NCBI GenBank assembly: GCA_963700145.1
Contig: OY969474.1
Coordinates: 1,888,001 to 1,952,000, forward strand
Direction: 5' to 3'
Origin: an uncultured Acidobacteriota bacterium
GTDB taxonomy: Bacteria; Acidobacteriota; Thermoanaerobaculia; Multivoradales; UBA5704
DNA: 64,000 nt
Shown: piece by piece, positions 1 through 64,000 of the stretch
Numbering within the stretch: position 1 is the first letter of the stretch
Layout: every line of letters starts with the position of its first letter
Made by a program: the position numbers and the translations under genes
Notes under the pieces: model-generated
What the model was told of the DNA's origin: nothing
Databases searched by the model: none
Seen by the model: only the letters and a program-made list of their open reading frames with translations

Positions 1-177
1 CATCTGCAGGTCCAGGAGGATGACGTCGGGCGCGAGCGCGGCGGCCGCCTCGACCGCCGCGGCGCCGTCCTCGGCCTCGCCGACCACCTCGATGTCCGGG
101 GCGCGGGAGAGGAAGCGGCGCAGCACCGCCCGCACGGAGAGCGAGTCGTCGACGATCAGCACCCGGACCACGGTCAC
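1..177 (-). CDS. cheB: Chemotaxis response regulator, probably the CheB N-terminal receiver domain (runs off the window edge)
   Basis: Manual translation MTVVRVLIVDDSLSVRAVLRRFLSRAPDIEVVGEAEDG...PDVILLDLQM; GTG start overlaps the cheA stop. Confidence 0.75.
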   Translation of the reverse strand, partial: MTVVRVLIVDDSLSVRAVLRRFLSRAPDIEVVGEAEDGAAAVEAAAALAPDVILLDLQM

Positions 178-2237
178 CGCCCCACCAGCCGGCGCAGCAG
201 CATGACCAGCTCGCCGGCGTCCAGGCCCTGCTTGGTCAGGTAGGCGTCGGCGCCGGCGCGCAGGCCGCGCAGCCGGTCCTCCGGCTGGTCGCGGGTCGAG
301 ACCACGACGATCGGCAGCTGCGCCGTGCGGTCGCCGGCGCGTAGGCGCTCGGTCAGCTCGAAGCCGTTCATCCCCGGCATCTCGATGTCCACCACCATGC
401 CGTCGAAGCTCGCCTCCCCGAGCCGCGCCAGCGCCTCCTCGGCGTCGGGGGCGGCCGTCACCTCGAAGCCGGCGTCCTCGAGCAGGCGCCGCTCCATCTC
501 CCGGGTGGCCGGCGAGTCCTCGACCAGGAGCACCCGCGTGCGCGCCGCGGCGATCGTCGGGCGCGGCCCGGCCGCAGCCAGGCTGGCCTCGCGGCGGGCC
601 AGCGCCGTCGGCGAGAGCACCCCGACCGGCTCGCCGGAGGCGAGGAGCGCCACCCCTTCGAGCAACCGGTCGCTCGCGACGGTCGTGGTCACCGGGCGCA
701 CCATCACCTCCTGCTCCCCTTCGACGTCGTCCACCAGGAGCGCCAGCGGCGCGCCCGACACCGACCCCTCGAGCAGCAGCGGCCGCTCCGGCAGCGGCTG
801 GCCGTAGCGCTCGGCGAGGGCGGCGTAGGGGACGAGACGCCCGTCCACCGCCGCCAGCCGCCGCCCGTCGCGCTCGACCAGGTCGGCGCGGGCGACCCGC
901 AGCGCGCGGGCGACCGCCGCCGCCGGCAGCGCCAGCCGGAGCTGCCCCACCCGCACCAGCAGCACGCACGCCGCGCGGCGCGCGACCGGCACCTCCAGGG
1001 TGACCGTCGTCCCCAGGCCCGGCGTCGAGCCGAGCCCGGCCTCGCCGCCGACCCGCGCGGCGACCGCGGCCACCGCGTCCAGCCCGACGCCGCGGCCCGA
1101 GATCTCGGAGACCTCCTGCCGGGTCGAGAAGCCGGGAGCGAAGAGCAGACGGTAGACCTCCTCGCGGCCGAGACCGCCGGCCGCGCCGGCGTCCACCAGC
1201 CCGGCGCGCACCGCCTGCTCGACCGCCCACGCCGGATCGATGCCGGCGCCGTCGTCGGAGATCGCCAGCCGCACCCGCCCCGCTTCGCTGGAGGCCACGA
1301 TCCGGATCTTACCTGCGCGCGGCTTGCCGCGCGCCTGCCGCTTGGCCGGCGGCTCGATGCCGTGGTCCACGGCGTTGCGCACCAGGTGGATGAGCGCCGC
1401 CTCGAGGTCGCGGGCGATGCGGCGGTCGAGGCGGGTGTCCTCCCCGGCGAGCTCCACCTCCACCTCCTTGCCCAGGGTGCCGGCGAGCTCGCGGGCGTGG
1501 CGGGCGAGGGCGCGGAGGGGGGCGCGCAGCGGCTGGAGCTGGACGTTGACCAGGGTGTCGAGCTGCGCCTCGGCGGCGCGGGTGAGGCGGCGCTGCCCGC
1601 CTTCGACCTCGACCGCCATCCGCCGCAGCGTCGTGGCGAGGAGCGCCAGCACCTGCTGCGGCGCCGGCTCGTGGAGCCCCTCCTCGGCCAGGCGCGCCAG
1701 CTCGTAGAGGCGCTCGACGGCGCGGTGGGCGCCGCGGGCCATCAGCCGCACCTGGGCGGCGCGCTCGGCCAGGGCGTCGAGGACCTTGGGCTCCACCCGG
1801 AGGTCGCCGGCGGGGGTGGCCACCGCCGGCGCCGGGTGAGCCGCCGCGGCCGTGGGCGCGGTGCCGGCGCCGTTGCCGGCGGCCGGCTTGCCGGCCGTCC
1901 CGGCGAGCTGCGCCAGGAGGTCGCTTTCGACCGGCGGCTCCTCGCCGCGCGCCACCGCGTCCACCATGCCGCTCAGCCGGTCGGCGGCGCGCGCCAGCAG
2001 CGGCCCCGTCCCACCCGGCGGCCCCTGCAGCGCTCCCTCGACGGCGTGGCAGAGCTCGGCGAAGGGACCGAGCTGGAGCATCCGCGCCGCCCCCTTGAGC
2101 GTGTGCAGCTCGCGCCGCGCCTCGACCGCCGCCTGCGGCTCCCCCGCCAGCCGCGGCAGCAGCCCTCCCAGCCGCTCCAGCCGGTCGCGCGCCTCCTCGA
2201 CGAACAGGGGCAGGAGGTCCGAGAACTCGGGGTTCAT
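174..2237 (-). CDS. cheA: Hybrid CheA histidine kinase (Hpt, HATPase, CheW, receiver)
   Basis: ELHTLKG Hpt motif, HLVRNAVDHGIE, FAPGFST, SGRGVGLD, C-terminal receiver (VEDS...DIEMP). Confidence 0.95.
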   Translation of the reverse strand: MNPEFSDLLPLFVEEARDRLERLGGLLPRLAGEPQAAVEARRELHTLKGAARMLQLGPFAELCHAVEGALQGPPGGTGPLLARAADRLSGMVDAVARGEEPPVESDLLAQLAGTAGKPAAGNGAGTAPTAAAAHPAPAVATPAGDLRVEPKVLDALAERAAQVRLMARGAHRAVERLYELARLAEEGLHEPAPQQVLALLATTLRRMAVEVEGGQRRLTRAAEAQLDTLVNVQLQPLRAPLRALARHARELAGTLGKEVEVELAGEDTRLDRRIARDLEAALIHLVRNAVDHGIEPPAKRQARGKPRAGKIRIVASSEAGRVRLAISDDGAGIDPAWAVEQAVRAGLVDAGAAGGLGREEVYRLLFAPGFSTRQEVSEISGRGVGLDAVAAVAARVGGEAGLGSTPGLGTTVTLEVPVARRAACVLLVRVGQLRLALPAAAVARALRVARADLVERDGRRLAAVDGRLVPYAALAERYGQPLPERPLLLEGSVSGAPLALLVDDVEGEQEVMVRPVTTTVASDRLLEGVALLASGEPVGVLSPTALARREASLAAAGPRPTIAAARTRVLLVEDSPATREMERRLLEDAGFEVTAAPDAEEALARLGEASFDGMVVDIEMPGMNGFELTERLRAGDRTAQLPIVVVSTRDQPEDRLRGLRAGADAYLTKQGLDAGELVMLLRRLVGR

Positions 2238-2244
2238 GGCGGGC

Positions 2245-3888
2245 TCAGATCTTGGTCCAGTTCTCGACGTTGACGTCGAGGCCGAGGACGCCGAGGAGCC
2301 GGCCGCCGCCGTCGTGGAGCGGCGTGGCGGCGGTGAAGATGGGCGCGCCGGTCAGGAGCGAATCGAAGAGCGGGGTGATGATTGTCCGCCCCGCCTCGGT
2401 CGCGGCTCGGTACCAAGGCCGGTCGGTGAACCCCTCGCCGGCGCGCACCGCGGCGGGGACCTCGCGGTCGCCGAGGAGGCGGCGGTTGACGGCCAGCGCC
2501 GTGTGGCCGTCGCGCCCGTCGATGAAGTAGAGGCACTCGACGAACGGCCGCTCCTGCGCCAGCTCCTCGATCAGGCGCTCGAGCGAGGCCCACTGGTGGA
2601 GCGAGCGGGCGACCTCCTGCGCCCAACGCTCGACCGTGTGCTTGAGCGAGTGCGGCGAATCGACGTGGAACGACTGCGCCAGGAGCTGCATCTCGAGCCC
2701 CAGGCGGTTCAGGCGGTCGGCGGTGTGCGAGAACTGGCGCAGGCCGAAGGCGGTCTTCTGCACCACCTGCGAGACCTCGCGCAGCGTCAGCACCACCTCG
2801 TCCGCGGCCGCGGTCTGCTGCTGGGTGGCGAGCGAGATCTCGCGCGCCACCCGCGCGCTGTCGGTGGCCGCCTGGCGCAGCGCCGCGATGGCGCCGGCGG
2901 CGGCACGGGCCTCCTCCAGCACCCGCTCGGCCTCGCGGCTCCCCTCCTCGCCGGCGACGACGGTGGCGTGGATCGACTCGGCCACCTCGCCGAGCAGGCT
3001 GCGCACCGACTCCACCGACTCCTGCGAGCGCTGGGCGAGGCGGCGCACCTCGTCGGCGACTGTCGCGAAGCGGCGCCCGTGGGCGCCGGCGGCCGCCGAC
3101 TCGACGGCGGCGTTGAGCGACAGCAGGTGGGTCTCGTGGGCGATCTCGGTGATCAGGTCGAGGATGCGGTAGATCTCGCGCGAGCGCGCCCCGAGCGCCT
3201 CGGCGCGGCCGGCGGCGCCGCCGATCCGCCGCCGCACCTCCTCGACGCCGGCCACCGCCTCCTCGACCGCCGCCGCCCCCGCCTCGCCGCTCTGCTGCGC
3301 CGCCAGCGCCAGGTCCGCTTGCGCCGCGGCGTTGTCGGCGATCTGCGCGGCGGTGCGCGCCAGCTCCTCCATCGCGGCGGTGATCTCGACGACCGACGCC
3401 GCCTGCTGCGAGGAGCCGGCCGCGAGCTCGGAGGCGACCTGGTGCACGGCGTGCGCCGCTCCCGCCACCTCCAGCGAGCTGGTCTGGATCTGCTGCGCCA
3501 GGAGCACCAGCGACCGGGTCGCCCGCAGGCCGGCCTCGGCGAGCTCCCCCGGCAGCTCCTCGGCGCGGGCGGCGCAGGTCACCAGGTCGCCGGCCTCCAG
3601 CGCCTGGAGCGCCTCGGCGATGCCGCGCTCGACCTCGGCGGCGCGCCGCTCGACCGCCGCCGTCCGCTGCGCCAGGTCGGCCTCCCCGCGATGCACCAGC
3701 GGCAGGTAGAGCCCGGCCGCGGCGAGGGCGAGGAGGAGAAACGCGTCGAAGAACCAGCCCGGCGCGCCCTGGCCCTGCGCGACGAGCAGCAGCGCGAGCC
3801 CGGCGGCGGCGAGGACGGCGAGGAGCGGCCAGCCGGCCGCCGCCTCGTCCTGCCGCGGGCGCGCGACGGCGACGGTGGCGGCGCTCAC
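2245..3888 (-). CDS. Methyl-accepting chemotaxis protein with C-terminal Cache/PDC-like domain
   Basis: Two short TM segments, signalling hairpin THLLSLNAAVESAAAGAHGRRFATVADEVRRLA, C-terminal DRPWY...GVLGLDVN. Confidence 0.9.
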   Translation of the reverse strand: MSAATVAVARPRQDEAAAGWPLLAVLAAAGLALLLVAQGQGAPGWFFDAFLLLALAAAGLYLPLVHRGEADLAQRTAAVERRAAEVERGIAEALQALEAGDLVTCAARAEELPGELAEAGLRATRSLVLLAQQIQTSSLEVAGAAHAVHQVASELAAGSSQQAASVVEITAAMEELARTAAQIADNAAAQADLALAAQQSGEAGAAAVEEAVAGVEEVRRRIGGAAGRAEALGARSREIYRILDLITEIAHETHLLSLNAAVESAAAGAHGRRFATVADEVRRLAQRSQESVESVRSLLGEVAESIHATVVAGEEGSREAERVLEEARAAAGAIAALRQAATDSARVAREISLATQQQTAAADEVVLTLREVSQVVQKTAFGLRQFSHTADRLNRLGLEMQLLAQSFHVDSPHSLKHTVERWAQEVARSLHQWASLERLIEELAQERPFVECLYFIDGRDGHTALAVNRRLLGDREVPAAVRAGEGFTDRPWYRAATEAGRTIITPLFDSLLTGAPIFTAATPLHDGGGRLLGVLGLDVNVENWTKI

Positions 3889-4244
3889 GCCCGGCCTCCG
3901 GCGAGGGCCGCCAGGTCGAAGGGCTCGACGCCGTCGGGGAGCTCGGCCACCACCGCCAGCGCGGCGTCGGCGGCGAGCCCCACGAGCTCCCGCCCCGCAC
4001 CCTCCCCCGCCCAGGCCACCACCGTCACCGGGCAGGGCGCGGCGCCGCCCGGCGGCGCGGCGAGGAGGCGGGCGAGGTCGAGCACTGGCAGCGGCTCGCC
4101 GGCGTACTCGGCGAGGCCGCGCAGCGCCGGGCCGGCGCCGGGCAGCGGGTGGAGCGGCAGCGGCCGGAGCACCCGCCGCACCGCCGCGACCGGCAGGGCG
4201 CAGACCGTGGCGCCGGCGCGCACCAGGAGGTGTCGGCCGCTCAT
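3885..4244 (-). CDS. cheW: CheW adaptor
   Basis: C-terminal part of ORF 3885..5807 from ATG 4244: ALPVAAVRRVL...GLAEYAGEPLPVLDL...VGLAADA; overlaps both neighbouring MCP genes. Confidence 0.85.
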   Translation of the reverse strand: MSGRHLLVRAGATVCALPVAAVRRVLRPLPLHPLPGAGPALRGLAEYAGEPLPVLDLARLLAAPPGGAAPCPVTVVAWAGEGAGRELVGLAADAALAVVAELPDGVEPFDLAALAGGRA

Positions 4245-5923
4245 GCCGTCTGCGTCCAGCTCGTCAGGTTGACGTCCATGCCGAGGACGCCGGTGAAGTC
4301 GCCGCCGGCGCCGTTCATCGGCGTCGCGACCGTGAAGCAGAGCTCGCCGCTCTGCAGCGAGTCGTAGAGGGTGGTGAGGCTGGTCCGCCGCTCGCGCGCC
4401 ACGGCGCGGAACCAGGGGCGCTGCTTCATGTCCACCTGCCGCGCCCCCTCCTCGGAGAGGCGGCGGCGCTCGCCCATCAGCTTCTTGCTGTGGCAGAGGA
4501 CGACCAGCTTGCCGTCGGCGTCGGCGAGGTAGCCCAGCTCGATGAACGGCGTCCCCTGGACCAGCTCGTCGAGGCGCGCCGCGACCTCCTCCCGCCCGGC
4601 GCCGTCGAGGCGGTGCGACCACTGCTCGATCAGGTGCTTGAGCGAGCGCGGCGAGTCGGAGTGGAAGGTCTGGGCCACGAGCTGGATCGAGAGGCCGAGC
4701 TGGCTCAGGCGCACCGCCGTGTCGGCCAGCTCTTGGAGCCCGCCGGTCATCCGCTGCACCACCCGCGTCACCTCGCGCAACGTCGTCACCACCTCGTCGG
4801 AGGCCGCGGTCTGCTGCTGGGTGGCGAGCGAGATCTGACGCGCCGCGTTCGCGGTCTCGCCGGCCGTGCCGCGCAGGGCGCCGATCGCCGCCGCCGCCTC
4901 GCGCGCCCGCTCCAACACCCGCGCCGCCTCCTTCCCGCCTTCCTCGGTGGCGACGATCGTGGCGTGGATCGAGCCGGCGAAGTCGTCGAGCATGGCGCGC
5001 ACCGAATCGACGGACTCCTGCGAGCGGTCGGCGAGCCGCCGCACCTCGTCGGCCACCACCGCGAAGCGGCGCCCCTCCTCGCCGGCGGCGGCGGCCTCGA
5101 TGGCGGCGTTGAGCGACAGCAGGTGGGTCTCCTGCGCGATCTCGGTGATCAGCTCGAGGACGCGGTAGATCTCCTTGGCGCGGCTGCCGAGGGCGTCGGC
5201 GCGCCGCGCCACGGCGTCGATGCGGCGCTGCACCTCCTCGACGCCGCCGACCGCGCCGGCCACCGCCGCGGCGCCGGCCGCGCCGCTGCGCTGCGCGGTC
5301 TCGGCCAGCTCCGCCTGCCGCGCCGCGTTGCCGGCGATCTGGGCGGCGGTGTGGGCCAGCTCCTCGAGGGCGGCGGTGATCTCGACCGCCGAGGCCGCCT
5401 GCTGCGAGGACCCCGCGGCCAGCTCGCCCGAGACCTGGTTGACGCCGTCGGCGGCGGCGGCGACGTGGATCGAGCTGTCCTGGATGCGCTCGGCGAGGGC
5501 GGACAGCGCCCGGCCGGCGGCGGTGAAGCTGCCGGCGATCCCTTCCGGCAGCCGCGCCGAGCGCTCGCCGCCGCGCAGCAGATCCCCGGCGCCGAGGTGG
5601 CCGAAGGCGGCGGCGAGCTCCCCCTGCAGGCGAGCGAGCCGCTCCTCGCCGCGCGCCAGCCGGCCGGCGAGCCGGCGCGAGCGAGCGTCCACCCGCACGC
5701 CGTAGGCGACGAGGACGGCGAGGGCGAGGGCGGTGTAGATCCAGGCCAGTCCTTCCGAGGCGCCTGAGGCGCCGGCCGCTACGCCGGCGCCGCCGGCCGC
5801 CGCCCACAGCAGCGCCGCGCCGGCGGCCGCCAGGCCGGCGAGGAGGAGCCAGCCGAGGAGGTGCCGTCGGGCCGTCCGCATCCAGAAGTTCGCCTTGGGT
5901 CGGGCGAAAGGATAAAGCAGCAC
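4241..5923 (-). CDS. Methyl-accepting chemotaxis protein with C-terminal Cache/PDC-like domain (start uncertain)
   Basis: THLLSLNAAIEAAAAGEEGRRFAVVADEVRRLA; C-terminal QRPWF...GVLGMDVN; paralog of 2245..3888. Confidence 0.9.
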   Translation of the reverse strand: MLLYPFARPKANFWMRTARRHLLGWLLLAGLAAAGAALLWAAAGGAGVAAGASGASEGLAWIYTALALAVLVAYGVRVDARSRRLAGRLARGEERLARLQGELAAAFGHLGAGDLLRGGERSARLPEGIAGSFTAAGRALSALAERIQDSSIHVAAAADGVNQVSGELAAGSSQQAASAVEITAALEELAHTAAQIAGNAARQAELAETAQRSGAAGAAAVAGAVGGVEEVQRRIDAVARRADALGSRAKEIYRVLELITEIAQETHLLSLNAAIEAAAAGEEGRRFAVVADEVRRLADRSQESVDSVRAMLDDFAGSIHATIVATEEGGKEAARVLERAREAAAAIGALRGTAGETANAARQISLATQQQTAASDEVVTTLREVTRVVQRMTGGLQELADTAVRLSQLGLSIQLVAQTFHSDSPRSLKHLIEQWSHRLDGAGREEVAARLDELVQGTPFIELGYLADADGKLVVLCHSKKLMGERRRLSEEGARQVDMKQRPWFRAVARERRTSLTTLYDSLQSGELCFTVATPMNGAGGDFTGVLGMDVNLTSWTQTA

Positions 5924-5942
5924 ATCCTGAAGGACTTGCCGG

Positions 5943-6491
5943 CTAGTTGGCGTCTGCGGCCGGGCCGAACGCCTTGAGGAGGATCTTCTCGATCACCGTC
6001 CCCACGACGCGTTCGGTGCCGGAGACGACGTTCTTGGGCCGCCCGCTCCCTCGCCCGCTCATGCGCAGCTCGCCTTCGCGGGTGACGAGCCGGACCTCGA
6101 CCCGGGCCTCGGAGCGGCGCTTGCCGCCGAAGCCGTCGCCGCGGTTCGCGAACGGCACGCGGATCTCGAGGACGCCGTCGACTCCGAGCTTCTCCAAGAT
6201 CGCAGGGCGGAGGTCATCGGACAGCTCGGTGGCGCCGCGGGCGAAGAGCTCGTCGCGGATCGCGGACGGTGAGACGACTTCGAAGCCGGGCTTCCGGCCC
6301 GTCAGCTCCTCGGCCGCCGCGTCTTCGACTTGCGTGCAATCGACGCTTTCGTGGCAGGCGACCGCGATCACGGCGACGCGCCTCAGGCCGGCGGTGAAGT
6401 CCGGAGAGGCGGTGACTTCGGCGTCGAAGTCGGCACGGGCCGCCCCGGCGGCGAGCGAGAGGATGGCGGCGGCAAGGAGTGCTCGGCGCAT
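5943..6491 (-). CDS. Exported hypothetical protein
   Basis: Signal peptide-like MRRALLAAAILSLAAGAARA from ATG 6491; host-like codon usage. Confidence 0.7.
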   Translation of the reverse strand: MRRALLAAAILSLAAGAARADFDAEVTASPDFTAGLRRVAVIAVACHESVDCTQVEDAAAEELTGRKPGFEVVSPSAIRDELFARGATELSDDLRPAILEKLGVDGVLEIRVPFANRGDGFGGKRRSEARVEVRLVTREGELRMSGRGSGRPKNVVSGTERVVGTVIEKILLKAFGPAADAN

Positions 6492-6508
6492 CGAGAGGTC
6501 TCCCGCGA

Positions 6509-6910
6509 CTAGGCCGTCTGCGGTACCACTTGCGCCGTGCAGTAGGCACACCGCCGCGCCGCGGCGGGGATGCTGCTCAGGCACTCCGGGCATTCCCGGG
6601 TCGGCTGCGGCGGCGGCTCGGACGGCTTGACCCGCGCGAGCAAGCGGCTCATCGGCGCGACGACGAGGAAGTACACGACGGCGAGCGTGACCAGGAAGGT
6701 GAGGACGTCGTTGAGAATGTTGCCCCACAAGAACGGCCCGGTGCGGATGGCGGAGAAGTCGGCGAACCCTCCGGCCGAGGCGATCAGCGGGGTGATGAAG
6801 TTCTTCACCACCGAACCGACGACGGCCCCGAAGGCCGCGCCGATCACGACGGCGACCGCGAGGTCGACCACGTTGCCGCGCAGGACGAAGTCTCGAAACC
6901 CCTTGAACAT
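6509..6910 (-). CDS. mscL: Large-conductance mechanosensitive channel with C-terminal Cys-rich (zinc-ribbon-like) tail
   Basis: FRDFVLRGNVVDLAVAVVIGAAFG; CPEC...RCAYCT tail. Confidence 0.95.
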   Translation of the reverse strand: MFKGFRDFVLRGNVVDLAVAVVIGAAFGAVVGSVVKNFITPLIASAGGFADFSAIRTGPFLWGNILNDVLTFLVTLAVVYFLVVAPMSRLLARVKPSEPPPQPTRECPECLSSIPAAARRCAYCTAQVVPQTA

Positions 6911-6982
6911 CGTGAAGCCCTCCTTTCAGTGACAGCCGCGTCCCTACAATATCCGCACCCCCTCATTCGTCTACAACCGCAG

Positions 6983-7567
6983 ATGACGGACGCGGCGAGG
7001 CTGGAGCGGATGCCACTCGAACAGGACCAGCGGATCTCCCAAGTGGTCCAGCGGGAGCAGTCGCGGCTGCGGAGCTTCATCCGCCGGCGCGTGCCCGACC
7101 CGCGCGACGCCGAGGACATCCTGCAGGAGGTCTTCTACGAGCTGGTGGAAGCCAACCGCCTGCTGATGCCGATCGAGCACGTCACCGGCTGGCTGTTCCG
7201 GGTGGCGCGCAACCGCATCACCGACCTCTTCCGCAAGCGGACGCCGGAGAGCTTCGGCGACCTCGCCGTCGTCGACGAGGACGATGAGCTGCTGCGGCTG
7301 GAAGACCTCTTGCCGTCGCCCGATGCCGGACCGGATGCGCTGTACGCCCGCACCGTGCTCCTCGCCGAGCTCGAGGCGGCGGTCGACGAGCTACCGGCGG
7401 AGCAGCGCGAGGTGTTCGTCGCGCACGAGCTCGAAGGGCGCAGCTTCAAGGCGCTAGCCGTCGAGACCGGCGTCGGCGTGAACACCCTGCTCTCCCGCAA
7501 ACGCTACGCGGTGCTCCATCTGCGCGAGCGCTTGCAAAGCATCTACGACGACTTCACCAACGCGTGA
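6983..7567 (+). CDS. ECF RNA polymerase sigma factor
   Basis: DAEDILQEVF, WLFRVARNRITD, region 4 LPAEQREVF...VNTLLSRKRYA. Confidence 0.9.
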   Translation: MTDAARLERMPLEQDQRISQVVQREQSRLRSFIRRRVPDPRDAEDILQEVFYELVEANRLLMPIEHVTGWLFRVARNRITDLFRKRTPESFGDLAVVDEDDELLRLEDLLPSPDAGPDALYARTVLLAELEAAVDELPAEQREVFVAHELEGRSFKALAVETGVGVNTLLSRKRYAVLHLRERLQSIYDDFTNA

Positions 7568-7577
7568 GGAGCCGAAC

Positions 7578-7925
7578 ATGAGATCGAAAGCGAAGAAAAT
7601 GATCCTGATCGCGCCGCTGGCGATCCTGGGAATGCTGCTGTTCATCGCCATCGGCGGCGTCATCGTGCTGCAACTGTGGAACTGGCTGGTGCCACCGCTC
7701 TTCGGCGGGCCTCAGGTCACGTTCTGGCAAGCGATCGGGCTGCTGGCCCTGTGCCGGATCCTCTTCGGCGGCTTCCGGATGCACGGCTCCGGTCGCGCCG
7801 ATTTCCGCCGGCGCCGGGCCGAGCGCTGGGAGCGCATGACGCCCGAGGAGCGGGAACGGTTCCGCCAAGGCATCGGCGGGCGCTGCGGCTTCGGCCCATC
7901 CGGCGGCGAGAGCGAAGGGCCATGA
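7578..7925 (+). CDS. Small membrane protein co-transcribed with the ECF sigma factor
   Basis: LWNWLVPPLFG...TFWQAIGLLALCRILFG, WERMTPEERERF; GAGGAG RBS. Confidence 0.8.
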   Translation: MRSKAKKMILIAPLAILGMLLFIAIGGVIVLQLWNWLVPPLFGGPQVTFWQAIGLLALCRILFGGFRMHGSGRADFRRRRAERWERMTPEERERFRQGIGGRCGFGPSGGESEGP

Positions 7926-7936
7926 AGCCTCGACGC

Positions 7937-9532
7937 CTAGGGCCACTCCTGTCCAAGCCGCGCCATCAGCAGGGCGTAGATCTCGATCCCGTCCCAGAGG
8001 TTCTGCAGGCGGAGGTTCTCGTCGGCGGCGTGCTGGTTGTTGTCGTGGTTGACCATCGGCACGACGAGGAGCGGCGCGTCGAGGACCTCGGCGAAGAGGT
8101 GGAGCGGCAGGCTCCCGCCGAGGGTCGGGGTCTCGATCGCCGGCTGGCCGGTCGCCTCGCCGACGATCGCCGCCACGGCGCGCGACACCGGCAGCTCCAT
8201 CGAGGTGCGCGCCGCCGGGTACCCCTGGTCCCAGACCAGGCGCGCGATCCGCGGGTGGGCGAGGCGAGTCGCCAGATCGGGCGCCTCGCGCACGACGTGG
8301 AAGCCGGCGCCGCGGACGTGCTCCTCGACCAGCGCCTGCACTTTCTCCGGCGTCTGGTCGGGGACCAGCCGGAAGTCGAGCGAGGCCTGCGCCTCGGTGG
8401 GGATGGCGTTGCGCGCCTTCTCGCCGACGTCGCCGGCCGCCAGGCCGCGGACGTTGAGGGCCGGCAGCATCACCCGATCCTGGAGGCGGCCTTCGCCCTC
8501 GCTGCGGGCGAGCCCGACCTCGCGCAGCAGCCCCTCCTCGACGGGCGGCACCGCCGCCGCCGCCCGCCGCTCCAGCTCGGTCGGCGGGCGGACGTCGTCG
8601 TAGAAGCCGGAGATCAGGATACGCCCCTCGGCGTCGCGCATGCCGGCCAGGAGGCCGGCGAGCAGGAGCGCCGGGTTGGGCGCCCAGTTGCCGTAGTTGC
8701 CGCTGTGCAGGGCGCGGGTGGCGCCGTAGACCGTCAGCTCCAGCCCGACGACGCCGCGCCCGCCGTAGACGACCTGGTAGCGGCGGGTCGGGTGCACGGG
8801 GCCGTCGGCGAAGATCCAGGCGTCGGCGGCGAGCAGGTCCTTGTGCGCCGCCAGGATCTCGCGCAGGTGCGGCGACCCCGCCTCCTCCTCGGCCTCGAAA
8901 AAGAACTTGAGGTTGACCGAGGGCGCGGCGCCGGCGGCGCGCAGGGCGTCGAGGGCCGCGAGGAGGCCGACGATCGGCCCCTTGTCGTCCGAGGCCGAGC
9001 GGGCGAAGAGCCGCCACTCGGGGTCGAGGGGCCCGGCGACGGCGGCGAGGTCCACGGTCTCCGGCACGGCGCCGCCGGCGGCGGTCGGCAACGGCCCGGT
9101 GCGCAGGACCGGCTGGAACGGGTGGCTGCGCCACTGCGCCGGGTCGGCAGGCTGGCCGTCGAAGTGCGAGTAGAAGACGACGGTGCGCGTGGCGCCTGGC
9201 GTGCGCAGCTCGCCGTAGACCGTCGGCGGCGCCTCGCCGGTGCGCAGCACCCGCGCCGCGATCCCCCGCCGCTCGAGCATCCCGACCAGGTGCCGCGCGT
9301 TGGCCTCGATCTCCTCGCGGTTGGCGGCGAGGTTGGGGAGGGCGAGGAGATCGGCGAGCTCGCGCACCACCTCCTTCTCGTGCGCCGCGCGCCAGGCGCG
9401 GACACGGTCGCGCAGCGCCGCCGCGTCGCCGGCGGCACCGTTCGCGCCGGCAGCACCGGCGCCGAGGAGCGCCTGCACGGCAACCAGGAGCGCCGCCGGG
9501 CCGAATCGTCGGAGTTGCGTCAGTGACGTCAT
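7937..9532 (-). CDS. M20/M25/M40 family metallopeptidase (exported)
   Basis: YSHFDGQP, ARSASDDKG, EAEEEAGS, HSGNYG, NQHAADEN. Confidence 0.9.
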   Translation of the reverse strand: MTSLTQLRRFGPAALLVAVQALLGAGAAGANGAAGDAAALRDRVRAWRAAHEKEVVRELADLLALPNLAANREEIEANARHLVGMLERRGIAARVLRTGEAPPTVYGELRTPGATRTVVFYSHFDGQPADPAQWRSHPFQPVLRTGPLPTAAGGAVPETVDLAAVAGPLDPEWRLFARSASDDKGPIVGLLAALDALRAAGAAPSVNLKFFFEAEEEAGSPHLREILAAHKDLLAADAWIFADGPVHPTRRYQVVYGGRGVVGLELTVYGATRALHSGNYGNWAPNPALLLAGLLAGMRDAEGRILISGFYDDVRPPTELERRAAAAVPPVEEGLLREVGLARSEGEGRLQDRVMLPALNVRGLAAGDVGEKARNAIPTEAQASLDFRLVPDQTPEKVQALVEEHVRGAGFHVVREAPDLATRLAHPRIARLVWDQGYPAARTSMELPVSRAVAAIVGEATGQPAIETPTLGGSLPLHLFAEVLDAPLLVVPMVNHDNNQHAADENLRLQNLWDGIEIYALLMARLGQEWP

Positions 9533-9603
9533 GGCGGCGATTATCCCCCGGACCGACGCCCAGAGCGCGGCGTTCACTCGATCGACTCGAAAGGAGCCCA
9601 CGA

Positions 9604-10089
9604 ATGAAGCCCAAGAACACGATCTGCCTTTGGTTCGACAAGGACGCGGAGGAGGCGGCGCGCTTCTACGCCGACACCTTTCCGGACAGTGAAGTGACCG
9701 CCGTGCACAAAGCGCCCAGTGACTACCCGGGCGGCAAGAAGGGCGAGGTGCTGACGGTGGATTTCACCGTCCTCGGCATCCCCTGTCTCGGCCTCAACGG
9801 CGGGCCGGAGTTCCCGCACAGCGAGGCGTTCTCCTTCCAGGTCGCGACGGACGACCAGGAGGAGACGGATCGCTACTGGAACGCGATCGTCGGCAACGGC
9901 GGCCAGGAGAGCCAGTGCGGTTGGTGCAAGGACCGCTGGGGGCTCTCCTGGCAGATCACCCCGCGCACGCTGACCGAGGCGATGGCGGCGGGGGGCGACG
10001 AAGCCAAGCGCGCCTTCGAGGCGATGATGCCGATGCGGAAGATCGACGTCGCAACCATCGACGCGGCGCGGCGGGGCGGGGCGGGCTAG
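9604..10089 (+). CDS. VOC/PhnB-like (3-demethylubiquinone-9 3-methyltransferase family) protein
   Basis: CLWFDKDAEEAARFY, GLNGGP, CGWCKDRWGLSWQI. Confidence 0.9.
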   Translation: MKPKNTICLWFDKDAEEAARFYADTFPDSEVTAVHKAPSDYPGGKKGEVLTVDFTVLGIPCLGLNGGPEFPHSEAFSFQVATDDQEETDRYWNAIVGNGGQESQCGWCKDRWGLSWQITPRTLTEAMAAGGDEAKRAFEAMMPMRKIDVATIDAARRGGAG

Positions 10090-10189
10090 TTCCTTCTCGG
10101 CCTGGAGAAGGTGGCGCGTAACGCTCGCCGGAAGCCCCGGAATGTCCCCGCGCGACCTTCAGACGCCCCGGTGGGGGTCCTCCCGGGAC

Positions 10190-10410
10190 CTCGGAACCTC
10201 CTGCGCGCCCTCCGGAACCTCCTGCGCGACGCCGGGAATCGATTGCGCGACGCCGGGAACGGGTTGCGCGCGCTGCGGAACCTCCTCCGAGCCGCTCGGA
10301 ATAGGTTCCCGGCGCTCCGCAACCCATTCCCCGGCCCGCGCAACCCATTCCCACGCTCCGGGAAAGGGTTCCGAAGCCACCGCAGGAGGTTCCACGCCTC
10401 CCGCAGGCCA
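10190..10410. repeat. Degenerate 21-bp tandem repeat, about 11 units
   Basis: GGAA/GCAA/GCAG anchors at 10193, 10214, 10235, 10256, 10277, 10298, 10319, 10340, 10361, 10382, 10403. Confidence 0.8.
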
Positions 10411-10449
10411 TTGGGCGCCGCTTGGCGGGCGTCGCGGAGCCTCGAACCC

Positions 10450-10882
10450 TCAATCCCCGCCGCTCGCCGCTCCCTCCTTGAGCCAGGCGCTGGCGTCCAC
10501 CAGGGCTCTTTCGGTGGAGGCCCCGAAGACGGTCGAGGCGGGCACTAGCGAGACCGACCGATCGAGCTTGCCGCTGCGGCGGAGCTGGGCAGCGACGTCG
10601 GCGTGCACGCCGCTGAGGTAGAGCCGCCCGCCGACCCCCGCGAGGTCGTCGGCGTAGTCGTCGAGCACGTCGACCAGCGTCGCGCCCACCTCGGTGCGCC
10701 CCCGCAAGCGCAGCACCACCACGGGCCTCGTCGCGCCCCGCGGGGTCGGCAGCGCGTCGGCGAGCGTGCGCGCGCCGGCGAAGAATAGGCTGCCAGTCAC
10801 GCCGAGGACCGTCACAGTGTCGCTCGCCAATCGCGCTGGCGGCTCAGCCTCCGCGAAGCGACCGTCCTTGAGCCGGACGATC
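10450..10882 (-). pseudogene. 3' fragment of a SulP-family transporter (STAS domain)
   Basis: GSLFFAGARTL...VVVLRLRGRTEVGATL...GRLYLSGV; no transmembrane part upstream. Confidence 0.7.
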
Positions 10883-10940
10883 AGTTGCCGCTGTGCAGGG
10901 CGCGGGTGGCGCCGTAGACCGTCAGCTCCAGCCCGACGAC
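10883..10940. repeat. 58-bp exact copy of 8695..8752 (internal to the M20 peptidase gene)
   Basis: AGTTGCCGCTGTGCAGGGCGCGGGTGGCGCCGTAGACCGTCAGCTCCAGCCCGACGAC occurs at both positions, same orientation. Confidence 0.9.
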
Positions 10941-10947
10941 CCCGCGC

Positions 10948-11001
10948 GGGGTCGGTCGAATCGAAGGCGGCGACCCAGATGCTGGCGTCGAGCGCGAGCA
11001 A
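10948..11001 (-). pseudogene. 5' fragment of a PIN-domain (VapC) toxin
   Basis: MLALDASIWVAAFDSTDP resembles a PIN N-terminus (hhDxS); lies directly behind an antitoxin gene; truncated after ~18 codons. Confidence 0.6.
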
Positions 11002-11004
11002 GGC

Positions 11005-11277
11005 TCAGCGCCTGTCCAGCCGGCTCCGGTCGGCGGCGAGGATTTCGGTGGCCGATGGCTTCGGCGGCAGGCACCGAGTCGCTGACTCTCCGAGCTTCAC
11101 CCACTCGTCGTCCCACTGCGCCATTGCCTGGACCTCGGGAGGACCCGCTGCGCGTCGCGCGCCGAGCCCGGCCCGCACGAACTCGGGAACCAGCTCCTTG
11201 AGCTTCTTCTTCTGCCGAGCGGCCTCGATCCTGACCTCGACCGCCAGCTCGTCGGGAAGCTCGATCGTCGTCTTCAT
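11005..11277 (-). CDS. VapB-like ribbon-helix-helix antitoxin
   Basis: MKTTIELPDELAVEVRIEAARQKKKLKELV. Confidence 0.75.
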   Translation of the reverse strand: MKTTIELPDELAVEVRIEAARQKKKLKELVPEFVRAGLGARRAAGPPEVQAMAQWDDEWVKLGESATRCLPPKPSATEILAADRSRLDRR

Positions 11278-11348
11278 GCCAGCCATTTCCCCATAGAACG
11301 AGCGCCCTTGCGGATCGCTGAACCGGCGAGAAATCAGTTGCTGTGGGT

Positions 11349-11443
11349 GGGAATGGTCGGCCTTCCTGGACAGATTTGAACCGATTCCACTCCTCAAGGC
11401 GCTCGACGAGCTCCGCAAGGGGCTTCGGGAAGCCGCTGGCTGA
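11349..11443 (+). mobile_element. att-like junction 1 with recombinase-tail-like sequence
   Basis: GGGAATGGTCGG matches the junction at the tRNA-Pro 3' end (35787-35798); the following CCTTCCTGGACAGATTTGAACCG is near-identical to 12982-13005. Confidence 0.65.
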
Positions 11444-11491
11444 AGGCGCCTCCCTCGATGGCTCACCGGTGGGAGGCCAGCGAGTCCCACG

Positions 11492-12121
11492 TCACCCCAG
11501 CTTCAGGGCAGCTGCGACGATCGCCTTGGCCCAATCCGGGGTGGCCCTGAGGTCGGATGGCCCGACAATTCGGCCGCGCTCCAGCTGCAGCACCAGGACC
11601 GGTTCCGGCGCCCGGCCGGTAGCAGGATCGGCCTCGGCGCTGTTGTCGAACACCGCCAGCCCGGTGAGCCGGGGCATCAAGCGGATCAGGTTGATTTGAC
11701 TGCTCGTGTAGCGCCGGCGGATGTCCGCTTCCGGAATGTCATGGCCGCCCCTGCGCACGCGGGAAGCCACGCGCCGGATGTGCAACTCCGGGCTGCTCAG
11801 CCCGGCGTACCACACCCAGATCTCCCGTCCGGATTCGGCGGCCTGCTCGAGCAGCCCCACGATGGTGCTCCCGCCGAGGGTTGTCTCGAAGGTGTAGTCC
11901 TCTCCGCTCTGGATCGCCGCCCGCAACCGCTCGACGCCCTCCTGCCAAGCCAACGCATTCGCTTCGGCCAGCGTGAGCGCCGGGCTCACCTCCAGGATTC
12001 GCCGCGCCGCCTCGTCGGGATTGAAGTACTGGCCGCCTTCGCCGCGGACCATCTGACCGGCGATGCTGCTCTTGCCGGCGCCGTTGGTTCCCGCCAGAAC
12101 GGAAATGCGGCCCTTAGCCAC
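11492..12121 (-). CDS. Zeta-toxin-like/AAA P-loop kinase
   Basis: AGTNGAGKS Walker A, FETTL, RVASRVRRGGHDIPE, FDNS. Confidence 0.85.
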   Translation of the reverse strand: MAKGRISVLAGTNGAGKSSIAGQMVRGEGGQYFNPDEAARRILEVSPALTLAEANALAWQEGVERLRAAIQSGEDYTFETTLGGSTIVGLLEQAAESGREIWVWYAGLSSPELHIRRVASRVRRGGHDIPEADIRRRYTSSQINLIRLMPRLTGLAVFDNSAEADPATGRAPEPVLVLQLERGRIVGPSDLRATPDWAKAIVAAALKLG

Positions 12122-12464
12122 CGCGGGCGGCGCCCTTCACGGCCGCGCGCCCCAGCTTCTTCGACGTTGCCTGGAACAGCGTATCCACCGCCTTGCGGGC
12201 CTTGGGCGTTTGCATGGCCGCGACCAGCTCATCGAACTCGCCGCGCAACTGCGCGAGCGGATCCGGAAGCCGGCGCAAGAGCGCCTCGTACTCTTCCAGC
12301 GACAAGATCACTGCGCGAGTGTGGTTCTGTCGCGTGATGGCCACGATGCCGTCGGCGATGGCGGCATTCAGGATCGCGCCGAACGACTTCTTCGCGTCGG
12401 TGGCACTGAACGCCTCGACCTCGACGGGGCGGCCAGATGGGTGGTTGAGGGTCAATACAGTCAT
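12114..12464 (-). CDS. Phd/YefM-family antitoxin
   Basis: FSATDAKKSFGAIL...VAITRQNHTRAVILSLEEYEAL; overlaps the kinase start. Confidence 0.85.
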   Translation of the reverse strand: MTVLTLNHPSGRPVEVEAFSATDAKKSFGAILNAAIADGIVAITRQNHTRAVILSLEEYEALLRRLPDPLAQLRGEFDELVAAMQTPKARKAVDTLFQATSKKLGRAAVKGAARGG

Positions 12465-12500
12465 TGTCGCGCTCCTCACGTCTGACGCAGAATAGCACAC

Positions 12501-12527
12501 TATGGGTATAAAGGGTAATATGGGTAA
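12501..12527. promoter_or_regulatory. Three 9-bp direct repeats upstream of the Phd operon (putative autoregulatory operator/promoter)
   Basis: TATGGGTAT-AAAGGGTAA-TATGGGTAA; AT-rich patch in GC-rich DNA. Confidence 0.5.
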
Positions 12528-12544
12528 ACGGCTCCAGATCGACG

Positions 12545-12893
12545 CACCGCTCCGACGCTGCGTTCGTGCTCGCCGAGGCGGCGCACAAGGGTGCCGACGT
12601 CGCCCCCGCGCTGCCGCACTTCGCGCCTCTGTTGGGCGCCGATGCCAGCGCCCGGTGGGTGCTCGATGCGATCAAACAGGCAGCCTGGAGGGGGGGCCAA
12701 CGTGGCGGTCCTGCTGCCGGAGCTGATCGCACGTCTGAGCGAGCGCAAGGACGTCGACCGAGTCGTCTACGTGCTGCACGCGCTCCAGGAGGACGGGGTC
12801 GACATCTCCGCCGCCTTCGAAGCATTGCGCGCGGTGGCGACACCGGGGAGTCACGCCAGCGCGCTGCTCGAGCGCGCGGGCCAGCAGGTCTAG
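12545..12893 (+). pseudogene. Fragment of a helical (HEAT-like) repeat protein, frameshifted at a G run (~12690)
   Basis: Repeats KGADVAPALPHF / (R)GANVAVLLPEL / DGVDISAAFEAL are split over two frames; no clear start. Confidence 0.4.
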
Positions 12894-12913
12894 ACGCGAC
12901 CGAGGAGGTTGGT

Positions 12914-13065
12914 CCGCGCACGTCTCTGCTGTTCAACGAAAATAGCGGAGGAACCGGTGCTACTTGTAGGGAGATGGTCGGCCTTCCTGGACAAATTTTG
13001 AACCGGTCTCCTTCCTTAAGTCACTGCAAACACTACGCGAGGACCTCGCCAGGGAGGCGGCTTGA
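12914..13065 (+). mobile_element. att-like junction 2: ~68-bp near-copy of 35733..35798 followed by an alternative recombinase C-terminus
   Basis: CCGCGCACGTCTCTGCTGTTCAACGAAAATAGCGGAGGAACCGGTGCTACTTGTAGGGAGATGGTCGG versus CCGCGCACGTCCCTGCTGTTCAACGAGATAGCGGAGGAACCAATGCTACTTGTAGGGAATGGTCGG. Confidence 0.8.
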
Positions 13066-14012
13066 GCGCCCTGGGGGCGCTCGAGCTGCCATTCGACGGA
13101 ACCGCAGAGGAAGCGGGACCGCCACAGTTTCATCCAACACCTGTTGAGCGAGCCCCACGCCGCGGCGGCAGTCTCATCCGCCGAGCGCTCCTCCTCGACC
13201 AGGAGGACGCCTACTCCGCCGGCGAGATCGGCTTCCTCGCACGCGCCTTGGTGCAGGCGACCCTGCCGCACAGCGACCCCAAGTCCAACGAGTTCGTCCG
13301 CCGCAACGGCCATTTGACCCTGTCGATCCTGGCGCCGAGGAACGTCGGCCTGCCGTACGGGCGCTATCCCCGCCTTGTGCTCGCCTACCTCAGCACCGAG
13401 GCAGTGCGGCGCAAGACAAGGCGCATCGAGCTCGACCGGCACTTCTCCCGCTTCTGCGGAGCCCTCGGCATCCCGGCGACCACCGGCCCGCGGGGCTCGC
13501 TGCCCATGCTGCGCGAGCAGCTCCAGCGGCTCTTCGCCTCGACCTTCCAGTGCATCTACCACTGCGAGGGCGAGGCGTGCCATGCCGCTGAGGGATTCTT
13601 GATCGCCGAGAAGCGGGCTCTCTGGTGGGACTCGGGCGACGGCGATTCCGGGAGTGGGTCTTACGTCGAGCTCTCGGAGCGCTTCTTCGTCGAGGCGACC
13701 GAAGCGCCGGTGCCGCTGGACATCCGCGTGCTCCGCGCGCTCCGCTCGCCATTCGAGATCGACCTCTACGTCTGGCTCACCTGGCGGTTCTTCCGCCTGC
13801 GACGACCAGTAACCATCCCCTGGGAGTCGCTGATGCTGCAGTTCGGCTGCAGCTACACGAACCCGCGCCACTTCCGCAAGCGCCTCCTCGACTACCTCCG
13901 CAGCGTCCTGCTCTTCTATCCAGAAGCGCGCCTGGAGGCCCGGGCGACTGGGCTTCTGCTGAAACCATCGCCGACGCACGTACCCCCGCGCGTCCTGCCG
14001 ATGAAACTGTGA
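13062..14012 (+). CDS. repA: Plasmid-type replication protein RepA (RepA_C/IncW-like)
   Basis: LVQATLPHSDP, GLPYGRYPRL, LREQLQRLF, VPLD, DLYVWLTWR, IPWESLMLQFG; GGGAGG RBS before TTG. Confidence 0.85.
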   Translation: MSALGALELPFDGTAEEAGPPQFHPTPVERAPRRGGSLIRRALLLDQEDAYSAGEIGFLARALVQATLPHSDPKSNEFVRRNGHLTLSILAPRNVGLPYGRYPRLVLAYLSTEAVRRKTRRIELDRHFSRFCGALGIPATTGPRGSLPMLREQLQRLFASTFQCIYHCEGEACHAAEGFLIAEKRALWWDSGDGDSGSGSYVELSERFFVEATEAPVPLDIRVLRALRSPFEIDLYVWLTWRFFRLRRPVTIPWESLMLQFGCSYTNPRHFRKRLLDYLRSVLLFYPEARLEARATGLLLKPSPTHVPPRVLPMKL

Positions 14013-14464
14013 CGCTCGAAGGCGTGGCGGCTGGAAGCAGGAGCCGCGAGGCCGCGCTGGCGGCCGCCGTTGGTCTGTAAGTCTCGGTTCCTCAGACACC
14101 CGCCGCCGGGTAAGGAAAACTCGATGGCGCCGCGAGGCCGAGCTCGGACACGTTGCGGCGCAGAGCAGCGTCGGAAGCGGCATAACCCCAGTTGATCAGC
14201 CGCTCCTGGAGAACGCGCGGAAGAGCGGCGACGGCAGCGGAGCGCAGGGGGCGCATCGTAGTGGTGATACGTGCGGGTTGTGAGGGTTTCAGCGCGGCCA
14301 CCGACCAAGTCGAGCCCGGATTGTGCTATCGCGACGAGCGCTGCGCCTCAGCCGACACCGGGAAGCGACTGCTGCGTCGGCTCGCCAGGCGCCGCTCGCC
14401 ACCGACACGCGCACCTGCGCCACCACCTGAACGAGCCGGGTGCGAACAAACGAGTTCCGCGGCG

Positions 14465-17400
14465 CTACACCGTGAGCTCATTCTGCTTCAAGTTCACCAA
14501 CCCCGAGGAGTTCACGACCAGGACCCGGAACCGATGATAGAAGGGGTTGCCGGCGCTGTTCTCCTTGAGAAGGACGCCCGTTCCGAGCGTCGTGTCCTGC
14601 AGCTTTACCTGCATGACCGCCGCATCGCCGACGGAGGCGATCTTCACCCACATTCCGACATCGTTCAGTTTGTAGAGGTGGTAGGTGCCGTTGTACGTCG
14701 TGCGCGGCCAGCTCAGTTGCACGTTCGCGTACTGGAACGGATGCGTGAGCGACAACGGATCAGACGTCATGGTGATCTGCGGAGGTTCGGGATTGACGGT
14801 GTCCGCTACTCTCGCCGTGGCCATCTCCGAAGGCTTCGACGGGATCCTCTCCGGCAGTCCCTGTTCGTTGATGATGCTGCGGAAGGCGAGAACGCGGTAG
14901 TGGATCGGCTGCGCGAACGGAACGTAGCCAAGGTCGGCGAAGTCGTCGAACACCGGATCGCCTAGCATGAACTCCCTCACTTCGGTCATCGTGCGGACGT
15001 TCAACGCATCGTCGGCGTCGAGAGAGCGGTACAGCTTGTAGCTGGTGACGCCTTCGCTCGGCAGGTAACCGCTTAGCAGGAAGTCGACCCGCGGCGTTGC
15101 TCCCGCTCCATCGTCGAGTTGCGCCGTCACCTTGCGGATCACCGGCGCCTCGGGCGGCGCGGCGTTCACCAACTGCACCGGGCCGGTGATCGGGCTGCGC
15201 GCGCTCACCTTCATGGTGCTGCTCAGCTCCACCGCGAAGTAGAAGTAGACGTTGGTCGAGGCGCCGTCGATGGTGTAGTCGGTGATGCGGACCCACCGCG
15301 TGTTCGTGGCGCTGCCGTGGCCGGGATCGCCGTCGTGCATCACGTCGCCGTTGGCGTTCTTCTCGTAGCGCACGGCCATCGGCCACGGATCGGCGTCGTC
15401 CGGTGGGAGGCGCTGGCCGTTGGGGCTGCGCAGCTTCGGCGGGCGGCCTGACGTCTGGAGGGTCTTGTCGTTCAGTTGCTGGTAGATCAGCGGCAGCTCG
15501 GTGATCGGGACGAACGCCTTCTCGACCGCTTCCTGCACCACCGACTTCATCGTCCGCCCGCCGGTTCCCGGCACGACGGCGCTGCTGCCGGGAGGCGTGG
15601 TGTTGTTCAGCGCGAAGGGGAAGACCGGCGGGTCGAGCGACGGATCGGGAATGACGTAGGTGTCGTCGTTGGGGGGAGGAAAGCGAAAGCCGTCCAAGAC
15701 GTACTGGACGAACTCGTCGTTGGCGTCGGTGACGACGTGCACGAGGTCGCTCCACCGCTGCGGCTCGAATGTCTTCTCGAAATCCGACATGCCCTCGAGC
15801 CGTGCCACGATCTCGCGGGCCGTCTTTGGCTCATAGAGCTGATCGATGATCTTGCGGTCATTCGCCTTGTAGAAGACGAGCGCGTACGGATCGTCGACCT
15901 GGACGTCGACGGTGAAAGTCGCCTTGCCGAAGAAGTTGGGCCGGGTGGCGAAGAGCGGTCCGCGGAGCGGCCCCGGCGCCACCGGCTCGCGCAGCTCCTG
16001 CGCCAGGATCACGGCCGGCTTCGACATCCGCGACGTCAGGCTGGCGGCGGTCGCTCGCGAGCGAACCGTGAAGAGTGTCTGCCGCGAGCCCTCGCCGCGA
16101 GCGGGGAGAACGGCGGGCTCGCCGAAGTTGTGGCCGGGCGTGGTGACGTCGGCGGTCAGGTAGACGCGGTACGAGGGATGGAAGTTGACCGCCACGCTGC
16201 CGGTCTGCACCGGAACGTATCCGTCGACCGGAACGAACTGGGTTCCGGCGAGCAGGAACTTCCCGGAAACGGGATCGCGCTGCAGGCCGAGCTCGGCGTC
16301 GTACGCGATCACCTGCAGAGTCGCTCCGCTGTTGTCGACGTTCCACACCCGCAGCACCTTGGTCTTGCCGTTCAGATCCGGCAGCCGAACGATGCCTTCG
16401 CAGAGCTCGACGTCGGGATCGCTGCTGGCGGCGAGCTGCCGATTGGCCAGGGTGATGGTGTAGGCGCCGGAGGGGACCGAGGACGGCCCGCCCGCCGGAA
16501 TCGCCGCGACGACGCCGGGATCGAGGTCGGGAATCGCCACCACCGTCGCCGAGTCGGCGATGCCGCCAACCACGACGCTCCGGCCCTGGCCGTCGTTGTT
16601 GACGATGAACTCCATGAACGGCGGGGAGAACTGCGCCAGCGACACTTCCTTCGTCAGCTTGGTATCCCATACCGCCGGGTTGTCGAGGTTCTCCGCCATC
16701 AGGAAGCGGTCGCCGGCGTGCGGGCTGCTCCACTTTTCGACCGTGCAGAAGGAGTTGTCGTGGTCGGCGTCGACCGACGCCGTGGTGCGGATCTGCTGCA
16801 ACACCAGAGTCGGATTCGGTCCACTGCTGGTGACCGACTCGACCACCCACGACTGCCCGTTTGCCGTCAGGCGGGCGCCGACGTAGCGCTGAACGTCGGC
16901 GGCGGCGATCTCCGGCTGCACGATTTGCGGCGGCTTGGTGCTGGCGATCGGATACGACTTGGTGGTCACCGTCGTGGTGTGCGTCGACGGGTGGTCGGCG
17001 ACCGCCGCGATCTCGCCGCGCACCACCTGTGGCGGGAGCGTGCGGAAATAGAGCTCGACCGTGTCGACGCCGAAGTAGGCGCGGTTCTGGACGTCGTTCC
17101 AGTCGAAGGTCACGCGCAACAGCGTCTGGTCGCCCGCCGGCAGTTGGGCCAGGCGCAGCTGCTCGTCGGCCGAGGTGAAGATGCGCGGCTCCTCCTTCTG
17201 AATGAGCTGCACGGCGAGGTTCGACGGCGGTAGCAGCGTATTGCGCGGCGCAAACACCGTGGCGTCGGTCTGCACCTCGTTCGACGCCCCTGCCGTGCGC
17301 GAGAAGATGTTGATGCTGTAGAGCTGGTAGTGGTGCACTCCCGCGGACCGCTCGCCATGCGTGTAGACCGGATTGCTGCCGCGCTCCGGAATCGGCGCCA

Positions 17401-20245
17401 CTTCCGCGTAGCCGGCTGAATCGAGCCACGCGTCGTTGTGGCTCAGCTCCGGCCGCACGTCGTTGCCCGCTCCGACCGCTCCCGCGCCGTAACGGACGCC
17501 GAAGCCGACCGGTGTCGTTTCTTCGTAGAGGTTGAACTCATCCGCCGTCTGGAAGAACCCCTCCATCGGCATTTCATGCCGGAAGCGCGCGCGGTCGAGA
17601 TTGACGAAGCGGATCTGATCGAAGACGGCGTAGCCGTTGGCATCCGTCAGCGCCGAGGTCGTGCCCTCGCACTCCTCGGGCGGCAGTCCGTAGCTGAGGG
17701 CGATCGCCGGCGGCGGCGGCGGCCGGTGATCGGTGATCCGCACCGGCGGCGTCATGAAGCAATGCCTCACCGTCGACGCCGTCTCGTGCTCGAGCTGCGC
17801 CTCGGTGACGTATTGCATGAGGTAGATGAAGCGCGCCCCGCTGCCGGCGGTCGGGCTCGGATCGATGGTACCGAGGCCCAGCATCCGGGCGACGTGAAAG
17901 TCGAGCGAGACGAAGTTGAGCAGGTCGAGGTAGCTCAGCTCCGTGGTGGAGAGGTTGGTGACCGGGTCGGAGTTGGCGACCACGACGTTGGCGCCGACGG
18001 CGGTCCGGCTGGCGTCGAGATAGGTGATCACGCCCTGTTTCAGGCCGTCCGCCGGCAGCAGCCAGCGGTCGCGATAGCTCTGCGCGTTGACGCGGAACAC
18101 CCCGGGGTCGGAAACCTGCTGGAACTTCGGCCAGAGGTTGTCGACGACGACGTCCGGCGACTCTTCGAGGCGGCGGAAGACGTTGGTGTTGGCGTCCGCG
18201 TTGCCGTCGTCGAGGCTGTAGTCGCCGACCTTCTCCCATTCGCGCCGCGCGTTGGAGGTGTGGAGGAAGTCGTCATACGTAGCGATGTGCAGCCCGGTCG
18301 GAGCGAGACCCGAGTAGTCGAAGCGAACCGAGTCGATGTTCTCGCCGACGATCGAGGCATCGACGGCCGCGGCGAAGGTGCGCCGGCAGCCGATCCTGCG
18401 CGAAGTGTTGTCGAGCGGATCAGGAAGGGTCAGCGCCTCGAGGCGAAAATGCGGCGGACCGGTGGGAGCGCTGACGACCAGGGGGATGGCGACGGAAAAG
18501 GCGAGCTTGCCGATCGCGCGTGCCTCGACGACGCCGCGGTATGCGGCGATGAACTGCCGCGGAGCGGAGTGCGGATCGATCGTCTGCCGGACGGCGTCGT
18601 ACTCGGGGAGGTCGGCAAAGCGGATCGAGACGTCGGTGGTGCGGCCCGCCGACGGAACGAGGTCTTCGTACAGCCACTCCCGGAACGCACCGCTCTCGAA
18701 GAGCGCCGACGGCGGATGGGCGAAGTCGACGTCGACGCCGTAGTCGCTCTTCATCGCCGTCCTGAAGATGCGCACGAAGTCGTCGGCGCGGTTGTACCCG
18801 ATCGTCGCCGCCCACGGCCCGTTCGGCGCGGCGAGGTTCCCTTTCGGGAGGTGCGCCTTGCCCAGGCTGCGGAGCAAATCCCAGCGGAGATGGAAGCCGC
18901 GAACGGTGCGGTCGCTGAAGTCGGAGCCGGCGGCCTGCAGGTAGATGTAGGGCGATTGCACCCGCGCGCCTTCCAGCTCGATGCCGATCCCGGACGGACA
19001 GATCTCCGAGAGGATGGGCGTGACGCTGCGAACCGTCACCCGACGCGAGGTGACCTCCATGGTCACCCGCTCGATCTGGGCCGCCCAGTCCGCCGCGTCG
19101 AAGCGAACCCTCGCTGGCTCGGGCAGTGGGCGATCTCGGGTGACGCAGCTTGCGAGATCGCCGTCGGCGTAGGCGAGCAGCGGCCGGGTGTACGCCTGCG
19201 GCTCGGCGACGACTCCGCAGACGGCGAGGCCGCCGGCCGCGTCGCCGGCGTCCTTGATGTCGATCAGCGCCGTCGATCCGGGCAGCGCCAGCTCTCTCTG
19301 CCAGAGCAGCTCGAGCGACGGATCGAAACAGGCGACGAAGCTGCCGCGCGGCGCGTCGTTCACCGTCGCGGCGAGAAGGATGTTCCCCGCAGAGTTGGTC
19401 GGGCCGCCCGACTTGAGGAGCCGGCGTCCGCCCACCTCGGATTGCGGCCGGAACCTGTACACCTGCCCGGTGACCTCGGTGTCGTCCGGCGTCAGCTCGG
19501 CAACGAAGCTCCTGCGGCCGTCACCCGTTTCACCGGCGATGACGAACTTCGGACCGCTGGCGCCCACCGGAGGGGAGGTGTGAACGATGTCGACCGCCTG
19601 CTGAAACTGGGAATTGCCGATGACCCTCTTCCATGAGAGGTTCAGCTTGTCGTCGAGAGCGACGACGAAGCAGTCCCACGTCCCCCTTCCATTCGAGCCT
19701 CCGGCCAGCACGCAGCCGCCGGCGTACGGAATGAGAGAGTTGAGCTGGTCGTCGCCGCTAGTGTGGATGCTGAGCGCCGCCAGGACCTTGCCCTTCCCGT
19801 CGATCCTCGCCACTTCGACGTCGTCGGTGGTGCCGCGCTCGTTGTACCAGCCGGCGAAGATGTAGGTGTCGCCGCTTCCCCTCACCAGCCGGATGTTGAT
19901 GCGGGTGCGATCGCGCGCGTAGGAGTTCGCCCAGATCACCTCGCCGGCCGGCGTCAGGCGCATCACCAGGGCGTGGCTCTGGCTGACGCTCGTCACCAAC
20001 GAGCCGTGAACCATCAAGTCGCCGTTGGGGCAGCGGACGCCGCTCCAGAAGCGCAGCGGCCGGTTGGCGACGGTGTAGGTCTTCTGCCAGACGGTGCGGC
20101 CGTCCGCATCGATCGACGCCAGGAGCGCGACGGAGTCGGCGAACGTTCCGGCGACGATGAAGCCCTCGCCGGCGGCGTCGGCGGCGATGATGGCTCGATA
20201 CGACGCGTCCTCGCCGAAGGTGAAACCGTTGACGAAGTACGTCAC
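14465..20245 (-). CDS. Giant hypothetical protein (1926 aa): N-terminal beta-propeller-like repeats, then Ig/FnIII-like segments
   Basis: GTG 20245 overlaps the upstream TGA; blade motifs VWQKTY/IWANSY/WKRVIG/LWQREL; linkers PPSNLAV, PPEAPVI, PEPPQI. Confidence 0.85.
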   Translation of the reverse strand: MTYFVNGFTFGEDASYRAIIAADAAGEGFIVAGTFADSVALLASIDADGRTVWQKTYTVANRPLRFWSGVRCPNGDLMVHGSLVTSVSQSHALVMRLTPAGEVIWANSYARDRTRINIRLVRGSGDTYIFAGWYNERGTTDDVEVARIDGKGKVLAALSIHTSGDDQLNSLIPYAGGCVLAGGSNGRGTWDCFVVALDDKLNLSWKRVIGNSQFQQAVDIVHTSPPVGASGPKFVIAGETGDGRRSFVAELTPDDTEVTGQVYRFRPQSEVGGRRLLKSGGPTNSAGNILLAATVNDAPRGSFVACFDPSLELLWQRELALPGSTALIDIKDAGDAAGGLAVCGVVAEPQAYTRPLLAYADGDLASCVTRDRPLPEPARVRFDAADWAAQIERVTMEVTSRRVTVRSVTPILSEICPSGIGIELEGARVQSPYIYLQAAGSDFSDRTVRGFHLRWDLLRSLGKAHLPKGNLAAPNGPWAATIGYNRADDFVRIFRTAMKSDYGVDVDFAHPPSALFESGAFREWLYEDLVPSAGRTTDVSIRFADLPEYDAVRQTIDPHSAPRQFIAAYRGVVEARAIGKLAFSVAIPLVVSAPTGPPHFRLEALTLPDPLDNTSRRIGCRRTFAAAVDASIVGENIDSVRFDYSGLAPTGLHIATYDDFLHTSNARREWEKVGDYSLDDGNADANTNVFRRLEESPDVVVDNLWPKFQQVSDPGVFRVNAQSYRDRWLLPADGLKQGVITYLDASRTAVGANVVVANSDPVTNLSTTELSYLDLLNFVSLDFHVARMLGLGTIDPSPTAGSGARFIYLMQYVTEAQLEHETASTVRHCFMTPPVRITDHRPPPPPAIALSYGLPPEECEGTTSALTDANGYAVFDQIRFVNLDRARFRHEMPMEGFFQTADEFNLYEETTPVGFGVRYGAGAVGAGNDVRPELSHNDAWLDSAGYAEVAPIPERGSNPVYTHGERSAGVHHYQLYSINIFSRTAGASNEVQTDATVFAPRNTLLPPSNLAVQLIQKEEPRIFTSADEQLRLAQLPAGDQTLLRVTFDWNDVQNRAYFGVDTVELYFRTLPPQVVRGEIAAVADHPSTHTTTVTTKSYPIASTKPPQIVQPEIAAADVQRYVGARLTANGQSWVVESVTSSGPNPTLVLQQIRTTASVDADHDNSFCTVEKWSSPHAGDRFLMAENLDNPAVWDTKLTKEVSLAQFSPPFMEFIVNNDGQGRSVVVGGIADSATVVAIPDLDPGVVAAIPAGGPSSVPSGAYTITLANRQLAASSDPDVELCEGIVRLPDLNGKTKVLRVWNVDNSGATLQVIAYDAELGLQRDPVSGKFLLAGTQFVPVDGYVPVQTGSVAVNFHPSYRVYLTADVTTPGHNFGEPAVLPARGEGSRQTLFTVRSRATAASLTSRMSKPAVILAQELREPVAPGPLRGPLFATRPNFFGKATFTVDVQVDDPYALVFYKANDRKIIDQLYEPKTAREIVARLEGMSDFEKTFEPQRWSDLVHVVTDANDEFVQYVLDGFRFPPPNDDTYVIPDPSLDPPVFPFALNNTTPPGSSAVVPGTGGRTMKSVVQEAVEKAFVPITELPLIYQQLNDKTLQTSGRPPKLRSPNGQRLPPDDADPWPMAVRYEKNANGDVMHDGDPGHGSATNTRWVRITDYTIDGASTNVYFYFAVELSSTMKVSARSPITGPVQLVNAAPPEAPVIRKVTAQLDDGAGATPRVDFLLSGYLPSEGVTSYKLYRSLDADDALNVRTMTEVREFMLGDPVFDDFADLGYVPFAQPIHYRVLAFRSIINEQGLPERIPSKPSEMATARVADTVNPEPPQITMTSDPLSLTHPFQYANVQLSWPRTTYNGTYHLYKLNDVGMWVKIASVGDAAVMQVKLQDTTLGTGVLLKENSAGNPFYHRFRVLVVNSSGLVNLKQNELTV

Positions 20246-23200
20246 GGCAGCACCACCTCGGCCTGAGCCGATTCGACGGGCGAGTACGCGGCGCCGTCCC
20301 ACTGCTTGTAGTCGAACGCGAAGCTGCAGGTGGCGCCGGCGGGGATGTTCATGCTCCCGCCGGCGTTGGTGACGAAGGCCCGCGAGAGGTCCTTGGAGTG
20401 AATGGCCAGGTAGTCGCTCTCGTTGCCGCCGTTGACGGAGAGGCGGATCGAGGTCGCGATCTCACTCGCCGGCAGCTTCGGATCGTTGAACGGCTCAGGA
20501 TTCCATACCAGGATGCCGAGGACGCGTGAGGTGGTGGTATCGCGAATGATGTTGAATTCCGTTCGTTGCGGCGGCGGCAGCGCCTCCATCTTCAGGGCGC
20601 CTTCCATGAGGCGGTTGAACGGATCGGCGAATGCCTGCTTCAGCGGATCGCCGTCGGCCATGCTGCCGTCGACGATGCTGGTGGCCACCGCAAGATCGGC
20701 AGCGTCGAACGCCTTCCCCGCCTCGAAGACGGCTGCCTTGAGCACGGTGCCGTCGCCTGCCACTTTCAGCGCATAGCTGCCGACCTGCTCGGCGAAGCTC
20801 GCATAGCGCGAGGTCTGGAAGCCGTAGTGCAGCAACTCGCTGTTGGTGTAGTCGGGTTCGCCCGGCTTCCTGAAACGCAGCCGGAAGATCGCGGTGTAGA
20901 GCTTCAGCGGCTGGAGATGCTGGGTGTCGAGCGGGAACTCGGAATAGAGCCAGGTCGGATGAATCTCCGCCACCGTCCCGCAAGGGGTGCCGTACGCGAT
21001 CATGTTGTTGAGGATCGTCACGTCCTGCGACACCAGCGGTAGGGGGCTGAGCTTCCACGTCGCCTCCACCGGCCCCGGGTCGGCGATGCTGGCGTCGGGC
21101 GCCGGGTCTTTCACCACCACGTCGAAGACGGCGTCCGCCGCCCCGAGCCCTCCCCATGGAGCCCAGCCGCAGAACATCCGCGCCACATAGGTCTGCAGAT
21201 AGAAGAGCAGCAGCTTCGGGTTGCTGTAGAAGAGCGGCTTGGCGTTGATCAGTTGCCCGTCGGCGTTGGGGTACGACTTGTCGAAGTCGAGGTAATGCAG
21301 GAGCCCGACGAGCTTGAACTCGTCGCCGTGGCCGGCCTGCTCCAGCTGGTGGAAGTCCGCACGCGGGACCAGCTGGCCGGTCGCGTCGCGATAGACGTGG
21401 AAGTGGCCGAGCGGTCCCGCGGTGCTGAATCCGAAGACTCGCGAGCTGCCGTCGTGCGGATAGAAGGTCTCGACGTTGCTGCTTCCCTCGCGGAAAAGGG
21501 TGTCCCGGGTGGTCACCCGAATGGCATAGCGCGTGTACGGCCGCCACAACGGCTGGATCGAGCCCTGAAACGCGTTGACGATGCTCGCCACCTCGGCGTC
21601 GACGCTGCTCTGGGCCGGAAGCGTTGCGTTGAATGCCGCCGACGGGTAGTCGAGCACACAGACCGCGTAGACGTAGACCGCGCACTCGCGGGTTGGCTCC
21701 GCATCGCTCCCGCCCGGCGGAGCGACGCCGCGTGGCGGGACGCTCGCCGCGGTCGGCAGCGCGGCCGGGCCGGTGGAAGCGGTGGTGTCAGGCGATGTGC
21801 CAACGGTGGCGATCGTGAACGGCGCCTCGCCCCGCAGCACCACCGTGCTCTCCCCTTCCCACGTCCGCACGCGCGCATCGACGAGGAATCCGCGGTTGGG
21901 GCCGTGCACGAGGTTGCCGGCGTCGGCACGGAGCGCGGAGAATCCGCTGACGGCGTCGAAAGTGAAGCTGGGCCGCGGCAGCGGCAGCGCCAGCGACACC
22001 GTTCCTCCCACCGCACCTTCGCTCAGCGAGATCTCGAGGCGCGGCAGCGCCGTGGGAGCGGGAGTGGCCGTGATCCAGACCTTGCGGCCGGAGACCGGGG
22101 AGTTGCGGCGGCCGGTGCTGAACGCGCGGTCGAACAGATCGGTCTCCTGCGGCGACAATTTTAGCCGGGGCTGCGCGAGGCGATTGTTCGCAGCAAGGTA
22201 GTCGAGCAAGCCGCCGAGCGCTTCCGCTTCCGCGGTCACCGGGCCCGGAGTCGGGACTCCGCTGTAAGCGCAGCGGCTGATCGGATAGCACGAACGGCCA
22301 CGGAAGGTGACGCGCTGGCGCCCTTTCGAGGTCAGCACCTCGCCGTCGATGAGGAAGGTGTAGTTCATCCCGGCGACCTTCTGCGAATCGGCGCGCAGGT
22401 TGCGCAGCACGGTGAGATGGACCCAATCGATCGCCCGCGCCCCTTCGATCAGCGTCAGGTCGATGAGACAGGTGAATCCCTGCCAGTCGGTGAGGCGTCC
22501 GTGCAGCTCCGTGCCGGTCGAGGAAACGAGGCTGTAGCGGTAGAAGTCGGGAGTCACCGGCGCGGCGTGAAGCGTCGACTCGAAGAAGGCGCCGTCCCAG
22601 ACCTGGTAATCGTGGACCAGCAGCTCCGCCCGGGCGCTGGTGTGCTCGCCGCGGTCGACCAGCAGCGCCAGGAAGCGCTCGAGGTCGCGCGCTGCCGGCG
22701 TCAGCGTCGGATCGCAGACCAGCGGCGGGCCGACGCTGCACGCGCCTGCCTCCACCACGATCTTGTCCACCGGTTCCTGGATGTCCTCGTAGAGCACCTC
22801 GACCGGTGCACCGCGCGGGATGCCGCGCGTGGCGACCAGCACGTAGTCGTAGGCGTCGAGCCCGTTCGGCGACGGCGGCAGCGCCTCGCGGCGGTAGTAG
22901 CGCACCGCGGCATGGTCGGTGCTGGCCTGCGCCTTGAGCCGCACCAGGACGGCCGGCTCGGTAAGGAAGATCTCCAACGCGCTGACGGCGTCCACTCTCA
23001 CGGCGCGCTCGAAGTCGCCCCATGCCTGGTCGAGCACGTGGCCGTCGGCTCCGGTGACGCGGAACTGGAACTGGTGATGGAAGAAGCGGCGGCGCTCCCG
23101 CAGCGTGACGATCTCCTTCGGCGCGCCGAAGTCGTTGAAATTCGTGCAGGTCTCGGCGATCGGGTCGGGTGCACAGAAGATCGACTCGCTGGTGATTCCC

Positions 23201-26200
23201 GAGTCTTCGGGGACGAAGTCGCCCGCTCCCTGCGAGACGTAGGTGAGAGGGGTCTGCGCCAGCACGCGCAGTTTGTTGTGGAGGTTCGGCTGCTGGTATT
23301 GCCAGAAGCCCTGCCTGAGCGTCGCCGGATCGCTGGTGATGAACGGCTTCAGCTGCGGCGGCACCGCCGCGCCGTAGATGTCGTACGGCTTCCACGCCGC
23401 ACCGTCGTGATAGAGGATCTCGACGGCGTCGAGGGTGTACTCGTGCCGCACCCGGTCGGTTTTTCCGCGCTGCGGGGCGACGAATTCGACGTAGTCGCTC
23501 CCCATCGTGTTGCCGCCAAACGCCGCGATCACCGGCGCCGACGGCTTCACCCCCTTCATGAGCTCGATGTCGACGTACGAATCGAGCGGAATCATGTGGC
23601 CGTCGAGGACTGCTGGATCGGGAGGAAGCGAGCTCCCCGCCCACAGTTCGTAGGTCTCGTGGGTATGGATGTTGAGCGCTTTCCCTGACTCCTGCAGGTT
23701 GTCCTTCAGCAGCTTGGTCTCGCTCAGGTCGAGGCTCTGATTGAAGATCCAGGTGAAGGCGAACTTGGCGCAGCGATCCTTCCGCAGCACGCGCACGCAG
23801 ACTTCGATCGATCCGGTGATGGTGAACGGCTTGGTCCCCTCCGCCGCCAGCGAGGCCGCGGCGCTGATGCCGAAGCCGAAGCCGAAGATGGAGATCTCGA
23901 CATTCCCGCCGATACGGATGGACGCGCCGATCTGCTTCGGCCGGAAGCTGATCCGCCCCGCCGTGTCGAGGTATGCGTGCAGCTCGGCCGACAGCGGTCC
24001 GAATTTCTTGCTGAGGTGATACGACGCTCCGGCACCCGCGCGGATCCCGGAGTTCGAGATCATGAAATAGAAATAGGCATCGATGATCGACAGCAGACGC
24101 ACCAGGACTCGCTCGCTGGCGGGCGTCTCGCGACCGATGTTCAGGTACCAGGCGAGCCCGTTCCCCCAGAAGAAGCCCATCTCGATGACCGCGTCGACGG
24201 TGACGATGCCGCCCGCTTTCTTGCCGTCGCTGTCGTCGTCGGGCACCGCGTACTTCAGGCCGAACGCCGTCTCCACCGAATTCTTGGTGACGGCGATGAG
24301 GGCGAAGAACGGCGGATCGGTCTTGTCGGTGAGGAGGATGCGCCCCTTGAGAATCTGCCCCTGCCCTTGCAGGAGGAAAGCGTCCGGCAGCGACAAAAGG
24401 AAAAAGATCTTGGCGGCGAAGGTGTAGCCGGTGTCGGCCACGGTGGCCAGCGACACGCCGGCGCCCAGCGAGAAGCCGGGAATCCGCGCGAACTTCGAGA
24501 CCTGGATGCCTTCGCGGTTGTCAGGCGCGATTTTCTTCTTGTAGTACTTCCACCATGGATCGGCGTCGGTGAGCTGCAACGCCTGAACGTTTTTCGACGC
24601 CACGTAGCGCAGGCCCAGCAGCCCTCGGAATCCGAAGATGCCGAGCCCCGTGGAGCCAAGGAGGATCGGCGTGGAGATCTCCAGCCCGACATCGACGAGG
24701 AACGCCGGCACGTCCGGACTGAAGCGCATCGAGGCCGCGCCACCCATCTTCAGCTTCGGCAGGGTGAAGGCGATCGACCCCGCGTACTCCGTGCCGCTCG
24801 ACGGCGGATCGGCCGCGCGCATCGAGAGATAACCCTTGAGCAGCAGCACCGCGCTCTCCGGCGACGCGCTCCCGGGGAACACCAGGTCGAGGGCGATGCT
24901 CTGAATGCGCATGAAGCTGTGCGGATCGCGGCCGGCGTTCGTGTCGTTGTCGACCGTGTAATAGAACGCGATCCCGCTGCCGCTGACGTCGACCCCGCCC
25001 GGATTGACGCTCACCCCGCCGTCGAAGGTGAAGTACTTGTATTGCCGCAGCGTCCCCTTGTGCATCTGCTCGTGCGAGCCGAAGCCGATCGCCGTCACCG
25101 ACAGCTTCACCGGCCCCACCTTCAGCGACACGGCGCGCGGGAGGGTGATCTTCCCGCCTTCCAGCTCGATCTTTCCGTCATCCCAGATAAGCAGCTTCTG
25201 GATCTCGATCTTGTCGGGGAGGAACTTGCCGATCGCGCCGCCCTGGGTGAAGTCGACGGCGCCGGCCACGGCGACGAAGAAGCGCTTGTTCTTCCGGCCG
25301 ACCGAGAAGCTGTTGACGATGAAATCGAGCACGCCCGGGATGCGCAGGGCGCGAATGCCCTGATCCTCGGAGGCGGTGACGCTGAAGTTCCCGTCGTTCC
25401 CGATGTTGACCGCGATCTTGATCTCGGCGTCGTTTCCGGCGGTGTCCTTGAAGTTCGGAATCTTCATGAACCCGCGAATCTCGGACCGGGTGAGGACGTT
25501 CTGGTGGAAGGAGACGCTGACCGCGCTGAGGCCGAGCACGAAGCCGGAGCCGAACTGCGCCTTCACCAGTGCCGGCGTAGTCGACGACGAGTTGAGCGCC
25601 TTCAGTTCGATCGTTCCCGACAGGCCGCCGTGGCCGCCGATGAGCAGGTTCCTGCCGATCAGCTCCGCGCTCGACGTCGGGCTCTGATTGAAGAAGTCGG
25701 GAAGGGTGATGACCGCCTTTTCGATGAAGACGCCGATGAAGTCGTCCGGCCGGCCGTCCGCCGTCGCCTCGGGAATGTTCTTGGTGCGGCTGAGATCGAG
25801 GCGCGCCTTCTTGACCTCGATCGCGAATCCGCTCTCGCCGATCTGCGACGGCGTCAGGTTGGCGGTCAGGGTCTCGTCGTAGCCGATGCCCGACTCTGTG
25901 CTGAAGGAAAACCTGCCGGCGTCGAAGGTCAGCCGGGAGAAGGCGGTCGGGTCGGGGTCCGGCTTGCCGTTCTTGAGCGGCATGAGCACGTTGCGCGGAA
26001 AGCGGAGAGCCGCGCCGATCTTCAGCGTGGCGTGGACGCGCGGCGTCACCAGGTCGAGGAAGTAGGTCTTGAGCGACCCGCCGAACAGGCTGCCGAGGAA
26101 CTCCTCCAGCCGCTTTTCGGTCCCCTCCAGGTCGAGATCGTTGAGGATGTACGTGGCGAAGACGACGGCCGACGCGCCCTGGCCGAGCGTGGTCTCGATC

Positions 26201-26744
26201 TTGGTGAGAGCCTCGCCGAGCGGGTCGGCGCCGAGCGGATCGACGGGGTGATGGCCGTCTGATAGGCCTCGTTGAGATCGAGGACGAGCTGGTCGAGCCG
26301 GTCGAGCGGACTGGCGCCGGCGACGAAGATGCCGAGGGCACGCTCGAGGAGCTGGCGCTCAGTCAGGCCGGTGGCGGTGAGGGCCAGCTGGTAGAAGTCG
26401 GCCGGCGAGAACGAGAAGGTGGAGAAGTTGAACTGGCGAAGCCAGGCCAGGATGCCCCACTCGTAGCGGAGCGTCACCGGGAACTCCGATCGCCCGCCCT
26501 GATGTCCGGGATTGAGCTCGAGGAAGAGGCCGGTGCCCGGCACCTCGAAGTCGAGCAGCTTCCCGCTGACGATGATCAGGCTGTAGTTCGCGGCGTCGCC
26601 GCGCGGGCTGACGCTGTACTGCAGGTCGCGGAAATAGAGGCCGTCGAAGATCTTCTCGATGCCGTCCTTGACGAAGCTCAGGGCCTCCGGCAGCTTGTCG
26701 GTCGGCACCAGCAGAGAAAGCCGCGGGTAGTAGACGGCGGTCAT
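20242..26744 (-). CDS. Giant beta-strand-rich hypothetical protein (~2167 aa), split by a 1-nt frameshift at 26245-26248
   Basis: ORF 26046..26744 is coherent up to AYQTAIT and continues in the 20242..26049 frame as PVDPLGADPLGEALTKIETT...FLDLVTPRVHATL. Confidence 0.8.
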
Positions 26745-26756
26745 CGGCGCGTCTGG

Positions 26757-29700
26757 CTACAGGCCCGCGAGAGCGCGCCTGATCAGCTCCTCCACCTGAT
26801 CGACGACGGCGGTGATGCCGTTGGTGACCTTCGACGCGAAGGGGATGTGGATGTGGCCGGTCAGCGTCAGGCTGTGGCGCGTCTCGCGCTCTCGCGCGAC
26901 GCGGTAGAAGACCTCGTTGGAGAGAAAGTCTCCGCCGGATCCTTTCACTGCCTCGGCCGTTGGCGTCGCGGCAGGATTCTTCTTGTTGTCGTTGACGTCT
27001 CCCTCGCGCGGGTGAAACTGGGAGGCAGTGGTCAAGGTTCGATAGGACTGGTCGAAAAACACCTTTTGAGAGTGGTCGGGCGGGGAGAGGAAAGGGCCGA
27101 GAACCATCTTTTCGACCGGCAGCGTCGACTCGTAGAAAGGAGCCCACGTCAAGTCGGAGTCGCCGATTTGTTGCGGGATGAGCCGGCGCTCGTTGGCGTT
27201 ATCCCGAGTCGACCATCCCCGCTGTCGTCCCGCCAGGCGTTCCACGTCGTACCCTTCGACAGGGATCTGAGAGTCCAGGCTGACGGTCACGATCATCGCC
27301 GCACACGTCGGGTCGGGCGTCTGTCCCATCAGCCATTTGCCAGCGAGCTTCTCCACCGCGCCGGCGTCGAAGTCGGCGTAGCGCACCGGGAACACGGCCG
27401 ACTCGACATACGCTGTCTTTCCCGATCCGGCGATCGTTGTCCCGTGGAGCGCCAGGGCGACGGCTCCTGAGGGATTTAGCCGGTACTCGAGACCCTCCGG
27501 AACGTAGGGATCGAAGCCGGTCACCAGGACCCGCAGCGAGTCTGCAGGGGCATTGGCAAAGTCGAGGTCGTAGCCGCGCGACCGCTCTTCGAGCGAGACC
27601 AGCAGCGGCGTGGGGTCTTGGGCGGGTTCTTCGGAGAGCGAGCGGCAGAACTCGTGGCTCTTCAGGGCCACCGCCATCCGCAGGCGGGCGTAGTAGAGCG
27701 ATCGCGCCGCTTCGTCCGCGGCGGCGCGGTCATCGTTCGCCAGCCACCGCGCGCGCTTCAAGATCTTGCTCGCCGCCGTGTCGACCAGCGCCTGCAGCGA
27801 CGACTTGGCGTTGGCGTCGGAGGCGGCGACGAGGTTGATGGCGCCGACGAAGCCGTCGACGAGCGCGCGCAGGCTGGGGATGCCGTTGGGGTTGGCCGGC
27901 CGGTAGTCGCGGTCGATGAAGAAGTCCTCGACCGTCCGCGCGATGGTGAAAACGCTCCCCCACGGTGCGTCGGTCAGTAGCACCGGCGAGCCGCTCAGCA
28001 CGATGACCGTATCGGTCCCGTTGAACGTCACCGAGGCCGCCGTATATGGCCCGTCATTGTTTTCCGATCCCGAGATCTCCAGGCTGTTGCCGGCCACGAG
28101 CTCGGAGCGCCAATCGTCGGCGGCGATGGTGATCGAGGAGGTCGCCACGTCGACCGCGTCGATGCGCCGCTGCCGGACCGGCCAGGGATCCGCACCCCGC
28201 GCTTCCTCCCAGTTGCGCCCGTATGGCCCGGGCGGCGGCTCGGCGGCGGCGAAACCGGGCGAGGCGAAGACGCGGCCGTCGACCGAATAGACGTGGATGT
28301 CGGCGGAGGGGAACTCCGACGCAGGCGTGCCGTCGGTGGCCAGACCGCGCACGCCGAGGCGGTAACGGTCGGCGCTGGCACCGCCATTGGTCACGGTGGT
28401 CTTGCCGTCGAGGATCAGGGTGCGGTCGTAGTCCGTCGTCATCGTCGTCGCGCCGAGGCCGCGCAGCGTGGTCAGCTCCGCATCGGTCACGCCGACGAGC
28501 ATCGCGCCGGTCGGCGGGTAACCCTCCTCCGCACTCTGCCGGAGGCTCAGCGTGCGCACCGGCGCATTCGCATCGACCACCACTCCTTGGTCCAGTCCGT
28601 AGAGGCCGAAGAGGCCGCGCTCCTGGAAGAAGCTCGCTGCCGAGCTCACGCCGTCGGGCACACCGCGCACGGGGACGAATTCGGGATCCTCGAAGTCGGG
28701 AGCGGTCGCCATCGCGTACAGCAGCGATCGTGGTGTGGGACCGCTCTGCTGGGCGATGCCGGTGCGCATCATCTGCCGCCAACCCTGAGTGCCCTCGGCA
28801 TCGACGTAGTGGCTCGGCTGCACCGTCGCCCACTTGATGACCGGGTCGCTGACCGCGACCGGCGTCGCCCAGCCATCGGTACGGTCGATCGGGCCGAAGA
28901 TGTTGTCGGTGTAGGTCGCGGTGGGAACGACGCCGGGTTTGGGCGGCGGCGGCGTGGCTGGCGGAAGCACTTCGCGACGGCCGTAGTAGAGCCTCAGCGG
29001 CCAGGCAACGTTGACCTTCGTGGTGGAGAGATTCGGGAAGCGAAGGCCGACCGGCGCCGTCCACGGAGCGGTTCCCAGCTCGTCGCCGCGCAGGAACGGC
29101 CCGCCCGCGGCCGCGGCGAGCAATGGACCGTGCTCGACAAAGAGAACCGGATCGACGTTGTCGTCGCGCCGCAGGCTGACGTGAAGCTCGTTGTGGTCGG
29201 CGTTGGGATCGGCGGCGGCAACGGAGTCGAGGAGCACGATGGGCCAGCCGTCGGTGGCGTAGGCCTGTGCGGTCACTGATGCCGCTGAGGTGCCGGTCTG
29301 GATCTGATGGCCCGATCCGTCGTCGTAGTTGCGGTGGAAGTTGAGCGACCGTCCGTGCTCGCTGCGGACGTCGAGATAGAGACGATGCTGCGTTGCAAAG
29401 TGCGAGACGACGGTGTTGAAGATCTCCTCGCCGTCGAGTGAAGGCCCGCCCGGGACCTCCACCCGGCCACCCTCGTGCAGGTGGAGGCCGTAGAAGGCAG
29501 CGGGATCTAGGAACGCCAGGATCTCGTCCTTCTTCAGCCGCCGCGCCAGATCGTCCGTTTGCATGGCGCCGATGTCGATCACATTGGCGGCACGCCGCGC
29601 ATACCCGAGGTCGGGGAAGTAAGCATTGTCTTCGAGCACGATCTCGAAGCCGAAATCGAAGGCGCCACCGGCGGCGTGGAAGAGGCCGAGCGGAGTGCCC

Positions 29701-32700
29701 TTCGTGACATAGGGAAGCTGCTTCTCGGTGTCGAGCCGGAAGAAGAGGTTCTGCAGCGTGTCGCCGTCGGCCGCGGCTGGGTCGTAGCCGAGAAAGGTCG
29801 ACGAGATCGTCGTCGCCGACGGATTGAGGTCCTTGAAAGCGGTCCACAGGGCGGCGATGAACGCCGAAGCCCCCGCCTCGTCGCGAACGCGCTTTTCGTC
29901 ATTCGTGGAAGAGCCGCCGAGGAATTCGTCAAGCCGCAGCCCGCGATAGATGAAATACCGCACCGGAGGAAAGCCGGCGACCGGCTGGGTGAGAGGCCGC
30001 AGGATGAGGTTCACCGCGACGTTGCTGCCGGCCTGCCGCTGCACCGCCACCACGCCGTCGGTGACGGCGTAGGCCTGCGTATCGTTCGGCGCGTGGAAGA
30101 GAGCCGTGGTTCGGTATTTGGTGGCCGGAGTCCCGTCGACGGGTCCGAAGCCCTGACTCACTGACTGCGTGAGCGAGGCAACGTCGGCAAAGACGAACGA
30201 CGCCGGCTTCGGCTGCGCCGCGGCGGCCGCCTGTCGCGCGCCGCCCGGCTGCGGGGCGACGCTGTAGATGGCGACGGTGTGAGCTTCCGAGGCGACTGGG
30301 AACTCGCGAAATGCGCTGAGGATCTCCGGCTCGAAGATGAGATCGGTGAAGGTCCGGTCGACGGTGAAGTCGAGGTCGAAATGGATGTCGAACTGCTCGC
30401 CGGTGGCCGGGACCTCGGTGCCATCAGGCCGCCGCGCTTCCACCGGCGGCTTGACCGTCGCCCACGGCGTGGCGATGTCCCAACCCCACCCGTTCGCATA
30501 GCGGAAATAGCGGATCTCGTCCGCGCCGGCCCGCTTCTTCGCCGTCACCTTCACCCGCACACGTTCCGTCTCGAAGGTGCCGGCCGTCATTCGCACTTCG
30601 ACGCGGATCGACTTCGTCTTCGCCGTGCCGACTTCGTCGACGTCGAGGTGCCCTTCGGCGGGATCCGCGCCGCCGTTCCTGGTGAAACGGAACTTCGCGA
30701 ACACCAGCTCGCGGAAGGAGATGTTGTTGTTGGTATCCGCAGTCGTGCCCTGGAGAGCTCCGTCGTGGGGCACGACCTCGCCGAGGGCGAAGAGGCGCAT
30801 GGAGCGCGCCGGCTTCGGGAGGTTGGGGCTGTTCGTCGGCGGACGCAGCGCCTCGGGCCACGTGGCGGTGAAGATCTTCGTGCTGTTGTCGGGGTCCGTG
30901 GCGGGTGCCAGCGACGGCACTTCCTCCTCCTTCAGCCGGCGCGTTCCCGCTTCACCGGTGGCGGGATCGAACGCTCCGGGGTTCACCTCGTCGACATCCC
31001 AGTAGTGGTCGAGGTTCAGAAAGCCGGCGGGCATGGGGCGGGCGGCGATTTCCCAGCGGTCGCCCTCCGTGTGCCCGCCGGCCGAGGCGAACACCACGGA
31101 CACGCCGAAGTCGAGCAACTGCGGCGCCCCCGCGGTGATCGCCACGGACGGCGCTTTCGGCGTGCCGTTGAGGAACCATCGGAAGTGGGCGCCGGAGGCC
31201 AGGATCTCGACCGTGTAGCGCGCTCGATCGGCGCCGTTGTAGGTGCCGCGGACCTGGAGATCGTTCACGCCATGGCCGTAGAAGCGGCAGACCGGCGAGC
31301 CGTCGCTCGCGCACAGCAGCACCCGCGCTTGGGTGACCGGCAACGCGCCGGCAAGCGCGGAACGCGCAAACGTTTCCTTCGCGCCGCGGTTGTGGACGCG
31401 CAGGTGGAAATGGCGTTCCGTCAGTGCCCTCGCCTTGACGAGCCAGCGGTCGCCCACCGTGTGTCCGGCGCTGACCGCGAACCGGATGCTCACGCCGTCG
31501 CTGAGCGGTTGCGCCGCGCCCGTGATGGCAACGCCCGTCGCGCCGGCAACGCCGTCGCGGCTCCACTTGAAGGTGTCCGGCGCCTTGGTCTCGATCTCGA
31601 TCGTGAAGGTGATTTCCGCCGCGCTGGTGCAGACACCGGAGACTTCCAGATCGTTCTTGCCGGCACCGACGAAGATCGCCGGATCGACGGTGACCCGGGG
31701 ATGCTGATGGTTGCCGGGATCATCGTAGGTGAGGAGCACGGTGGGAGCGTCGTTGCGGATCCAGATGTCGGGACTCTCGACGTCCTTCGTGCCGCGATTG
31801 GACGATCCGTCGTCCTCGAGAAAATTACGGATCATCAGGTCGCGGTCGTGCTGGTAGCTCTTCGCCGCTTTCACCGCCTCGAGCGCGTCGATCCGCCCGT
31901 AGCCGTAGCCGTAGCTGTACGTGGCGACGAGCCCCACACTCACCGGCTCCCCCATCTCGTGAAGATGGAGAAGAGGATCGATCTCGACTTTCGTCCCGGC
32001 CGTCCCGATGACAGCCCTCGCCTCCGTGTTCTCCTTCTGGACGATCGTTCCGGCAGGATGCTGCGCCTTCAACTTCGTGCCGGCGACGAAGGTCAGCGTG
32101 TTCCCCGCGGCGCTGCCGATCTCATACGGGCCTTCGTGCTGCGCAGGTGAAGCGTGCCGCACGAGAGCGCCGAATGCCTGAGGCGCCGCCAGCCCGGCAC
32201 TGAGCTTCAACTTCACGTCCGCGCCCACGACCCTCTTCGGAGGTATCCCGGACAGCGTTTCGTGTGCGGTAACGGCGGTGATCGTGACCTGCTGACCGCC
32301 GATGGTGATTTCATCGCCCACTCGAAAGCCGTCGACGTTCGCCACGACGACGCTGGTGGCGCCTGCCGGCGCCTTCTCCACCACCACCGTCTCGCGGCGG
32401 CGTCCGACCAGGATCTTGTCGCCGGCGGAGAACCCGGCGGTCGACTCGACGTCCAGCGACAGGGCGTCCAGGTTGCCGACGGTGCGAAGAACGGTTTCCG
32501 CGCCGATCAGCAGCGCCTGACGGGGTTGCAGTTGCGCCGCGACCGCGGCGCTGGCCAGGTGGATGAAGCGCGTCTTCGGCTGAGCTTTCACGCTCAGCTT
32601 GGTCGAGGAGATGCCGCCCAGGATGAGGAGCCCGTTGGTGTCGGCGATCCTCGTCACCGCCTGCGTGTCGCTGTGGACCCAGAGATTGCGCGCGTCGATG

Positions 32701-34667
32701 CCGGTGATCTTGAGATCGATCGGCACGGCCGTCCTGCGCAGGATGTCCCGCACTTCCAACCAGGTCAGGGACGGCTTGGCGGAGATCATCAGTGCCGCCA
32801 CCGCCGCCGCCTGCGGCGTGGCGGCGGAAGTGCCACCGTAGGTCGCGTCATAGCCCGCCTTGCCGGTGATCAGCTCGGCGCTTGCGTGCGCGGAGGTGAG
32901 AGGCTCGTCGAGCATCACCTTGAACGTGCCGGCCGGGTCCTCGCTCTTCGAGACCGCTCGACGCACTTCGGAATTGTCCTCGTCGTCCTTGTCGAGGATC
33001 AGCGCAGGCCTGGGAAGTCCGATGAGCGCGGCGTAGTCGGCGCCGGAGATCTTCAGCTCCTTCTCTCCACCCAAGAGCGGATCGAGGACGACCGCCCGGG
33101 TGTCAGCCGTGCCGGGGAGATCGCCGGAACCGGCGTCGGCGAGTGTTGCTATGCCGCGCAATGCCGGCGGCGAATGCCGGTAGGGGCCGAGGGTAAAGTG
33201 GCTCCGGCTGGGCGCGGCGAAGTCGATGTCCGGCGCGTCCGGAGTCGTCCACGAGCTGTCGGGCATCCGGACCTCGGCGCCGCGATGATCGAGCGACGAC
33301 GCCGCCACCTTCATGACGTTGACGTCCTCACCCCATTCGGATCCGTCCCGCGATTTGCTGTCGTAGTTGTTGGCGGAGACGAAGAACAACGTCCCTCGCC
33401 GGCCCCGCCCGAACATCGAAATATGGCCGAGCGCCTTCTTCAGGGACGGGGACATGGCCGGCAGTGTGTGGCTGCAATTGACGATCGCGGCCCGCAGAAC
33501 TAGCGACGCACCGCCGCCAAGCAAATATGGGAATATTTGCGTGGCTTCATATCCGCCGACACCCTTCTTCCAACCGGGAACGAAGCCGGCGGCGTAAAGA
33601 AAGGCGTGCGCCCACCGCAGATCGGCTGTCTTCGTCCACCGATATGCCGCCACGCGCGTGTTGGCGGCGATGCCGATCGTCCCGTCGGCCTCCCCGGCCG
33701 CCGAAATGAGGCCCGCCACGTTGATCCCATGCGGGTCGTCCACGGCATCGTTGTCGGCCACCATCGGCGCCGACCTCAGGTCGTAGGTGAACACCACCTT
33801 CTGCACCGGGACACCTGCCGGGGTGGTGACGGTGCCTTTGAGCTGCAGATGGTCGACGACACCGCCGCTCGTCTTGATTCCTTCGTCGTGGATCGCCACG
33901 ATCACGAAGGGGTTGCCGTAACTGGCCGACGTCCCATTCGCGTCGAGCTCTGCCCACGCCTCCGCCACCCGCATGAGCGAGTAGTTCCATTGCAGCGGAT
34001 AGAGAAAGTCCTGCGGCTCGACGGCGGTGGTCGTCGGGTCGGCGTGCAGGACGGAGTCGACTCTGCGGATGCCGGGCACCCTCCTGAGCTGTTCCAGCAG
34101 CAGCTCGGGACGATCGGAGGGCTCCTCGACGAGACGGACCAGATAGAGATTCGGCTGCACCGAGTCGCGCAGCTCGACTTTGATGGGGAAATCGGCCAGC
34201 AGCGCTTGCAGGGCCGCGATCGAGATCGGCTCTGCGGTCTCGACGTGCAGGTTGCGCGTCAGGTACAACGGCCGCCCGCCCGCCCACCCGACGAGCGGAC
34301 CGAGGTCCGGACTCTTCTCGGTCTCGCGGGGCGCGAAGGCGCCGGCGCGCGGCGTCAGCTGCCGGAAGTAGACCTTCCGTCCTTCCCGGTAGTAGTAGGA
34401 GTCCCCTTCCCGCCCGAGCATGACGCGCTCCGTCCTCGGGAAGACACGGGCATCGGCTTCGATCGTTTCGGTGAGCAGGCCGGGGGCCTCGACCGTCACC
34501 TGGTAGATCGCAGGCTCGACGTCGAGCTGGTAGCCGAGTAGGCGCTCGTTCCACGTCACCGGCGCCGGGGCGGGGACGCCTTGCCGCTGCAGCGAGACCG
34601 TGGCGTCGCGCACGGGCGCGTTGGCCGCGTCGACGACTTGAACGACGAGCGCACCCTTCTCCGGCAT
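26757..34667 (-). CDS. Giant multidomain protease (2636 aa): S8 subtilase plus C-terminal pyroglutamyl-peptidase-I (C15)-like domain
   Basis: S8 triad motifs VAIHDEG / PHGINVAG / GGTSAATP and YGYGRIDA; C15-like VLVTGFDPY, NPSG, FPVRY, GGDFLSNEVFY, GHIHIP. Confidence 0.9.
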   Translation of the reverse strand: MPEKGALVVQVVDAANAPVRDATVSLQRQGVPAPAPVTWNERLLGYQLDVEPAIYQVTVEAPGLLTETIEADARVFPRTERVMLGREGDSYYYREGRKVYFRQLTPRAGAFAPRETEKSPDLGPLVGWAGGRPLYLTRNLHVETAEPISIAALQALLADFPIKVELRDSVQPNLYLVRLVEEPSDRPELLLEQLRRVPGIRRVDSVLHADPTTTAVEPQDFLYPLQWNYSLMRVAEAWAELDANGTSASYGNPFVIVAIHDEGIKTSGGVVDHLQLKGTVTTPAGVPVQKVVFTYDLRSAPMVADNDAVDDPHGINVAGLISAAGEADGTIGIAANTRVAAYRWTKTADLRWAHAFLYAAGFVPGWKKGVGGYEATQIFPYLLGGGASLVLRAAIVNCSHTLPAMSPSLKKALGHISMFGRGRRGTLFFVSANNYDSKSRDGSEWGEDVNVMKVAASSLDHRGAEVRMPDSSWTTPDAPDIDFAAPSRSHFTLGPYRHSPPALRGIATLADAGSGDLPGTADTRAVVLDPLLGGEKELKISGADYAALIGLPRPALILDKDDEDNSEVRRAVSKSEDPAGTFKVMLDEPLTSAHASAELITGKAGYDATYGGTSAATPQAAAVAALMISAKPSLTWLEVRDILRRTAVPIDLKITGIDARNLWVHSDTQAVTRIADTNGLLILGGISSTKLSVKAQPKTRFIHLASAAVAAQLQPRQALLIGAETVLRTVGNLDALSLDVESTAGFSAGDKILVGRRRETVVVEKAPAGATSVVVANVDGFRVGDEITIGGQQVTITAVTAHETLSGIPPKRVVGADVKLKLSAGLAAPQAFGALVRHASPAQHEGPYEIGSAAGNTLTFVAGTKLKAQHPAGTIVQKENTEARAVIGTAGTKVEIDPLLHLHEMGEPVSVGLVATYSYGYGYGRIDALEAVKAAKSYQHDRDLMIRNFLEDDGSSNRGTKDVESPDIWIRNDAPTVLLTYDDPGNHQHPRVTVDPAIFVGAGKNDLEVSGVCTSAAEITFTIEIETKAPDTFKWSRDGVAGATGVAITGAAQPLSDGVSIRFAVSAGHTVGDRWLVKARALTERHFHLRVHNRGAKETFARSALAGALPVTQARVLLCASDGSPVCRFYGHGVNDLQVRGTYNGADRARYTVEILASGAHFRWFLNGTPKAPSVAITAGAPQLLDFGVSVVFASAGGHTEGDRWEIAARPMPAGFLNLDHYWDVDEVNPGAFDPATGEAGTRRLKEEEVPSLAPATDPDNSTKIFTATWPEALRPPTNSPNLPKPARSMRLFALGEVVPHDGALQGTTADTNNNISFRELVFAKFRFTRNGGADPAEGHLDVDEVGTAKTKSIRVEVRMTAGTFETERVRVKVTAKKRAGADEIRYFRYANGWGWDIATPWATVKPPVEARRPDGTEVPATGEQFDIHFDLDFTVDRTFTDLIFEPEILSAFREFPVASEAHTVAIYSVAPQPGGARQAAAAAQPKPASFVFADVASLTQSVSQGFGPVDGTPATKYRTTALFHAPNDTQAYAVTDGVVAVQRQAGSNVAVNLILRPLTQPVAGFPPVRYFIYRGLRLDEFLGGSSTNDEKRVRDEAGASAFIAALWTAFKDLNPSATTISSTFLGYDPAAADGDTLQNLFFRLDTEKQLPYVTKGTPLGLFHAAGGAFDFGFEIVLEDNAYFPDLGYARRAANVIDIGAMQTDDLARRLKKDEILAFLDPAAFYGLHLHEGGRVEVPGGPSLDGEEIFNTVVSHFATQHRLYLDVRSEHGRSLNFHRNYDDGSGHQIQTGTSAASVTAQAYATDGWPIVLLDSVAAADPNADHNELHVSLRRDDNVDPVLFVEHGPLLAAAAGGPFLRGDELGTAPWTAPVGLRFPNLSTTKVNVAWPLRLYYGRREVLPPATPPPPKPGVVPTATYTDNIFGPIDRTDGWATPVAVSDPVIKWATVQPSHYVDAEGTQGWRQMMRTGIAQQSGPTPRSLLYAMATAPDFEDPEFVPVRGVPDGVSSAASFFQERGLFGLYGLDQGVVVDANAPVRTLSLRQSAEEGYPPTGAMLVGVTDAELTTLRGLGATTMTTDYDRTLILDGKTTVTNGGASADRYRLGVRGLATDGTPASEFPSADIHVYSVDGRVFASPGFAAAEPPPGPYGRNWEEARGADPWPVRQRRIDAVDVATSSITIAADDWRSELVAGNSLEISGSENNDGPYTAASVTFNGTDTVIVLSGSPVLLTDAPWGSVFTIARTVEDFFIDRDYRPANPNGIPSLRALVDGFVGAINLVAASDANAKSSLQALVDTAASKILKRARWLANDDRAAADEAARSLYYARLRMAVALKSHEFCRSLSEEPAQDPTPLLVSLEERSRGYDLDFANAPADSLRVLVTGFDPYVPEGLEYRLNPSGAVALALHGTTIAGSGKTAYVESAVFPVRYADFDAGAVEKLAGKWLMGQTPDPTCAAMIVTVSLDSQIPVEGYDVERLAGRQRGWSTRDNANERRLIPQQIGDSDLTWAPFYESTLPVEKMVLGPFLSPPDHSQKVFFDQSYRTLTTASQFHPREGDVNDNKKNPAATPTAEAVKGSGGDFLSNEVFYRVARERETRHSLTLTGHIHIPFASKVTNGITAVVDQVEELIRRALAGL

Positions 34668-34732
34668 CTATTCCGACCTCGAAGGTAAAACCTAATTTTA
34701 GCGTAGCACAGTGAGCCGCTCGACCGCGGCGG

Positions 34733-34786
34733 CTCGTCGAGCGTCCGCGTCGAGTGGCCGACGGTGAAGAGGGTCAATGGGGCCAC
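34733..34786 (-). pseudogene. 5' fragment of a DUF488-family gene
   Basis: MAPLTLFTVGHSTRTLDE matches the DUF488 N-terminal TIGHS motif; similarity ends after 18 codons. Confidence 0.6.
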
Positions 34787-34811
34787 GGGCGCGGCCTCGG
34801 ACGCGGCCCGA

Positions 34812-35215
34812 TCAATGCAACCAAGGGTCGCGGCGATGGTCGTCGACGACGCGGAACCCGCGCTTGCGCCGTAGCCGCCCCATCCGCTGCCGCAACCACC
34901 ACCCCTGCGTCCGCAACCACCACTCGCGCCCGGCGCGCCGGAAGCCGCCCTGCGTCAGCGTCCCCCACACCACTGCGATGGCCGCGCAGATGCCCAGGAA
35001 GCCCGCCAGGTCGTGCGTCTTGAGGAAGCCGATGAAGGCGATCAGCACCTCGATGGTCAGGAACCACTTCGCACGCACCGGGATGCTCAACATCAACATG
35101 ATCGTCGCGTCGCGATACAACGTCGCAAACGCCGCGATCACGATGACGAACAACATGTGCTGCCCCTGCGCCAACACCAGCGACGCCGGCGAAACCTCCC
35201 AAACTTCCGACGTAC
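34812..35215 (-). pseudogene. 3' fragment of a rhomboid-like membrane protein
   Basis: AFATLYRDATIMLMLSIPVRAKW, hydrophobic helices, RRKRGFRVV...WLH tail; 5' part missing. Confidence 0.55.
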
Positions 35216-35479
35216 GACGACTGCATCTGCCAATTGGACGGATCACTGGCGCGGCGCAGCGAGGACCCCAGGGAATCGCTGGTTCATGCGGCGCTCCACG
35301 ACGGGATGGCTCGTCACCTCGCAGAAGACGTGTTCGCTGACAATCCATTTGCACTGCTCGCGGCGCGCGACTTGATCGATGCAGCGCCAGTGGCCCTTCT
35401 GGGCTACATGCGCGATCTCTCCCAAGACCCCGAGCGTGAAAGACGGTTCCGCGCGGCCATTGCAGCGGACGATGAACGC

Positions 35480-35813
35480 ATCCGGCGCGATCGACCGGCC
35501 GACCTACGAGGCCCAGCTCGACAAGCTCAACGAGCAGCTGGCCTTGGCGCGGCTCCGTGCCGTGGATGCCGAGGTCGAGCAGATCGACGCCGAGGGCATC
35601 CTTGGCTTCGCCGAGCACCTCGCCGCGAACGCCTCTCGCCTCTGGGTGGAGTTCAACCTCCGCCAGAAGCAGCGGTTCCAGACGTTCATCTTCCCCGACG
35701 GCGCGAAATACGCCCATGGCGGGTTTTTGAACCCGCGCACGTCCCTGCTGTTCAACGAGATAGCGGAGGAACCAATGCTACTTGTAGGGAATGGTCGGGG
35801 CGAGAGGATTTGA
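35480..35813 (+). pseudogene. 3' remnant of a large serine recombinase reading into the tRNA
   Basis: Coiled coil IDRPTYEAQLDKLNEQL..., then W....LRQKQRFQTFIFPDG, as in LSR C-termini; ORF ends inside the tRNA antisense; no catalytic domain. Confidence 0.65.
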
Positions 35814-35868
35814 ACCTCCGGCCTCACGGTCCCGAACCGTGCGCTCTACCAAGCTGAGCTACGCCCCG
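35792..35868 (-). tRNA. tRNA-Pro (anticodon CGG)
   Basis: CGGGGCGTAGCTCAGCTTGGTAGAGCGCACGGTTCGGGACCGTGAGGCCGGAGGTTCAAATCCTCTCGCCCCGACCA; full cloverleaf with encoded CCA. Confidence 0.97.
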
Positions 35869-35972
35869 AACGGGAGACTGCGGCTAGGGCTCGCCTGCCG
35901 CGAAGACCGGCGAGGATAGCGCAGAAGACCCTGCGGTACAATCCGGCCGCTTCCCGCGAGAGGAGGGTCCTG

Positions 35973-37781
35973 ATGTCGATCCGCACCCTGTCGGAGCTGT
36001 TCCTGAAGACCGCCGCCTACGACAAGGCCGAGCATCTGATGCACAAGGTCGGCGGCCGCTACGAGGCGGTCTCGACCGCCGAGCTGGTGGACCGCGTGCG
36101 GCGGCTGGCCAAGGCGCTCCAGGACCTCGGCGTCCAGCCCGGCGAGCGGGTGGGGCTGATGTCGGAGAACGCCCCGCACTGGCCGACGATCGACTTCGCC
36201 GTCCTCTCGCTCGGCGCCGTCGTGGTGCCGATCTACCCCACCCTCCTTCCCGACCAGGCGGCCTTCATCGCCAACGACTGCGGCGCCAAGATCCTCTTCC
36301 TCGAGACCCAGGCGCACCTCGACGGCCTGCTCGGCGAGAGCGCCAACACCCCGGCCGTCGTGCGCTACGTGGCGATCCGCGGCACCTCCAGCGACCCGCG
36401 GGTCACTACCCTCGACGCCCTCCTCGAGGCCGGCGCCGGCGTCGATCCGGCCTGGTTCGAGGAGCGCGCGCGCTCGCCCAAGCCCGAGGACCTCGCCACC
36501 TTCATCTACACCAGCGGCACGACCGGCAAGCCCAAGGGCGTCATGCTCACCCACCACAACATCGCCTCGAACGTCGTGTCGGCGATGGAGGTGCTGCCGG
36601 TCGAGGGGCGCTTCACCGCCCTCTCTTTCCTCCCGCTCTCCCACTCCTTCGAGCGCACCGTCGACTACGCCTACTTCTACAAGGGGTGCACGATCGCCTA
36701 CGCCGAGTCGGTGCAGGCGGTGGCGCAGAACCTCCAGGAGGTCAAGCCGCACGTCTTCGTCTCGGTGCCGCGGGTCTACGAGAAGGTGCTGTCGCGGGTG
36801 CAGGAGAGTGTGGCGACGAGCCCGCCGACCAAGCAGAAGATCTTCGCCTGGGCCAACGCGGTGGGGCGGCAGGCGCTGCCCTGGCGCCTCAAGCTGCAGA
36901 CGCCGCCGGGTCTCCTCGGCTTCAAGCTCAAGCTCGCCGACAAGCTGGTCTTCCACAAGATCCGCGAGCGGCTCGGCGGGCGCTTCCAGTTCGCGCTCTC
37001 GGGCGGCGCGCCGCTCGGCCGCGACGTCGCCGAGTTCTTCTGGGGCGCCGGCATCCCGATCTACGAGGGGTACGGCCTCTCGGAGACCTCGCCGGTCATC
37101 ACCGTCAATCCGCCGGGGAACGTCAAGCTGGGCACCGTCGGCCCGCCGATCCCGGGGGTCGAGACCCGCATCGCCCCCGAGGACGGCGAGATCCTCGCCC
37201 GCGGCCCGAACATCATGAAGGGGTACTGGAACAACCCCGAAGGCACCGCCGAGGTCATCGACCCCGACGGCTGGTTCCACACCGGCGACATCGGCGAGGA
37301 GGACGAGGAGAAGTTCTTGACGATCACCGACCGGAAGAAGGAGCTGATCGTCAACGCCTACGGCAAGAACGTCGCGCCGGCGCCGATCGAGAACGCGCTC
37401 AAGTCCAGCCGCTACATCGGCCAGGCGGTGGTCCTCGGCGACCGCCGGCAGTTCCTCTCCGCCCTCGTCGTCCCCGACTTCGAGGTCCTGCGCTCCTGGG
37501 CGCAGCGGCAGGGGATCGCCGCGGCGGACGACAAGGCCCTGCTCGCCGAGCCGCGCGTGCGCGAGCTGATCGGCAAGGAGGTCGACGCGGTCAACCAGAA
37601 CCTGGCGCACTACGAGCAGATCGTGACCTGGGACCTGCTGCCGAAGGAGTTCACGCTCGAGACCGGCGAGCTGACGCCGACCCAGAAGGTCAAGCGGCGG
37701 GTGGTCAACGAGAAGTACGGCGACGTCATCGACCGCCTCTACGCCGCCGCCGACGCCGGCAAGAAGGCGGCCGCGTCCTAG
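35973..37781 (+). CDS. fadD: Long-chain fatty acid--CoA ligase
   Basis: YTSGTTGKPKG, FLPLSH, EGYGLSET, WFHTGD, ELTPTQKVKR. Confidence 0.92.
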   Translation: MSIRTLSELFLKTAAYDKAEHLMHKVGGRYEAVSTAELVDRVRRLAKALQDLGVQPGERVGLMSENAPHWPTIDFAVLSLGAVVVPIYPTLLPDQAAFIANDCGAKILFLETQAHLDGLLGESANTPAVVRYVAIRGTSSDPRVTTLDALLEAGAGVDPAWFEERARSPKPEDLATFIYTSGTTGKPKGVMLTHHNIASNVVSAMEVLPVEGRFTALSFLPLSHSFERTVDYAYFYKGCTIAYAESVQAVAQNLQEVKPHVFVSVPRVYEKVLSRVQESVATSPPTKQKIFAWANAVGRQALPWRLKLQTPPGLLGFKLKLADKLVFHKIRERLGGRFQFALSGGAPLGRDVAEFFWGAGIPIYEGYGLSETSPVITVNPPGNVKLGTVGPPIPGVETRIAPEDGEILARGPNIMKGYWNNPEGTAEVIDPDGWFHTGDIGEEDEEKFLTITDRKKELIVNAYGKNVAPAPIENALKSSRYIGQAVVLGDRRQFLSALVVPDFEVLRSWAQRQGIAAADDKALLAEPRVRELIGKEVDAVNQNLAHYEQIVTWDLLPKEFTLETGELTPTQKVKRRVVNEKYGDVIDRLYAAADAGKKAAAS

Positions 37782-39967
37782 TGGTCGAGACATCCAACTT
37801 CCACCTGGCGGTCGGCGGCAACCGCCTCGCCACGCTCACCTTCGACGCTCCCGAGCGCAAGGTCAACGTCTTCTCGCGCACGGCGCTGCTCGAGCTCGAG
37901 CGGCTGCTCGCCGAGCTCGCCGGCCGCAGCGACATCGGCTGCCTCGTCCTCCTCTCCGGCAAGGAGACGAGCTTCATCGCCGGCGCCGACCTCGACGAGA
38001 TCGCCCGCGTCACCGACCTGGTCGAAGCCGAAGCCGGGGCGCGCGTCGGGCAGCGCCTCTTCGCCGCCTGGGAGGCGCTCCCCTTCCCCACCGTGGCGGC
38101 GATCCGCGGCATCTGCCTGGGCGGCGGCACCGAGATCTCCTTGGCCTCCACCTTCCGCGTGGCGAGCGATCGGGCGGACACCCGCATCGGCCTGCCGGAG
38201 GTGCGGCTGGGCATCCTCCCCGCCTGGGGGGGCTCGGTGCGGCTGCCGCGGCGGATCGGCGTCACCGCGGCGCTCGACATGATCCTGACCGGCAAGACCG
38301 TCTCCGGGCGCAGCGCGCTCAAGAGCGGCCTCGTCGACGCGCTCCTCCCCGAGGCGCGCTTCTTCGACCTGGTGCGCGACTTCGCCCTGGCGCGCCTCGA
38401 CCGCGGCGCCGGCAAGCCGCGCAAGGAGGCCGGCGGGGAGGCGCACGGCGGCGGCGGCTGGAAGGGCCTGCTGCTCGAGAAGAACCCGCTGGGGAGGAAG
38501 ATCGTCTTCGACCAGGCGCGGAAGAAGACCCTGGAGCAGACCAAGGGGCACTACCCGGCGCCGCTGCGGGCGCTGGAGGTGGTGCGGATCGGGGTCGAGG
38601 ACAGGCCGCGCGCCGGCTTCGACGCCGAGGCGCGGGCCGTCGCCGAGCTCGCCACCGGCCGCGTGTCGAAAAACCTCGTGCACGTCTTCCGGCTGACCGA
38701 GGAGTCCAAGAAGGACCCCGGGCTGCCAGGCGGCGAGGCGCGGCCGGTGCGCGCGGTGGCAGTGCTCGGGGCGGGCACCATGGGCGGCGGCATCGCCCAG
38801 CTCGTGGCGCAGGAGGCGGGCGTGCCGGTGCGGCTCAAGGACGTGGACGCCGGCGCCCTGGCCCGCGGCATGGAGCACGCCGCCGGGCTCTTCGACCGCC
38901 TGGTCAAGAAGCGCCGCCTCTCGCGCGCCGAGGAGCGGCGGCGGCTGGCGCTCATCCAGCCCACCCTCGACTACTCGGGCTTCGGCCGCGCCGACCTGGT
39001 CATCGAGGCGATCGTCGAAAAGCTCCCCGTCAAGCAGGCGGTCTTCGCCGAGGCGGCGGCGGTGGTGCCGGAGACGGCGATCCTGGCCTCCAACACCTCG
39101 TCGCTGCCGATCGCCGCCATCGGCGAGAAGGTGCCGCGGCGCGAGCGCGTCGTCGGCATGCACTTCTTCAACCCCGTCCACCGCATGCCGCTCATCGAGG
39201 TGATCGCCGCCGAGACGACAGGCGCCACCGCGGTCAACACCGTCTTCGCCTTCGCCCGCCGCCTCGGCAAGACGCCGGTGCTGGTCAAGGACACGCCGGG
39301 CTTTCTGGTCAACCGCCTGCTGATGGTCTACTCGGCCGAGGCGCTCTGGCTCCTCGACGAGGGGCACTCGATCGAGGACGTGGACCGCGCGATGGTCGAG
39401 TGGGGGATGCCGATAGGGCCGCTGGCCCTCACCGACGAGGTGGGGATCGACGTCGCCGGCCACGTCGCCCGCTTCCTCCAGGAGTCGTTCCCCGACCGCG
39501 TCTCGCTGCCCGCCTGGCTGGAGAAGGCCGCCGCGCCCGACCGCCTGGGCACCAAGACCGGCCGCGGCTTCTACCGCTACGACGGGCGCGAGCGGAAGGA
39601 CCCCGACCCGGCGGTCTACGAGCTGCTGGGCCTCTCGCCGCGCGTCCAGTCCCCCGACCCCGGGCTCCTCGCCGACCGCATGGTGCTGCCGATGGTCAAC
39701 GAGGCCGCCCGCTGCCTCGCCGAGGGGGTGGTACGCAGCGCCGCCGAGCTCGACGTCGCGATGATCTTCGGCACCGGCTTCCCGCCCTTCCGCGGCGGCC
39801 TCTGCCGCTGGGCCGACCAGGAGGGGGTGGACACCCTCGTCGCCACCCTGGAGCGGCTGGAGAGCGCGGTCTCCGAGCGCTACCGTCCGTCGGAGGCGCT
39901 GCGCGAGACGGCCGCCGCGGGAGGCTTCTACGCGCGCTTCCCAACGGGCGGCCCTGTCCCCTCCTGA
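37781..39967 (+). CDS. fadJ: Fatty-acid oxidation multifunctional enzyme (enoyl-CoA hydratase/3-hydroxyacyl-CoA dehydrogenase)
   Basis: FIAGAD, GLPEV, GAGTMGGG, ASNTSSL, GMHFFNP, GTGFPPFRGG; GTG start overlaps the fadD stop. Confidence 0.9.
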   Translation: MVETSNFHLAVGGNRLATLTFDAPERKVNVFSRTALLELERLLAELAGRSDIGCLVLLSGKETSFIAGADLDEIARVTDLVEAEAGARVGQRLFAAWEALPFPTVAAIRGICLGGGTEISLASTFRVASDRADTRIGLPEVRLGILPAWGGSVRLPRRIGVTAALDMILTGKTVSGRSALKSGLVDALLPEARFFDLVRDFALARLDRGAGKPRKEAGGEAHGGGGWKGLLLEKNPLGRKIVFDQARKKTLEQTKGHYPAPLRALEVVRIGVEDRPRAGFDAEARAVAELATGRVSKNLVHVFRLTEESKKDPGLPGGEARPVRAVAVLGAGTMGGGIAQLVAQEAGVPVRLKDVDAGALARGMEHAAGLFDRLVKKRRLSRAEERRRLALIQPTLDYSGFGRADLVIEAIVEKLPVKQAVFAEAAAVVPETAILASNTSSLPIAAIGEKVPRRERVVGMHFFNPVHRMPLIEVIAAETTGATAVNTVFAFARRLGKTPVLVKDTPGFLVNRLLMVYSAEALWLLDEGHSIEDVDRAMVEWGMPIGPLALTDEVGIDVAGHVARFLQESFPDRVSLPAWLEKAAAPDRLGTKTGRGFYRYDGRERKDPDPAVYELLGLSPRVQSPDPGLLADRMVLPMVNEAARCLAEGVVRSAAELDVAMIFGTGFPPFRGGLCRWADQEGVDTLVATLERLESAVSERYRPSEALRETAAAGGFYARFPTGGPVPS

Positions 39968-40044
39968 GGACGAGCCGGGGGCGCCCGGCGGGCTGAACCG
40001 CTGGTCTACCCCTTGCTACTCACTAGTCTGAAAGGAGGATCGCC

Positions 40045-41151
40045 ATGATCCGATGGAAACGCGCTACGCCTCTCGCTTTGGCGGCGGTGCTCCTGGCCCC
40101 GCTCGCCGTGGCCGCGCAGCAGGAGCCGCCGGCCGGCGAGGTTCGCGAGCAGGTCGAGGTCACCGAGGTGCTCCTCGACGTGCTGGTGACCGACTCCCGC
40201 GGCAACGTCATCCTCGGCCTGGACGAGAGCGACTTCGTGGTCACCGAGGACGGCAAGCCGATCGAGCTGACCGACGCCGTCTTCTACTCCAACCGCCGGC
40301 TGCTCGACCCGCCGGTGGCCGCCGCCAACGTCCGCCGTCCCGAGGTCTCGCAGGGGACCGAGGACCGTTACTTCATCCTCTTCCTCGACGACCAGCGCAG
40401 CGCCGCCCTCGAGGCGCCGAGCCTGCTGACGCAGCAGATGGAGGCGGTGCGGCGGGCCCGCGAGTGGGTGGCGACCGAGCTCGTCCCCGGCGACCACGTC
40501 GCGGTGGTGAGCTACGACAAGAAGCTGAAGGTCCACCAGGACTTCACCGCCGACCGCCAGGCGCTCGACGCGGCGCTCAAGGCGGCCGGCAAGGGCAAGG
40601 ACGACGACGGCAACTGGCCGTCGCGGATCGAAGGCCAGGTCGGCACCTCGCTGCGCGCCGCCCTGCCGCGCGGCGACGAGCTGCGCGACCGCACGGCCAA
40701 CATCTACGAGGCGCTGCAGGTGCTGGGCGAGGCCGCCGGCGCCGTCCGCGGCCGCAAGAACCTGCTCTACCTGGGCATCGGCTTCGGCCGCATCAACAAC
40801 TTCGGCCAGTACACGCCGGACCCGCGCTACTACGACGACACGGTGCGGGCGCTCAACGACAACAACGTCGCCTTCTACGCCCTCGACCTGACGCCGGCGG
40901 GGACCCAGCACGTGCTCGCCGACGCGCTCAACCAGATCTCGGGCGACACCGGCGGCAAGTACTACTTCAACACCGTCAACTTCTTGACCCCGCTGCGCCA
41001 GGTCTCGGAGGAGAACAGCGGTTACTACCTGCTGAGCTATAAGGCCACCCACCCGGCGGGCGCCAAGGGCTTCCAGCGGGTGCAGGTGCACACCGCGAAC
41101 CCCGAGTTCCGCCTGCGGGCGCGCGAAGGGTACGTATTCGGGGAGAGTTGA
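40045..41151 (+). CDS. VWFA-related acidobacterial domain protein (exported)
   Basis: Signal peptide; VLLDVLVTD..GN.I.GL...DF.VTEDGK; GRKNLL; TGG; YYLLSY; RAREGY. Confidence 0.85.
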   Translation: MIRWKRATPLALAAVLLAPLAVAAQQEPPAGEVREQVEVTEVLLDVLVTDSRGNVILGLDESDFVVTEDGKPIELTDAVFYSNRRLLDPPVAAANVRRPEVSQGTEDRYFILFLDDQRSAALEAPSLLTQQMEAVRRAREWVATELVPGDHVAVVSYDKKLKVHQDFTADRQALDAALKAAGKGKDDDGNWPSRIEGQVGTSLRAALPRGDELRDRTANIYEALQVLGEAAGAVRGRKNLLYLGIGFGRINNFGQYTPDPRYYDDTVRALNDNNVAFYALDLTPAGTQHVLADALNQISGDTGGKYYFNTVNFLTPLRQVSEENSGYYLLSYKATHPAGAKGFQRVQVHTANPEFRLRAREGYVFGES

Positions 41152-41500
41152 GTAAGTAGAGGACAGCGGACGCCTCGGCGGCCGGCGATTGGGCTGGGTC
41201 GGCCGCCCGAGTGCGTAAGTAGAGGACCAAAACCGCTTCGCGCCCGGCCGATTGCGTAAGTTGAGGACCGAATGGGCTGGGTCTGCGGCTCAACTGCGTA
41301 AGTTGAGGACGAAACCCAGCCAGTCGGCCGGACGAACCGCGTAGGTTGAGGACCAAAACCGCCATTTCGGCACCCGACCCACCCCAAACGCCCGGCAAAC
41401 CGCGTAGGTTGAGGACCGCGAAGCCCCAATCATCCGCCGAACCGCGTAAGTAGAGGACAGGAGCGCCCCATCGGAGCGCCGAACCGCGTAAGTTGAGGAC
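41149..41500. repeat. Interspaced repeat array: 8 copies of (GC)GTA[AG]GT[AT]GAGGAC with variable spacers
   Basis: Core starts at 41152, 41215, 41256, 41298, 41341, 41404, 41446, 41488 (periods 63, 41, 42, 43, 63, 42, 42). Confidence 0.85.
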
Positions 41501-41517
41501 AGCCTCACTTGCCTGGG

Positions 41518-41925
41518 CTAGGCCTTCGCACCTGCCTTCGCCGGCGGGCCATTCCGGGCCACCGCGGCCTTCACCAGCGCCTTGAACGCGCGCGCGTCGA
41601 CCTTCTCCCCTTCGTGGATGTCGATCGCCCTTCGCGTGTTGCCTGTCAAGCTGGAATTGAAGAGGCGCGACGGGTCCGGGACGCCGGCCCCCCGGGCGAA
41701 CGTGAGCTTCACGACCTTCGTGTACGCCTCCCCGGTGCAGACGATCCCGTGGTGCGACCAGACCGGATTGCTCCACTTCCACTCCTCGGTCATCTCGGGG
41801 TCGGCTTCCAGGATCAGCGCCCGCATGCGGGCCAGGGTCTCCCCGCGCCATCCCTCCAGGTCGCGGATCCGCTGGTCGATGAGCCGGGAAGCGGGTTCCC
41901 CGGTCGCTGGCTCACGGCTCGTCAT
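41518..41925 (-). CDS. DUF1801 (YdhG-like) protein
   Basis: WRGETLARMRALILEADP...EEWKW..PVW, LFNSSL.GNTRRAID. Confidence 0.85.
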   Translation of the reverse strand: MTSREPATGEPASRLIDQRIRDLEGWRGETLARMRALILEADPEMTEEWKWSNPVWSHHGIVCTGEAYTKVVKLTFARGAGVPDPSRLFNSSLTGNTRRAIDIHEGEKVDARAFKALVKAAVARNGPPAKAGAKA

Positions 41926-41944
41926 ACCCGTCACGCGTTCCGGT

Positions 41945-44470
41945 CTAGCGCCCGATGCGGTAGTTCAGCCGGGCGAAGTAGTAGCCGCCGTTGATGCCGA
42001 AGGGCAGCGTCTCCCAGCCGTAGGTGAAGCCGAGCTGCGGGAAGGGGAAGGCGTTGACCGGGTCCCACTCGTCCGGGTACTCGTCGAAGATGTTGAGGCC
42101 GCCGATCGTGAACTTCAGGTCGTCGTTGATGTTGTAGCCGATCGACAGGTCGGTGAGCCACTTGGCGCCCCAGGTCTGGGTGAAGCCGGGGGTGAAGCCC
42201 TGGCCCGCTACCTCGCCGAAGTAGTTGAAGCGCAGGTTCGTCGTCCAGTCGCCGGCGTACCAGGTGCCGGAGAGGACGTAGTGCTCGCTCGGCTGCCCCT
42301 CCTCGAGGAGCGTCACCTGCGCGTTGTCGAAGAGCACCGGCGCCGGCAGGATGCTCGACGACGAGCGCCGTGCCGTCACCTCGGTGTCGTTGAAGTGGAA
42401 GGCGCCCTCGAGGCTGAGCAGCGAGTTGGCGCCGAGCGTCCAGTCGTAGAGGGCGACGACGTCGAGGCCGTCGGTCTGGGTGTCGATGGCGTTGGTGAAG
42501 AAGAGCACCTGGCCGACGTTGAGGCTGTTGAGGATGTTGTCGATCGCGGCCGACGTTCCCAGCCCGATGTTGCTCGAGAAGACGATGCGGTCGTCGATGT
42601 CGATGCGGTAGACGTCCACCGTCAGCCGGAAGTTCTCGCTCGGCTTGGCCACCAGGCCGAACGAGTAGCTCTGGGAGGTCTCCTCGTCGAGCGCCGGCAC
42701 GCCGAAGGCGCTGGTGACGGCGCCCCCCTGCCGCGCGGTCAGGGTGTCGGTCAGGATGCCGGCGGCGTTGAGGTTCGTGGACCGCTGGCTGAAGAACTGC
42801 TGCTGCACGCTGGGCGCGCGGAAGCCGGTCGAGAGCGTGCCGCGCAGCGAGACGCGGTCGCTGAGATCGAACCGTCCCGAGAGCTTGCCGTTGACCGTGC
42901 TGCCGAAGTCGGAGTAGTCCTCGAAGCGCAGCGCCAGGCCGGCGAGGAAGCGGTCGGAGATCGGCGACTCCAGGTCGAGGTAGAGCCCGGTGTTGTTGCG
43001 GTCGTCGTTCACCGCCTCGCGCGGCGACCAGCCGGGGAAGCCCTGCGTGCCGGGCTGGGCGAGGCTGCCGTCCTGGGCGAGGATGCGGATCGCGCGGTTG
43101 TCGGTGCGGCCGTACTCGTAGGAGGCCTCGTCGCCCGGCTCGATCTCGTACCCCTCCTCGCGGAACTCGGCGCCCAGGGCGACGAACAGCGGGCCGTCCC
43201 CGAACCCCCAGTCGACCTGGCCCCTGAAGTCGAGGTTCAAGGCGAGCTGGTCGAACTTGAGGGTGCCGGTGTCGGCGGCGAGCGGCGACGCGGCGAAGCG
43301 CGGGCCGGTCGGGTTGGCCGGGTTGGTCGGCTCGAACCAGTAGCTGACGTTGATCGTGTTCTCTTCGCGGAAGGCGAACTCGCTGGCGCCGTAGTTGGCG
43401 CTCAGGTCCCAGCTCCAGTCGCCGCCGCCGAGCGGCGCCTTGTAGCCGACGACGAGCGAGGTGTCGGTGGGCTCGGTGATGATCGTCGGCAGGAAGCCGT
43501 TGGGGTAGACCGCGGGCACGGTGCGGGCGTCGCCCGCGGTGCGGAAGAAGCCCGAGGAGTTGGTCTCGCGCTGCGAGTGCCCGCCGAAGGCGTAGAGGTC
43601 GCCGCCGCCGGCCGGGATCGAGGCGTTCAGCCAGAGCAGGGCGTCCTGGGCGTCGGAGTCGCCGATGCGCTGGGTCACCCGCGCCGGGGTGACGCGCAGC
43701 GAGTCCGGGCCGGCGCGGTTGGTCTCGCCGCGGTCGCGGTACTCGACGCTCAAGTTGAGGAAGCCCTCCGCGCCGAGCCCCCAGCCGGTGTTGACGGCGC
43801 CGCTCAGGACGTCGCCGTCGCCCTCGTAGGTCGAGCCCGCGTCGACGGTCAGGTCGGTGCGGTTGGTCTGGCTCTTGAGGATGATGTTGATGACCCCGGC
43901 GATGGCGTCGGAGCCGTACTGGGCGGCGGCGCCGTCGCGCAGCACCTCGATCCGCTCGATCGCCGAGGCGGGGATGGCGTTGATGTCGGTCCCCGACTCG
44001 CCGCGGGCGATGGTCTGCTGCACGTTGAGGTGGGCCGTGGTGTGCCGGCGCTTGCCGTTGACCAGGATCAGCACCTGGTCCGAGCCCAAGGCGCGCAGCG
44101 TCGCCGGCCGGATGGCGTCGGTGCCGTCGCTGATGTACGTCGTCGAGAAGTTGAACGACGGCGCCAGGAGCTGGAGGATCTTGCCGGTCTCGGTGGCGCC
44201 GCTCCGTTCGATGGCCTCGGCGTTGATGATGTCGACCGGCGATGGGGTGTCGGTCGCCGTCCGTCCTTCGACGCGCGTGCCGGTGACCGTGATCTCGTCG
44301 GTGACGACCCCTTCGACGCCCTCCTCCTCGGCGGCGGCCGCCTCCTCCTCCTGGGCCTCCTCGGCCGGGGGCTCCTGCTGCGCTAGGGCGGGGCCGCACG
44401 CCAGGGCCAGGACGAGGGCCGCGACGGCGAGCTTTCTCACGAGTTCAGACAACGATTCTGGGGTGGTCAT
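41945..44470 (-). CDS. TonB-dependent receptor
   Basis: EITVTGTR, plug LILVNGKRRH, IERIEVLRDGAAAQYGSDAIAGVINIILK, STGFRAPS, terminal beta strand. Confidence 0.93.
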   Translation of the reverse strand: MTTPESLSELVRKLAVAALVLALACGPALAQQEPPAEEAQEEEAAAAEEEGVEGVVTDEITVTGTRVEGRTATDTPSPVDIINAEAIERSGATETGKILQLLAPSFNFSTTYISDGTDAIRPATLRALGSDQVLILVNGKRRHTTAHLNVQQTIARGESGTDINAIPASAIERIEVLRDGAAAQYGSDAIAGVINIILKSQTNRTDLTVDAGSTYEGDGDVLSGAVNTGWGLGAEGFLNLSVEYRDRGETNRAGPDSLRVTPARVTQRIGDSDAQDALLWLNASIPAGGGDLYAFGGHSQRETNSSGFFRTAGDARTVPAVYPNGFLPTIITEPTDTSLVVGYKAPLGGGDWSWDLSANYGASEFAFREENTINVSYWFEPTNPANPTGPRFAASPLAADTGTLKFDQLALNLDFRGQVDWGFGDGPLFVALGAEFREEGYEIEPGDEASYEYGRTDNRAIRILAQDGSLAQPGTQGFPGWSPREAVNDDRNNTGLYLDLESPISDRFLAGLALRFEDYSDFGSTVNGKLSGRFDLSDRVSLRGTLSTGFRAPSVQQQFFSQRSTNLNAAGILTDTLTARQGGAVTSAFGVPALDEETSQSYSFGLVAKPSENFRLTVDVYRIDIDDRIVFSSNIGLGTSAAIDNILNSLNVGQVLFFTNAIDTQTDGLDVVALYDWTLGANSLLSLEGAFHFNDTEVTARRSSSSILPAPVLFDNAQVTLLEEGQPSEHYVLSGTWYAGDWTTNLRFNYFGEVAGQGFTPGFTQTWGAKWLTDLSIGYNINDDLKFTIGGLNIFDEYPDEWDPVNAFPFPQLGFTYGWETLPFGINGGYYFARLNYRIGR

Positions 44471-44546
44471 CGTTTCTGCCCTCCAAGGGATCACTGTGTT
44501 GTTCTGCGCTACCTTAGGACAAGGTGCGCGGGGGCGCAAATGGCGC

Positions 44547-46283
44547 TCAGGCCAGGGCGTCGACGCGGGAGCGCAGCCGCTCCAGGCCCTGCTGGACCTC
44601 CGCCAGCTCACTCTGGGAGGTCTCCAGCCGCTCGCGCTCGGCGCGCACGAAGCGGGTGTAGGGGGCGATCGACTCGAGGATCCGGTGGACGCTCGACTCG
44701 ATCTCGCGGTCGAACTGGCCGGTGAGGGAGCCCATGAGCTGCTCGCGCAGGGCGGCGATCTTCTGCCGCAGCTCGCGCTTGGCGTCGCGCCGGCGGTTGG
44801 GGATGATGAAGAATCCGAGCACCGCCACGACGCTCGCCGCCAGGATGCCCGTGGCGTCCACCGCCGCCGAGGCGGCGAGGTGGGTGATGATCGCGCCGAG
44901 GCCGATGGCGGTGACCTCGACCAGCGCCGTGCCCGCCACCGCCACCTGCACCGACTCGGCGATCCGGTTGGCCTCCCCCTCCCGGTCGTAGCTCTCGACC
45001 GAGCGCTGCGCCGCCCGCCCGACGGTGTCGAGGAGATGGGCGCGGTCGAAGTCGAAGCTCCGCCCCACCTGCCCGACGATGCGGTCGGCGTGCACCTGCC
45101 GGCGGCGCAGCAGGTGCTCGTTGATCGCCTGCCACTGCCGCAGGTCGCTCGCCACCAGCCAGTCGATCACCTCCCCCACCCGCCGCTCGATCCGCTGCGG
45201 CGTGTCGCCCACCACCTGGCGCTCGAACTCGGCCTTCATCCGCGCCTTGTTGAGCAGGTCGATCACCCGGCCGATGCGCATCGTCTCGTCGAAGAAGGCG
45301 ACTCCGCGGTTCTCGAACTCGTGGAGGATGGCGTCGACGTCGGCCAGGCGGAAGCGGAACTCGCGCCCCATGTCCTCCTGGTAAAGGGCGAGCTGGCGCT
45401 CGAGGTCCTCGAGGGTCGCGAAGTCGGCCTGCAGGAGATCCAGCCGGCCGCGGGCGATCTCCAGGTACTTGCCGACCAGGTGGAGCCCGACGCCCAGCGG
45501 GTTCATGAGCTTCAACCGCACCCGCTCCTTCTCGTCGAGCGTGTCGTGGACGTAGCGCTCGAGGGCGTCGAAGCGGCTGGCGGCGAGGAGCTGCGCGTCG
45601 CCCGCCTCCTTCGCCTTGAGCGCCTGGCGGGCCGAGACCGGGAAGATCTCGGGCGCGGCGCCGAGGAGAGCGCGCGAGTGCTCGGCGACGAAGGCGCGCA
45701 CCCGCTCGATGTCCTCGGCGCTGTCGAGGATGTCGATCTTGTTGATCACCACGACGACCTTCTTGCCCCAGTCGCGGATCCCCTCGAGGAAGCCGCGCTC
45801 GCTCTCGGTGAACGGGCGGTCGGCGGAGGTGACGAAGAGCACCATGTCCGAGCGCGGCACGAAGTCGCGGGTGATGGCCTCGTGCTCGCGCAGCACGGCG
45901 TTGGTGCCCGGGGTGTCGACGATGTGGATGTCGCGCAGCAGCTCGACGGGCGCCGTGACGCGGTCGACCTTCGACTCGGCGAAACCGCGCTCGTCGGCCT
46001 CGCCGTAGGTCAGGACGTGGATGCGGGTGGTGGTCGGGGTGACGCCTTCGTCGAGGACCTTCCTGCCGAGGAGGGCGTTGATGAAGGCGCTCTTGCCGGC
46101 GTTGAACTCGCCCGCCACCACCAGCAGGAAGAGCTCCTGGAGCTGCGCCAGCGAGCGCTGGATGGTGGCCTGGTCCTCGGCGGCGGCGTCGAAGTGCGCC
46201 AGCGCGCCCTGGAGCTCCGTGAGCAGCCGGCGGTTCTCGGCCAGCAGCTCGTCCTGCCGCTTGTTGAGGATTCGCCGCAGCAT
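44547..46283 (-). CDS. Bacterial dynamin-like GTPase
   Basis: GEFNAGKS, GVTPTT, VDTPG, NKID; late hydrophobic hairpin and coiled coil. Confidence 0.88.
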   Translation of the reverse strand: MLRRILNKRQDELLAENRRLLTELQGALAHFDAAAEDQATIQRSLAQLQELFLLVVAGEFNAGKSAFINALLGRKVLDEGVTPTTTRIHVLTYGEADERGFAESKVDRVTAPVELLRDIHIVDTPGTNAVLREHEAITRDFVPRSDMVLFVTSADRPFTESERGFLEGIRDWGKKVVVVINKIDILDSAEDIERVRAFVAEHSRALLGAAPEIFPVSARQALKAKEAGDAQLLAASRFDALERYVHDTLDEKERVRLKLMNPLGVGLHLVGKYLEIARGRLDLLQADFATLEDLERQLALYQEDMGREFRFRLADVDAILHEFENRGVAFFDETMRIGRVIDLLNKARMKAEFERQVVGDTPQRIERRVGEVIDWLVASDLRQWQAINEHLLRRRQVHADRIVGQVGRSFDFDRAHLLDTVGRAAQRSVESYDREGEANRIAESVQVAVAGTALVEVTAIGLGAIITHLAASAAVDATGILAASVVAVLGFFIIPNRRRDAKRELRQKIAALREQLMGSLTGQFDREIESSVHRILESIAPYTRFVRAERERLETSQSELAEVQQGLERLRSRVDALA

Positions 46284-46360
46284 CGCCGCCCCGCCCGCGG
46301 CAGGGTAGCACGGGGTGTGCCACCCCAGGCGGCGGTCAGCCGCCGTGTCCGATCAGGTGC

Positions 46361-47461
46361 TCAGTTGCCGGCGACCGCGGCGCGCAGCAGCCGGCGGCGG
46401 AGGCCGCGGTAGGGCTGGTTGCAGGCGAGGAGGTCGGCGAGGACGCGGCGGACGGCGGGGTGGAGGCGGCAGAGGGGCACCATCCACTGGCCGACGGGCT
46501 CCTCGAAGAAGAGCGTGCGGGCGCGGTGGGCGCGCGCCATCTCGGCGGCGAGCTCGCCCTCCAGCCGCCGCGGATAGGTCTCCGGCCGCTCCGCGAGCAG
46601 CGCTTCGGCCGCCCACTGGCCCGACAGCGCGGCGTAGCGGATCCCCTCGCGGGTGAGCGGGTCGGCCAGCGCCGCGGCGTCGCCGGCGAGGAGCACCCGC
46701 CGTTCGAGCGCGCGCCGCACCGCGGGCAGCGTCCAGGGGCCGAAGACCGGGATCGGGTAGCGGTAGCGCGGCCCGGGCAGCTCGCGCCACCCCGGCAAAT
46801 GGCGGTCGAGAAACGCGTCGAGCAGCCCGCGCGCCGCGCCCCCCGAAAGCGCCGCGTCGCTGTAGGCGATCCCCACCGAGACGCCGCCCGGGCGGGGGAA
46901 GATCCAGAGATAGCCGTCCGCCACGCCGGCGATGGCCAGCACCAACCGCCGCCAGTCGATCCCGGAAAGCGAAGCACCGAGCCCGACACTGTCTCCCTCC
47001 GGCGCCAGCCCGAGCGCCCGCCGTACCCGCCCCCGCGCCCCGTCGGCCGCGATCACCCAAGGGTAAGCCCGCCGCTCACCCCCGGCCTCGACCGCCACCG
47101 ACCCGTTCGCCCACTCCAGCCCCTCGACCCTGGCGCCGACCACCCGCGCCCCAGCCCCCACCGCCGCCGCGACCAGCGCCCCGTCCAGATCGCCCCGCCG
47201 AAAGATCCGCAGCCCCTCGACCGCCAGCTCCACCCGCCCCCCCAACCCGTTCTCGACCACGATCTCCGGATCCACCACCGAAGCCAGCCCCCCCGCCTCG
47301 AACCCCTCCAGCCGCGGCAGCAAATGCGCCGGCACCGCCCCCCCGCAAGGCTTCTCGCCCGGGCGCGACGGGCGGTAGAGGTCTACCTCCGCTCCCCCGC
47401 GCGCCAAGCGCAGGGCTGCCGCGCCGGCGGCCGGCCCCCCGCCGATTACACCCACTCTCAT
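46361..47461 (-). CDS. Geranylgeranyl reductase-family FAD oxidoreductase
   Basis: VIGGGPAAG, KPCGG, ADG, GYLWIFP, GDAAALADPLTREGI. Confidence 0.88.
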   Translation of the reverse strand: MRVGVIGGGPAAGAAALRLARGGAEVDLYRPSRPGEKPCGGAVPAHLLPRLEGFEAGGLASVVDPEIVVENGLGGRVELAVEGLRIFRRGDLDGALVAAAVGAGARVVGARVEGLEWANGSVAVEAGGERRAYPWVIAADGARGRVRRALGLAPEGDSVGLGASLSGIDWRRLVLAIAGVADGYLWIFPRPGGVSVGIAYSDAALSGGAARGLLDAFLDRHLPGWRELPGPRYRYPIPVFGPWTLPAVRRALERRVLLAGDAAALADPLTREGIRYAALSGQWAAEALLAERPETYPRRLEGELAAEMARAHRARTLFFEEPVGQWMVPLCRLHPAVRRVLADLLACNQPYRGLRRRLLRAAVAGN

Positions 47462-47476
47462 GTAAGCGATTCTAGG

Positions 47477-47515
47477 GCCGCCCCCGCCCAGATCCTTCGC
47501 TTCGCTCAGGATGAC
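47477..47515 (-). repeat. REP-like extragenic element, copy 1
   Basis: Reverse complement GTCATCCTGAGCGAAGCGAAGGATCTGGGCGGGGGCGGC; one mismatch to 61034..61072. Confidence 0.8.
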
Positions 47516-47550
47516 AAGGAGGCGACCTGAGTGGGAAGCGCGTGGGGGGA

Positions 47551-47718
47551 AGCCCGGCGGCGGGCGCTCCCCGGAGGAAGCTCTGAGCGAGCGCCTGGCA
47601 AGGCCCTCCGCAGTCCACCGCCACCCCGGCGCAAAGCGAAGCGCAGGCGCGCGCCTCAGATCCCGAAGTCCACAAAACGCGCGCGCCGGTTCCTCCGGGG
47701 AGCGCCCGCCGCCGGGCT
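47551..47718. repeat. 168-bp element with perfect 29-bp terminal inverted repeats (MITE/REPIN-like)
   Basis: AGCCCGGCGGCGGGCGCTCCCCGGAGGAA at 47551-47579 and its exact reverse complement at 47690-47718. Confidence 0.75.
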
Positions 47719-47767
47719 GGGCGGGGGCTGCGGCCGAGAAAAAAACGCCCGGCACGTAGGCCGGGCG

Positions 47768-48568
47768 CTACTCCGTCTCGGTTTCGTCCTCTTCTTCGTC
47801 GCCCTCTTCCGGCTCCTCGATCCCCAGCAGCACCACCGTCACGTTGTCGAACCCCCCGCGCGCATTCGCATCCGCCACCAACCCGCGGCAAGCCTCCTCC
47901 AACGTCCGCCCCCTCCCCAACCGCTCCCGGATGTCCTTGTCCGCCAACATCGTCGTCAACCCGTCCGAACAGAGCAGATAAAGGTCCCCCGCCTGCACCT
48001 CCACCTCCCGCACGTCCACCACCACCTCGCTCTCCCCCCCCAGTGCCCGCGTCACCACGTTCTTGAGAGGGTGCGTCCGCGCCTGGTCCTCCCGCAGGAA
48101 CCCCGCCACCACCTGCTCGTGCACCCACGTGTGGTCCTGCGTCAGCTGGTCCAGCGTGCCGTTGCGGAAGCGGTACGCCCGGCTGTCCCCGACGTGCGCC
48201 ACCGCCGCCACCGAGCCGCGGAGGAAAAACCCCACCACCGTCGTCCCCATCCCGTGCAGCGTGCGGTCGTCGCGGATCGCCCGCAGCACCTTGTCGTGCG
48301 CCAGGCGCACCGCCGTCTTGAGCAGGTTCGAGTGCCGCTGCAGCCGCGAGTCGTAGACGAACGGCCAGGTCGTGTCGTGGTCGAGCGACTTGTCGATGAA
48401 ATCGCGGATCGCGTCCACCGCGATCTGCGCCGCCACCTCGCCGTGGCTGTGCCCGCCCATGCCGTCGGCCACCACGAAAAGGCCGCGCGGGTGGTCGAGC
48501 CCGAACGTGTCCTCGTTGTGGGCCCGCGCCAGCCCCACGTCCGAGACGCCGCAGGCGCGCACCCGCAT
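47768..48568 (-). CDS. PP2C/Stp1-family Ser/Thr phosphatase
   Basis: R.HNED, VADGMGG, GMGTT, HVGDSR, LCSDGL, GGFDNVT. Confidence 0.92.
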   Translation of the reverse strand: MRVRACGVSDVGLARAHNEDTFGLDHPRGLFVVADGMGGHSHGEVAAQIAVDAIRDFIDKSLDHDTTWPFVYDSRLQRHSNLLKTAVRLAHDKVLRAIRDDRTLHGMGTTVVGFFLRGSVAAVAHVGDSRAYRFRNGTLDQLTQDHTWVHEQVVAGFLREDQARTHPLKNVVTRALGGESEVVVDVREVEVQAGDLYLLCSDGLTTMLADKDIRERLGRGRTLEEACRGLVADANARGGFDNVTVVLLGIEEPEEGDEEEDETETE

Positions 48569-49206
48569 CAGCCGGCCTTCCCGAAGATGCCGCTCGTCCG
48601 CCGCCCCCGCTTGCGCAACGCCTCCAGCGCCTCGCGCAACGCCGGCTCGTCGCCCCCCCACTCCAGCGCCTGCTCGTAGTAGCGCTCGGCGTCGGCCGCC
48701 TTCCCGCACAGCTCGGCGATGCGGCCGGCGAGCTTGAAGTAGTCGGGGTTCATCGTCTCCAACTCGCAGGCGCGGACGATCGCGGCCAACGCACGGGCGT
48801 GCCAGCGGCTCTGCTGGCTGCAGGCGAGGGCCAGGTGGTGCCAGGCCTTGGCGCTCGTCGGCTCGGCCTGCGTGGCGCGGTCGAAGTTCTCCGCCGCCTC
48901 GAGGAAGTTGCGCTCCTTGTAGGCCTTGACCCCGCGCTGCATGAACATCCGGCTGGTCTGGCGGGGGTCGGCCGACTGCTCCTGGGGGCGCGCCAGCTCG
49001 AGGTCGTGCTGGCGGCGCCGCTCGTCGTCGCTCAAGACGTTGGCGGCCTGGGTGATCTCCTGGAACTCCACCTCCGCCGCCGCCTTCGCCTCCCCGGCGA
49101 AGCGGTCGGGGTGGCGCTCGCGCGCGAGCTCGCGGAAACGCTGGCGGATCTGCTCCTCGGTCGCCGTGCGCTGCAGGCCGAGGACGGCGTAGAAATCCCT
49201 GCGCAT
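48568..49206 (-). CDS. DnaJ-domain plus TPR protein
   Basis: DFYAVLG, HPD motif, TPR-like helices; ATG 49206. Confidence 0.85.
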   Translation of the reverse strand: MRRDFYAVLGLQRTATEEQIRQRFRELARERHPDRFAGEAKAAAEVEFQEITQAANVLSDDERRRQHDLELARPQEQSADPRQTSRMFMQRGVKAYKERNFLEAAENFDRATQAEPTSAKAWHHLALACSQQSRWHARALAAIVRACELETMNPDYFKLAGRIAELCGKAADAERYYEQALEWGGDEPALREALEALRKRGRRTSGIFGKAG

Positions 49207-49217
49207 AGATCGTGGGG

Positions 49218-50222
49218 TTACTGTTGCCTCATTGTATACAAGCGCTGGGCGGCCGCACGCACGGGCGCCGTGGTGTTGCGGCTGCGGGAGAGGTCGCGCA
49301 GGTCGCGGATGTTGAGGCGCCCGATGAGCCGCAGCGCCACCCCCGCCGGGGTGCGCGGGTTCTGCACTAAAGCCTTGAGGATCGGGTACTTGGCGATCCA
49401 ATCCCGCCGCCGCCCGATCTCCATCAACACCTCCTCGGGGACCAGGCGGTTGTTGGCGATCTGCTCGATCTCGTGCTCGTCGAGGGTGTTGTGCTCCATC
49501 ACCGCCATGGCCACCAGCGGGTTGGTGTCGCGGATCAGGAAGTTGCGCAGGATGCGGGTGGCGCCGCGCGCCAGCTTGAGCCGCTCCGGCACCGGCAGGT
49601 TGCGGATCTCCCACTCGGTCAGGCCGGCCCCGCCCGCGGGCTCCGCCTCCTCGGCCGCCGCCGCAGCGGCGGCCGCCGCCGCGGCCTCCTCGGCCGCCTC
49701 CTCGGCGGTCGGTGCCGCCGCGGCGCGCGGCAGGAGGTGCTCGCGGTACTCGTCGATGCGCCGCCGGGCGTAGGGGGTGAGCCGGGGGTTCTCCTCCAGC
49801 GCCTCGAGGATCGCCGGCAGCTCGCGGATCGCGTCCTGGCGCAGCAGGAGGACCTCCTGCAGCTCCGGCCCGCAGCGGCGGGCCAAGGCGGCCAGGAGCG
49901 GGCGCGGGACGTCCCGCCGGCGCACGATGCTCTCGAGGATCTCGAAGCCGGCGGCGCGCTCGGCGAACCAGGCCAGCGTCTCCGCGTCCGCCGCCTCGGC
50001 GAGGAACGGGGCGGCGAGACGCGGATCGAGCCGCGCGAGGGCGTCGGCCGCGACGCCGGCGATCTCGGCCTCGCCGCCGCGCGCCAGGGCGACCTGGAGC
50101 GGGATCAGCTCTTCGGGAGGGAGCGGCAGGAGGCCGGCCGCCGCCAGCCGCCGGAGGTGCGGCTCCCCCCCCGCCCGCACTCGCTCGACGAGGGAGGCCT
50201 GGCTGTCGGCGGGCCCGGTCAC
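49218..50222 (-). CDS. Conserved helical-repeat hypothetical protein
   Basis: ERLKLA, LIRDTNPLVA, ALVQNPRTP; overlaps the rodZ stop. Confidence 0.75.
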   Translation of the reverse strand: MTGPADSQASLVERVRAGGEPHLRRLAAAGLLPLPPEELIPLQVALARGGEAEIAGVAADALARLDPRLAAPFLAEAADAETLAWFAERAAGFEILESIVRRRDVPRPLLAALARRCGPELQEVLLLRQDAIRELPAILEALEENPRLTPYARRRIDEYREHLLPRAAAAPTAEEAAEEAAAAAAAAAAAEEAEPAGGAGLTEWEIRNLPVPERLKLARGATRILRNFLIRDTNPLVAMAVMEHNTLDEHEIEQIANNRLVPEEVLMEIGRRRDWIAKYPILKALVQNPRTPAGVALRLIGRLNIRDLRDLSRSRNTTAPVRAAAQRLYTMRQQ

Positions 50223-51070
50223 TGCGGCAGGCGCTCGGCGGGCAACCGTGCAGCGCCGCCGGCGGCGACACGCCGCGCCATCTCGAGGTCGATCACCAGG
50301 TCCTTGACCCGGGTGTCGGTCGGCCCCCACAGGCGGAGCGGCTGGCCGTTGAGCTGCGCCTGCACGCCCTTGGCGTTGCCGAGCTCGAGCAGGATCTCTT
50401 TCTGCGCCTGGAGCTGGAGCGACTCGCCCTGGACCCGCAGCTCGGCGATCCGCCTGGTGCCGTCGATAGTCAGCTCCACCCAACACTCCTCGACGAAGTC
50501 GAGGGTCAGCTCGATCGGCGCCCGCGGCCGGTCGGGGGGCGGCGGCGGGGGCGCCGTCGTGGCGCGCGCGGTGGCCGGGGCGGCGATCGGCGGCGGCTGC
50601 TCGGCGGCCGTGCGCTCGCGCCGCCTTTCCGCCCAGTAGGCGAGCGCCGCCACTAGCCCGAGCAGGAGCAGCGCCGCCAGCGCCAGCAGCAGCATCTGCA
50701 CCAGGCTCCGCCCCCGGCCGCTGCGCTCGCGCGCCACGACCGGTTCGGCGTCGCCGGCCGGCGGCTGGTGGACGGCCAGGAAGTGGTTCACCACCTCGTC
50801 CGGAGAGAGCCCGACGTGGCGGGCGTACTCCTTCAGGAACCCCTTGGCGAAGATCGGCGCCGGGAGGATGTCGAAGCGGTCGTCCTCCATCGCTTCGAGG
50901 TAGCGGAGGCTGATCTTGGTGCGCTCGGCGATGTCGCGCAGGTCGACGCCGCGCATCTCGCGCTGGCGGCGCAGCCAGGTGCCGAAGGAGACGGGTTCGG
51001 CGTCCACGTCCTTGCCCCAGGGCGGGGGCCGGTTCTCGAACCTGGAGGAATCGCTCGGCACGCGGACCAT
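50219..51070 (-). CDS. rodZ: RodZ-like HTH/DUF4115 protein (start uncertain)
   Basis: FGTWLRRQRE, TKISLRYLEAME, FAKGFLKEYA, one TM, CWVELTIDG, LGNA. Confidence 0.8.
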   Translation of the reverse strand: MVRVPSDSSRFENRPPPWGKDVDAEPVSFGTWLRRQREMRGVDLRDIAERTKISLRYLEAMEDDRFDILPAPIFAKGFLKEYARHVGLSPDEVVNHFLAVHQPPAGDAEPVVARERSGRGRSLVQMLLLALAALLLLGLVAALAYWAERRRERTAAEQPPPIAAPATARATTAPPPPPPDRPRAPIELTLDFVEECWVELTIDGTRRIAELRVQGESLQLQAQKEILLELGNAKGVQAQLNGQPLRLWGPTDTRVKDLVIDLEMARRVAAGGAARLPAERLPQ

Positions 51071-51127
51071 GACTCTACTACCCCTCCCCCCCGGATGAAA
51101 CGGCATTTGTTATCTTGCCGCTCCGCC

Positions 51128-53197
51128 ATGACGCTTCCCCGCGCCATCCAGAGCAGCCTCGCGCGCGCCGACTACGCGGCGATCGAGGACGACTGGCTGG
51201 CCCGCCTGGGCCAGGACCCCGCCGATCTCGACTACTTCGTCGGCGTGGCGCGGGCGCTGGTCGGCACCGCCGAGGAGGAGCGCGCCCGGTTCCTCCTCGA
51301 GATGCTCGACGAGCAGCTCAAGGAGCGCGGCGCCTGGCGCCCCCGGCTCAAGCTCCTCGAGCGCGCCGGCAGCATCCTTTTCCCGCCCGAGGGGCTCCAC
51401 CCGGCGATCCTCCAGACCCTGGAGCGGCTGCACGGCGACCGCCCCAGCTTCCGCGGCCTCGCCGAGACGGTCGGGCTCCAGCGCGCCACCCACGACATCC
51501 CGAAGACCTGGGAGAAGATCGAGCGCCTGGAGACTCTCCTCGCCTTCGACATCGGGTCAGTGGTGACGATGGAGGGGAAAGGCGCCGGGCGGGTCGCCGA
51601 GGTCAACCTCGGCCTCGAGAGCTTCAAGGTGGCGTTCGAGCGCCAGACCCTGGCCGTCGGCTTCAAGGCGGCGCCCAAGCTGCTCAAGCCGCTGCCGCGG
51701 GAGCACGTCCTGCGCCGGAAGCTCGAGGAGCCCGCGGCCCTCGCCGCGCTGGCGCCGCCGGAGCTGCTGCGGGTCACTCTCCAGAGCCACGACCGGCCGC
51801 TCACCGCCGGCGAGGTGCGCGAGGCGCTGGCCGGCGTCGTGGCGGAAGCGCAGTGGACCTCCTGGTGGACGGCGGCGCGCAAACACCCGCAGGTGGTGGT
51901 GGCCGGCGCCGGCCGCCAGACCTACCGCTGGGCGGAGTCGAGCGGCGACGCCCAGACCGCGGCCTGGAGCGGCTTCGCGGCGGCCGAGCCGCGGCGGCAG
52001 CTCGAGCTGCTGCGGCGTGAGGGGGCGCGCGACCCCGAGCTGCGCCGCCGCATGGCCGAGCAACTGGCGGCGCTCGGCGACGAGGTGGCGGCCGTAGACC
52101 CCGGCCTCGCCTTCGAGATCTGGTACGCGCTCGAGAAGAGCGGCGGCGCGCCGGAAGGAGTCTCCTGGGCGCCGGAAACGATGCTCGCGGGCTCCGGGGA
52201 CCTCAAGCGCCTGCTGAGCGGCATCCAGGACCGGGCGCTGCGCGAGCGCGCCTACGCCATGGTGCGCGAGCGGCGGCCGGACTGGCCGGCGGTCTGGCGC
52301 GAGGCGCTCGGCAGCGAGACCGACCCGCGCGCCCTCGACCTCCTCGCCGACGGGCTGGCGCAGTCCGGGGACCCCGCCACCGCGCGCGAGCGGGAGCGCT
52401 TCTTCGATGCCCTCGTCACCCAGCCGCACAAGCAGCCGGCCGCCTTCACCTGGCTGGCCGAGCGGGCGGCGCGCGACGAGGTGCTGCGCACGCGCAACCC
52501 GCTCCGCCTGCTGCAGCAGATCCTGGCGTCGATGACCCGCGACGAGTTCGCGCCCTTCCGCACCCGTCTGGCCGTCCTCGCCGACTCGGGGTCCACCCTG
52601 GCGCGGCTCCTCCAGCACCTGACGGCGGAGCAGGCGCCGCAGGCCGAGGACGCGGTGCACCGCGCTCCCATGCTCCAGCCCTACCAGCGCGAGCAGCTCA
52701 CCAACGCCATCCAGCTCCGCTTCCCGGCGCAACGCAAGGAGACCGCCGTCCCGCTCTACGCCACGCGCGCGGCGATCGAGGCCAAGAGCGCCGAGCTGCA
52801 GCAGCTGATGGCGGTCGAGATCCCCGCCAACCGCAAGGCGATCGAGGAGGCGCGCGCCATGGGCGACCTGCGCGAGAACTTCGAGTACAAGGCCGCCCGC
52901 CAGCGCCACGAGTACCTGAACTCGCGGGCCGCGACGCTCAACGCCGAGCTGGCGCGCGTCCGCCCGATCGACGTGCCGCCGGGAGAAGCGTCGGAGGTGC
53001 GCATCGGCACCCGCGTGCGCCTCGACGGCGGCCGCCTCCTCACCATCCTCGGCCCCTGGGAGAGCAAGCCCGAGGAGGACGTCATCTCCTACGAATCCGA
53101 CCTGGCGAAGGAGCTCCTCGGCCGCAAGGTGGGGGACGAGGTGCGGCTCGCCGGCGCCGCCTACCGGATCAGCGCTATCGCCAGCTATGAAGGCTGA
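51128..53197 (+). CDS. greA: GreA/GreB-family factor with long N-terminal extension
   Basis: C-terminal EARAMGDLRENFEYKAA, TILGPWES, ISYES.LA..LLG. Confidence 0.85.
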   Translation: MTLPRAIQSSLARADYAAIEDDWLARLGQDPADLDYFVGVARALVGTAEEERARFLLEMLDEQLKERGAWRPRLKLLERAGSILFPPEGLHPAILQTLERLHGDRPSFRGLAETVGLQRATHDIPKTWEKIERLETLLAFDIGSVVTMEGKGAGRVAEVNLGLESFKVAFERQTLAVGFKAAPKLLKPLPREHVLRRKLEEPAALAALAPPELLRVTLQSHDRPLTAGEVREALAGVVAEAQWTSWWTAARKHPQVVVAGAGRQTYRWAESSGDAQTAAWSGFAAAEPRRQLELLRREGARDPELRRRMAEQLAALGDEVAAVDPGLAFEIWYALEKSGGAPEGVSWAPETMLAGSGDLKRLLSGIQDRALRERAYAMVRERRPDWPAVWREALGSETDPRALDLLADGLAQSGDPATARERERFFDALVTQPHKQPAAFTWLAERAARDEVLRTRNPLRLLQQILASMTRDEFAPFRTRLAVLADSGSTLARLLQHLTAEQAPQAEDAVHRAPMLQPYQREQLTNAIQLRFPAQRKETAVPLYATRAAIEAKSAELQQLMAVEIPANRKAIEEARAMGDLRENFEYKAARQRHEYLNSRAATLNAELARVRPIDVPPGEASEVRIGTRVRLDGGRLLTILGPWESKPEEDVISYESDLAKELLGRKVGDEVRLAGAAYRISAIASYEG

Positions 53198-53231
53198 GGA
53201 CCGTCGCTGACGATCACCTCGAGGGCGGTTC

Positions 53232-53999
53232 CTAGTCGTCGAGGTTCACACCACCGCTCGAGCCACTCGCGTCGAAATCCGTCAGCTTGCCGTCGACAAA
53301 GCGAAGCGTCTTGGGCGCTCCCATGCCAGGAGTTGCGGTCGAAACTCCCCAGAAGCCGATCTTCATTCCCTTGTTCTGGCGCATGGTCCAGATCTCGACC
53401 GGCTTACCCTTTTCCTCCGCTTCGCGAACACTCTCCGGAGAGCCTGTGATGTAGAACACTTGCCGCTTCGTCATGCCCTTCTGGAGCTGCCGTCGGCTGA
53501 TGGCCTCTTTGACCTCGGCTGGCCAATCCGGGTGTTCGTCTTGGAGCGGCACACGAGAGAAGGCGCGGTCGGCAGCCTTCTTGAAATCGTCCAGGCTGTG
53601 GATGCCGACGAACTTGATGACCGTGTCATTCCCGTCGGTGCTGCCGATGCCCTCGAGCTCGATTTCGACCGTGTCGTCGTCGAATTCCATCTCGTCGAGC
53701 TGCATCGTGTCGTTCGGGCCGACTCCCCAGTAGGTGCTCTGGGCGTGGTACCAGCCCGCCGAAAAACCGGTCTCACCGTCGGTGTTGATACCGGTAGGCG
53801 AGACCTCTACGAGGGGAGACATGTAGGTCCCCATCGGGTGTCTTCCTGTTGCACAAGGAACGTCAATCCTGAGATGGAGCGGACCAGCAAGGTACGCCTT
53901 GGCTTCCTTGCGTTCCGCCTTGGCAATCTGGGCGTCCAGCGGTGTGACAGCTGCCAGCCCAATGATCGCCAGAAAAGCTACCGCGAGAGGTCCACGCAT
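53232..53999 (-). CDS. Exported hypothetical protein with SmpA/BamE-like C-terminal motif
   Basis: Signal peptide; GMTKRQVFYITGSP...W...LRFVDGKL. Confidence 0.7.
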   Translation of the reverse strand: MRGPLAVAFLAIIGLAAVTPLDAQIAKAERKEAKAYLAGPLHLRIDVPCATGRHPMGTYMSPLVEVSPTGINTDGETGFSAGWYHAQSTYWGVGPNDTMQLDEMEFDDDTVEIELEGIGSTDGNDTVIKFVGIHSLDDFKKAADRAFSRVPLQDEHPDWPAEVKEAISRRQLQKGMTKRQVFYITGSPESVREAEEKGKPVEIWTMRQNKGMKIGFWGVSTATPGMGAPKTLRFVDGKLTDFDASGSSGGVNLDD

Positions 54000-54129
54000 C
54001 GTGTTCTCCTCATGATTATCGAGCTCGGATGGTTTTTTCGTATTCGGCAAGAGCCTACCGGGTCCCTGGAAGATGGGCTAATAGAGATATAGAGACCATC
54101 GATCCACGTTGACTGACGCCCGAACCGGC

Positions 54130-54170
54130 TTGACAGGACCCGATGACCGCTGTACCGTTACAGCAGTACA
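54130..54170 (+). promoter_or_regulatory. Sigma70 promoter overlapped by a GntR/YtrA-type palindromic operator
   Basis: TTGACA (54130)-N17-TACCGT (54153); TGTAC-N10-GTACA at 54151-54170. Confidence 0.7.
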
Positions 54171-54173
54171 CCG

Positions 54174-54560
54174 ATGCCGCTCCTCCGCGTAGACCCCGCC
54201 GACCCGCGTCCGATCTGGCGTCAGATCGAGGAGGGGGTGCAGAACCTCGTCGCCGCCCGGCGGCTCGCCCCCGGCGATCCCGTCCCGTCGGTCCGCGACC
54301 TGGCGCGCGAGCTCCAGGTCAACCCCGGCACGGTCGCCAAGGCCTACCAGCGGCTGGTGGACGGCGGGGTCCTGGCGGTGCGGCGCGGCGAGGGCACCTA
54401 CGTCGCCGAGGCGCCGGAGACGGGCGACGGCCAGCGGGCGCGGCGCCTCGGCGAGGGCGCGGCCCGCTACGCCAGCGTCGCCGCGACTCTCGGCGCCACC
54501 CGCGGCGAGGCGGTCGAACGCCTGCGGCAGGCCTGGACCACACTCGAGCGAGGGAGCTAA
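54174..54560 (+). CDS. GntR (YtrA-subfamily) regulator
   Basis: PIWRQI, PSVRDLARELQVNPGTVAKAY, RRGEGTYV. Confidence 0.92.
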   Translation: MPLLRVDPADPRPIWRQIEEGVQNLVAARRLAPGDPVPSVRDLARELQVNPGTVAKAYQRLVDGGVLAVRRGEGTYVAEAPETGDGQRARRLGEGAARYASVAATLGATRGEAVERLRQAWTTLERGS

Positions 54561-54563
54561 GAC

Positions 54564-55322
54564 ATGGCTGCGATCGAGCTGCGCGATCTCGGAGTGCGCT
54601 ACGGCCGCCGCACCGCGCTGGCGGAGGTCTCGCTGGCGGTGCCGGAGCGGGAGGTCTGCGCGGTCCTGGGGCGGAACGGCGCGGGCAAGACCTCGCTCGT
54701 CCGCTGCCTCCTCGGCCAGCAGCGGCCGAGCGGCGGGGAGGTCCGGCTGCTCGGGGAGGAACCCTGGCGGGCGCGGGCGCGGCTGATGGACCGGGTCGGC
54801 GTCGTGCCGGAGGTCCCGGACGCCCCGCCGGGCCTCAGCGCGAAGGAGCTCTCGACCCTCCTCCGCCGCGCCCACCGCCGCTGGGACGACGCCGCTGTGC
54901 GCGCGCGGCTGGAGCGCTTCGGCGTGCCGCTCGGCCAGCCTTTCGGGCGTCTGTCGCGCGGCCAGAAGACCCTCGTCCAGCTCGCGCTGGCGCTCGGCCA
55001 CGAGCCCGAGCTCCTGGTGCTCGACGACCCCACGCTCGGGCTCGACGCCCTCGCCCGCCGCGCCGTGCTCGAGGAGCTGGTCGGCGAGCTGGCCGACCGC
55101 GGCGTCACGGTCTTCCTGACCACCCACGACCTGCCGGGCGTCGAGCGGATCGCCGACCGCGTCGCGGTGCTGCGCGACGGGCGGCTCCTCCTCGCCGAGG
55201 AGCTCGAGCCGCTCAAGGAGCGCTACCGGCGGCGCGCCGCCTCGCCGCTCGAGGTGGTGCCGCTGACCCTCGAAGAGATCTTCGTCTCGCTGCACGACAC
55301 GCCCGCGGAGGTCCACCCATGA
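54564..55322 (+). CDS. ABC transporter ATP-binding protein
   Basis: GRNGAGKT, LSRGQ, LVLDDPTLGLD, TTH. Confidence 0.92.
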   Translation: MAAIELRDLGVRYGRRTALAEVSLAVPEREVCAVLGRNGAGKTSLVRCLLGQQRPSGGEVRLLGEEPWRARARLMDRVGVVPEVPDAPPGLSAKELSTLLRRAHRRWDDAAVRARLERFGVPLGQPFGRLSRGQKTLVQLALALGHEPELLVLDDPTLGLDALARRAVLEELVGELADRGVTVFLTTHDLPGVERIADRVAVLRDGRLLLAEELEPLKERYRRRAASPLEVVPLTLEEIFVSLHDTPAEVHP

Positions 55323-57169
55323 GCGCGGTCCTCGCCCTCGCCGCCGCCGAGCTGCGCCAGCGGCGGCTGCTCCTCGCCGCCTCGGCGCTGCTGGGTCTCC
55401 TCGCGCTGGCGGCGCCGCTCCTCGATTCGCCCCCCGTGAGCCGACCCGGCGAGCTGCGGGCGGCGACGGCCCTCGTCATCCTCGCGCTCTGGACGACGCT
55501 CCTGGCGCTGATCACCGGCGCCACGGCGCTGGCCGGCGAGATGGCCGACCGGCGGCTCGGCTTCTACCTGGCGCGGCCCTTCTCCACCTGGAAGCTCTGG
55601 GCGGGGAAGATGGGAGCGGCGGTGCTGCTGCCGCTGCTCGCCGGGGCGCTGGTCGTCCTGCCGGCGGCGCTCGCGGGCGCGCCCGTGGCCGCGATGTTCG
55701 AAGGCATCGTCGGGCGCCGGCCGGCGCTCGCGACCGCTCTCGCCGCGGCCACCGTCGTGGCGCTGGTCGCCTTCTCGCACGCGGCGGCCATCGCGCTGCG
55801 GTCGCGCCGGGCGTGGCTGCTGCTCGATCTCGCTGCGCTCGCGGTCGGCGCGGCGCTCGTCGTCGAGGCGGTGACGGTCCTCCGCCGCGCGTTCGTCCCG
55901 CAGGCGGTCACGGCGGGCGCAAACGCGCTGACCGCGCTGGCCTTCGTCGCGCTGCTCGCCGCCGGCGCCCTGGCGGTCCACCGCGGACGCGGTGACTTGG
56001 CGGCGGCGCATCGCACGCTCTCGCTGGTGCTCTGGCCGCCGGTGCTCGCCGGGGCCCTCGGCTTTCTACTCTTCGCCGGCTGGGTCGTCGGCGCGCCGAT
56101 CGACAGCCTGGAATCGCCCATGGTGTGGACCGCGCAGGGGCGCGTCTCCTGGGTGGTCGTCCACGGCGCGGCGGCGCACCGCTTCGGCTACCGACCTTTC
56201 TTCCTGTTCGACGCCGCGACCGGCCGATCGGTCCGGATGGGGGCGGACGGGTTCTCCTGGCCCGCGTTCGCGGCGGACGGCTCGCGCGCTGTCTGGCTCA
56301 CCGAGCCGGAGGAACGGAGCCCGGAGGCCTGGAGCCTCGACCTGGCGCGCGCGGACGCGCGGCCACGGCGCACGCCGATCGCGCTCGCCGGTTGGCCGCA
56401 GTGGCTGGAGCTCTCGCCCAGCGGCGGGCGGCTGGCGATCCTCCAGCACGAGCGCCTCCTCGTCTATGGGGTCGCCGACGGGCGTTTGCTCGCTGCGGTG
56501 CGGCTGGCGCCGTCGGGCGAGCGGCGGCTCGCCTTCCTCGACGAAGACCGGGTGCGGCTGGTGGAAAGACAGTCACGCGCGAAGGGCTTCGCCGTCTCCG
56601 ATCTGGCGATCGGCGGCCGCCTGGAGCCGCGAGGACGGTTCGAAACGCCGGAGGGCGCCCGCGGGGAGGTGAGCCCGCAGGGGGACCGCCTCCTCGTGAG
56701 GATTGTGCCGACCGCTCCCGGAAGGCCCGCCGGCATCCGGCTCTACGCCCTCCCCGGCGGCGAGGTCCTGGCGTCGCTGCCGCCCCATCCCGGCCGCGCG
56801 GTCTCCTTCTTGGCCGATGGACGTCTGGTGCTGCACCGGCACGGGGATGGAGGACAGCATCTCCGCACGCTCTCCGCCGACGGCAGGCAGGAATGGAGCT
56901 GGCGGTTCCCCGGCGCCGTGCTCATTCACCTCGGCGGGCAGCCCGAGCCCCACACGCTCCTGGTGGGCACCTCCGCCGGCGAGGTCCGCACGGTCTACCG
57001 TCTCGACCTTGGCACCGGGCGCAGGGTGGAGCTGGGCCGCGGTCTCCTGCCCGTCGCGAACCCCGAGACATCCGGCCCGGCCGCCCGCCTCTTCACGACC
57101 GCGGACGGCTCCGTCGTCGAGATCGCCGCGGACGGCGCCCGGCGCGCCGTCCTGCCGCGCCGCGACTAA
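55319..57169 (+). CDS. ABC-2-type permease fused to a beta-propeller-like domain
   Basis: ATG overlaps the ATPase stop; multiple TMs with FYLARP...GK; PAFAADG/LSPSG/VSPQG/FLADG repeats. Confidence 0.75.
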   Translation: MSAVLALAAAELRQRRLLLAASALLGLLALAAPLLDSPPVSRPGELRAATALVILALWTTLLALITGATALAGEMADRRLGFYLARPFSTWKLWAGKMGAAVLLPLLAGALVVLPAALAGAPVAAMFEGIVGRRPALATALAAATVVALVAFSHAAAIALRSRRAWLLLDLAALAVGAALVVEAVTVLRRAFVPQAVTAGANALTALAFVALLAAGALAVHRGRGDLAAAHRTLSLVLWPPVLAGALGFLLFAGWVVGAPIDSLESPMVWTAQGRVSWVVVHGAAAHRFGYRPFFLFDAATGRSVRMGADGFSWPAFAADGSRAVWLTEPEERSPEAWSLDLARADARPRRTPIALAGWPQWLELSPSGGRLAILQHERLLVYGVADGRLLAAVRLAPSGERRLAFLDEDRVRLVERQSRAKGFAVSDLAIGGRLEPRGRFETPEGARGEVSPQGDRLLVRIVPTAPGRPAGIRLYALPGGEVLASLPPHPGRAVSFLADGRLVLHRHGDGGQHLRTLSADGRQEWSWRFPGAVLIHLGGQPEPHTLLVGTSAGEVRTVYRLDLGTGRRVELGRGLLPVANPETSGPAARLFTTADGSVVEIAADGARRAVLPRRD

Positions 57170-57172
57170 GGC

Positions 57173-58936
57173 TCAGTTGGCGCCGGCCCGCGCCTTGGCG
57201 GTCGAGGCGACCTGCGCCGGCGGCAGCTCGACGCGCTCGCCGTAGTAGACGAGGAGGCCGGCGACGATCGCCTCGGCCACCTTCTGGCGGTAGGCGCGGG
57301 TCTGGAGCAGGCGCCGGTCTTCCTCGTTGGCGAGGTTGCAGACCTCCAGGAGCGCCTTGGCGGGGACGACGTTGTAGCGCAGCACCGCCGGCACCCACTG
57401 GCTGCGCTCGCGGATGATCTTGTCGCGCACCGGCTTGAAGGGGTGGACCGCGAGGCCGCCGGCGGCGAAGGCGTCCACGACGCGTTGCGCCAGCTCGCGC
57501 GACAGGCCCTCGCTCTTCACCCGCTCCTCCCACGGGAACTCGACGCTCGGGCTCTCCTGCACCTCGCGCCGCGCGGTGTAGACGGCCGAGGACTTGCCGT
57601 AGCTCTCCTGGCGCATGCTGGCGGCGGGGATGTAGGCCATGACGCCGCGCAGCGAGGGGTGGAGCGAGTCGGCGTGGATCGAGAGGAAGACGACCTTCTC
57701 GGGGCCGGCGTCGGCGGCGAGCGCCCGGCGGTAGAGGCTATTGGCGAGGTACCAGCGGAGGTTGACGCCCACCGTCGGGTCTTCGATCGGATACGGCGGC
57801 GTGGTGAGCACCGCGTGGCGGCGGGAGAACGGCAGCACGTCGGTCTCGTGGATCTGGAAGCTCTCGCCGTCGCGCGTGGTGAGCGCCACCTGCGCCGCGG
57901 TGTGCGATTCGAGCAGGCGCTTGGCGCGCAGCACGATGTCGTAGACGTAGGTGCTCTCCCAGACGCCGGCCATCGTGGTGCCCGAGTCGCGGCCGCCGTG
58001 GCCGGCGTCGAGGATGACGGTGATGCCGGCGAGCCCCTTGGCCCGCACCTGGTTGCTGAAGCGGGCGCTGGCGGCCAGCTCGGCCTCGTACTCGCGCCGC
58101 CGCGGGTGCCCTTCGGGGAGAAACTCGGGAAGCAGGAGGTCGGCCGGGATCTTCACCCGGTAGCCGACGGGGATGTCGGTGACGTCGCGGATGCCGTTGC
58201 GCGCCGCGATCTCCGCCGCCAGGGCGTTGACGTCGGCACCGAAGACGCGGCCGGTGAAGCGCACGACGACGCTCGAGTAGAGTGCCTCGCCGGGGCGCAG
58301 GCGGTAGACCGCGTACTCGCCGCCGGCGTCCTTGCCGAAGTGCAGGCGGTGCCCCTCGGCCGCCGGCAGCGCGGCGCGGAAGGCCGGCAGCAGCAGCTCC
58401 GCCGGGACGATCACCGAGGCGCCGCTCGGCAGGTCCTCGTCGCCGAGCTCGTTGTACTCGCGGATGGCGCGGAAGTTCTCGCCGTTGCCGGTGAACCAGC
58501 GCGCCAGGTGCCAGAGGCTCTCGCGCTTGAGCGGCCCGACGCCGCGCACGGTGTGGCGCCAGCCGTCGGCCTCGGCGGCGTCGCGCGCGAAGAGGCGCTG
58601 CACGGCCTTGAGCTGGACGTCGGGAGCGAGCAGCTCGAACGGCACCCGGTAGCGGACGCCGACCTGCAGCTCCTCGCCGCCGCCGTTGGCCTTGGCGACC
58701 AGCGGCGCGCGCGCCGGGTCGCCGCAGAGGCGGCGGGTGAAGGCGAGCAGCCCCTCGCCGCGGCGCGGAGAGGCCTCGAGGCGGATCGTGTGGTCGTCGC
58801 CCAGGACGGCGGTGACGCCGTCCTCGAGCGGCGCGCGCAGCGGCCCCGCAGCCGCGGCCGCGACCGCCGCGAGCGGCAGGGCGAGCGCCGCGGCGAGCGC
58901 GATCGAGACCGCGTGCCGCCTGTAGATCGTCGCCAT
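57173..58936 (-). CDS. N-acetylmuramoyl-L-alanine amidase (Amidase_3) with LysM-like N-terminal repeats
   Basis: LDAGHGGRDSG, FLSIHAD, VLR, LLEVCNL. Confidence 0.88.
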   Translation of the reverse strand: MATIYRRHAVSIALAAALALPLAAVAAAAAGPLRAPLEDGVTAVLGDDHTIRLEASPRRGEGLLAFTRRLCGDPARAPLVAKANGGGEELQVGVRYRVPFELLAPDVQLKAVQRLFARDAAEADGWRHTVRGVGPLKRESLWHLARWFTGNGENFRAIREYNELGDEDLPSGASVIVPAELLLPAFRAALPAAEGHRLHFGKDAGGEYAVYRLRPGEALYSSVVVRFTGRVFGADVNALAAEIAARNGIRDVTDIPVGYRVKIPADLLLPEFLPEGHPRRREYEAELAASARFSNQVRAKGLAGITVILDAGHGGRDSGTTMAGVWESTYVYDIVLRAKRLLESHTAAQVALTTRDGESFQIHETDVLPFSRRHAVLTTPPYPIEDPTVGVNLRWYLANSLYRRALAADAGPEKVVFLSIHADSLHPSLRGVMAYIPAASMRQESYGKSSAVYTARREVQESPSVEFPWEERVKSEGLSRELAQRVVDAFAAGGLAVHPFKPVRDKIIRERSQWVPAVLRYNVVPAKALLEVCNLANEEDRRLLQTRAYRQKVAEAIVAGLLVYYGERVELPPAQVASTAKARAGAN

Positions 58937-58952
58937 CGCCGCCGTCCCCCGC

Positions 58953-60455
58953 TCAGCCCGCCGGCGCCGCGATAGGCGCGCCCGCCGCCTCGGCGCCGCG
59001 GAAGCTCGGCGCCACCTGCCACCCGGCCTCGTGCTCGAAGGCGCGCGCGGCGCGGAAGACCGTCGCCTCGTCGAAGGGGCGCCCCATGATCTGGAGCGAC
59101 AGCGGCAGGCCCTCGTCGTCCGCTCCCGAAGGCACCGCCACGGCCGGCAGGCCGAGAAGGCTCGCCGGCGTGGTGAAGATGTCGGAGAGGTACATCGCCA
59201 GCGGGTCGTCCACCTTCTCGCCGAGCGCGAAGGCGCCGCCGGGCGCCGTCGGCGTGACCAGCAGGTCGACCTCCGCGAAGGCCGCCTCCACCTGCCGGCG
59301 CATCCCTTCGAGGACGCCGCGCGCCCGGCCGTAGTAGGCCTCGTAGTAGCCGGAGGAGAGGGCGAAGGTGCCGAGCATGATCCGGCGCTTGACCTCGGCT
59401 CCGAACCCCTCGCTGCGGCTGCGCAGGTAGAGGTCGAGGAGGTTCTCGGCCTCGGCGCGCCGGCCGTAGCGCACGCCGTCGAAGCGGGCGAGGTTGGCGG
59501 AAGCCTCGGAGGTGGCGATGACGTAGTAGACGGCGATCGCCGCGCCCAGGCTCGGCACCGAGACCTCGATCGGCTCGGCGCCGGCGCGCGCCAGGAGCTC
59601 GAGGGACTCGCGCCAGTTGCGCTGCGCCGCGGGGGCGAGGGCGCCGGCGTCGACCTCGCGCAGGATGCCGACGCGCAACCCGCGCACGCCTTCCTCGATC
59701 CCCGCCAGGTAGTCCTCGCCCGGACGGGCGGCGCAGGTCGAGTCGCGCGGGTCGGAGCCGGCGACGACCGAGAGCGCCAGGGCGGCGTCGCGCACGTCGC
59801 GCGCCACGGGGCCGATCTGGTCGGTCGAGGAGGCGAAGGCGACGAGGCCGTAGCGCGAGACGCGGCCCCAGGTCGGCTTGACGCCGACGACGCCGCACAG
59901 CGCCGCCGGCTGGCGCACCGAGCCGCCGGTGTCGGAGCCGAAGCCGAGCGCTGCGCTCCCCGCCGCCACCGCCGCCGCCGGGCCGCCGCTCGAGCCGCCG
60001 GGGACGCGCGCCAGGTTCCACGGGTTGCGCGTCTTGGCGTAGGCCGAGTTCTCGGTCGAGGAGCCCATCGCGAACTCGTCCATGTTGGCGCGGCCGAGGA
60101 CGACCGCCCCTTCGGCGAGCAGGCGCTCGACGGCGGTCGCGGTGTAGGGGGCGACGTAGCCGGCGAGGATCTTGGAGCCGCAGGTGAGCGGCTTGCCGGC
60201 GAGGCTCAGGTTGTCCTTGAGGACGATCGGGACGCCGGCGAGGCGGCCGGCCGGCTCGCCGGCGGCGAGGCGGCGGTCGAGGTCGGCGGCGGCGGCGCGC
60301 GCTTCTTCGTCGTAGACGGCGAGGTAGGCGGCGACCAGGGGCTCGACGCGGGCGGTGCGGCCGAGGGCGGAGGCGACGACTTCGGCGGCGGAGAGGTCGC
60401 GGGCGGCGACGCGACGGGCGATCTCTTCGGCGCCCAGCTCCCAGGGCTCAGGCAT
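58953..60455 (-). CDS. gatA: Asp/Glu-tRNA amidotransferase subunit A
   Basis: NMDEFAMGSSTE, PGGSSGG, GSDTGGSVRQPA, NLARFDGVRYG, EVKRRIMLGT. Confidence 0.97.
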   Translation of the reverse strand: MPEPWELGAEEIARRVAARDLSAAEVVASALGRTARVEPLVAAYLAVYDEEARAAAADLDRRLAAGEPAGRLAGVPIVLKDNLSLAGKPLTCGSKILAGYVAPYTATAVERLLAEGAVVLGRANMDEFAMGSSTENSAYAKTRNPWNLARVPGGSSGGPAAAVAAGSAALGFGSDTGGSVRQPAALCGVVGVKPTWGRVSRYGLVAFASSTDQIGPVARDVRDAALALSVVAGSDPRDSTCAARPGEDYLAGIEEGVRGLRVGILREVDAGALAPAAQRNWRESLELLARAGAEPIEVSVPSLGAAIAVYYVIATSEASANLARFDGVRYGRRAEAENLLDLYLRSRSEGFGAEVKRRIMLGTFALSSGYYEAYYGRARGVLEGMRRQVEAAFAEVDLLVTPTAPGGAFALGEKVDDPLAMYLSDIFTTPASLLGLPAVAVPSGADDEGLPLSLQIMGRPFDEATVFRAARAFEHEAGWQVAPSFRGAEAAGAPIAAPAG

Positions 60456-60735
60456 CGCCGCTCCCCATGACGCCGGGGACGAGGAGCAGGCCGTCGAGGG
60501 CGGAGGGGGCGTTGGCGAGGAAGAGCTCGCGCGGCAGGGAGGGCTGGGGGAGGTCGGTAGCTTCGGGGGCGGGGGCGGAGGCCGGCGGTGGGTCGGCGCT
60601 CTCGTAGTGCGCGAGCTGGCCGATGTAGTCCACGATGGCGCCTAGCTGGCCGGCGAAGAGTGACTCCTCCTCCGGTGTGAGACGGAGGCGCGCCAGCGAG
60701 GCGATCTTCCTTACTTCGTCGACAGTTAGCGACAT
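60448..60735 (-). CDS. gatC: Asp/Glu-tRNA amidotransferase subunit C
   Basis: MSLTVDEVRKIASLARL...LANAP...VP; directly upstream of gatA. Confidence 0.9.
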   Translation of the reverse strand: MSLTVDEVRKIASLARLRLTPEEESLFAGQLGAIVDYIGQLAHYESADPPPASAPAPEATDLPQPSLPRELFLANAPSALDGLLLVPGVMGSGDA

Positions 60736-60799
60736 AGACCTGACGTGGAATGTTAACAGAAGGGGGAAGAAGGAAAGGCTCGCTTCGGCGGCCGTTCCG

Positions 60800-60980
60800 G
60801 TGTGGGGCCCCGGAGGCTCTCCTGCGCGCCGTGCGCTCCCTTGATGACCGCGCTTCGCGTGCCGGTTCAGGGGCGCCGTGCCGACAGACAAAGCGTTGGC
60901 TCCGGCGCCTCGCATGGTGGCCTGCGACGGGGAGCGGTCAGGAGCGCCCGGTGCTCCGGAGACCTCCGGGACCTGGCACC
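60800..60980 (-). ncRNA. ssrS: Probable 6S RNA
   Basis: ~170-180 nt intergenic rod: the ends CCCGGAGG-TCTCC and GGAGAGCCTCCGGG pair; internal GCGCTCCTGACC pairs with GGTCATCAAGGGAGCGC; CCCCTGAACC motif. Confidence 0.55.
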
Positions 60981-61033
60981 GACGGTGCCCTACCAACCAC
61001 TTATCCCGACCTACCGCTTATCCCCACCTACCC

Positions 61034-61072
61034 GTCATCCTGAGCGTAGCGAAGGATCTGGGCGGGGGCGGC
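61034..61072 (+). repeat. REP-like extragenic element, copy 2
   Basis: GTCATCCTGAGCGTAGCGAAGGATCTGGGCGGGGGCGGC. Confidence 0.8.
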
Positions 61073-61087
61073 AGCTAGACTGGCAGG

Positions 61088-62344
61088 GTGGATTCCAGCT
61101 CCCTGAAGTCGCTGCGCCGGCACCGGGCGGTGCGGGCGCTGGTGCGGGTTACGGGGGGCGAGTGTCACCTGGTGGGCGGCGTGCTGCGCGATCGGCTGCT
61201 CGGGCTGGCGGTCAAGGATCTCGACGCGGTGGTGGCGGGGGGCGGGGAGGAGGTGGCGGGGCGGCTGGCGGCGGAGCTGGGGGCGCGGCTGGTGCGGCTG
61301 GGGGGCAAGGAGTTCGCCGCCTTCCGGCTGGTGGCGCGGCGGTGGGTGCTCGATCTGTGGGACCGCGCGGAGGTCTCGCTGGAGGACGACCTGGCGCGGC
61401 GCGACTTCTCGGTCAACTCGATCGCCTGGGCGCCGGCCGGCGGCGTCTTGACCGACCCCTTCGGCGGCCTCGACGACCTCGGCTGCCGGCTGCTGCGCGC
61501 AACGACCGCCGCGAGCTTCACCGGCGACCCGCTGCGCGTGCTCCGCTTGCCGCGCTTTCTCGTCCAGCTGCCGGGCTTCAGCGCTGACGCCGGGACCGTG
61601 GAGCTGGCACGCGCGAGCGCGCCAGGCCTCGCCGGCGTCGCCGCCGAGCGGGTGCGCGAGGAGCTGGGGCTGACGCTTGCGCATTCCGAGGCGTACCGGG
61701 GAGTCGAGCTACTCGCGCGGTTGGAGGTCTATCCGCGGCTGTGGCTGGGTGGGGAGGGGAACTCGGGCGATCCCGGCCAAGCGCTCGCTCTGTTGCGGGC
61801 GCTCCCGGCCGCCGCCGAGCGACTGCTCGTCGCCGCGCCGGAGCTCTCGGGTGCGCTCGATCGTGCCGCCGCGGCTTGGGCGGCCACCTTTGCGCCCCTA
61901 CCCGGTCCTCTCCAGGCGCTGGAGCGCTTCCGCCAGGCCGGCTACCTTACCAACCATCTCGCCGAGAGGGTGCAGGCCCTCCTCCGGCTGAGCTCCGTGC
62001 CCGAGGACGACCGCGCCCGCCGCCGCTTCCTGCACGCAGCCGGCGCCGCCTGGGCCACCGCGCTTGTCTTCCTCGGTGCCCGCGCCACCGCCGCTGGAAT
62101 GCTCGCGAGCTGGGAGCGCGCAGTGCCGCCGCTCGTCGAGCTGGCGCGCCGCCACGGCGCCGAGCTCGCCGCGCCGCCGCGGCTCCTCACCGGCGAGGAG
62201 GTGCAGGCGCTCCTCGGCGTGCCGCCGGGGCCGGCCGTCGGACGGGCGCTGGCGGCGGTGCGGGAGGCGCAGGTAGAGGGGACGGTGAGCGGGCGGGAGG
62301 AGGCGGTGCGGCTGGTCGAGTCGCTGCGCGGGAAGGGCGGCTAG
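61088..62344 (+). CDS. CCA tRNA nucleotidyltransferase / poly(A) polymerase family
   Basis: LVGGVLRD, DLD, DLARRDFSVN, DPLRVLR, AERVREE, LLTG...GP.VG. Confidence 0.88.
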   Translation: MDSSSLKSLRRHRAVRALVRVTGGECHLVGGVLRDRLLGLAVKDLDAVVAGGGEEVAGRLAAELGARLVRLGGKEFAAFRLVARRWVLDLWDRAEVSLEDDLARRDFSVNSIAWAPAGGVLTDPFGGLDDLGCRLLRATTAASFTGDPLRVLRLPRFLVQLPGFSADAGTVELARASAPGLAGVAAERVREELGLTLAHSEAYRGVELLARLEVYPRLWLGGEGNSGDPGQALALLRALPAAAERLLVAAPELSGALDRAAAAWAATFAPLPGPLQALERFRQAGYLTNHLAERVQALLRLSSVPEDDRARRRFLHAAGAAWATALVFLGARATAAGMLASWERAVPPLVELARRHGAELAAPPRLLTGEEVQALLGVPPGPAVGRALAAVREAQVEGTVSGREEAVRLVESLRGKGG

Positions 62345-62351
62345 CCGGCGG

Positions 62352-63782
62352 TCAGCGCGAGAAGATCCCGGACTTCTTCCCCTCCCCGCCCCCCTGCTGC
62401 TGCTGGTTGAGCTCCTTGATCCGCGCCATCAGCTTGTCGATCTTCTCCTGCGCCTCCTGGCGCAGGCGCCCGTAGTCGGCGCGCACGCGCTCGCGGTCCT
62501 GCGTGATCTCCTGCAGCCGCTGCTTCATCTCCTCGATCTGCCCGTCGCGCCCCTGGATGGCGGCGTGCAGCTCGGCGATCTGCTCGTCCTTCTCGGCGAG
62601 GCGGATCCGCGTCTTTTCCTCCTGCTCCTCGTAGAGGCGGCGGAACTGCTGCAGCTCGACGATCTGGGAAAAGTCGGACGTCGTGGGGCTCATGTCTCCA
62701 CCTCGCTCCTCGATGACGGGGAACATCTTGCGCAGCTTGAGCGACAGGTCCTCGGGATCGCCAGACTGCCGCATCGCCTCGGCGTAGGAGATCGTGCCGT
62801 GCACCAGCAGCGCCAGCAGCGACTGGTTCATCGACTGCATGCGGTAGTAGGGGACCGAGGACTCGACCTCGTCGTGGAGCTGGCTGGTCTCGCCCTTCTC
62901 GATCATCGCCGCGATCTTGGGCGAGGCCTTCATGATCTCGAGCGCCGCCACCAGGCCCTTACCGTCCTGGCGCTCGACCAGCTTCATCGACACCACGCCC
63001 TTGAGCACCTGAGCCAGCTGGGTGCGCACCTGCGCCTGCTGGTCGGCGGGGAAGGCGTCGAGGATGCGGTCGACGGTCTGCGTCGCGGTGTTGGTGTGCA
63101 GCGTCGAGAAGACCAGGTGCCCGGTCTCGGCGGCGGTGATCACCGTCGAGACGGTCTCGGGGTCGCGCATCTCGCCGACCATGATGACGTCGGGGTCCTG
63201 GCGCAGGACGTTGCGCAGCGCCTCGGAGAAGCTGATGGTGTCGGTGCCCACCTCGCGCTGGGAGATGGCGGCCGCGTCGTCGGTGAAGAGGAACTCCATC
63301 GGGTCCTCGATGGTGACGACGTGGACCGGCCGCCGCTGCGCGATGTGGTTGATCAGGGCGGCGAGGGTGGTCGACTTGCCGCTGCCGGTGGGGCCGGTGA
63401 TCAGCACCATGCCCATCGGCAGGTCGCAGAAGTCGAGCAGCGTCGGCGGCAGCTCGAGCTGCTCGATGTCCTTGATCTTGAAGGGGATGCGGCGGAAGGA
63501 GGCGGCCAGCGTGCCGCGCTGGCGGTAGATGTTGGCGCGGAAGCGGGCGAGGCCCTTGACGCCGTAGCCGATGTCCACCGCCATCCGCTCGTCGAGCCGC
63601 GCCTGCTGCCAGGGCTCGAGCACCTTGAGGATCATCTCGCGCAGCTGGTCGGGGTCGAGCGGCGGCGACTCCACCGCCATGAGCCGCCCGTTGATGCGCA
63701 GCAGAGGCGGACGGGTGGGCTTCAGATGGAGGTCGGACGCCCCCTTGTCCGTCATCAGCTTGAGCAGGCGGTCGAGGTCCAT
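62352..63782 (-). CDS. pilT: PilT/PilU-family ATPase with C-terminal coiled-coil extension
   Basis: GASDLH, RFRAN, GPTGSGKSTT, TIEDP, LRQDPD, AETGHLVFSTLH. Confidence 0.88.
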   Translation of the reverse strand: MDLDRLLKLMTDKGASDLHLKPTRPPLLRINGRLMAVESPPLDPDQLREMILKVLEPWQQARLDERMAVDIGYGVKGLARFRANIYRQRGTLAASFRRIPFKIKDIEQLELPPTLLDFCDLPMGMVLITGPTGSGKSTTLAALINHIAQRRPVHVVTIEDPMEFLFTDDAAAISQREVGTDTISFSEALRNVLRQDPDVIMVGEMRDPETVSTVITAAETGHLVFSTLHTNTATQTVDRILDAFPADQQAQVRTQLAQVLKGVVSMKLVERQDGKGLVAALEIMKASPKIAAMIEKGETSQLHDEVESSVPYYRMQSMNQSLLALLVHGTISYAEAMRQSGDPEDLSLKLRKMFPVIEERGGDMSPTTSDFSQIVELQQFRRLYEEQEEKTRIRLAEKDEQIAELHAAIQGRDGQIEEMKQRLQEITQDRERVRADYGRLRQEAQEKIDKLMARIKELNQQQQGGGEGKKSGIFSR

Positions 63783-63862
63783 CAGCACCCTGTCGGGATG
63801 CGGCGCATTGTACAGGACGGCGGCAGCTTCCTTGGCAGGCAGTTCGAGGGTATGGTCTCGCC

Positions 63863-64000
63863 ATGAGCGCCGCGCCGCGCCCGCGAATGAAGGCCGAGGA
63901 GTATCTGGCGTTCGAACGGAGTCAGGTGGAGGCCAAGAACGAGTTCCTGGACGGCGAGCTCGTCGCCATGGCGGGCGCCAGTCGCAAGCATGCCTGCTCG
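63863..64000 (+). CDS. Uma2-family endonuclease (partial, runs off the window edge)
   Basis: Manual translation MSAAPRPRMKAEEYLAFERSQVEAKNEFLDGELVAMAGASRKH. Confidence 0.8.
   Translation, partial: MSAAPRPRMKAEEYLAFERSQVEAKNEFLDGELVAMAGASRKHACS

Follow-up and report, generated by a model that had tools for sequence, protein, structure and literature searches.

Large serine recombinases whose reading frame is predicted to cross the attachment site at a tRNA 3' end, seen from a decayed plasmid-like element in an uncultured Acidobacteriota bacterium

Two copies of an 8-bp core, ATGGTCGG, at 12974-12981 and 35791-35798 of the window (the whole stretch of DNA analysed, 64,000 nucleotides), raise the question of whether the DNA between them is an element whose recombinase gene changes its 3' end when the element leaves the chromosome, and whether this change reaches the adjacent replication gene. 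The original prediction answered yes to both. It placed an attachment site within the 3' end of a recombinase gene and proposed that, in the excised circle, the recombinase would gain a new C-terminal tail and be translationally coupled to repA. All the positions on which it was built agree with the sequence base for base.

The right-hand core lies against a tRNA-Pro(CGG) gene, which ARAGORN places on the minus strand at 35792..35868. The last seven bases of this tRNA (35792-35798, TGGTCGG on the plus strand) are the common core and the tRNA body forms the B' arm. Running toward the tRNA on the plus strand is a remnant of a large serine recombinase (LSR) at 35487..35813, corresponding by alignment to residues 374-481 of the 481 of protein P0003, with 104 of 108 residues identical, and 79% identical to the intact LSR of a relative, G187. 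Its frame, LLVGNGR-GERI, stops at the TGA at 35811-35813, within tRNA-Pro. Site C (attR), at 35733..35798 on the plus strand, thus consists of the P arm, which is the recombinase 3' end, and the core at 35791-35798. No Pfam match was obtained for the window ORF at 35379-35813. The N-terminal Resolvase domain with the active-site serine is absent, as are the Recombinase domain and the zinc beta-ribbon domain with its coiled-coil insert; in the alignment the remnant begins in the long helices that follow the zinc ribbon, and no other LSR pieces were found in the window. These comparisons indicate that the window copy is a dead fossil, the LSR having lost residues 1-373 with the catalytic, recombinase and zinc-ribbon domains. 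This copy cannot excise itself, so that nothing switches here, and to this extent the original prediction is not supported.

At the left-hand core (site B, 12974..12981, plus strand), the left junction of the original prediction, a second recombinase 3'-end remnant was found on the plus strand at 12851..12973. In the alignments it can be traced weakly from 12851 and clearly from 12914, it carries two 1-nt insertions relative to the real gene end, and it matches residues 433-464 of the G187 LSR with a tblastn E of 0.06. The two junctions therefore share about 65 nt (12914-12981 and 35733-35798, about 90% alike with two 1-nt indels) and not just the 8-bp core, which means that the left junction bears the end of a recombinase gene and is not plain chromosome. 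A direct repeat of this length flanking an island beside a tRNA could suggest a classical tyrosine-integrase island, in which the repeat is a duplicated 3' part of the target, and small tyrosine recombinase genes do occur in intact relatives. However, only seven bases of the repeat belong to the tRNA and the remainder is recombinase coding sequence, the Pfam search found no tyrosine recombinase gene in the window element, and the two ends of G187 have only the 8-bp core in common. We rejected this reading, which we consider scarcely credible, on account of the coding nature of the repeat and the missing gene.

The arms of the sites also speak against it, as they carry a spacing that matches serine integrases. 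Counting from the T of TGG, the motif TT(T/C)GAAC begins at base 18 in every one of the seven tRNA arms. In 16 of the 17 element arms it begins at base 23, and in the remaining one, a decayed junction described below, at base 22. In the window, TTTGAAC at 35809-35815 in site C starts at base 18, and the T-arm-like motif at 12997-13003, in the P' arm held by the frame that follows site B, starts at base 23. Phage large serine integrases likewise have a short core and an outer motif that lies 5 bp closer to the centre in attB than it does in attP; Rutherford et al. described this shift, for the zinc-ribbon-domain motif, in 2013 (PMC3783163).

An older junction of the same kind, site A, is recognisable on the plus strand at 11310..11443. 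What remains of a recombinase end there is decayed; the core ATGGTCGG occupies 11353-11360, the P' arm has lost 1 nt, and a remnant of the tail, FEPIPLLKALDELRKGLREAAG, can be read at 11375-11443. The ~65-nt repeat, this older junction and the fact that the right-hand remnant comprises only the last 108 of 481 residues had all been overlooked in the original prediction. Further parts of an older array extend over 9536..12973 and contain a 3-dmu-9_3-mt family gene, a STAS-domain gene, a zeta-toxin-like gene, small ORFs and a multicopy repeat of about 360 bp. They are absent from genome G003, where the same tRNA-Pro stands beside the conserved flank gene with an empty flank, so that the whole of 9536-35791 can be taken as inserted DNA. 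In genome G004 the junction is chimeric, its left part resembling site A and its right part site B. No clean attL with a native B arm was found within the window. The tRNA-Pro(GGG) gene is near der in 10 of 11 loci of the relatives of G187, and in the relatives worked through it lies 0.6-1.2 kb downstream of der and on the der strand; in G187 the tRNA has the opposite orientation, from which it follows that the left junction is no simple insertion scar. The comparisons thus point to a tRNA-Pro hot spot at which three junctions stand in tandem, the element forming part of this array. Read in this way, the left junction differs from a simple attL: a neighbouring element, now mostly deleted, has left its gene end there, and this makes the junction attP-like.

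The DNA at 12982-35798 belongs, in decayed form, to a family of integrative elements that resemble plasmids and carry a RepA_C replication gene. Its repA gene (13062..14012, plus strand) encodes a protein of 316 aa matching PF04796 with an E of 6.7e-30 (105.1 bits against a cut-off of 26, over profile positions 2-165 of 181), and relatives of this RepA are 72-79% identical. The cargo, on the minus strand at 14465..34667, comprises four genes, three of them very large; their products measure 1945, 1935 and 2636 aa, as against 232 aa for the fourth. The largest product (2636 aa) matches subtilase S8 and C15 peptidase, and a look-up of the 1945-aa protein in the Atlas gave no lead (top score 0.80). 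The intact relative lacks this cargo, and no type IV secretion or coupling-protein genes were found in 12982-35798. Larger members of the family can be recognised as carrying a full type IV conjugation set, as in a paralogous 78-kb element of the same genome, which has T4SS-DNA_transf, T2SSE, TrbL, CagX, TrbI and ParA/ParB. The LSRs of the intact relatives (G187, G040 and this paralogue) have Resolvase, Recombinase (PF07508) and Zn_ribbon_recom (PF13408) domains.

By the positions of its gene ends, the family LSR is a recombinase that inserts elements at the last bases of tRNA genes. A search of related genomes by similarity to its C-terminus led to 41 distinct places. In 37 of these the frame of the LSR ends in, or abuts, the 3' end of a tRNA encoded on the opposite strand, the tRNAs targeted being Ala, Glu, Pro, and Arg or Leu. 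Likewise, 105 of 150 representatives of the protein clade end in residues encoded by the antisense of the tRNA T-arm. The position of the core inside the 3' end of an LSR gene, as originally predicted, is borne out by these places and by intact G187, whose LSR of 481 aa ends at a tRNA-Pro(GGG). In the comparisons the LSR is the last gene of the element, reading toward the tRNA, with its frame crossing the core TGGTCGG. Intact recombinases of the tRNA-Pro type are rare: G187 was the only one among 300 genomes of the order, none was found among 401 genomes sampled from the phylum (E 1e-28), and a metagenome scan returned only relatives at 37-45% identity. A pattern scan added one scar without repA.

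At site B the frame that would become the recombinase end upon excision runs from the GGT at 12976 for 29 codons, GRPSWTNFEPVSFLKSLQTLREDLAREAA, to a TGA at 13063-13065 (12976..13065, plus strand). The frame passes through the core unbroken in the window, in G187 and in the paralogue of the same genome. Since the window is full of long spurious ORFs in all frames, it could be thought that the in-frame tail and its overlap with the repA start are an accident of G+C-rich DNA rich in open frames. This is contradicted by the five tRNA-Pro-type elements available (the window, G004, G055, G045 and G187, the window and G004 being close kin), in which the tail has 29 codons and no indels in all five, and frame, length and overlap are the same although synonymous sites are near saturation (pS 0.47-0.80). 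The pN/pS ratio of the tail is 0.16-0.68 in nine of ten pairs and substitutions cluster in the third position of the codon (in one example, 4 in the first position, 0 in the second and 12 in the third). The other two frames are closed by stops in six of eight pair-frame tests, and the two readable tests in the +1 frame gave ratios of 0.97 and 3.67. Moreover, contiguous long-form proteins exist (L015 and P0004). An accident is thus very improbable in our opinion, and the tail of about 27 codons past the core is, on the evidence of this selection, real coding sequence.

The long form P0004 has 508 aa as against 481 aa in its integrated relatives P0001-P0003, and L015 is a protein of 503 aa with no tRNA nearby, which ends in RIAA and is overlapped by a downstream gene that is not repA. 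In run X4, contigs link the LSR end, core, tail and repA, and the tRNA-joined form is present on another contig. This coexistence, together with the empty site of G003 and the chimeric junction of G004, is indirect evidence of recombination at these ends. The in-frame tail of about 27 residues that had been predicted from joining the two ends is therefore conserved, with intact G187, P0004 and the X4 contigs in agreement. Across elements the tails measure 27-32 residues. They end in Ala-Ala in 15 of the 18 long tails read, and in 12 of 45 representatives that do not end in a tRNA, compared with 0.8% expected from composition. An AlphaFold2 model of P0004 (20-row alignment) had a mean pLDDT of 75.8, with the tail helix (489-507) and the linker (469-493) below 50 and no docking readable.

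The stop of the tail in the window, at 13063-13065, overlaps the TTG at 13062-13064, which is the first start of repA, and a Shine-Dalgarno-like GGGAGG (13052-13057) lies directly 5' of the gene. The original prediction expected both frame and overlap to be conserved in relatives. This stands for the tRNA-Pro type, where the overlap is present in all five elements (TTGA in the window and G004, ATGA in G055 and G045, GTGA in G187), but the overlap was absent from all nine tRNA-Ala/Glu-type junctions read, in which the nearest in-frame repA start is 21-165 nt downstream and repA has its own GGAGGGG motif. Coupling to repA would therefore be a trait of the subgroup. Concerning other signals, the window has an ORF in the same direction as repA that ends 170 nt before it; no terminator-like site on the plus strand was found between the two, the sole such site being on the minus strand. 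A scan for sigma-70-type promoters 5' of repA gave no sites in the window or in G187, but such scans are too blunt to be informative in genomes this rich in G+C. No iterons or tandem repeats were found near repA.

Nevertheless the geometry could be real and the regulation absent, the attP merely overlapping a gene end, both protein forms being equivalent and repA self-sufficient, with a promoter and a ribosome binding site of its own whether integrated or circular. We regard this as a serious contender, if somewhat short of an even chance. It would account for the Shine-Dalgarno-like motif that repA retains, for the tRNA-Ala/Glu-type repA genes located tens of bases or more past the tail stop with a motif of their own, for the variability that alignment reveals in LSR C-termini beyond the zinc-ribbon and coiled-coil region, and for the low confidence with which the tail is modelled. 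On the other hand, one would not expect purifying selection and a fixed length in a read-through without meaning, the overlap has been retained with three different start codons, and the Ala-Ala ends far exceed expectation.

The explanation that we prefer is that of a regulated family. In the free circle the LSR frame would run about 27 codons past the attP core into a tail that is conserved, probably helical and in most cases terminated by Ala-Ala, and in the tRNA-Pro subgroup this tail would stop on the repA start codon. Integration would move the tail and repA to the far end of the element, leaving an LSR that ends after four tRNA-coded residues (GERI). The two recombinase isoforms may thus report the state of the element, and in the tRNA-Pro subgroup translation of repA could be coupled to that of the LSR only in the circle, the replicon being thereby switched down when integrated. 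A difference in stability or activity between the two forms is hinted at by the Ala-Ala ends and by the purifying selection on the tail. Taken as a whole (a decayed family member, an LSR frame across attP, two isoforms and coupling to repA in a subgroup), this explanation seems to us rather probable from the sequence comparisons, and within it a recombination-controlled repA switch is plausible for the tRNA-Pro subgroup only.

Links between excision and expression are known from Tn916 and ICEclc, where the joined ends put a promoter or transcript before the genes at the other end, some of which are then expressed only after excision. That link is transcriptional over a non-coding joint, whereas here a coding frame spans the joint and the link would be one of translation. 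The integrases of A118/LI, Bxb1 and phiC31 share with the present LSRs the same domain set, a short core and the lack of long identity between attP and attB, but they target protein genes or intergenic sites. Their reading frames are not known to cross attP. The target of phage Mx8 is the 3' end of a tRNA gene. Its attP is described as lying within the integrase coding sequence, so that integration gives intP a new 3' end (intX), and the prophage form as having altered properties (PMC6070905). Mx8 has a phage tyrosine recombinase; the enzyme discussed here is an LSR, its elements are plasmid-like or conjugative, and it is a replication gene that adjoins the displaced tail. In the integration-dependent immunity of mycobacteriophage BPs and its relatives, according to the account in PMC4557955, attP is within an ORF and integration removes a 33-residue C-terminal extension with an ssrA-like degradation tag; altering the penultimate Ala stabilises the protein, and the integrase has a C-terminal proteolysis signal too. 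The tails described here resemble that extension in their length and in mostly ending in Ala-Ala, although their degradation is hypothetical; moreover, the gene split in BPs is the repressor and its integrase is a tyrosine recombinase, whereas here it is the integrase itself that is split.

As regards the target, a 2014 survey knew of no serine integrases with tRNA genes as their targets (PMC4383910). A preprint on tycheposons mentions an LSR in 27 of 937 elements (10.1101/2020.12.28.424599), and these LSRs may be a precedent for tRNA targeting by serine recombinases. In the literature searched, which lay outside the large recombinase-mining papers and their supplements, no description was found of serine integrases with a frame crossing attP at a tRNA end. 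The principle of an attP within a gene is thus known from Mx8 and BPs, and here it is applied to the integrase of conjugative elements and linked with a replication gene.

A wider reading, which we put forward as tentative and rather unlikely as it stands, is that a large LSR clade spanning several phyla puts conjugative and plasmid-like elements into tRNA ends, a class of target hitherto ascribed to tyrosine integrases, and uses the C-terminus and, in the tRNA-Pro subgroup, the repA coupling as a sensor of excision. The stop codon would be kept beyond attP, so that the LSR C-terminus would record the state of the element. The Ala-Ala helix could possibly be a degron of the ClpXP type that integration removes, and both integrase stability and replication would then be tied to the excised state.

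The window itself is sobering, being a fossil copy in which the switch is inoperable. For the family, the observations explain the odd recombinase ends overlapping tRNA genes that are produced by gene callers, and they supply the development of serine-integrase tools with natural attP/attB pairs that have tRNA targets. If confirmed, they would mean that serine integrases commonly target tRNA 3' ends, where the rules for finding islands have assumed tyrosine integrases alone.

The single tRNA called by ARAGORN in the window is a tRNA-Pro(CGG) on the minus strand (35792-35868), and the frame of the recombinase remnant enters it on the plus strand, ending LLVGNGR-GERI with its TGA inside the tRNA gene (35811-35813). 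The core ATGGTCGG lies at this junction (site C, 35791-35798) and again at the left junction (site B, 12974-12981). From 12976 the tail frame on the plus strand reads GRPSWTNFEPVSFLKSLQTLREDLAREAA up to a TGA at 13063-13065, which overlaps the first start in the frame of repA, a TTG at 13062-13064 preceded by GGGAGG at 13052-13057 (316 aa; Pfam RepA_C, E 6.7e-30). The positions that the original prediction stated all proved exact. The core it described is indeed present at both ends, but the repeat extends well past it, to about 65 nt (12914-12981 and 35733-35798, direct, ~90% alike, the left copy with two single-base insertions), and just the final 7 bases of this repeat are tRNA, the remainder being the 3' end of the recombinase gene.

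A T-arm-like motif, TTTTTGAACC, occurs in the same orientation within the recombinase coding sequence at 35722-35731, about 65-70 nt upstream of the core. Such a motif is found at the same distance in L015 (a tRNA-less recombinase locus) and in the own-genome paralogue, the tRNA-Ala type being TTTCGAACACCC. It codes for the conserved FLNPRT or FRTP block of the recombinase and may provide an additional binding site or be a relic of growth of the gene end.

The ORF at the tRNA (35379-35813) gave no Pfam match, and its last 108 residues are identical at 104 positions (96%) to residues 374-481 of P0003, a representative recombinase of 481 aa with Resolvase, Recombinase and zinc-ribbon domains. 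Since the ORF aligns just to this part and no further pieces of the gene were found elsewhere in the window, the catalytic and DNA-binding domains have been lost, and the window copy is a fossil, unable to excise by itself. Its cargo consists of three very large genes on the minus strand (1945, 1935 and 2636 aa; 14465-34667). At E 0.01 two of them were without a Pfam match, and an Atlas look-up of one yielded no lead; the third matched subtilase S8 and pyroglutamyl-peptidase C15; none of the three is common to the cargo of the intact relative.

In the congeneric genome G003, ~30 nt separate the tRNA from the start of a conserved gene whose end in the window is near 9535, so that window positions 9536-35791 are inserted DNA. 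This insert contains a further junction of the site B type (site A, ~11310-11443), with the core ATGGTCGG at 11353-11360, a decayed recombinase-end remnant, an element-side arm carrying a 1-base deletion, and a tail remnant, FEPIPLLKALDELRKGLREAAG, whose peptide is similar to that of site B and whose DNA is widely different. The left junction of the related genome G004 consists of the left part of site A and the right part of site B, which would be the expected product of recombination between the two cores, although homologous exchange within 19 shared bases could also account for it. The tRNA-Pro site is a hot spot, with different DNA in each of G001, G002 and G004. We read the insert as three elements arrayed in tandem, of which just scraps of the older two are left. 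This explains why the left junction resembles attP and not attL; integration of plasmid multimers or cointegrates is a possible origin. The older part of the array holds, on the minus strand, a zeta-toxin/AAA_33-like gene (11492-12121) together with a STAS-domain gene preceded by a small ORF (10450-11278) whose N-terminus resembles a ribbon-helix-helix antitoxin. A repeat of ~360 bp (10099-10458), containing 21-nt tandem units (GGAACCTCCTGCGCGACGCCG), recurs in many places and on both strands in G001, G003 and G004 but not in G002, these being the four genomes of the genus that were searched; it resembles miniature mobile or REP-like repeats.

With the T of TGG as base 1 (TGG being complementary to the tRNA CCA end), the motif TT(T/C)GAAC starts at base 18 in all seven tRNA arms. 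In the element-side arms, which cover tRNA-Pro, tRNA-Ala and tRNA-Glu specificities, it starts at base 23 in 16 of 17, the lone exception being the decayed site A (base 22). In a multiple alignment a 5-base gap opens precisely at this shift. Rutherford et al. (2013; PMC3783163) describe a serine integrase zinc-ribbon-domain motif lying 5 bp closer to the centre in attB than in attP, and by their sequence the att sites of the element behave as serine-integrase sites. Both ends of the element in G187, an intact relative of the tRNA-Pro type, have just TGGTCGGC in common.

Related genomes were searched with the own-genome paralogue (61 genomes) and with the window remnant (300 genomes of the order), loci being picked by protein similarity and not by tRNA content. 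All 59 loci returned were examined, and removal of duplicates and of loci without a C-terminal match left 41 distinct places. The predicted position of the crossover core inside the 3' end of the recombinase gene holds in these relatives: in 37 of the 41 a tRNA lies on the opposite strand and the frame stops within its 3' end or abutting it. Of the other four, L015 and L105 are long forms without a tRNA in their vicinity, L106 has a tRNA-like frame end and no tRNA called, and in L125 the frame stops 51 nt short of a tRNA. In a profile search of 1.84 billion representatives, 10,128 proteins reached E 1e-30 or better, and among the best 150 of these an antisense T-arm translation (e.g. GFEP, GIEP) was present in the last 32 residues of 105, an approximate figure because the pattern was hand-made after the data were seen. 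Metagenome relatives of lower G+C have the same layout at tRNA-Glu(TTC). The comparison makes the geometry a widespread, family-wide feature.

The window's own genome (G000) has an intact paralogue of the recombinase (532 aa) reading into the 3' end of tRNA-Ala(CGC), with a RepA paralogue (74% identical) 78 kb upstream of it. The two belong to an apparently intact conjugative element of the same family (G000:C1:4486898-4564852, 78 kb), which has genes for a coupling protein, VirB11-like, TrbL, CagX, TrbI, ParA/ParB, ArdC and SSB proteins. It also carries CBASS-like (SAVED, HORMA, AAA), BREX-like (PglZ, BrxA, methylase) and AbiE genes. Outside the left core of this element, at a distance of 100 nt, is a 21-nt piece of the 3' end of tRNA-Ala, hinting that the locus saw an earlier event. 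An end module ahead of the recombinase is conserved in G187 and in the paralogue (L131, 4808-9509; L169, 14169-18907); in it, a Ser/Thr kinase and a small tyrosine recombinase (~200 aa) are accompanied by one or two small genes, of which G187 has a BlaI-like one, and a directionality factor may be among these small genes. tRNA-Pro(GGG) is near der in 10 of 11 relatives' loci (L149-L159) and, in those worked through, 0.6-1.2 kb downstream on der's strand. In G187:C2 (L130, L131) the tRNA and der are on different strands and separated by the element, suggesting an inversion tied to the element.

Five elements (the window, G004, G055, G045 and G187) have the tRNA-Pro-type junction followed by repA, and in all five the tail is 29 codons long with zero indels. 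Pairwise substitution tests, omitting the 30 bases nearest the core, gave pN/pS of 0.16-0.68 in nine of the ten pairs, third positions being favoured (e.g. 4, 0 and 12 differences at positions 1, 2 and 3). For the window and G004, the remaining pair, the ratio was 1.73 on just 6 differing bases, and neither copy has a working recombinase. The other two frames contained stops in six of eight pair-frame tests, the two readable ones (+1 frame) giving 0.97 and 3.67. Long forms also occur naturally. L015 encodes a recombinase of 503 aa ending LRDRIAA, and the representative P0004 has 508 aa and the end FEPVALIADLARLRQDLYGRAA, its relatives P0001-P0003 having 481 aa and tRNA-coded end residues. The metagenome run X4 yielded one contig in which a recombinase end is followed by the core and the element-side arm, another leading from the last 10 bases of a recombinase end through the tail to repA, and a third with the tRNA-joined form; a tandem array like that of the window could give the same picture. 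The prediction of an in-frame tail at the joined core is borne out, and the comparisons show the tail to be real coding sequence. Its structure model was of low confidence.

The prediction further held that the tail is coupled to repA, which excision would switch. Both the frame and the overlap persist in the five tRNA-Pro-type elements, as TTGA (two, close kin), ATGA (two) and GTGA (one), and retention of the overlap despite a changing start codon argues for selection on it. The overlap was, however, found at none of nine tRNA-Ala/Glu-type junctions, a tenth (L072) being left out for its frameshifted tail. There the conserved tail (e.g. WLREVAALRQAA) ends well ahead of repA: the six junctions measured have their nearest in-frame repA start at least 21 nt downstream, with the most upstream start at 83-165 nt, and the spacer is ~105 nt in G040 and, by eye, ~85 nt in L134 and ~135 nt in L135. 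L015 has an ATGA overlap with a 95-aa Cys-rich ORF and not with repA. In the window a co-directional ORF upstream of repA ends at 12893, and no plus-strand terminator-like site was found after it. The putative repA switch would be limited to one small subgroup, the tRNA-Pro type. In five tRNA-Ala/Glu-type loci (L085, L069, L071, L067 and L084) a short hairpin lies directly 5' of the repA ribosome binding site, its pairing kept across differing sequences (e.g. CCGCTGC..GCAGCGG, CGCTGC..GCAGCG, CCGCC..GGCGG); a role as a regulatory RNA or DNA element is possible.

As an interpretation, the original prediction had the geometry right, but the overlap with repA belongs just to the tRNA-Pro-type subgroup and the window copy is a fossil. 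The family shares its enzyme class and its att logic with the phage serine integrases. A 2014 survey (PMC4383910) gives the tRNA 3' end as a target not known for these enzymes. What differs here is the combination: the enzyme is a serine integrase, its target is a tRNA 3' end, its own frame crosses attP and a replication gene follows directly. No prior description of this was found in the literature searched outside the large recombinase-mining studies. An attP placed within a gene, with the protein edited upon integration, is a principle already described for Mx8 (PMC6070905) and shared with mycobacteriophage BPs, where integration is reported to remove a 33-residue extension with an ssrA-like tag and a change of the penultimate alanine to stabilise the protein (PMC4557955). 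In the present family Ala-Ala ends 15 of 18 readable tails, many of the 15 being mutually related. It also ends 12 of the 45 representatives that lack a tRNA-coded end (at least eight of these 45 are truncated), against 0.8% expected from composition. By analogy with BPs, the free form of the recombinase may be short-lived and the integrated form stable.

Follow-up and report, generated by a model that had tools for sequence, protein, structure and literature searches.

What do three adjacent giant genes on a genomic island of an uncultured Acidobacteriota bacterium encode, and do they act together as a single system? In the 64,000-nucleotide stretch of DNA analysed here (the window), the genes g1, g2 and g3 lie co-oriented on the minus strand, g1 and g2 separated by 12 nt and g2 and g3 overlapping by 4 nt (Table 1), just as a sequence-only reading of this DNA had described them. 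All three show the codon-position GC pattern of real genes, with GC3 of 0.85-0.88. The sizes given in that reading hold for g1 and g3, whereas its single g2 ORF proves to be split between two frames. We also tested g2 and g3 as mutual paralogues and rejected the relationship (BLASTP E>2). Here, we identify the trio as a conserved, horizontally mobile three-gene module that has been undescribed until now, and weigh what it might do.

Table 1. Features of the three-gene module and of its island (positions in the window)
Feature	Position	Strand	Description and basis
Left direct repeat	12914..13004	+	~60 nt plus degenerate tRNA 3' part; repeat families D9 and D12, alignment A3
RepA_C-family gene	13062..14012	+	Pfam PF04796, E 6.7e-30
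g3	14465..20245	-	ORF, 1926 aa from GTG at 20245; longest ORF 1945 aa
g2	20242..26744	-	~2170 aa when joined; two ORFs in different frames here
g2 main part	20242..26247	-	~2000 aa: helices, beta-meander core, variable middle, conserved C-terminal domain
g2 beta-meander core	23743..26034	-	Residues 72-835 of folded segment; AF2 model mb6692b47796d
Frame change splitting g2	26241..26250	-	Beside four-C run 26245-26248; tblastn segments of continuous homologues meet here
g2 N-terminal domain	26250..26744	-	First ~165 codons of the 232-aa ORF 26046-26744; remainder of ORF is out-of-frame read-through
g1	26757..34667	-	ORF, 2636 aa; modular enzyme carrier, N-terminal subtilase head on conserved ~1150-aa body
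C15 (pyroglutamyl-peptidase-I)-like domain of g1	26823..27533	-	Pfam PF01470, E 5e-7, residues 2379-2522
g1dom	28968..30218	-	g1 residues ~1484-1900; sole g1 part upstream of g2 in nearly all loci
S8 subtilase domain of g1	32727..33905	-	Residues 255-647; Pfam PF00082, E 4e-15
Right direct repeat	35733..35822	+	Continues into tRNA-Pro; repeat search and alignment
tRNA-Pro(cgg), insertion site	35792..35868	-	ARAGORN

The trio is carried by a 22.8-kb island of low GC (0.64-0.68 inside against 0.69-0.78 in the flanks) that sits at tRNA-Pro and is bounded by ~90-nt direct repeats. In a genome of the same genus (G003) the tRNA lies ~90 nt from an M20 peptidase gene with no intervening island, and in another congener (G004) different DNA follows the tRNA; the trio core is present in only one of 40 relatives of the source genome, and in none of the four from the same genus. 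With repeats that take in the tRNA 3' part, a GC content unlike that of the flanks and its absence from close relatives, this DNA qualifies as a tRNA-borne genomic island. It had been read as a RepA/recombinase element at tRNA-Pro. The RepA_C gene, the tRNA and the repeats bear out part of that description, and RepA_C is the sole recognisable mobile-element gene within the island by Pfam; no recombinase or integrase was found there, three small ORFs at 34774-35813 having no Pfam match, and the zeta/AAA_33 gene lies beyond the left repeat and so outside the island. A 144-aa ORF of the island gave no plasmid match, and scans of the DNA ahead of g1 and after g3 revealed no promoter or terminator.

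A trio conserved across phyla had been named in the sequence-only reading as the sign of a genuine system, and this is what the wider comparison shows. Relatives of g2 number 201 among 185,579 species genomes, and the three genes recur together in about 200 bacterial species. The g3 core follows g2 at 69 of the 70 loci where this could be judged, g1dom lies upstream of g2 in 55 of the 60 loci with at least 7 kb of upstream sequence, and 53 of the 58 loci that could be evaluated, spread over at least four phyla, have the complete trio. Among the carriers are Bacteroidota, Acidobacteriota, Alphaproteobacteria and Kapaibacteria, with environmental Bacteroidota and Acidobacteriota making up most of them; cultured, non-pathogenic examples include Mucilaginibacter psychrotolerans, Winogradskyella undariae, Nubsella zeaxanthinifaciens, Flagellimonas onchidii and Rhodospirillum sp. 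A1_3_36. Two or three diverged copies coexist in several genomes (loci L038/L057/L062, L013/L034, L030/L048 and L065/L067). Among all plus-strand ORFs of 79 loci, no families recur broadly except the three of the trio, and lysis cassettes, secretion genes (T9SS-type or other export partners) and immunity genes are not recurrent neighbours of it.

The sequence-only reading took g1 for a dual protease, and one half of that description stands. The S8 domain scores 56.2 bits against a PF00082 cut-off of 21.8, PDB subtilases align to it near the Ser motif, and its Asp/His/Ser triad is intact, with a long insertion ahead of the Ser motif; the window's g1 contains HDEG, HGINVAG and GGTSAATP, which we take to be the subtilase catalytic motifs. 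Across this protein and 17 full-length homologues, the catalytic D and H are kept in 18 of 18 and the GTS Ser in 17 of 18. The C15-like domain, in contrast, is unlikely to be a second protease. It passes the PF01470 cut-off (30.5 bits against 22.7) and reaches only 18-24 bits against NCBIfam equivalogs with cut-offs of 199-271, and its catalytic Cys is absent, a Ser standing opposite the Cys of 'FVCN' in PDB 3lac and 1aug. The nucleophile position is not conserved among homologues (S, A, P, Q, F or E), and the His motif is retained in the window's g1 and not in every homologue. This degeneracy suggests a structural or binding role for the domain.

The part of g1 most faithfully tied to g2, g1dom, yields a profile with matches in 1204 cluster representatives (E≤1e-30 for 991) and none in the PDB; Pfam searches with 54 members gave nothing significant, only 10 unrelated families at E 0.03-0.22 with one member each. 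We considered and rejected an assignment to Peptidase_M23, for which the best named ESM Atlas lead reached 0.83, below the 0.9 level, with no backing from Pfam (54 members) or the PDB profile search. An M23-like motif pattern can be picked out in g1dom by eye, as a candidate lead.

The enzymatic head of g1 varies between relatives. Residues 1484-2609 share 35% identity with a homologue (P0150) whose head is Amidase_2/PGRP-like; S8 is found in all 19 long g1 forms but in 6 of 41 shorter g1-type proteins, Amidase_2 occurs in 4 of 13 shorter matches, and at one locus (L077) an EndoU nuclease domain lies at the end of an in-operon protein. On these comparisons, g1 is an enzyme carrier in which a ~1150-aa body, composed of the family-specific ~400-aa g1dom and the Cys-less C15-like domain, bears an exchangeable N-terminal head. 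The earlier idea of a protease-matured complex is thus plausible here and does not generalise, given the scarcity of S8 among the shorter forms and the amidase heads of others. In 33 of the 41 shorter g1-type proteins there is no recognisable enzyme at all, which counts against the delivery function that we propose below.

As anticipated from its sequence, g2 is dominated by beta strands. It is a ~2170-aa scaffold with a ~760-residue beta-meander core and a variable middle, where relatives carry lectin-like or propeller modules: one homologue (P0137) has Laminin_G_3 and Toxin_R_bind_N in the variable region, and a distant g2 paralogue in the same genome has 3keto-disac_hyd and a Rax2 propeller. 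The AF2 model of the core (pLDDT 80.6) shows near-continuous long strands with tight turns between them. Among 172 g2 homologues, the closest are single proteins of 2099-2217 aa. Foldseek found no real structural relative of the core, the best matches being LptD, ushers, SlpA, Rhs/Tc shells and chorein-type proteins at TM ≤0.17 (query-normalised). The top matches (LptD, ushers, chorein/VPS13-type proteins and LPD-3, with probabilities of up to 0.97) have long antiparallel beta meanders in common with g2, yet they align at TM 0.12-0.17 (query-normalised) with rmsd >23 A, and g2 differs from them in having no signal peptide or N-terminal anchor; its likeness to barrels and beta-groove proteins may be no more than that of long beta hairpins. 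Profiles of the g2 family (A1) and of its N- and C-terminal domains matched the PDB at chance level only, and a g2 query of the ESM Atlas returned clusters without names only; in one of these, 16% of members carry DUF6603.

The window's own copy of g2 is divided between ORFs of 232 aa (26046-26744) and 1935 aa (20242-26049, with its frame open to 26358), and three-frame translation and the DNA agree on the frame change between them. The N-terminal domain aligns with residues 9-177 of a homologue (L003), the alignment ending there, and has homologues in 71 ORFs of related loci. The frame change is unique among the compared homologues, the 71 ORFs that cover both parts all being continuous. We tried a programmed frameshift as an explanation and judged it unlikely by inspection, since there is no X_XXY_YYZ heptamer and the 71 homologues are single-frame. 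Unless the frame change is an assembly error, the window's copy of g2 may therefore be inactive. It is a serious possibility, if not quite a probable one, that the window holds a decaying relic, with a g2 pseudogene on a degenerate element that has lost its integrase, whatever the function of the family. A frame change seen in no other compared homologue fits such decay, as do the degenerate left repeat and an island with no recognisable recombinase. On the other hand, this is a single defect in ~20 kb in which the other frames are open and GC3 is high, and it adjoins a homopolymer, a kind of site at which assemblies can go wrong. Just one near-identical public source is available, a soil-metagenome run (X1) that is maybe the window's own; its contigs, identical to the window, end at 26248 and resume at 26266, and none bridges 26249-26265. 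No RNA sequencing run is listed as containing this DNA.

The third protein, g3, has a variable N-terminal module (residues 1 to ~420) and a conserved core (~430-1926), and 26 homologues are of the full-length type. The AF2 model of residues 420-1500 (pLDDT 88.3) consists of beta-sandwich arrays, and its Foldseek matches are Ig/FnIII proteins, among them an archaeal S-layer protein and the PrgB adhesin, in agreement with the Ig/FnIII-like character assigned to g3 from its sequence. In these models, Ig/FnIII-like beta sandwiches follow one another along g3 after its variable N-terminal module. No match is a real structural relative (TM ≤0.18, query-normalised), the matches to lambda gpJ and the T4 baseplate lie at TM ≤0.08, and searches of the PDB with the g3 core profile and with g3 alone gave chance-level matches or none. 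Structure prediction followed by Foldseek, as the sequence-only reading had suggested, accordingly gave confident models of both proteins (pLDDT 81 and 88) and no real match. One g3 homologue is named 'BamB' by its source, the sole pointer to a putative N-terminal propeller.

Although these folds look extracellular, the earlier reading saw no Sec/Tat signal in any of the three proteins, and a crude Kyte-Doolittle scan with the first Met as start agrees: not one of the 56, 73 and 71 homologues scanned in the respective families has a hydrophobic N-terminus. By the same crude measure there is no TM helix in the three families, bar one borderline internal segment each in those of g2 and g3. This result bears on whether the trio builds a surface structure or feeding apparatus for its own producer, with g2 and g3 forming an adhesive or S-layer-like assembly that holds the protease or amidase at the surface for nutrients or attachment. 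The Ig/FnIII arrays of g3 with their S-layer and adhesin matches, the lectin-like inserts of homologues, the chiefly environmental Bacteroidota and Acidobacteriota among carriers and the resemblance of the S8 head to a secreted subtilase would all suit such an apparatus. We nonetheless consider it improbable: signal peptide, lipoprotein signal and TM anchor are absent from the three families in the crude scan, export partners, T9SS-type or other, do not recur, occurrence of the module is rare and patchy (1 of 40 relatives), and a location on mobile DNA is unusual for a housekeeping surface layer.

Proteins without export signals might also stay inside the cell, as a large cytoplasmic assembly with another role, for example a giant self-compartmentalising protease or a mobile-element function. 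A subtilase fused to a very large non-catalytic mass, a degenerate C15-like domain and a module always on mobile DNA are consistent with this. Most short g1 forms have no S8, however, the head may be a peptidoglycan amidase instead, and lectin-like and Ig-like modules are atypical inside cells, all of which make an assembly of this kind very unlikely in our view.

Known systems supply no direct counterpart, in keeping with the earlier impression that no named system matches. PADLOC-DB v2 returned 0 families for four translated pieces of the trio (E≤0.01), g2 and g3 have no Pfam, NCBIfam or PHROG match, and Pfam found nothing on 3,100-3,250-aa long forms of g2 and g3 (L067, L038). Three relatives carry Pfam PF27118. 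Like the trio, Tc (ABC) toxin complexes (TcA/TcB/TcC) are encoded on mobile DNA by three giant genes next to one another, whose products have no signal peptide, and combine a large beta-sheet component, a propeller-type module, a protease and a variable enzymatic payload. Unlike the trio, they carry the payload at the TcC C-terminus rather than at the N-terminus of a 2600-aa protein, and possess an alpha-helical TcA-like translocation channel. The Tc signature Pfams VRP1, TcA_TcB_BD, SpvB, RHS and YD are absent from g1, g2 and g3 (E≤0.01), and the match of the g2 core to the Tc cocoon fails (6suf_F and 6h6e_F, TM 0.09-0.10, probability 0.20-0.28), the Tc/Rhs shells among its Foldseek matches, which include 8qja_B, not exceeding TM 0.10 and probability 0.28. 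Because neither fold search found a real relative, the analogy with toxin complexes is one of logic only. Polymorphic toxins (Rhs, CDI) similarly share with the trio a conserved scaffold with exchangeable enzymes (S8, Amidase_2, EndoU and, in distant relatives, PLD) and multiple diverged copies in some genomes. The heads of the trio are N-terminal, unlike those of classical polymorphic toxins, no PAAR, TPS, VENN or other trafficking or pre-toxin domain is significant in it, and no conserved immunity gene follows it. Phage tail and baseplate proteins are no closer: g2 and g3 have no PHROG match, and tblastn with the g2 core found nothing in 50,697 phage records or in IMG/VR.

The island setting invites comparison with bacterial immunity. 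The trio could be an intracellular anti-phage system acting by abortive infection, in which Ig-like and lectin-like arrays detect a phage component, whereupon the infected cell is killed by the enzyme of g1 (a protease, an amidase or, in relatives, a nuclease or PLD). Swappable effector domains are typical of defence systems, and the tRNA island adjoins toxin-antitoxin-type genes; relatives in Mycetohabitans lie amid TA modules, an integrase, HEPN/NTase genes and IS elements, and the missing export signals and patchy distribution fit as well. Set against these points are the empty PADLOC search, the absence from the trio of any NTPase, helicase or nucleic-acid sensor domain (Pfam, NCBIfam), and the ~6700 residues of beta-sandwich and beta-meander, which would be unprecedented as a cytoplasmic sensor; phage defence of this sort therefore strikes us as distinctly improbable. 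The comparison with IetAS made in the sequence-only reading likewise reduces to a common S8 fold: both have an S8 protease and an island location, but the trio lacks an IetA-type ATPase partner as well as any PADLOC match, and S8 is dispensable within its family.

We tentatively favour, with a confidence that stops short of calling it probable, a complex without secretion signals that presents an enzyme to a target surface, in the service of antagonism and not of phage defence. Tight gene coupling and near-obligate co-occurrence suggest that g1, g2 and g3 assemble into one large complex, for which a complex prediction of g1dom with the g2 N- and C-terminal domains gave a score of 0.18 against a mark of 0.32. 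Heads directed at envelope substrates, together with variable parts that look suited to binding, suggest that this complex most likely works outside its producer, in which case it would leave the cell without Sec/Tat, for example by lysis. There, g2 and g3 would attach to a foreign surface, presenting the g1 enzyme or delivering it, and the whole would serve antagonism or predation much as tripartite toxin complexes do, yet without being related to them. A particle that is released or sits on the surface agrees better with these features than phage defence inside the cell: sensor logic of the NTPase or nuclease kind and PADLOC matches are missing from the trio, which has Ig/FnIII arrays, lectin-like inserts in relatives and envelope-active heads. 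Against antagonism weigh the lack of a recurrent lysis cassette, secretion gene or immunity gene and the broken g2 of this genome; Amidase_2 also includes cytoplasmic enzymes such as AmpD, and the toxin-antitoxin genes, integrases and IS elements around the loci would suit a defence island equally well.

A bolder form of this antagonistic reading is that the module represents a new class of self-contained tripartite machine, with neither sequence nor fold in common with Tc toxins, contractile injection systems or secretion systems of any kind. In such a machine, a g2 beta-meander shell or conduit and a g3 Ig-like and putative-propeller targeting array would take g1 to or across a foreign envelope, and N-terminal enzymes would be exchanged like cartridges (protease and peptidoglycan amidase; PLD or nuclease in relatives) while islands and plasmids carried the module into at least four phyla. 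In this full form we regard the proposal as possible and, on balance, unlikely. If the trio is an antagonistic delivery complex, it adds a new architecture beside Tc toxins, Rhs shells and contractile systems, one whose payload head is exchanged in nature; as a defence system or cytoplasmic assembly, it would be just as unprecedented in size and composition.

Either way, ~6,700 conserved residues are without a Pfam (g2, g3), PADLOC, PHROG or PDB relative or any literature that we could find. Searches on Peptidase_C15 with Peptidase_S8, on Bacteroidota giant proteins and on three-gene subtilase defence yielded nothing relevant, and neither DUF7379 nor DUF6603 (PF20248) occurs in the literature searched. 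A preprint on giant genes of predatory bacteria (10.1101/2023.11.21.568195), in the part available, concerns far larger genes. DUF6603, a family without known function, is distantly similar to the g2 beta core: one homologue (P0035) reaches 27.5 bits against a cut-off of 27, and the domain is precomputed on 8 of the 120 g2 homologues listed, with no match on the window's g2. DUF6603-annotated proteins of Mycetohabitans show 26-28% identity over 71-88% of the g2 core. On plasmids of these bacteria, the DUF6603 genes likewise sit beside a protein with a weak g3-like C-terminal match and an enzyme gene, here a separate PLD-like one, in a gene order that differs from that of the trio.

The three giant genes g1, g2 and g3 recur together in distant bacteria. 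We found 172 homologues of g2 and 26 of g3 at ~1900 aa, and a search in which each species was represented by a single genome gave 201 g2 relatives, from which 79 loci were retained. Of 70 loci whose downstream flank spans at least 5 kb, 69 carry the g3 core (residues ~430-1926) downstream of g2; of 60 whose upstream flank spans at least 7 kb, 55 carry g1dom, the family-specific domain of g1 (residues ~1490-1850), upstream of g2. The synteny search suggested in the sequence-only reading finds the complete trio in 53 of 58 loci and in several phyla. Carriers are mostly Bacteroidota, joined by Thermoanaerobaculia, other Acidobacteriota, Alphaproteobacteria (including Rhodospirillum sp. A1_3_36), Kapaibacteria and a Planctomycetia fragment, and several are cultured strains. 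Of the five loci without g1dom, four are also missing the N-terminal domain of g2 and have a 940-aa upstream protein in common, a hint that g1dom and the N-terminus of g2 occur as a pair. When all plus-strand ORFs of the loci were clustered, no other family appeared in over 10 real loci, and no secretion, lysis or immunity partner recurred. Since synteny is obligate, coupling tight and variability shared, we argue that g1, g2 and g3 form one complex.

The genome around the window is Gram-negative, high in GC and assembled as one contig of 5.46 Mb; GC3 of 0.85-0.88 and GC2 of 0.47-0.56 mark the trio frames as coding. The early description of three co-oriented, coupled giant genes holds for their positions, for the 12-nt spacing between g1 and g2 and for the 4-nt overlap of the g3 start with the g2 stop (the database entry for g3 is likewise 1926 aa), but g2 consists of two ORFs in different frames. 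In close homologues g2 is a single protein of 2099-2217 aa, and in 71 ORFs of related loci the N-terminal domain and core share one ORF. In tblastn searches with two g2 homologues, residues 9-177 match one frame as far as 26241 and residue 176 onward matches another from 26247, next to four consecutive C at 26245-26248. The sole near-identical public contigs end at 26248 and restart at 26266, leaving this apparent frame change unbridged.

Features of the trio and its island (window positions)
Feature	Position	Strand	Remarks
g1	26757-34667	minus	2636 aa
g2	20242-26744	minus	split over two frames
g2 ORF a	26046-26744	minus	232 aa; frame differs from ORF b
g2 ORF b	20242-26049	minus	1935 aa
g3	14465-20245	minus	1926 aa from GTG start
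RepA_C gene	13062-14012		E 7e-30
Left repeat	12914-13004		second copy of ~60-nt block plus tRNA 3' part
Right repeat	35733-35822		~60-nt block plus tRNA 3' part
tRNA-Pro(cgg)	35792-35868
Further tRNA-like remnant	11353-11377
zeta/AAA_33-like gene	11492-12121		just outside left repeat; Pfam support

The two repeats delimit a 22.8-kb element whose recognisable genes are the RepA_C gene and the trio, and GC is 0.64-0.68 between 14 and 36 kb versus 0.69-0.78 outside. The recombinase once claimed for this element was not confirmed, because the three small ORFs adjoining tRNA-Pro match no Pfam family. The g2 core occurs in one of 40 relatives, as a distant match only, and in none of four from the same genus; the element was gained horizontally, at a variable site. 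tRNA-Pro marks a hotspot where insertions differ between genomes, since the congener G004, with a flank 98% identical to the window, has unrelated DNA beyond the tRNA (L096, G004:C42). In another congener, G003, the tRNA lies ~90 nt from an M20 peptidase gene, and the segment 10948-11303 sits at the opposite side of that gene, which suggests rearrangement at the hotspot. A 65-nt direct repeat (8695-8759 and 10883-10947, 98% identical) links the M20 gene and the region of a STAS-domain gene (10450-11001). This latter gene is preceded by an RHH-like ORF (11005-11490), making a second TA-like pair left of the island; upstream of and overlapping the zeta/AAA_33-like gene, and likewise just beyond the left repeat, is a putative Phd/YefM-like antitoxin ORF (12114-12500). 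The ~60-nt repeat part encodes the C-terminus ('...PRTSLLFNE...') of a 144-aa ORF of no recognised family at 35379-35813, and a remnant of its reading frame lies at the left repeat (12566-13147). The window flanks encode a TonB-dependent receptor and an MCP; the receptor gene is followed on the same strand by a dynamin-family GTPase gene (41945-46283; Dynamin_N, E 8e-24), unrelated to the trio.

The protein g1 had been taken for a dual S8/C15-like protease. Its S8 part stands (Pfam, residues 255-647, E 4e-15): Asp, His and Ser motifs are present, and across g1 and 17 full-length homologues Asp and His are kept in 18 of 18 sequences and Ser in 17. The C15-like domain (residues 2379-2522, E 5e-7) has Ser at the catalytic-Cys position of solved pyroglutamyl peptidases, a position that varies among homologues, and is therefore no canonical cysteine peptidase. 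This S8 plus C15 architecture is found again in Fluviicola, Rhodospirillum and 19 long g1 forms. Among 41 shorter forms, six have S8, one DUF6402, one C15 and 33 nothing recognisable; 13 shorter database matches include Amidase_2 in four and PF27118 in three. One g1 relative, P0150, joins a PGRP-like N-terminus (PDB 1yck, E 5e-4) to a body that aligns with g1 residues 1484-2609 at 35% identity. The g1 head is exchangeable. A g1dom profile matched 1204 of 1.84 billion cluster representatives (991 at E<=1e-30), in proteins of 2400-2800 aa with the domain central or of 620-1500 aa with the domain N-terminal. In Flagellimonas onchidii (L077), an in-operon protein of ~900 aa (2308-5004) with a C-terminal EndoU nuclease domain lies between the g1dom gene and g2. 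A ~115-150-aa ORF that could be an immunity gene follows this protein or its relatives in three loci (L077:5440-5784, L052:8317-8775, L053:8894-9253). Between subtilase and g1dom, a tandem pair of ~75-residue repeats with the pattern '...F(K/R)W...GDRW...' and no recognised family is visible by eye, at g1 residues about 1010-1230 (window about 30980-31640).

Neither g2 nor g3 matched Pfam, NCBIfam, PADLOC or PHROG, in agreement with the initial failure to recognise a named pathway, and g2-family and g3-core profiles, like g3 alone, found nothing in the PDB. Structure prediction bears out the proposed beta-strand dominance of g2, with a core modelled as a beta meander of long strands and tight turns (69-sequence alignment, pLDDT 80.6), and the Ig/FnIII-like character of g3, with a core modelled as a chain of beta sandwiches (57 sequences, pLDDT 88.3). 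Foldseek matched the g2 core to LptD, ushers, SlpA, Rhs/Tc shells, LPD-3 and chorein-type proteins (query-normalised TM 0.06-0.17), and the g3 core to Ig/FnIII arrays, lambda gpJ and S-layer proteins (query-normalised TM <=0.11); judged on these models, none is a real structural relative. A hydrophobicity scan of 56, 73 and 71 homologues of the three families, a crude test, found no signal-like N-terminus, as the reported absence of Sec/Tat signals had implied, and no convincing TM helix.

We tentatively propose that the trio may form an antagonistic complex acting outside its producer, on other cells, since the heads are either enzymes for envelope substrates (a protease, a peptidoglycan amidase) or classical toxin domains (EndoU, PLD), the variable parts are modules of a binding type (lectin-like, propeller, Ig-like), and the trio lacks NTPase and PADLOC matches. 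It is alike in logic to Tc toxins and to polymorphic toxins, yet failed every membership test for either class. Phage defence or another role is a less likely alternative, to which point the mobile-island context with TA neighbours, the absence of export signals on the trio proteins and the lack of an evident immunity gene at the loci.

More distant kin of the trio occur in other arrangements. The window's own genome encodes, in reversed order, a second, distant pair: a g3-like protein (1519 aa) followed by a g2-like one (2970 aa) that bears 3keto-disac_hyd and Rax2 beta-propeller domains (G000:C1:16274-30697; L085, L088). Upstream of this pair are two ORFs without annotation (662 and 581 aa). 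Searches of 50,697 phage records and of IMG/VR yielded no relatives of the g2 core. On Mycetohabitans plasmids, an operon surrounded by TA modules, an integrase and IS elements encodes a hypothetical protein of 1322 aa, a PLD-like enzyme and a DUF6603-annotated protein; the last is 26-28% identical to the g2 core, and a weak match links the upstream protein to the C-terminus of g3. No paper in the literature searched mentions DUF6603, PF20248 or DUF7379. A megaplasmid protein of the archaeon Haloferax mediterranei (H5, H6) aligns with residues 592-818 of the g2 core (23% identity, E 7e-8), a sequence match hinting that the beta-meander unit may extend to archaea.
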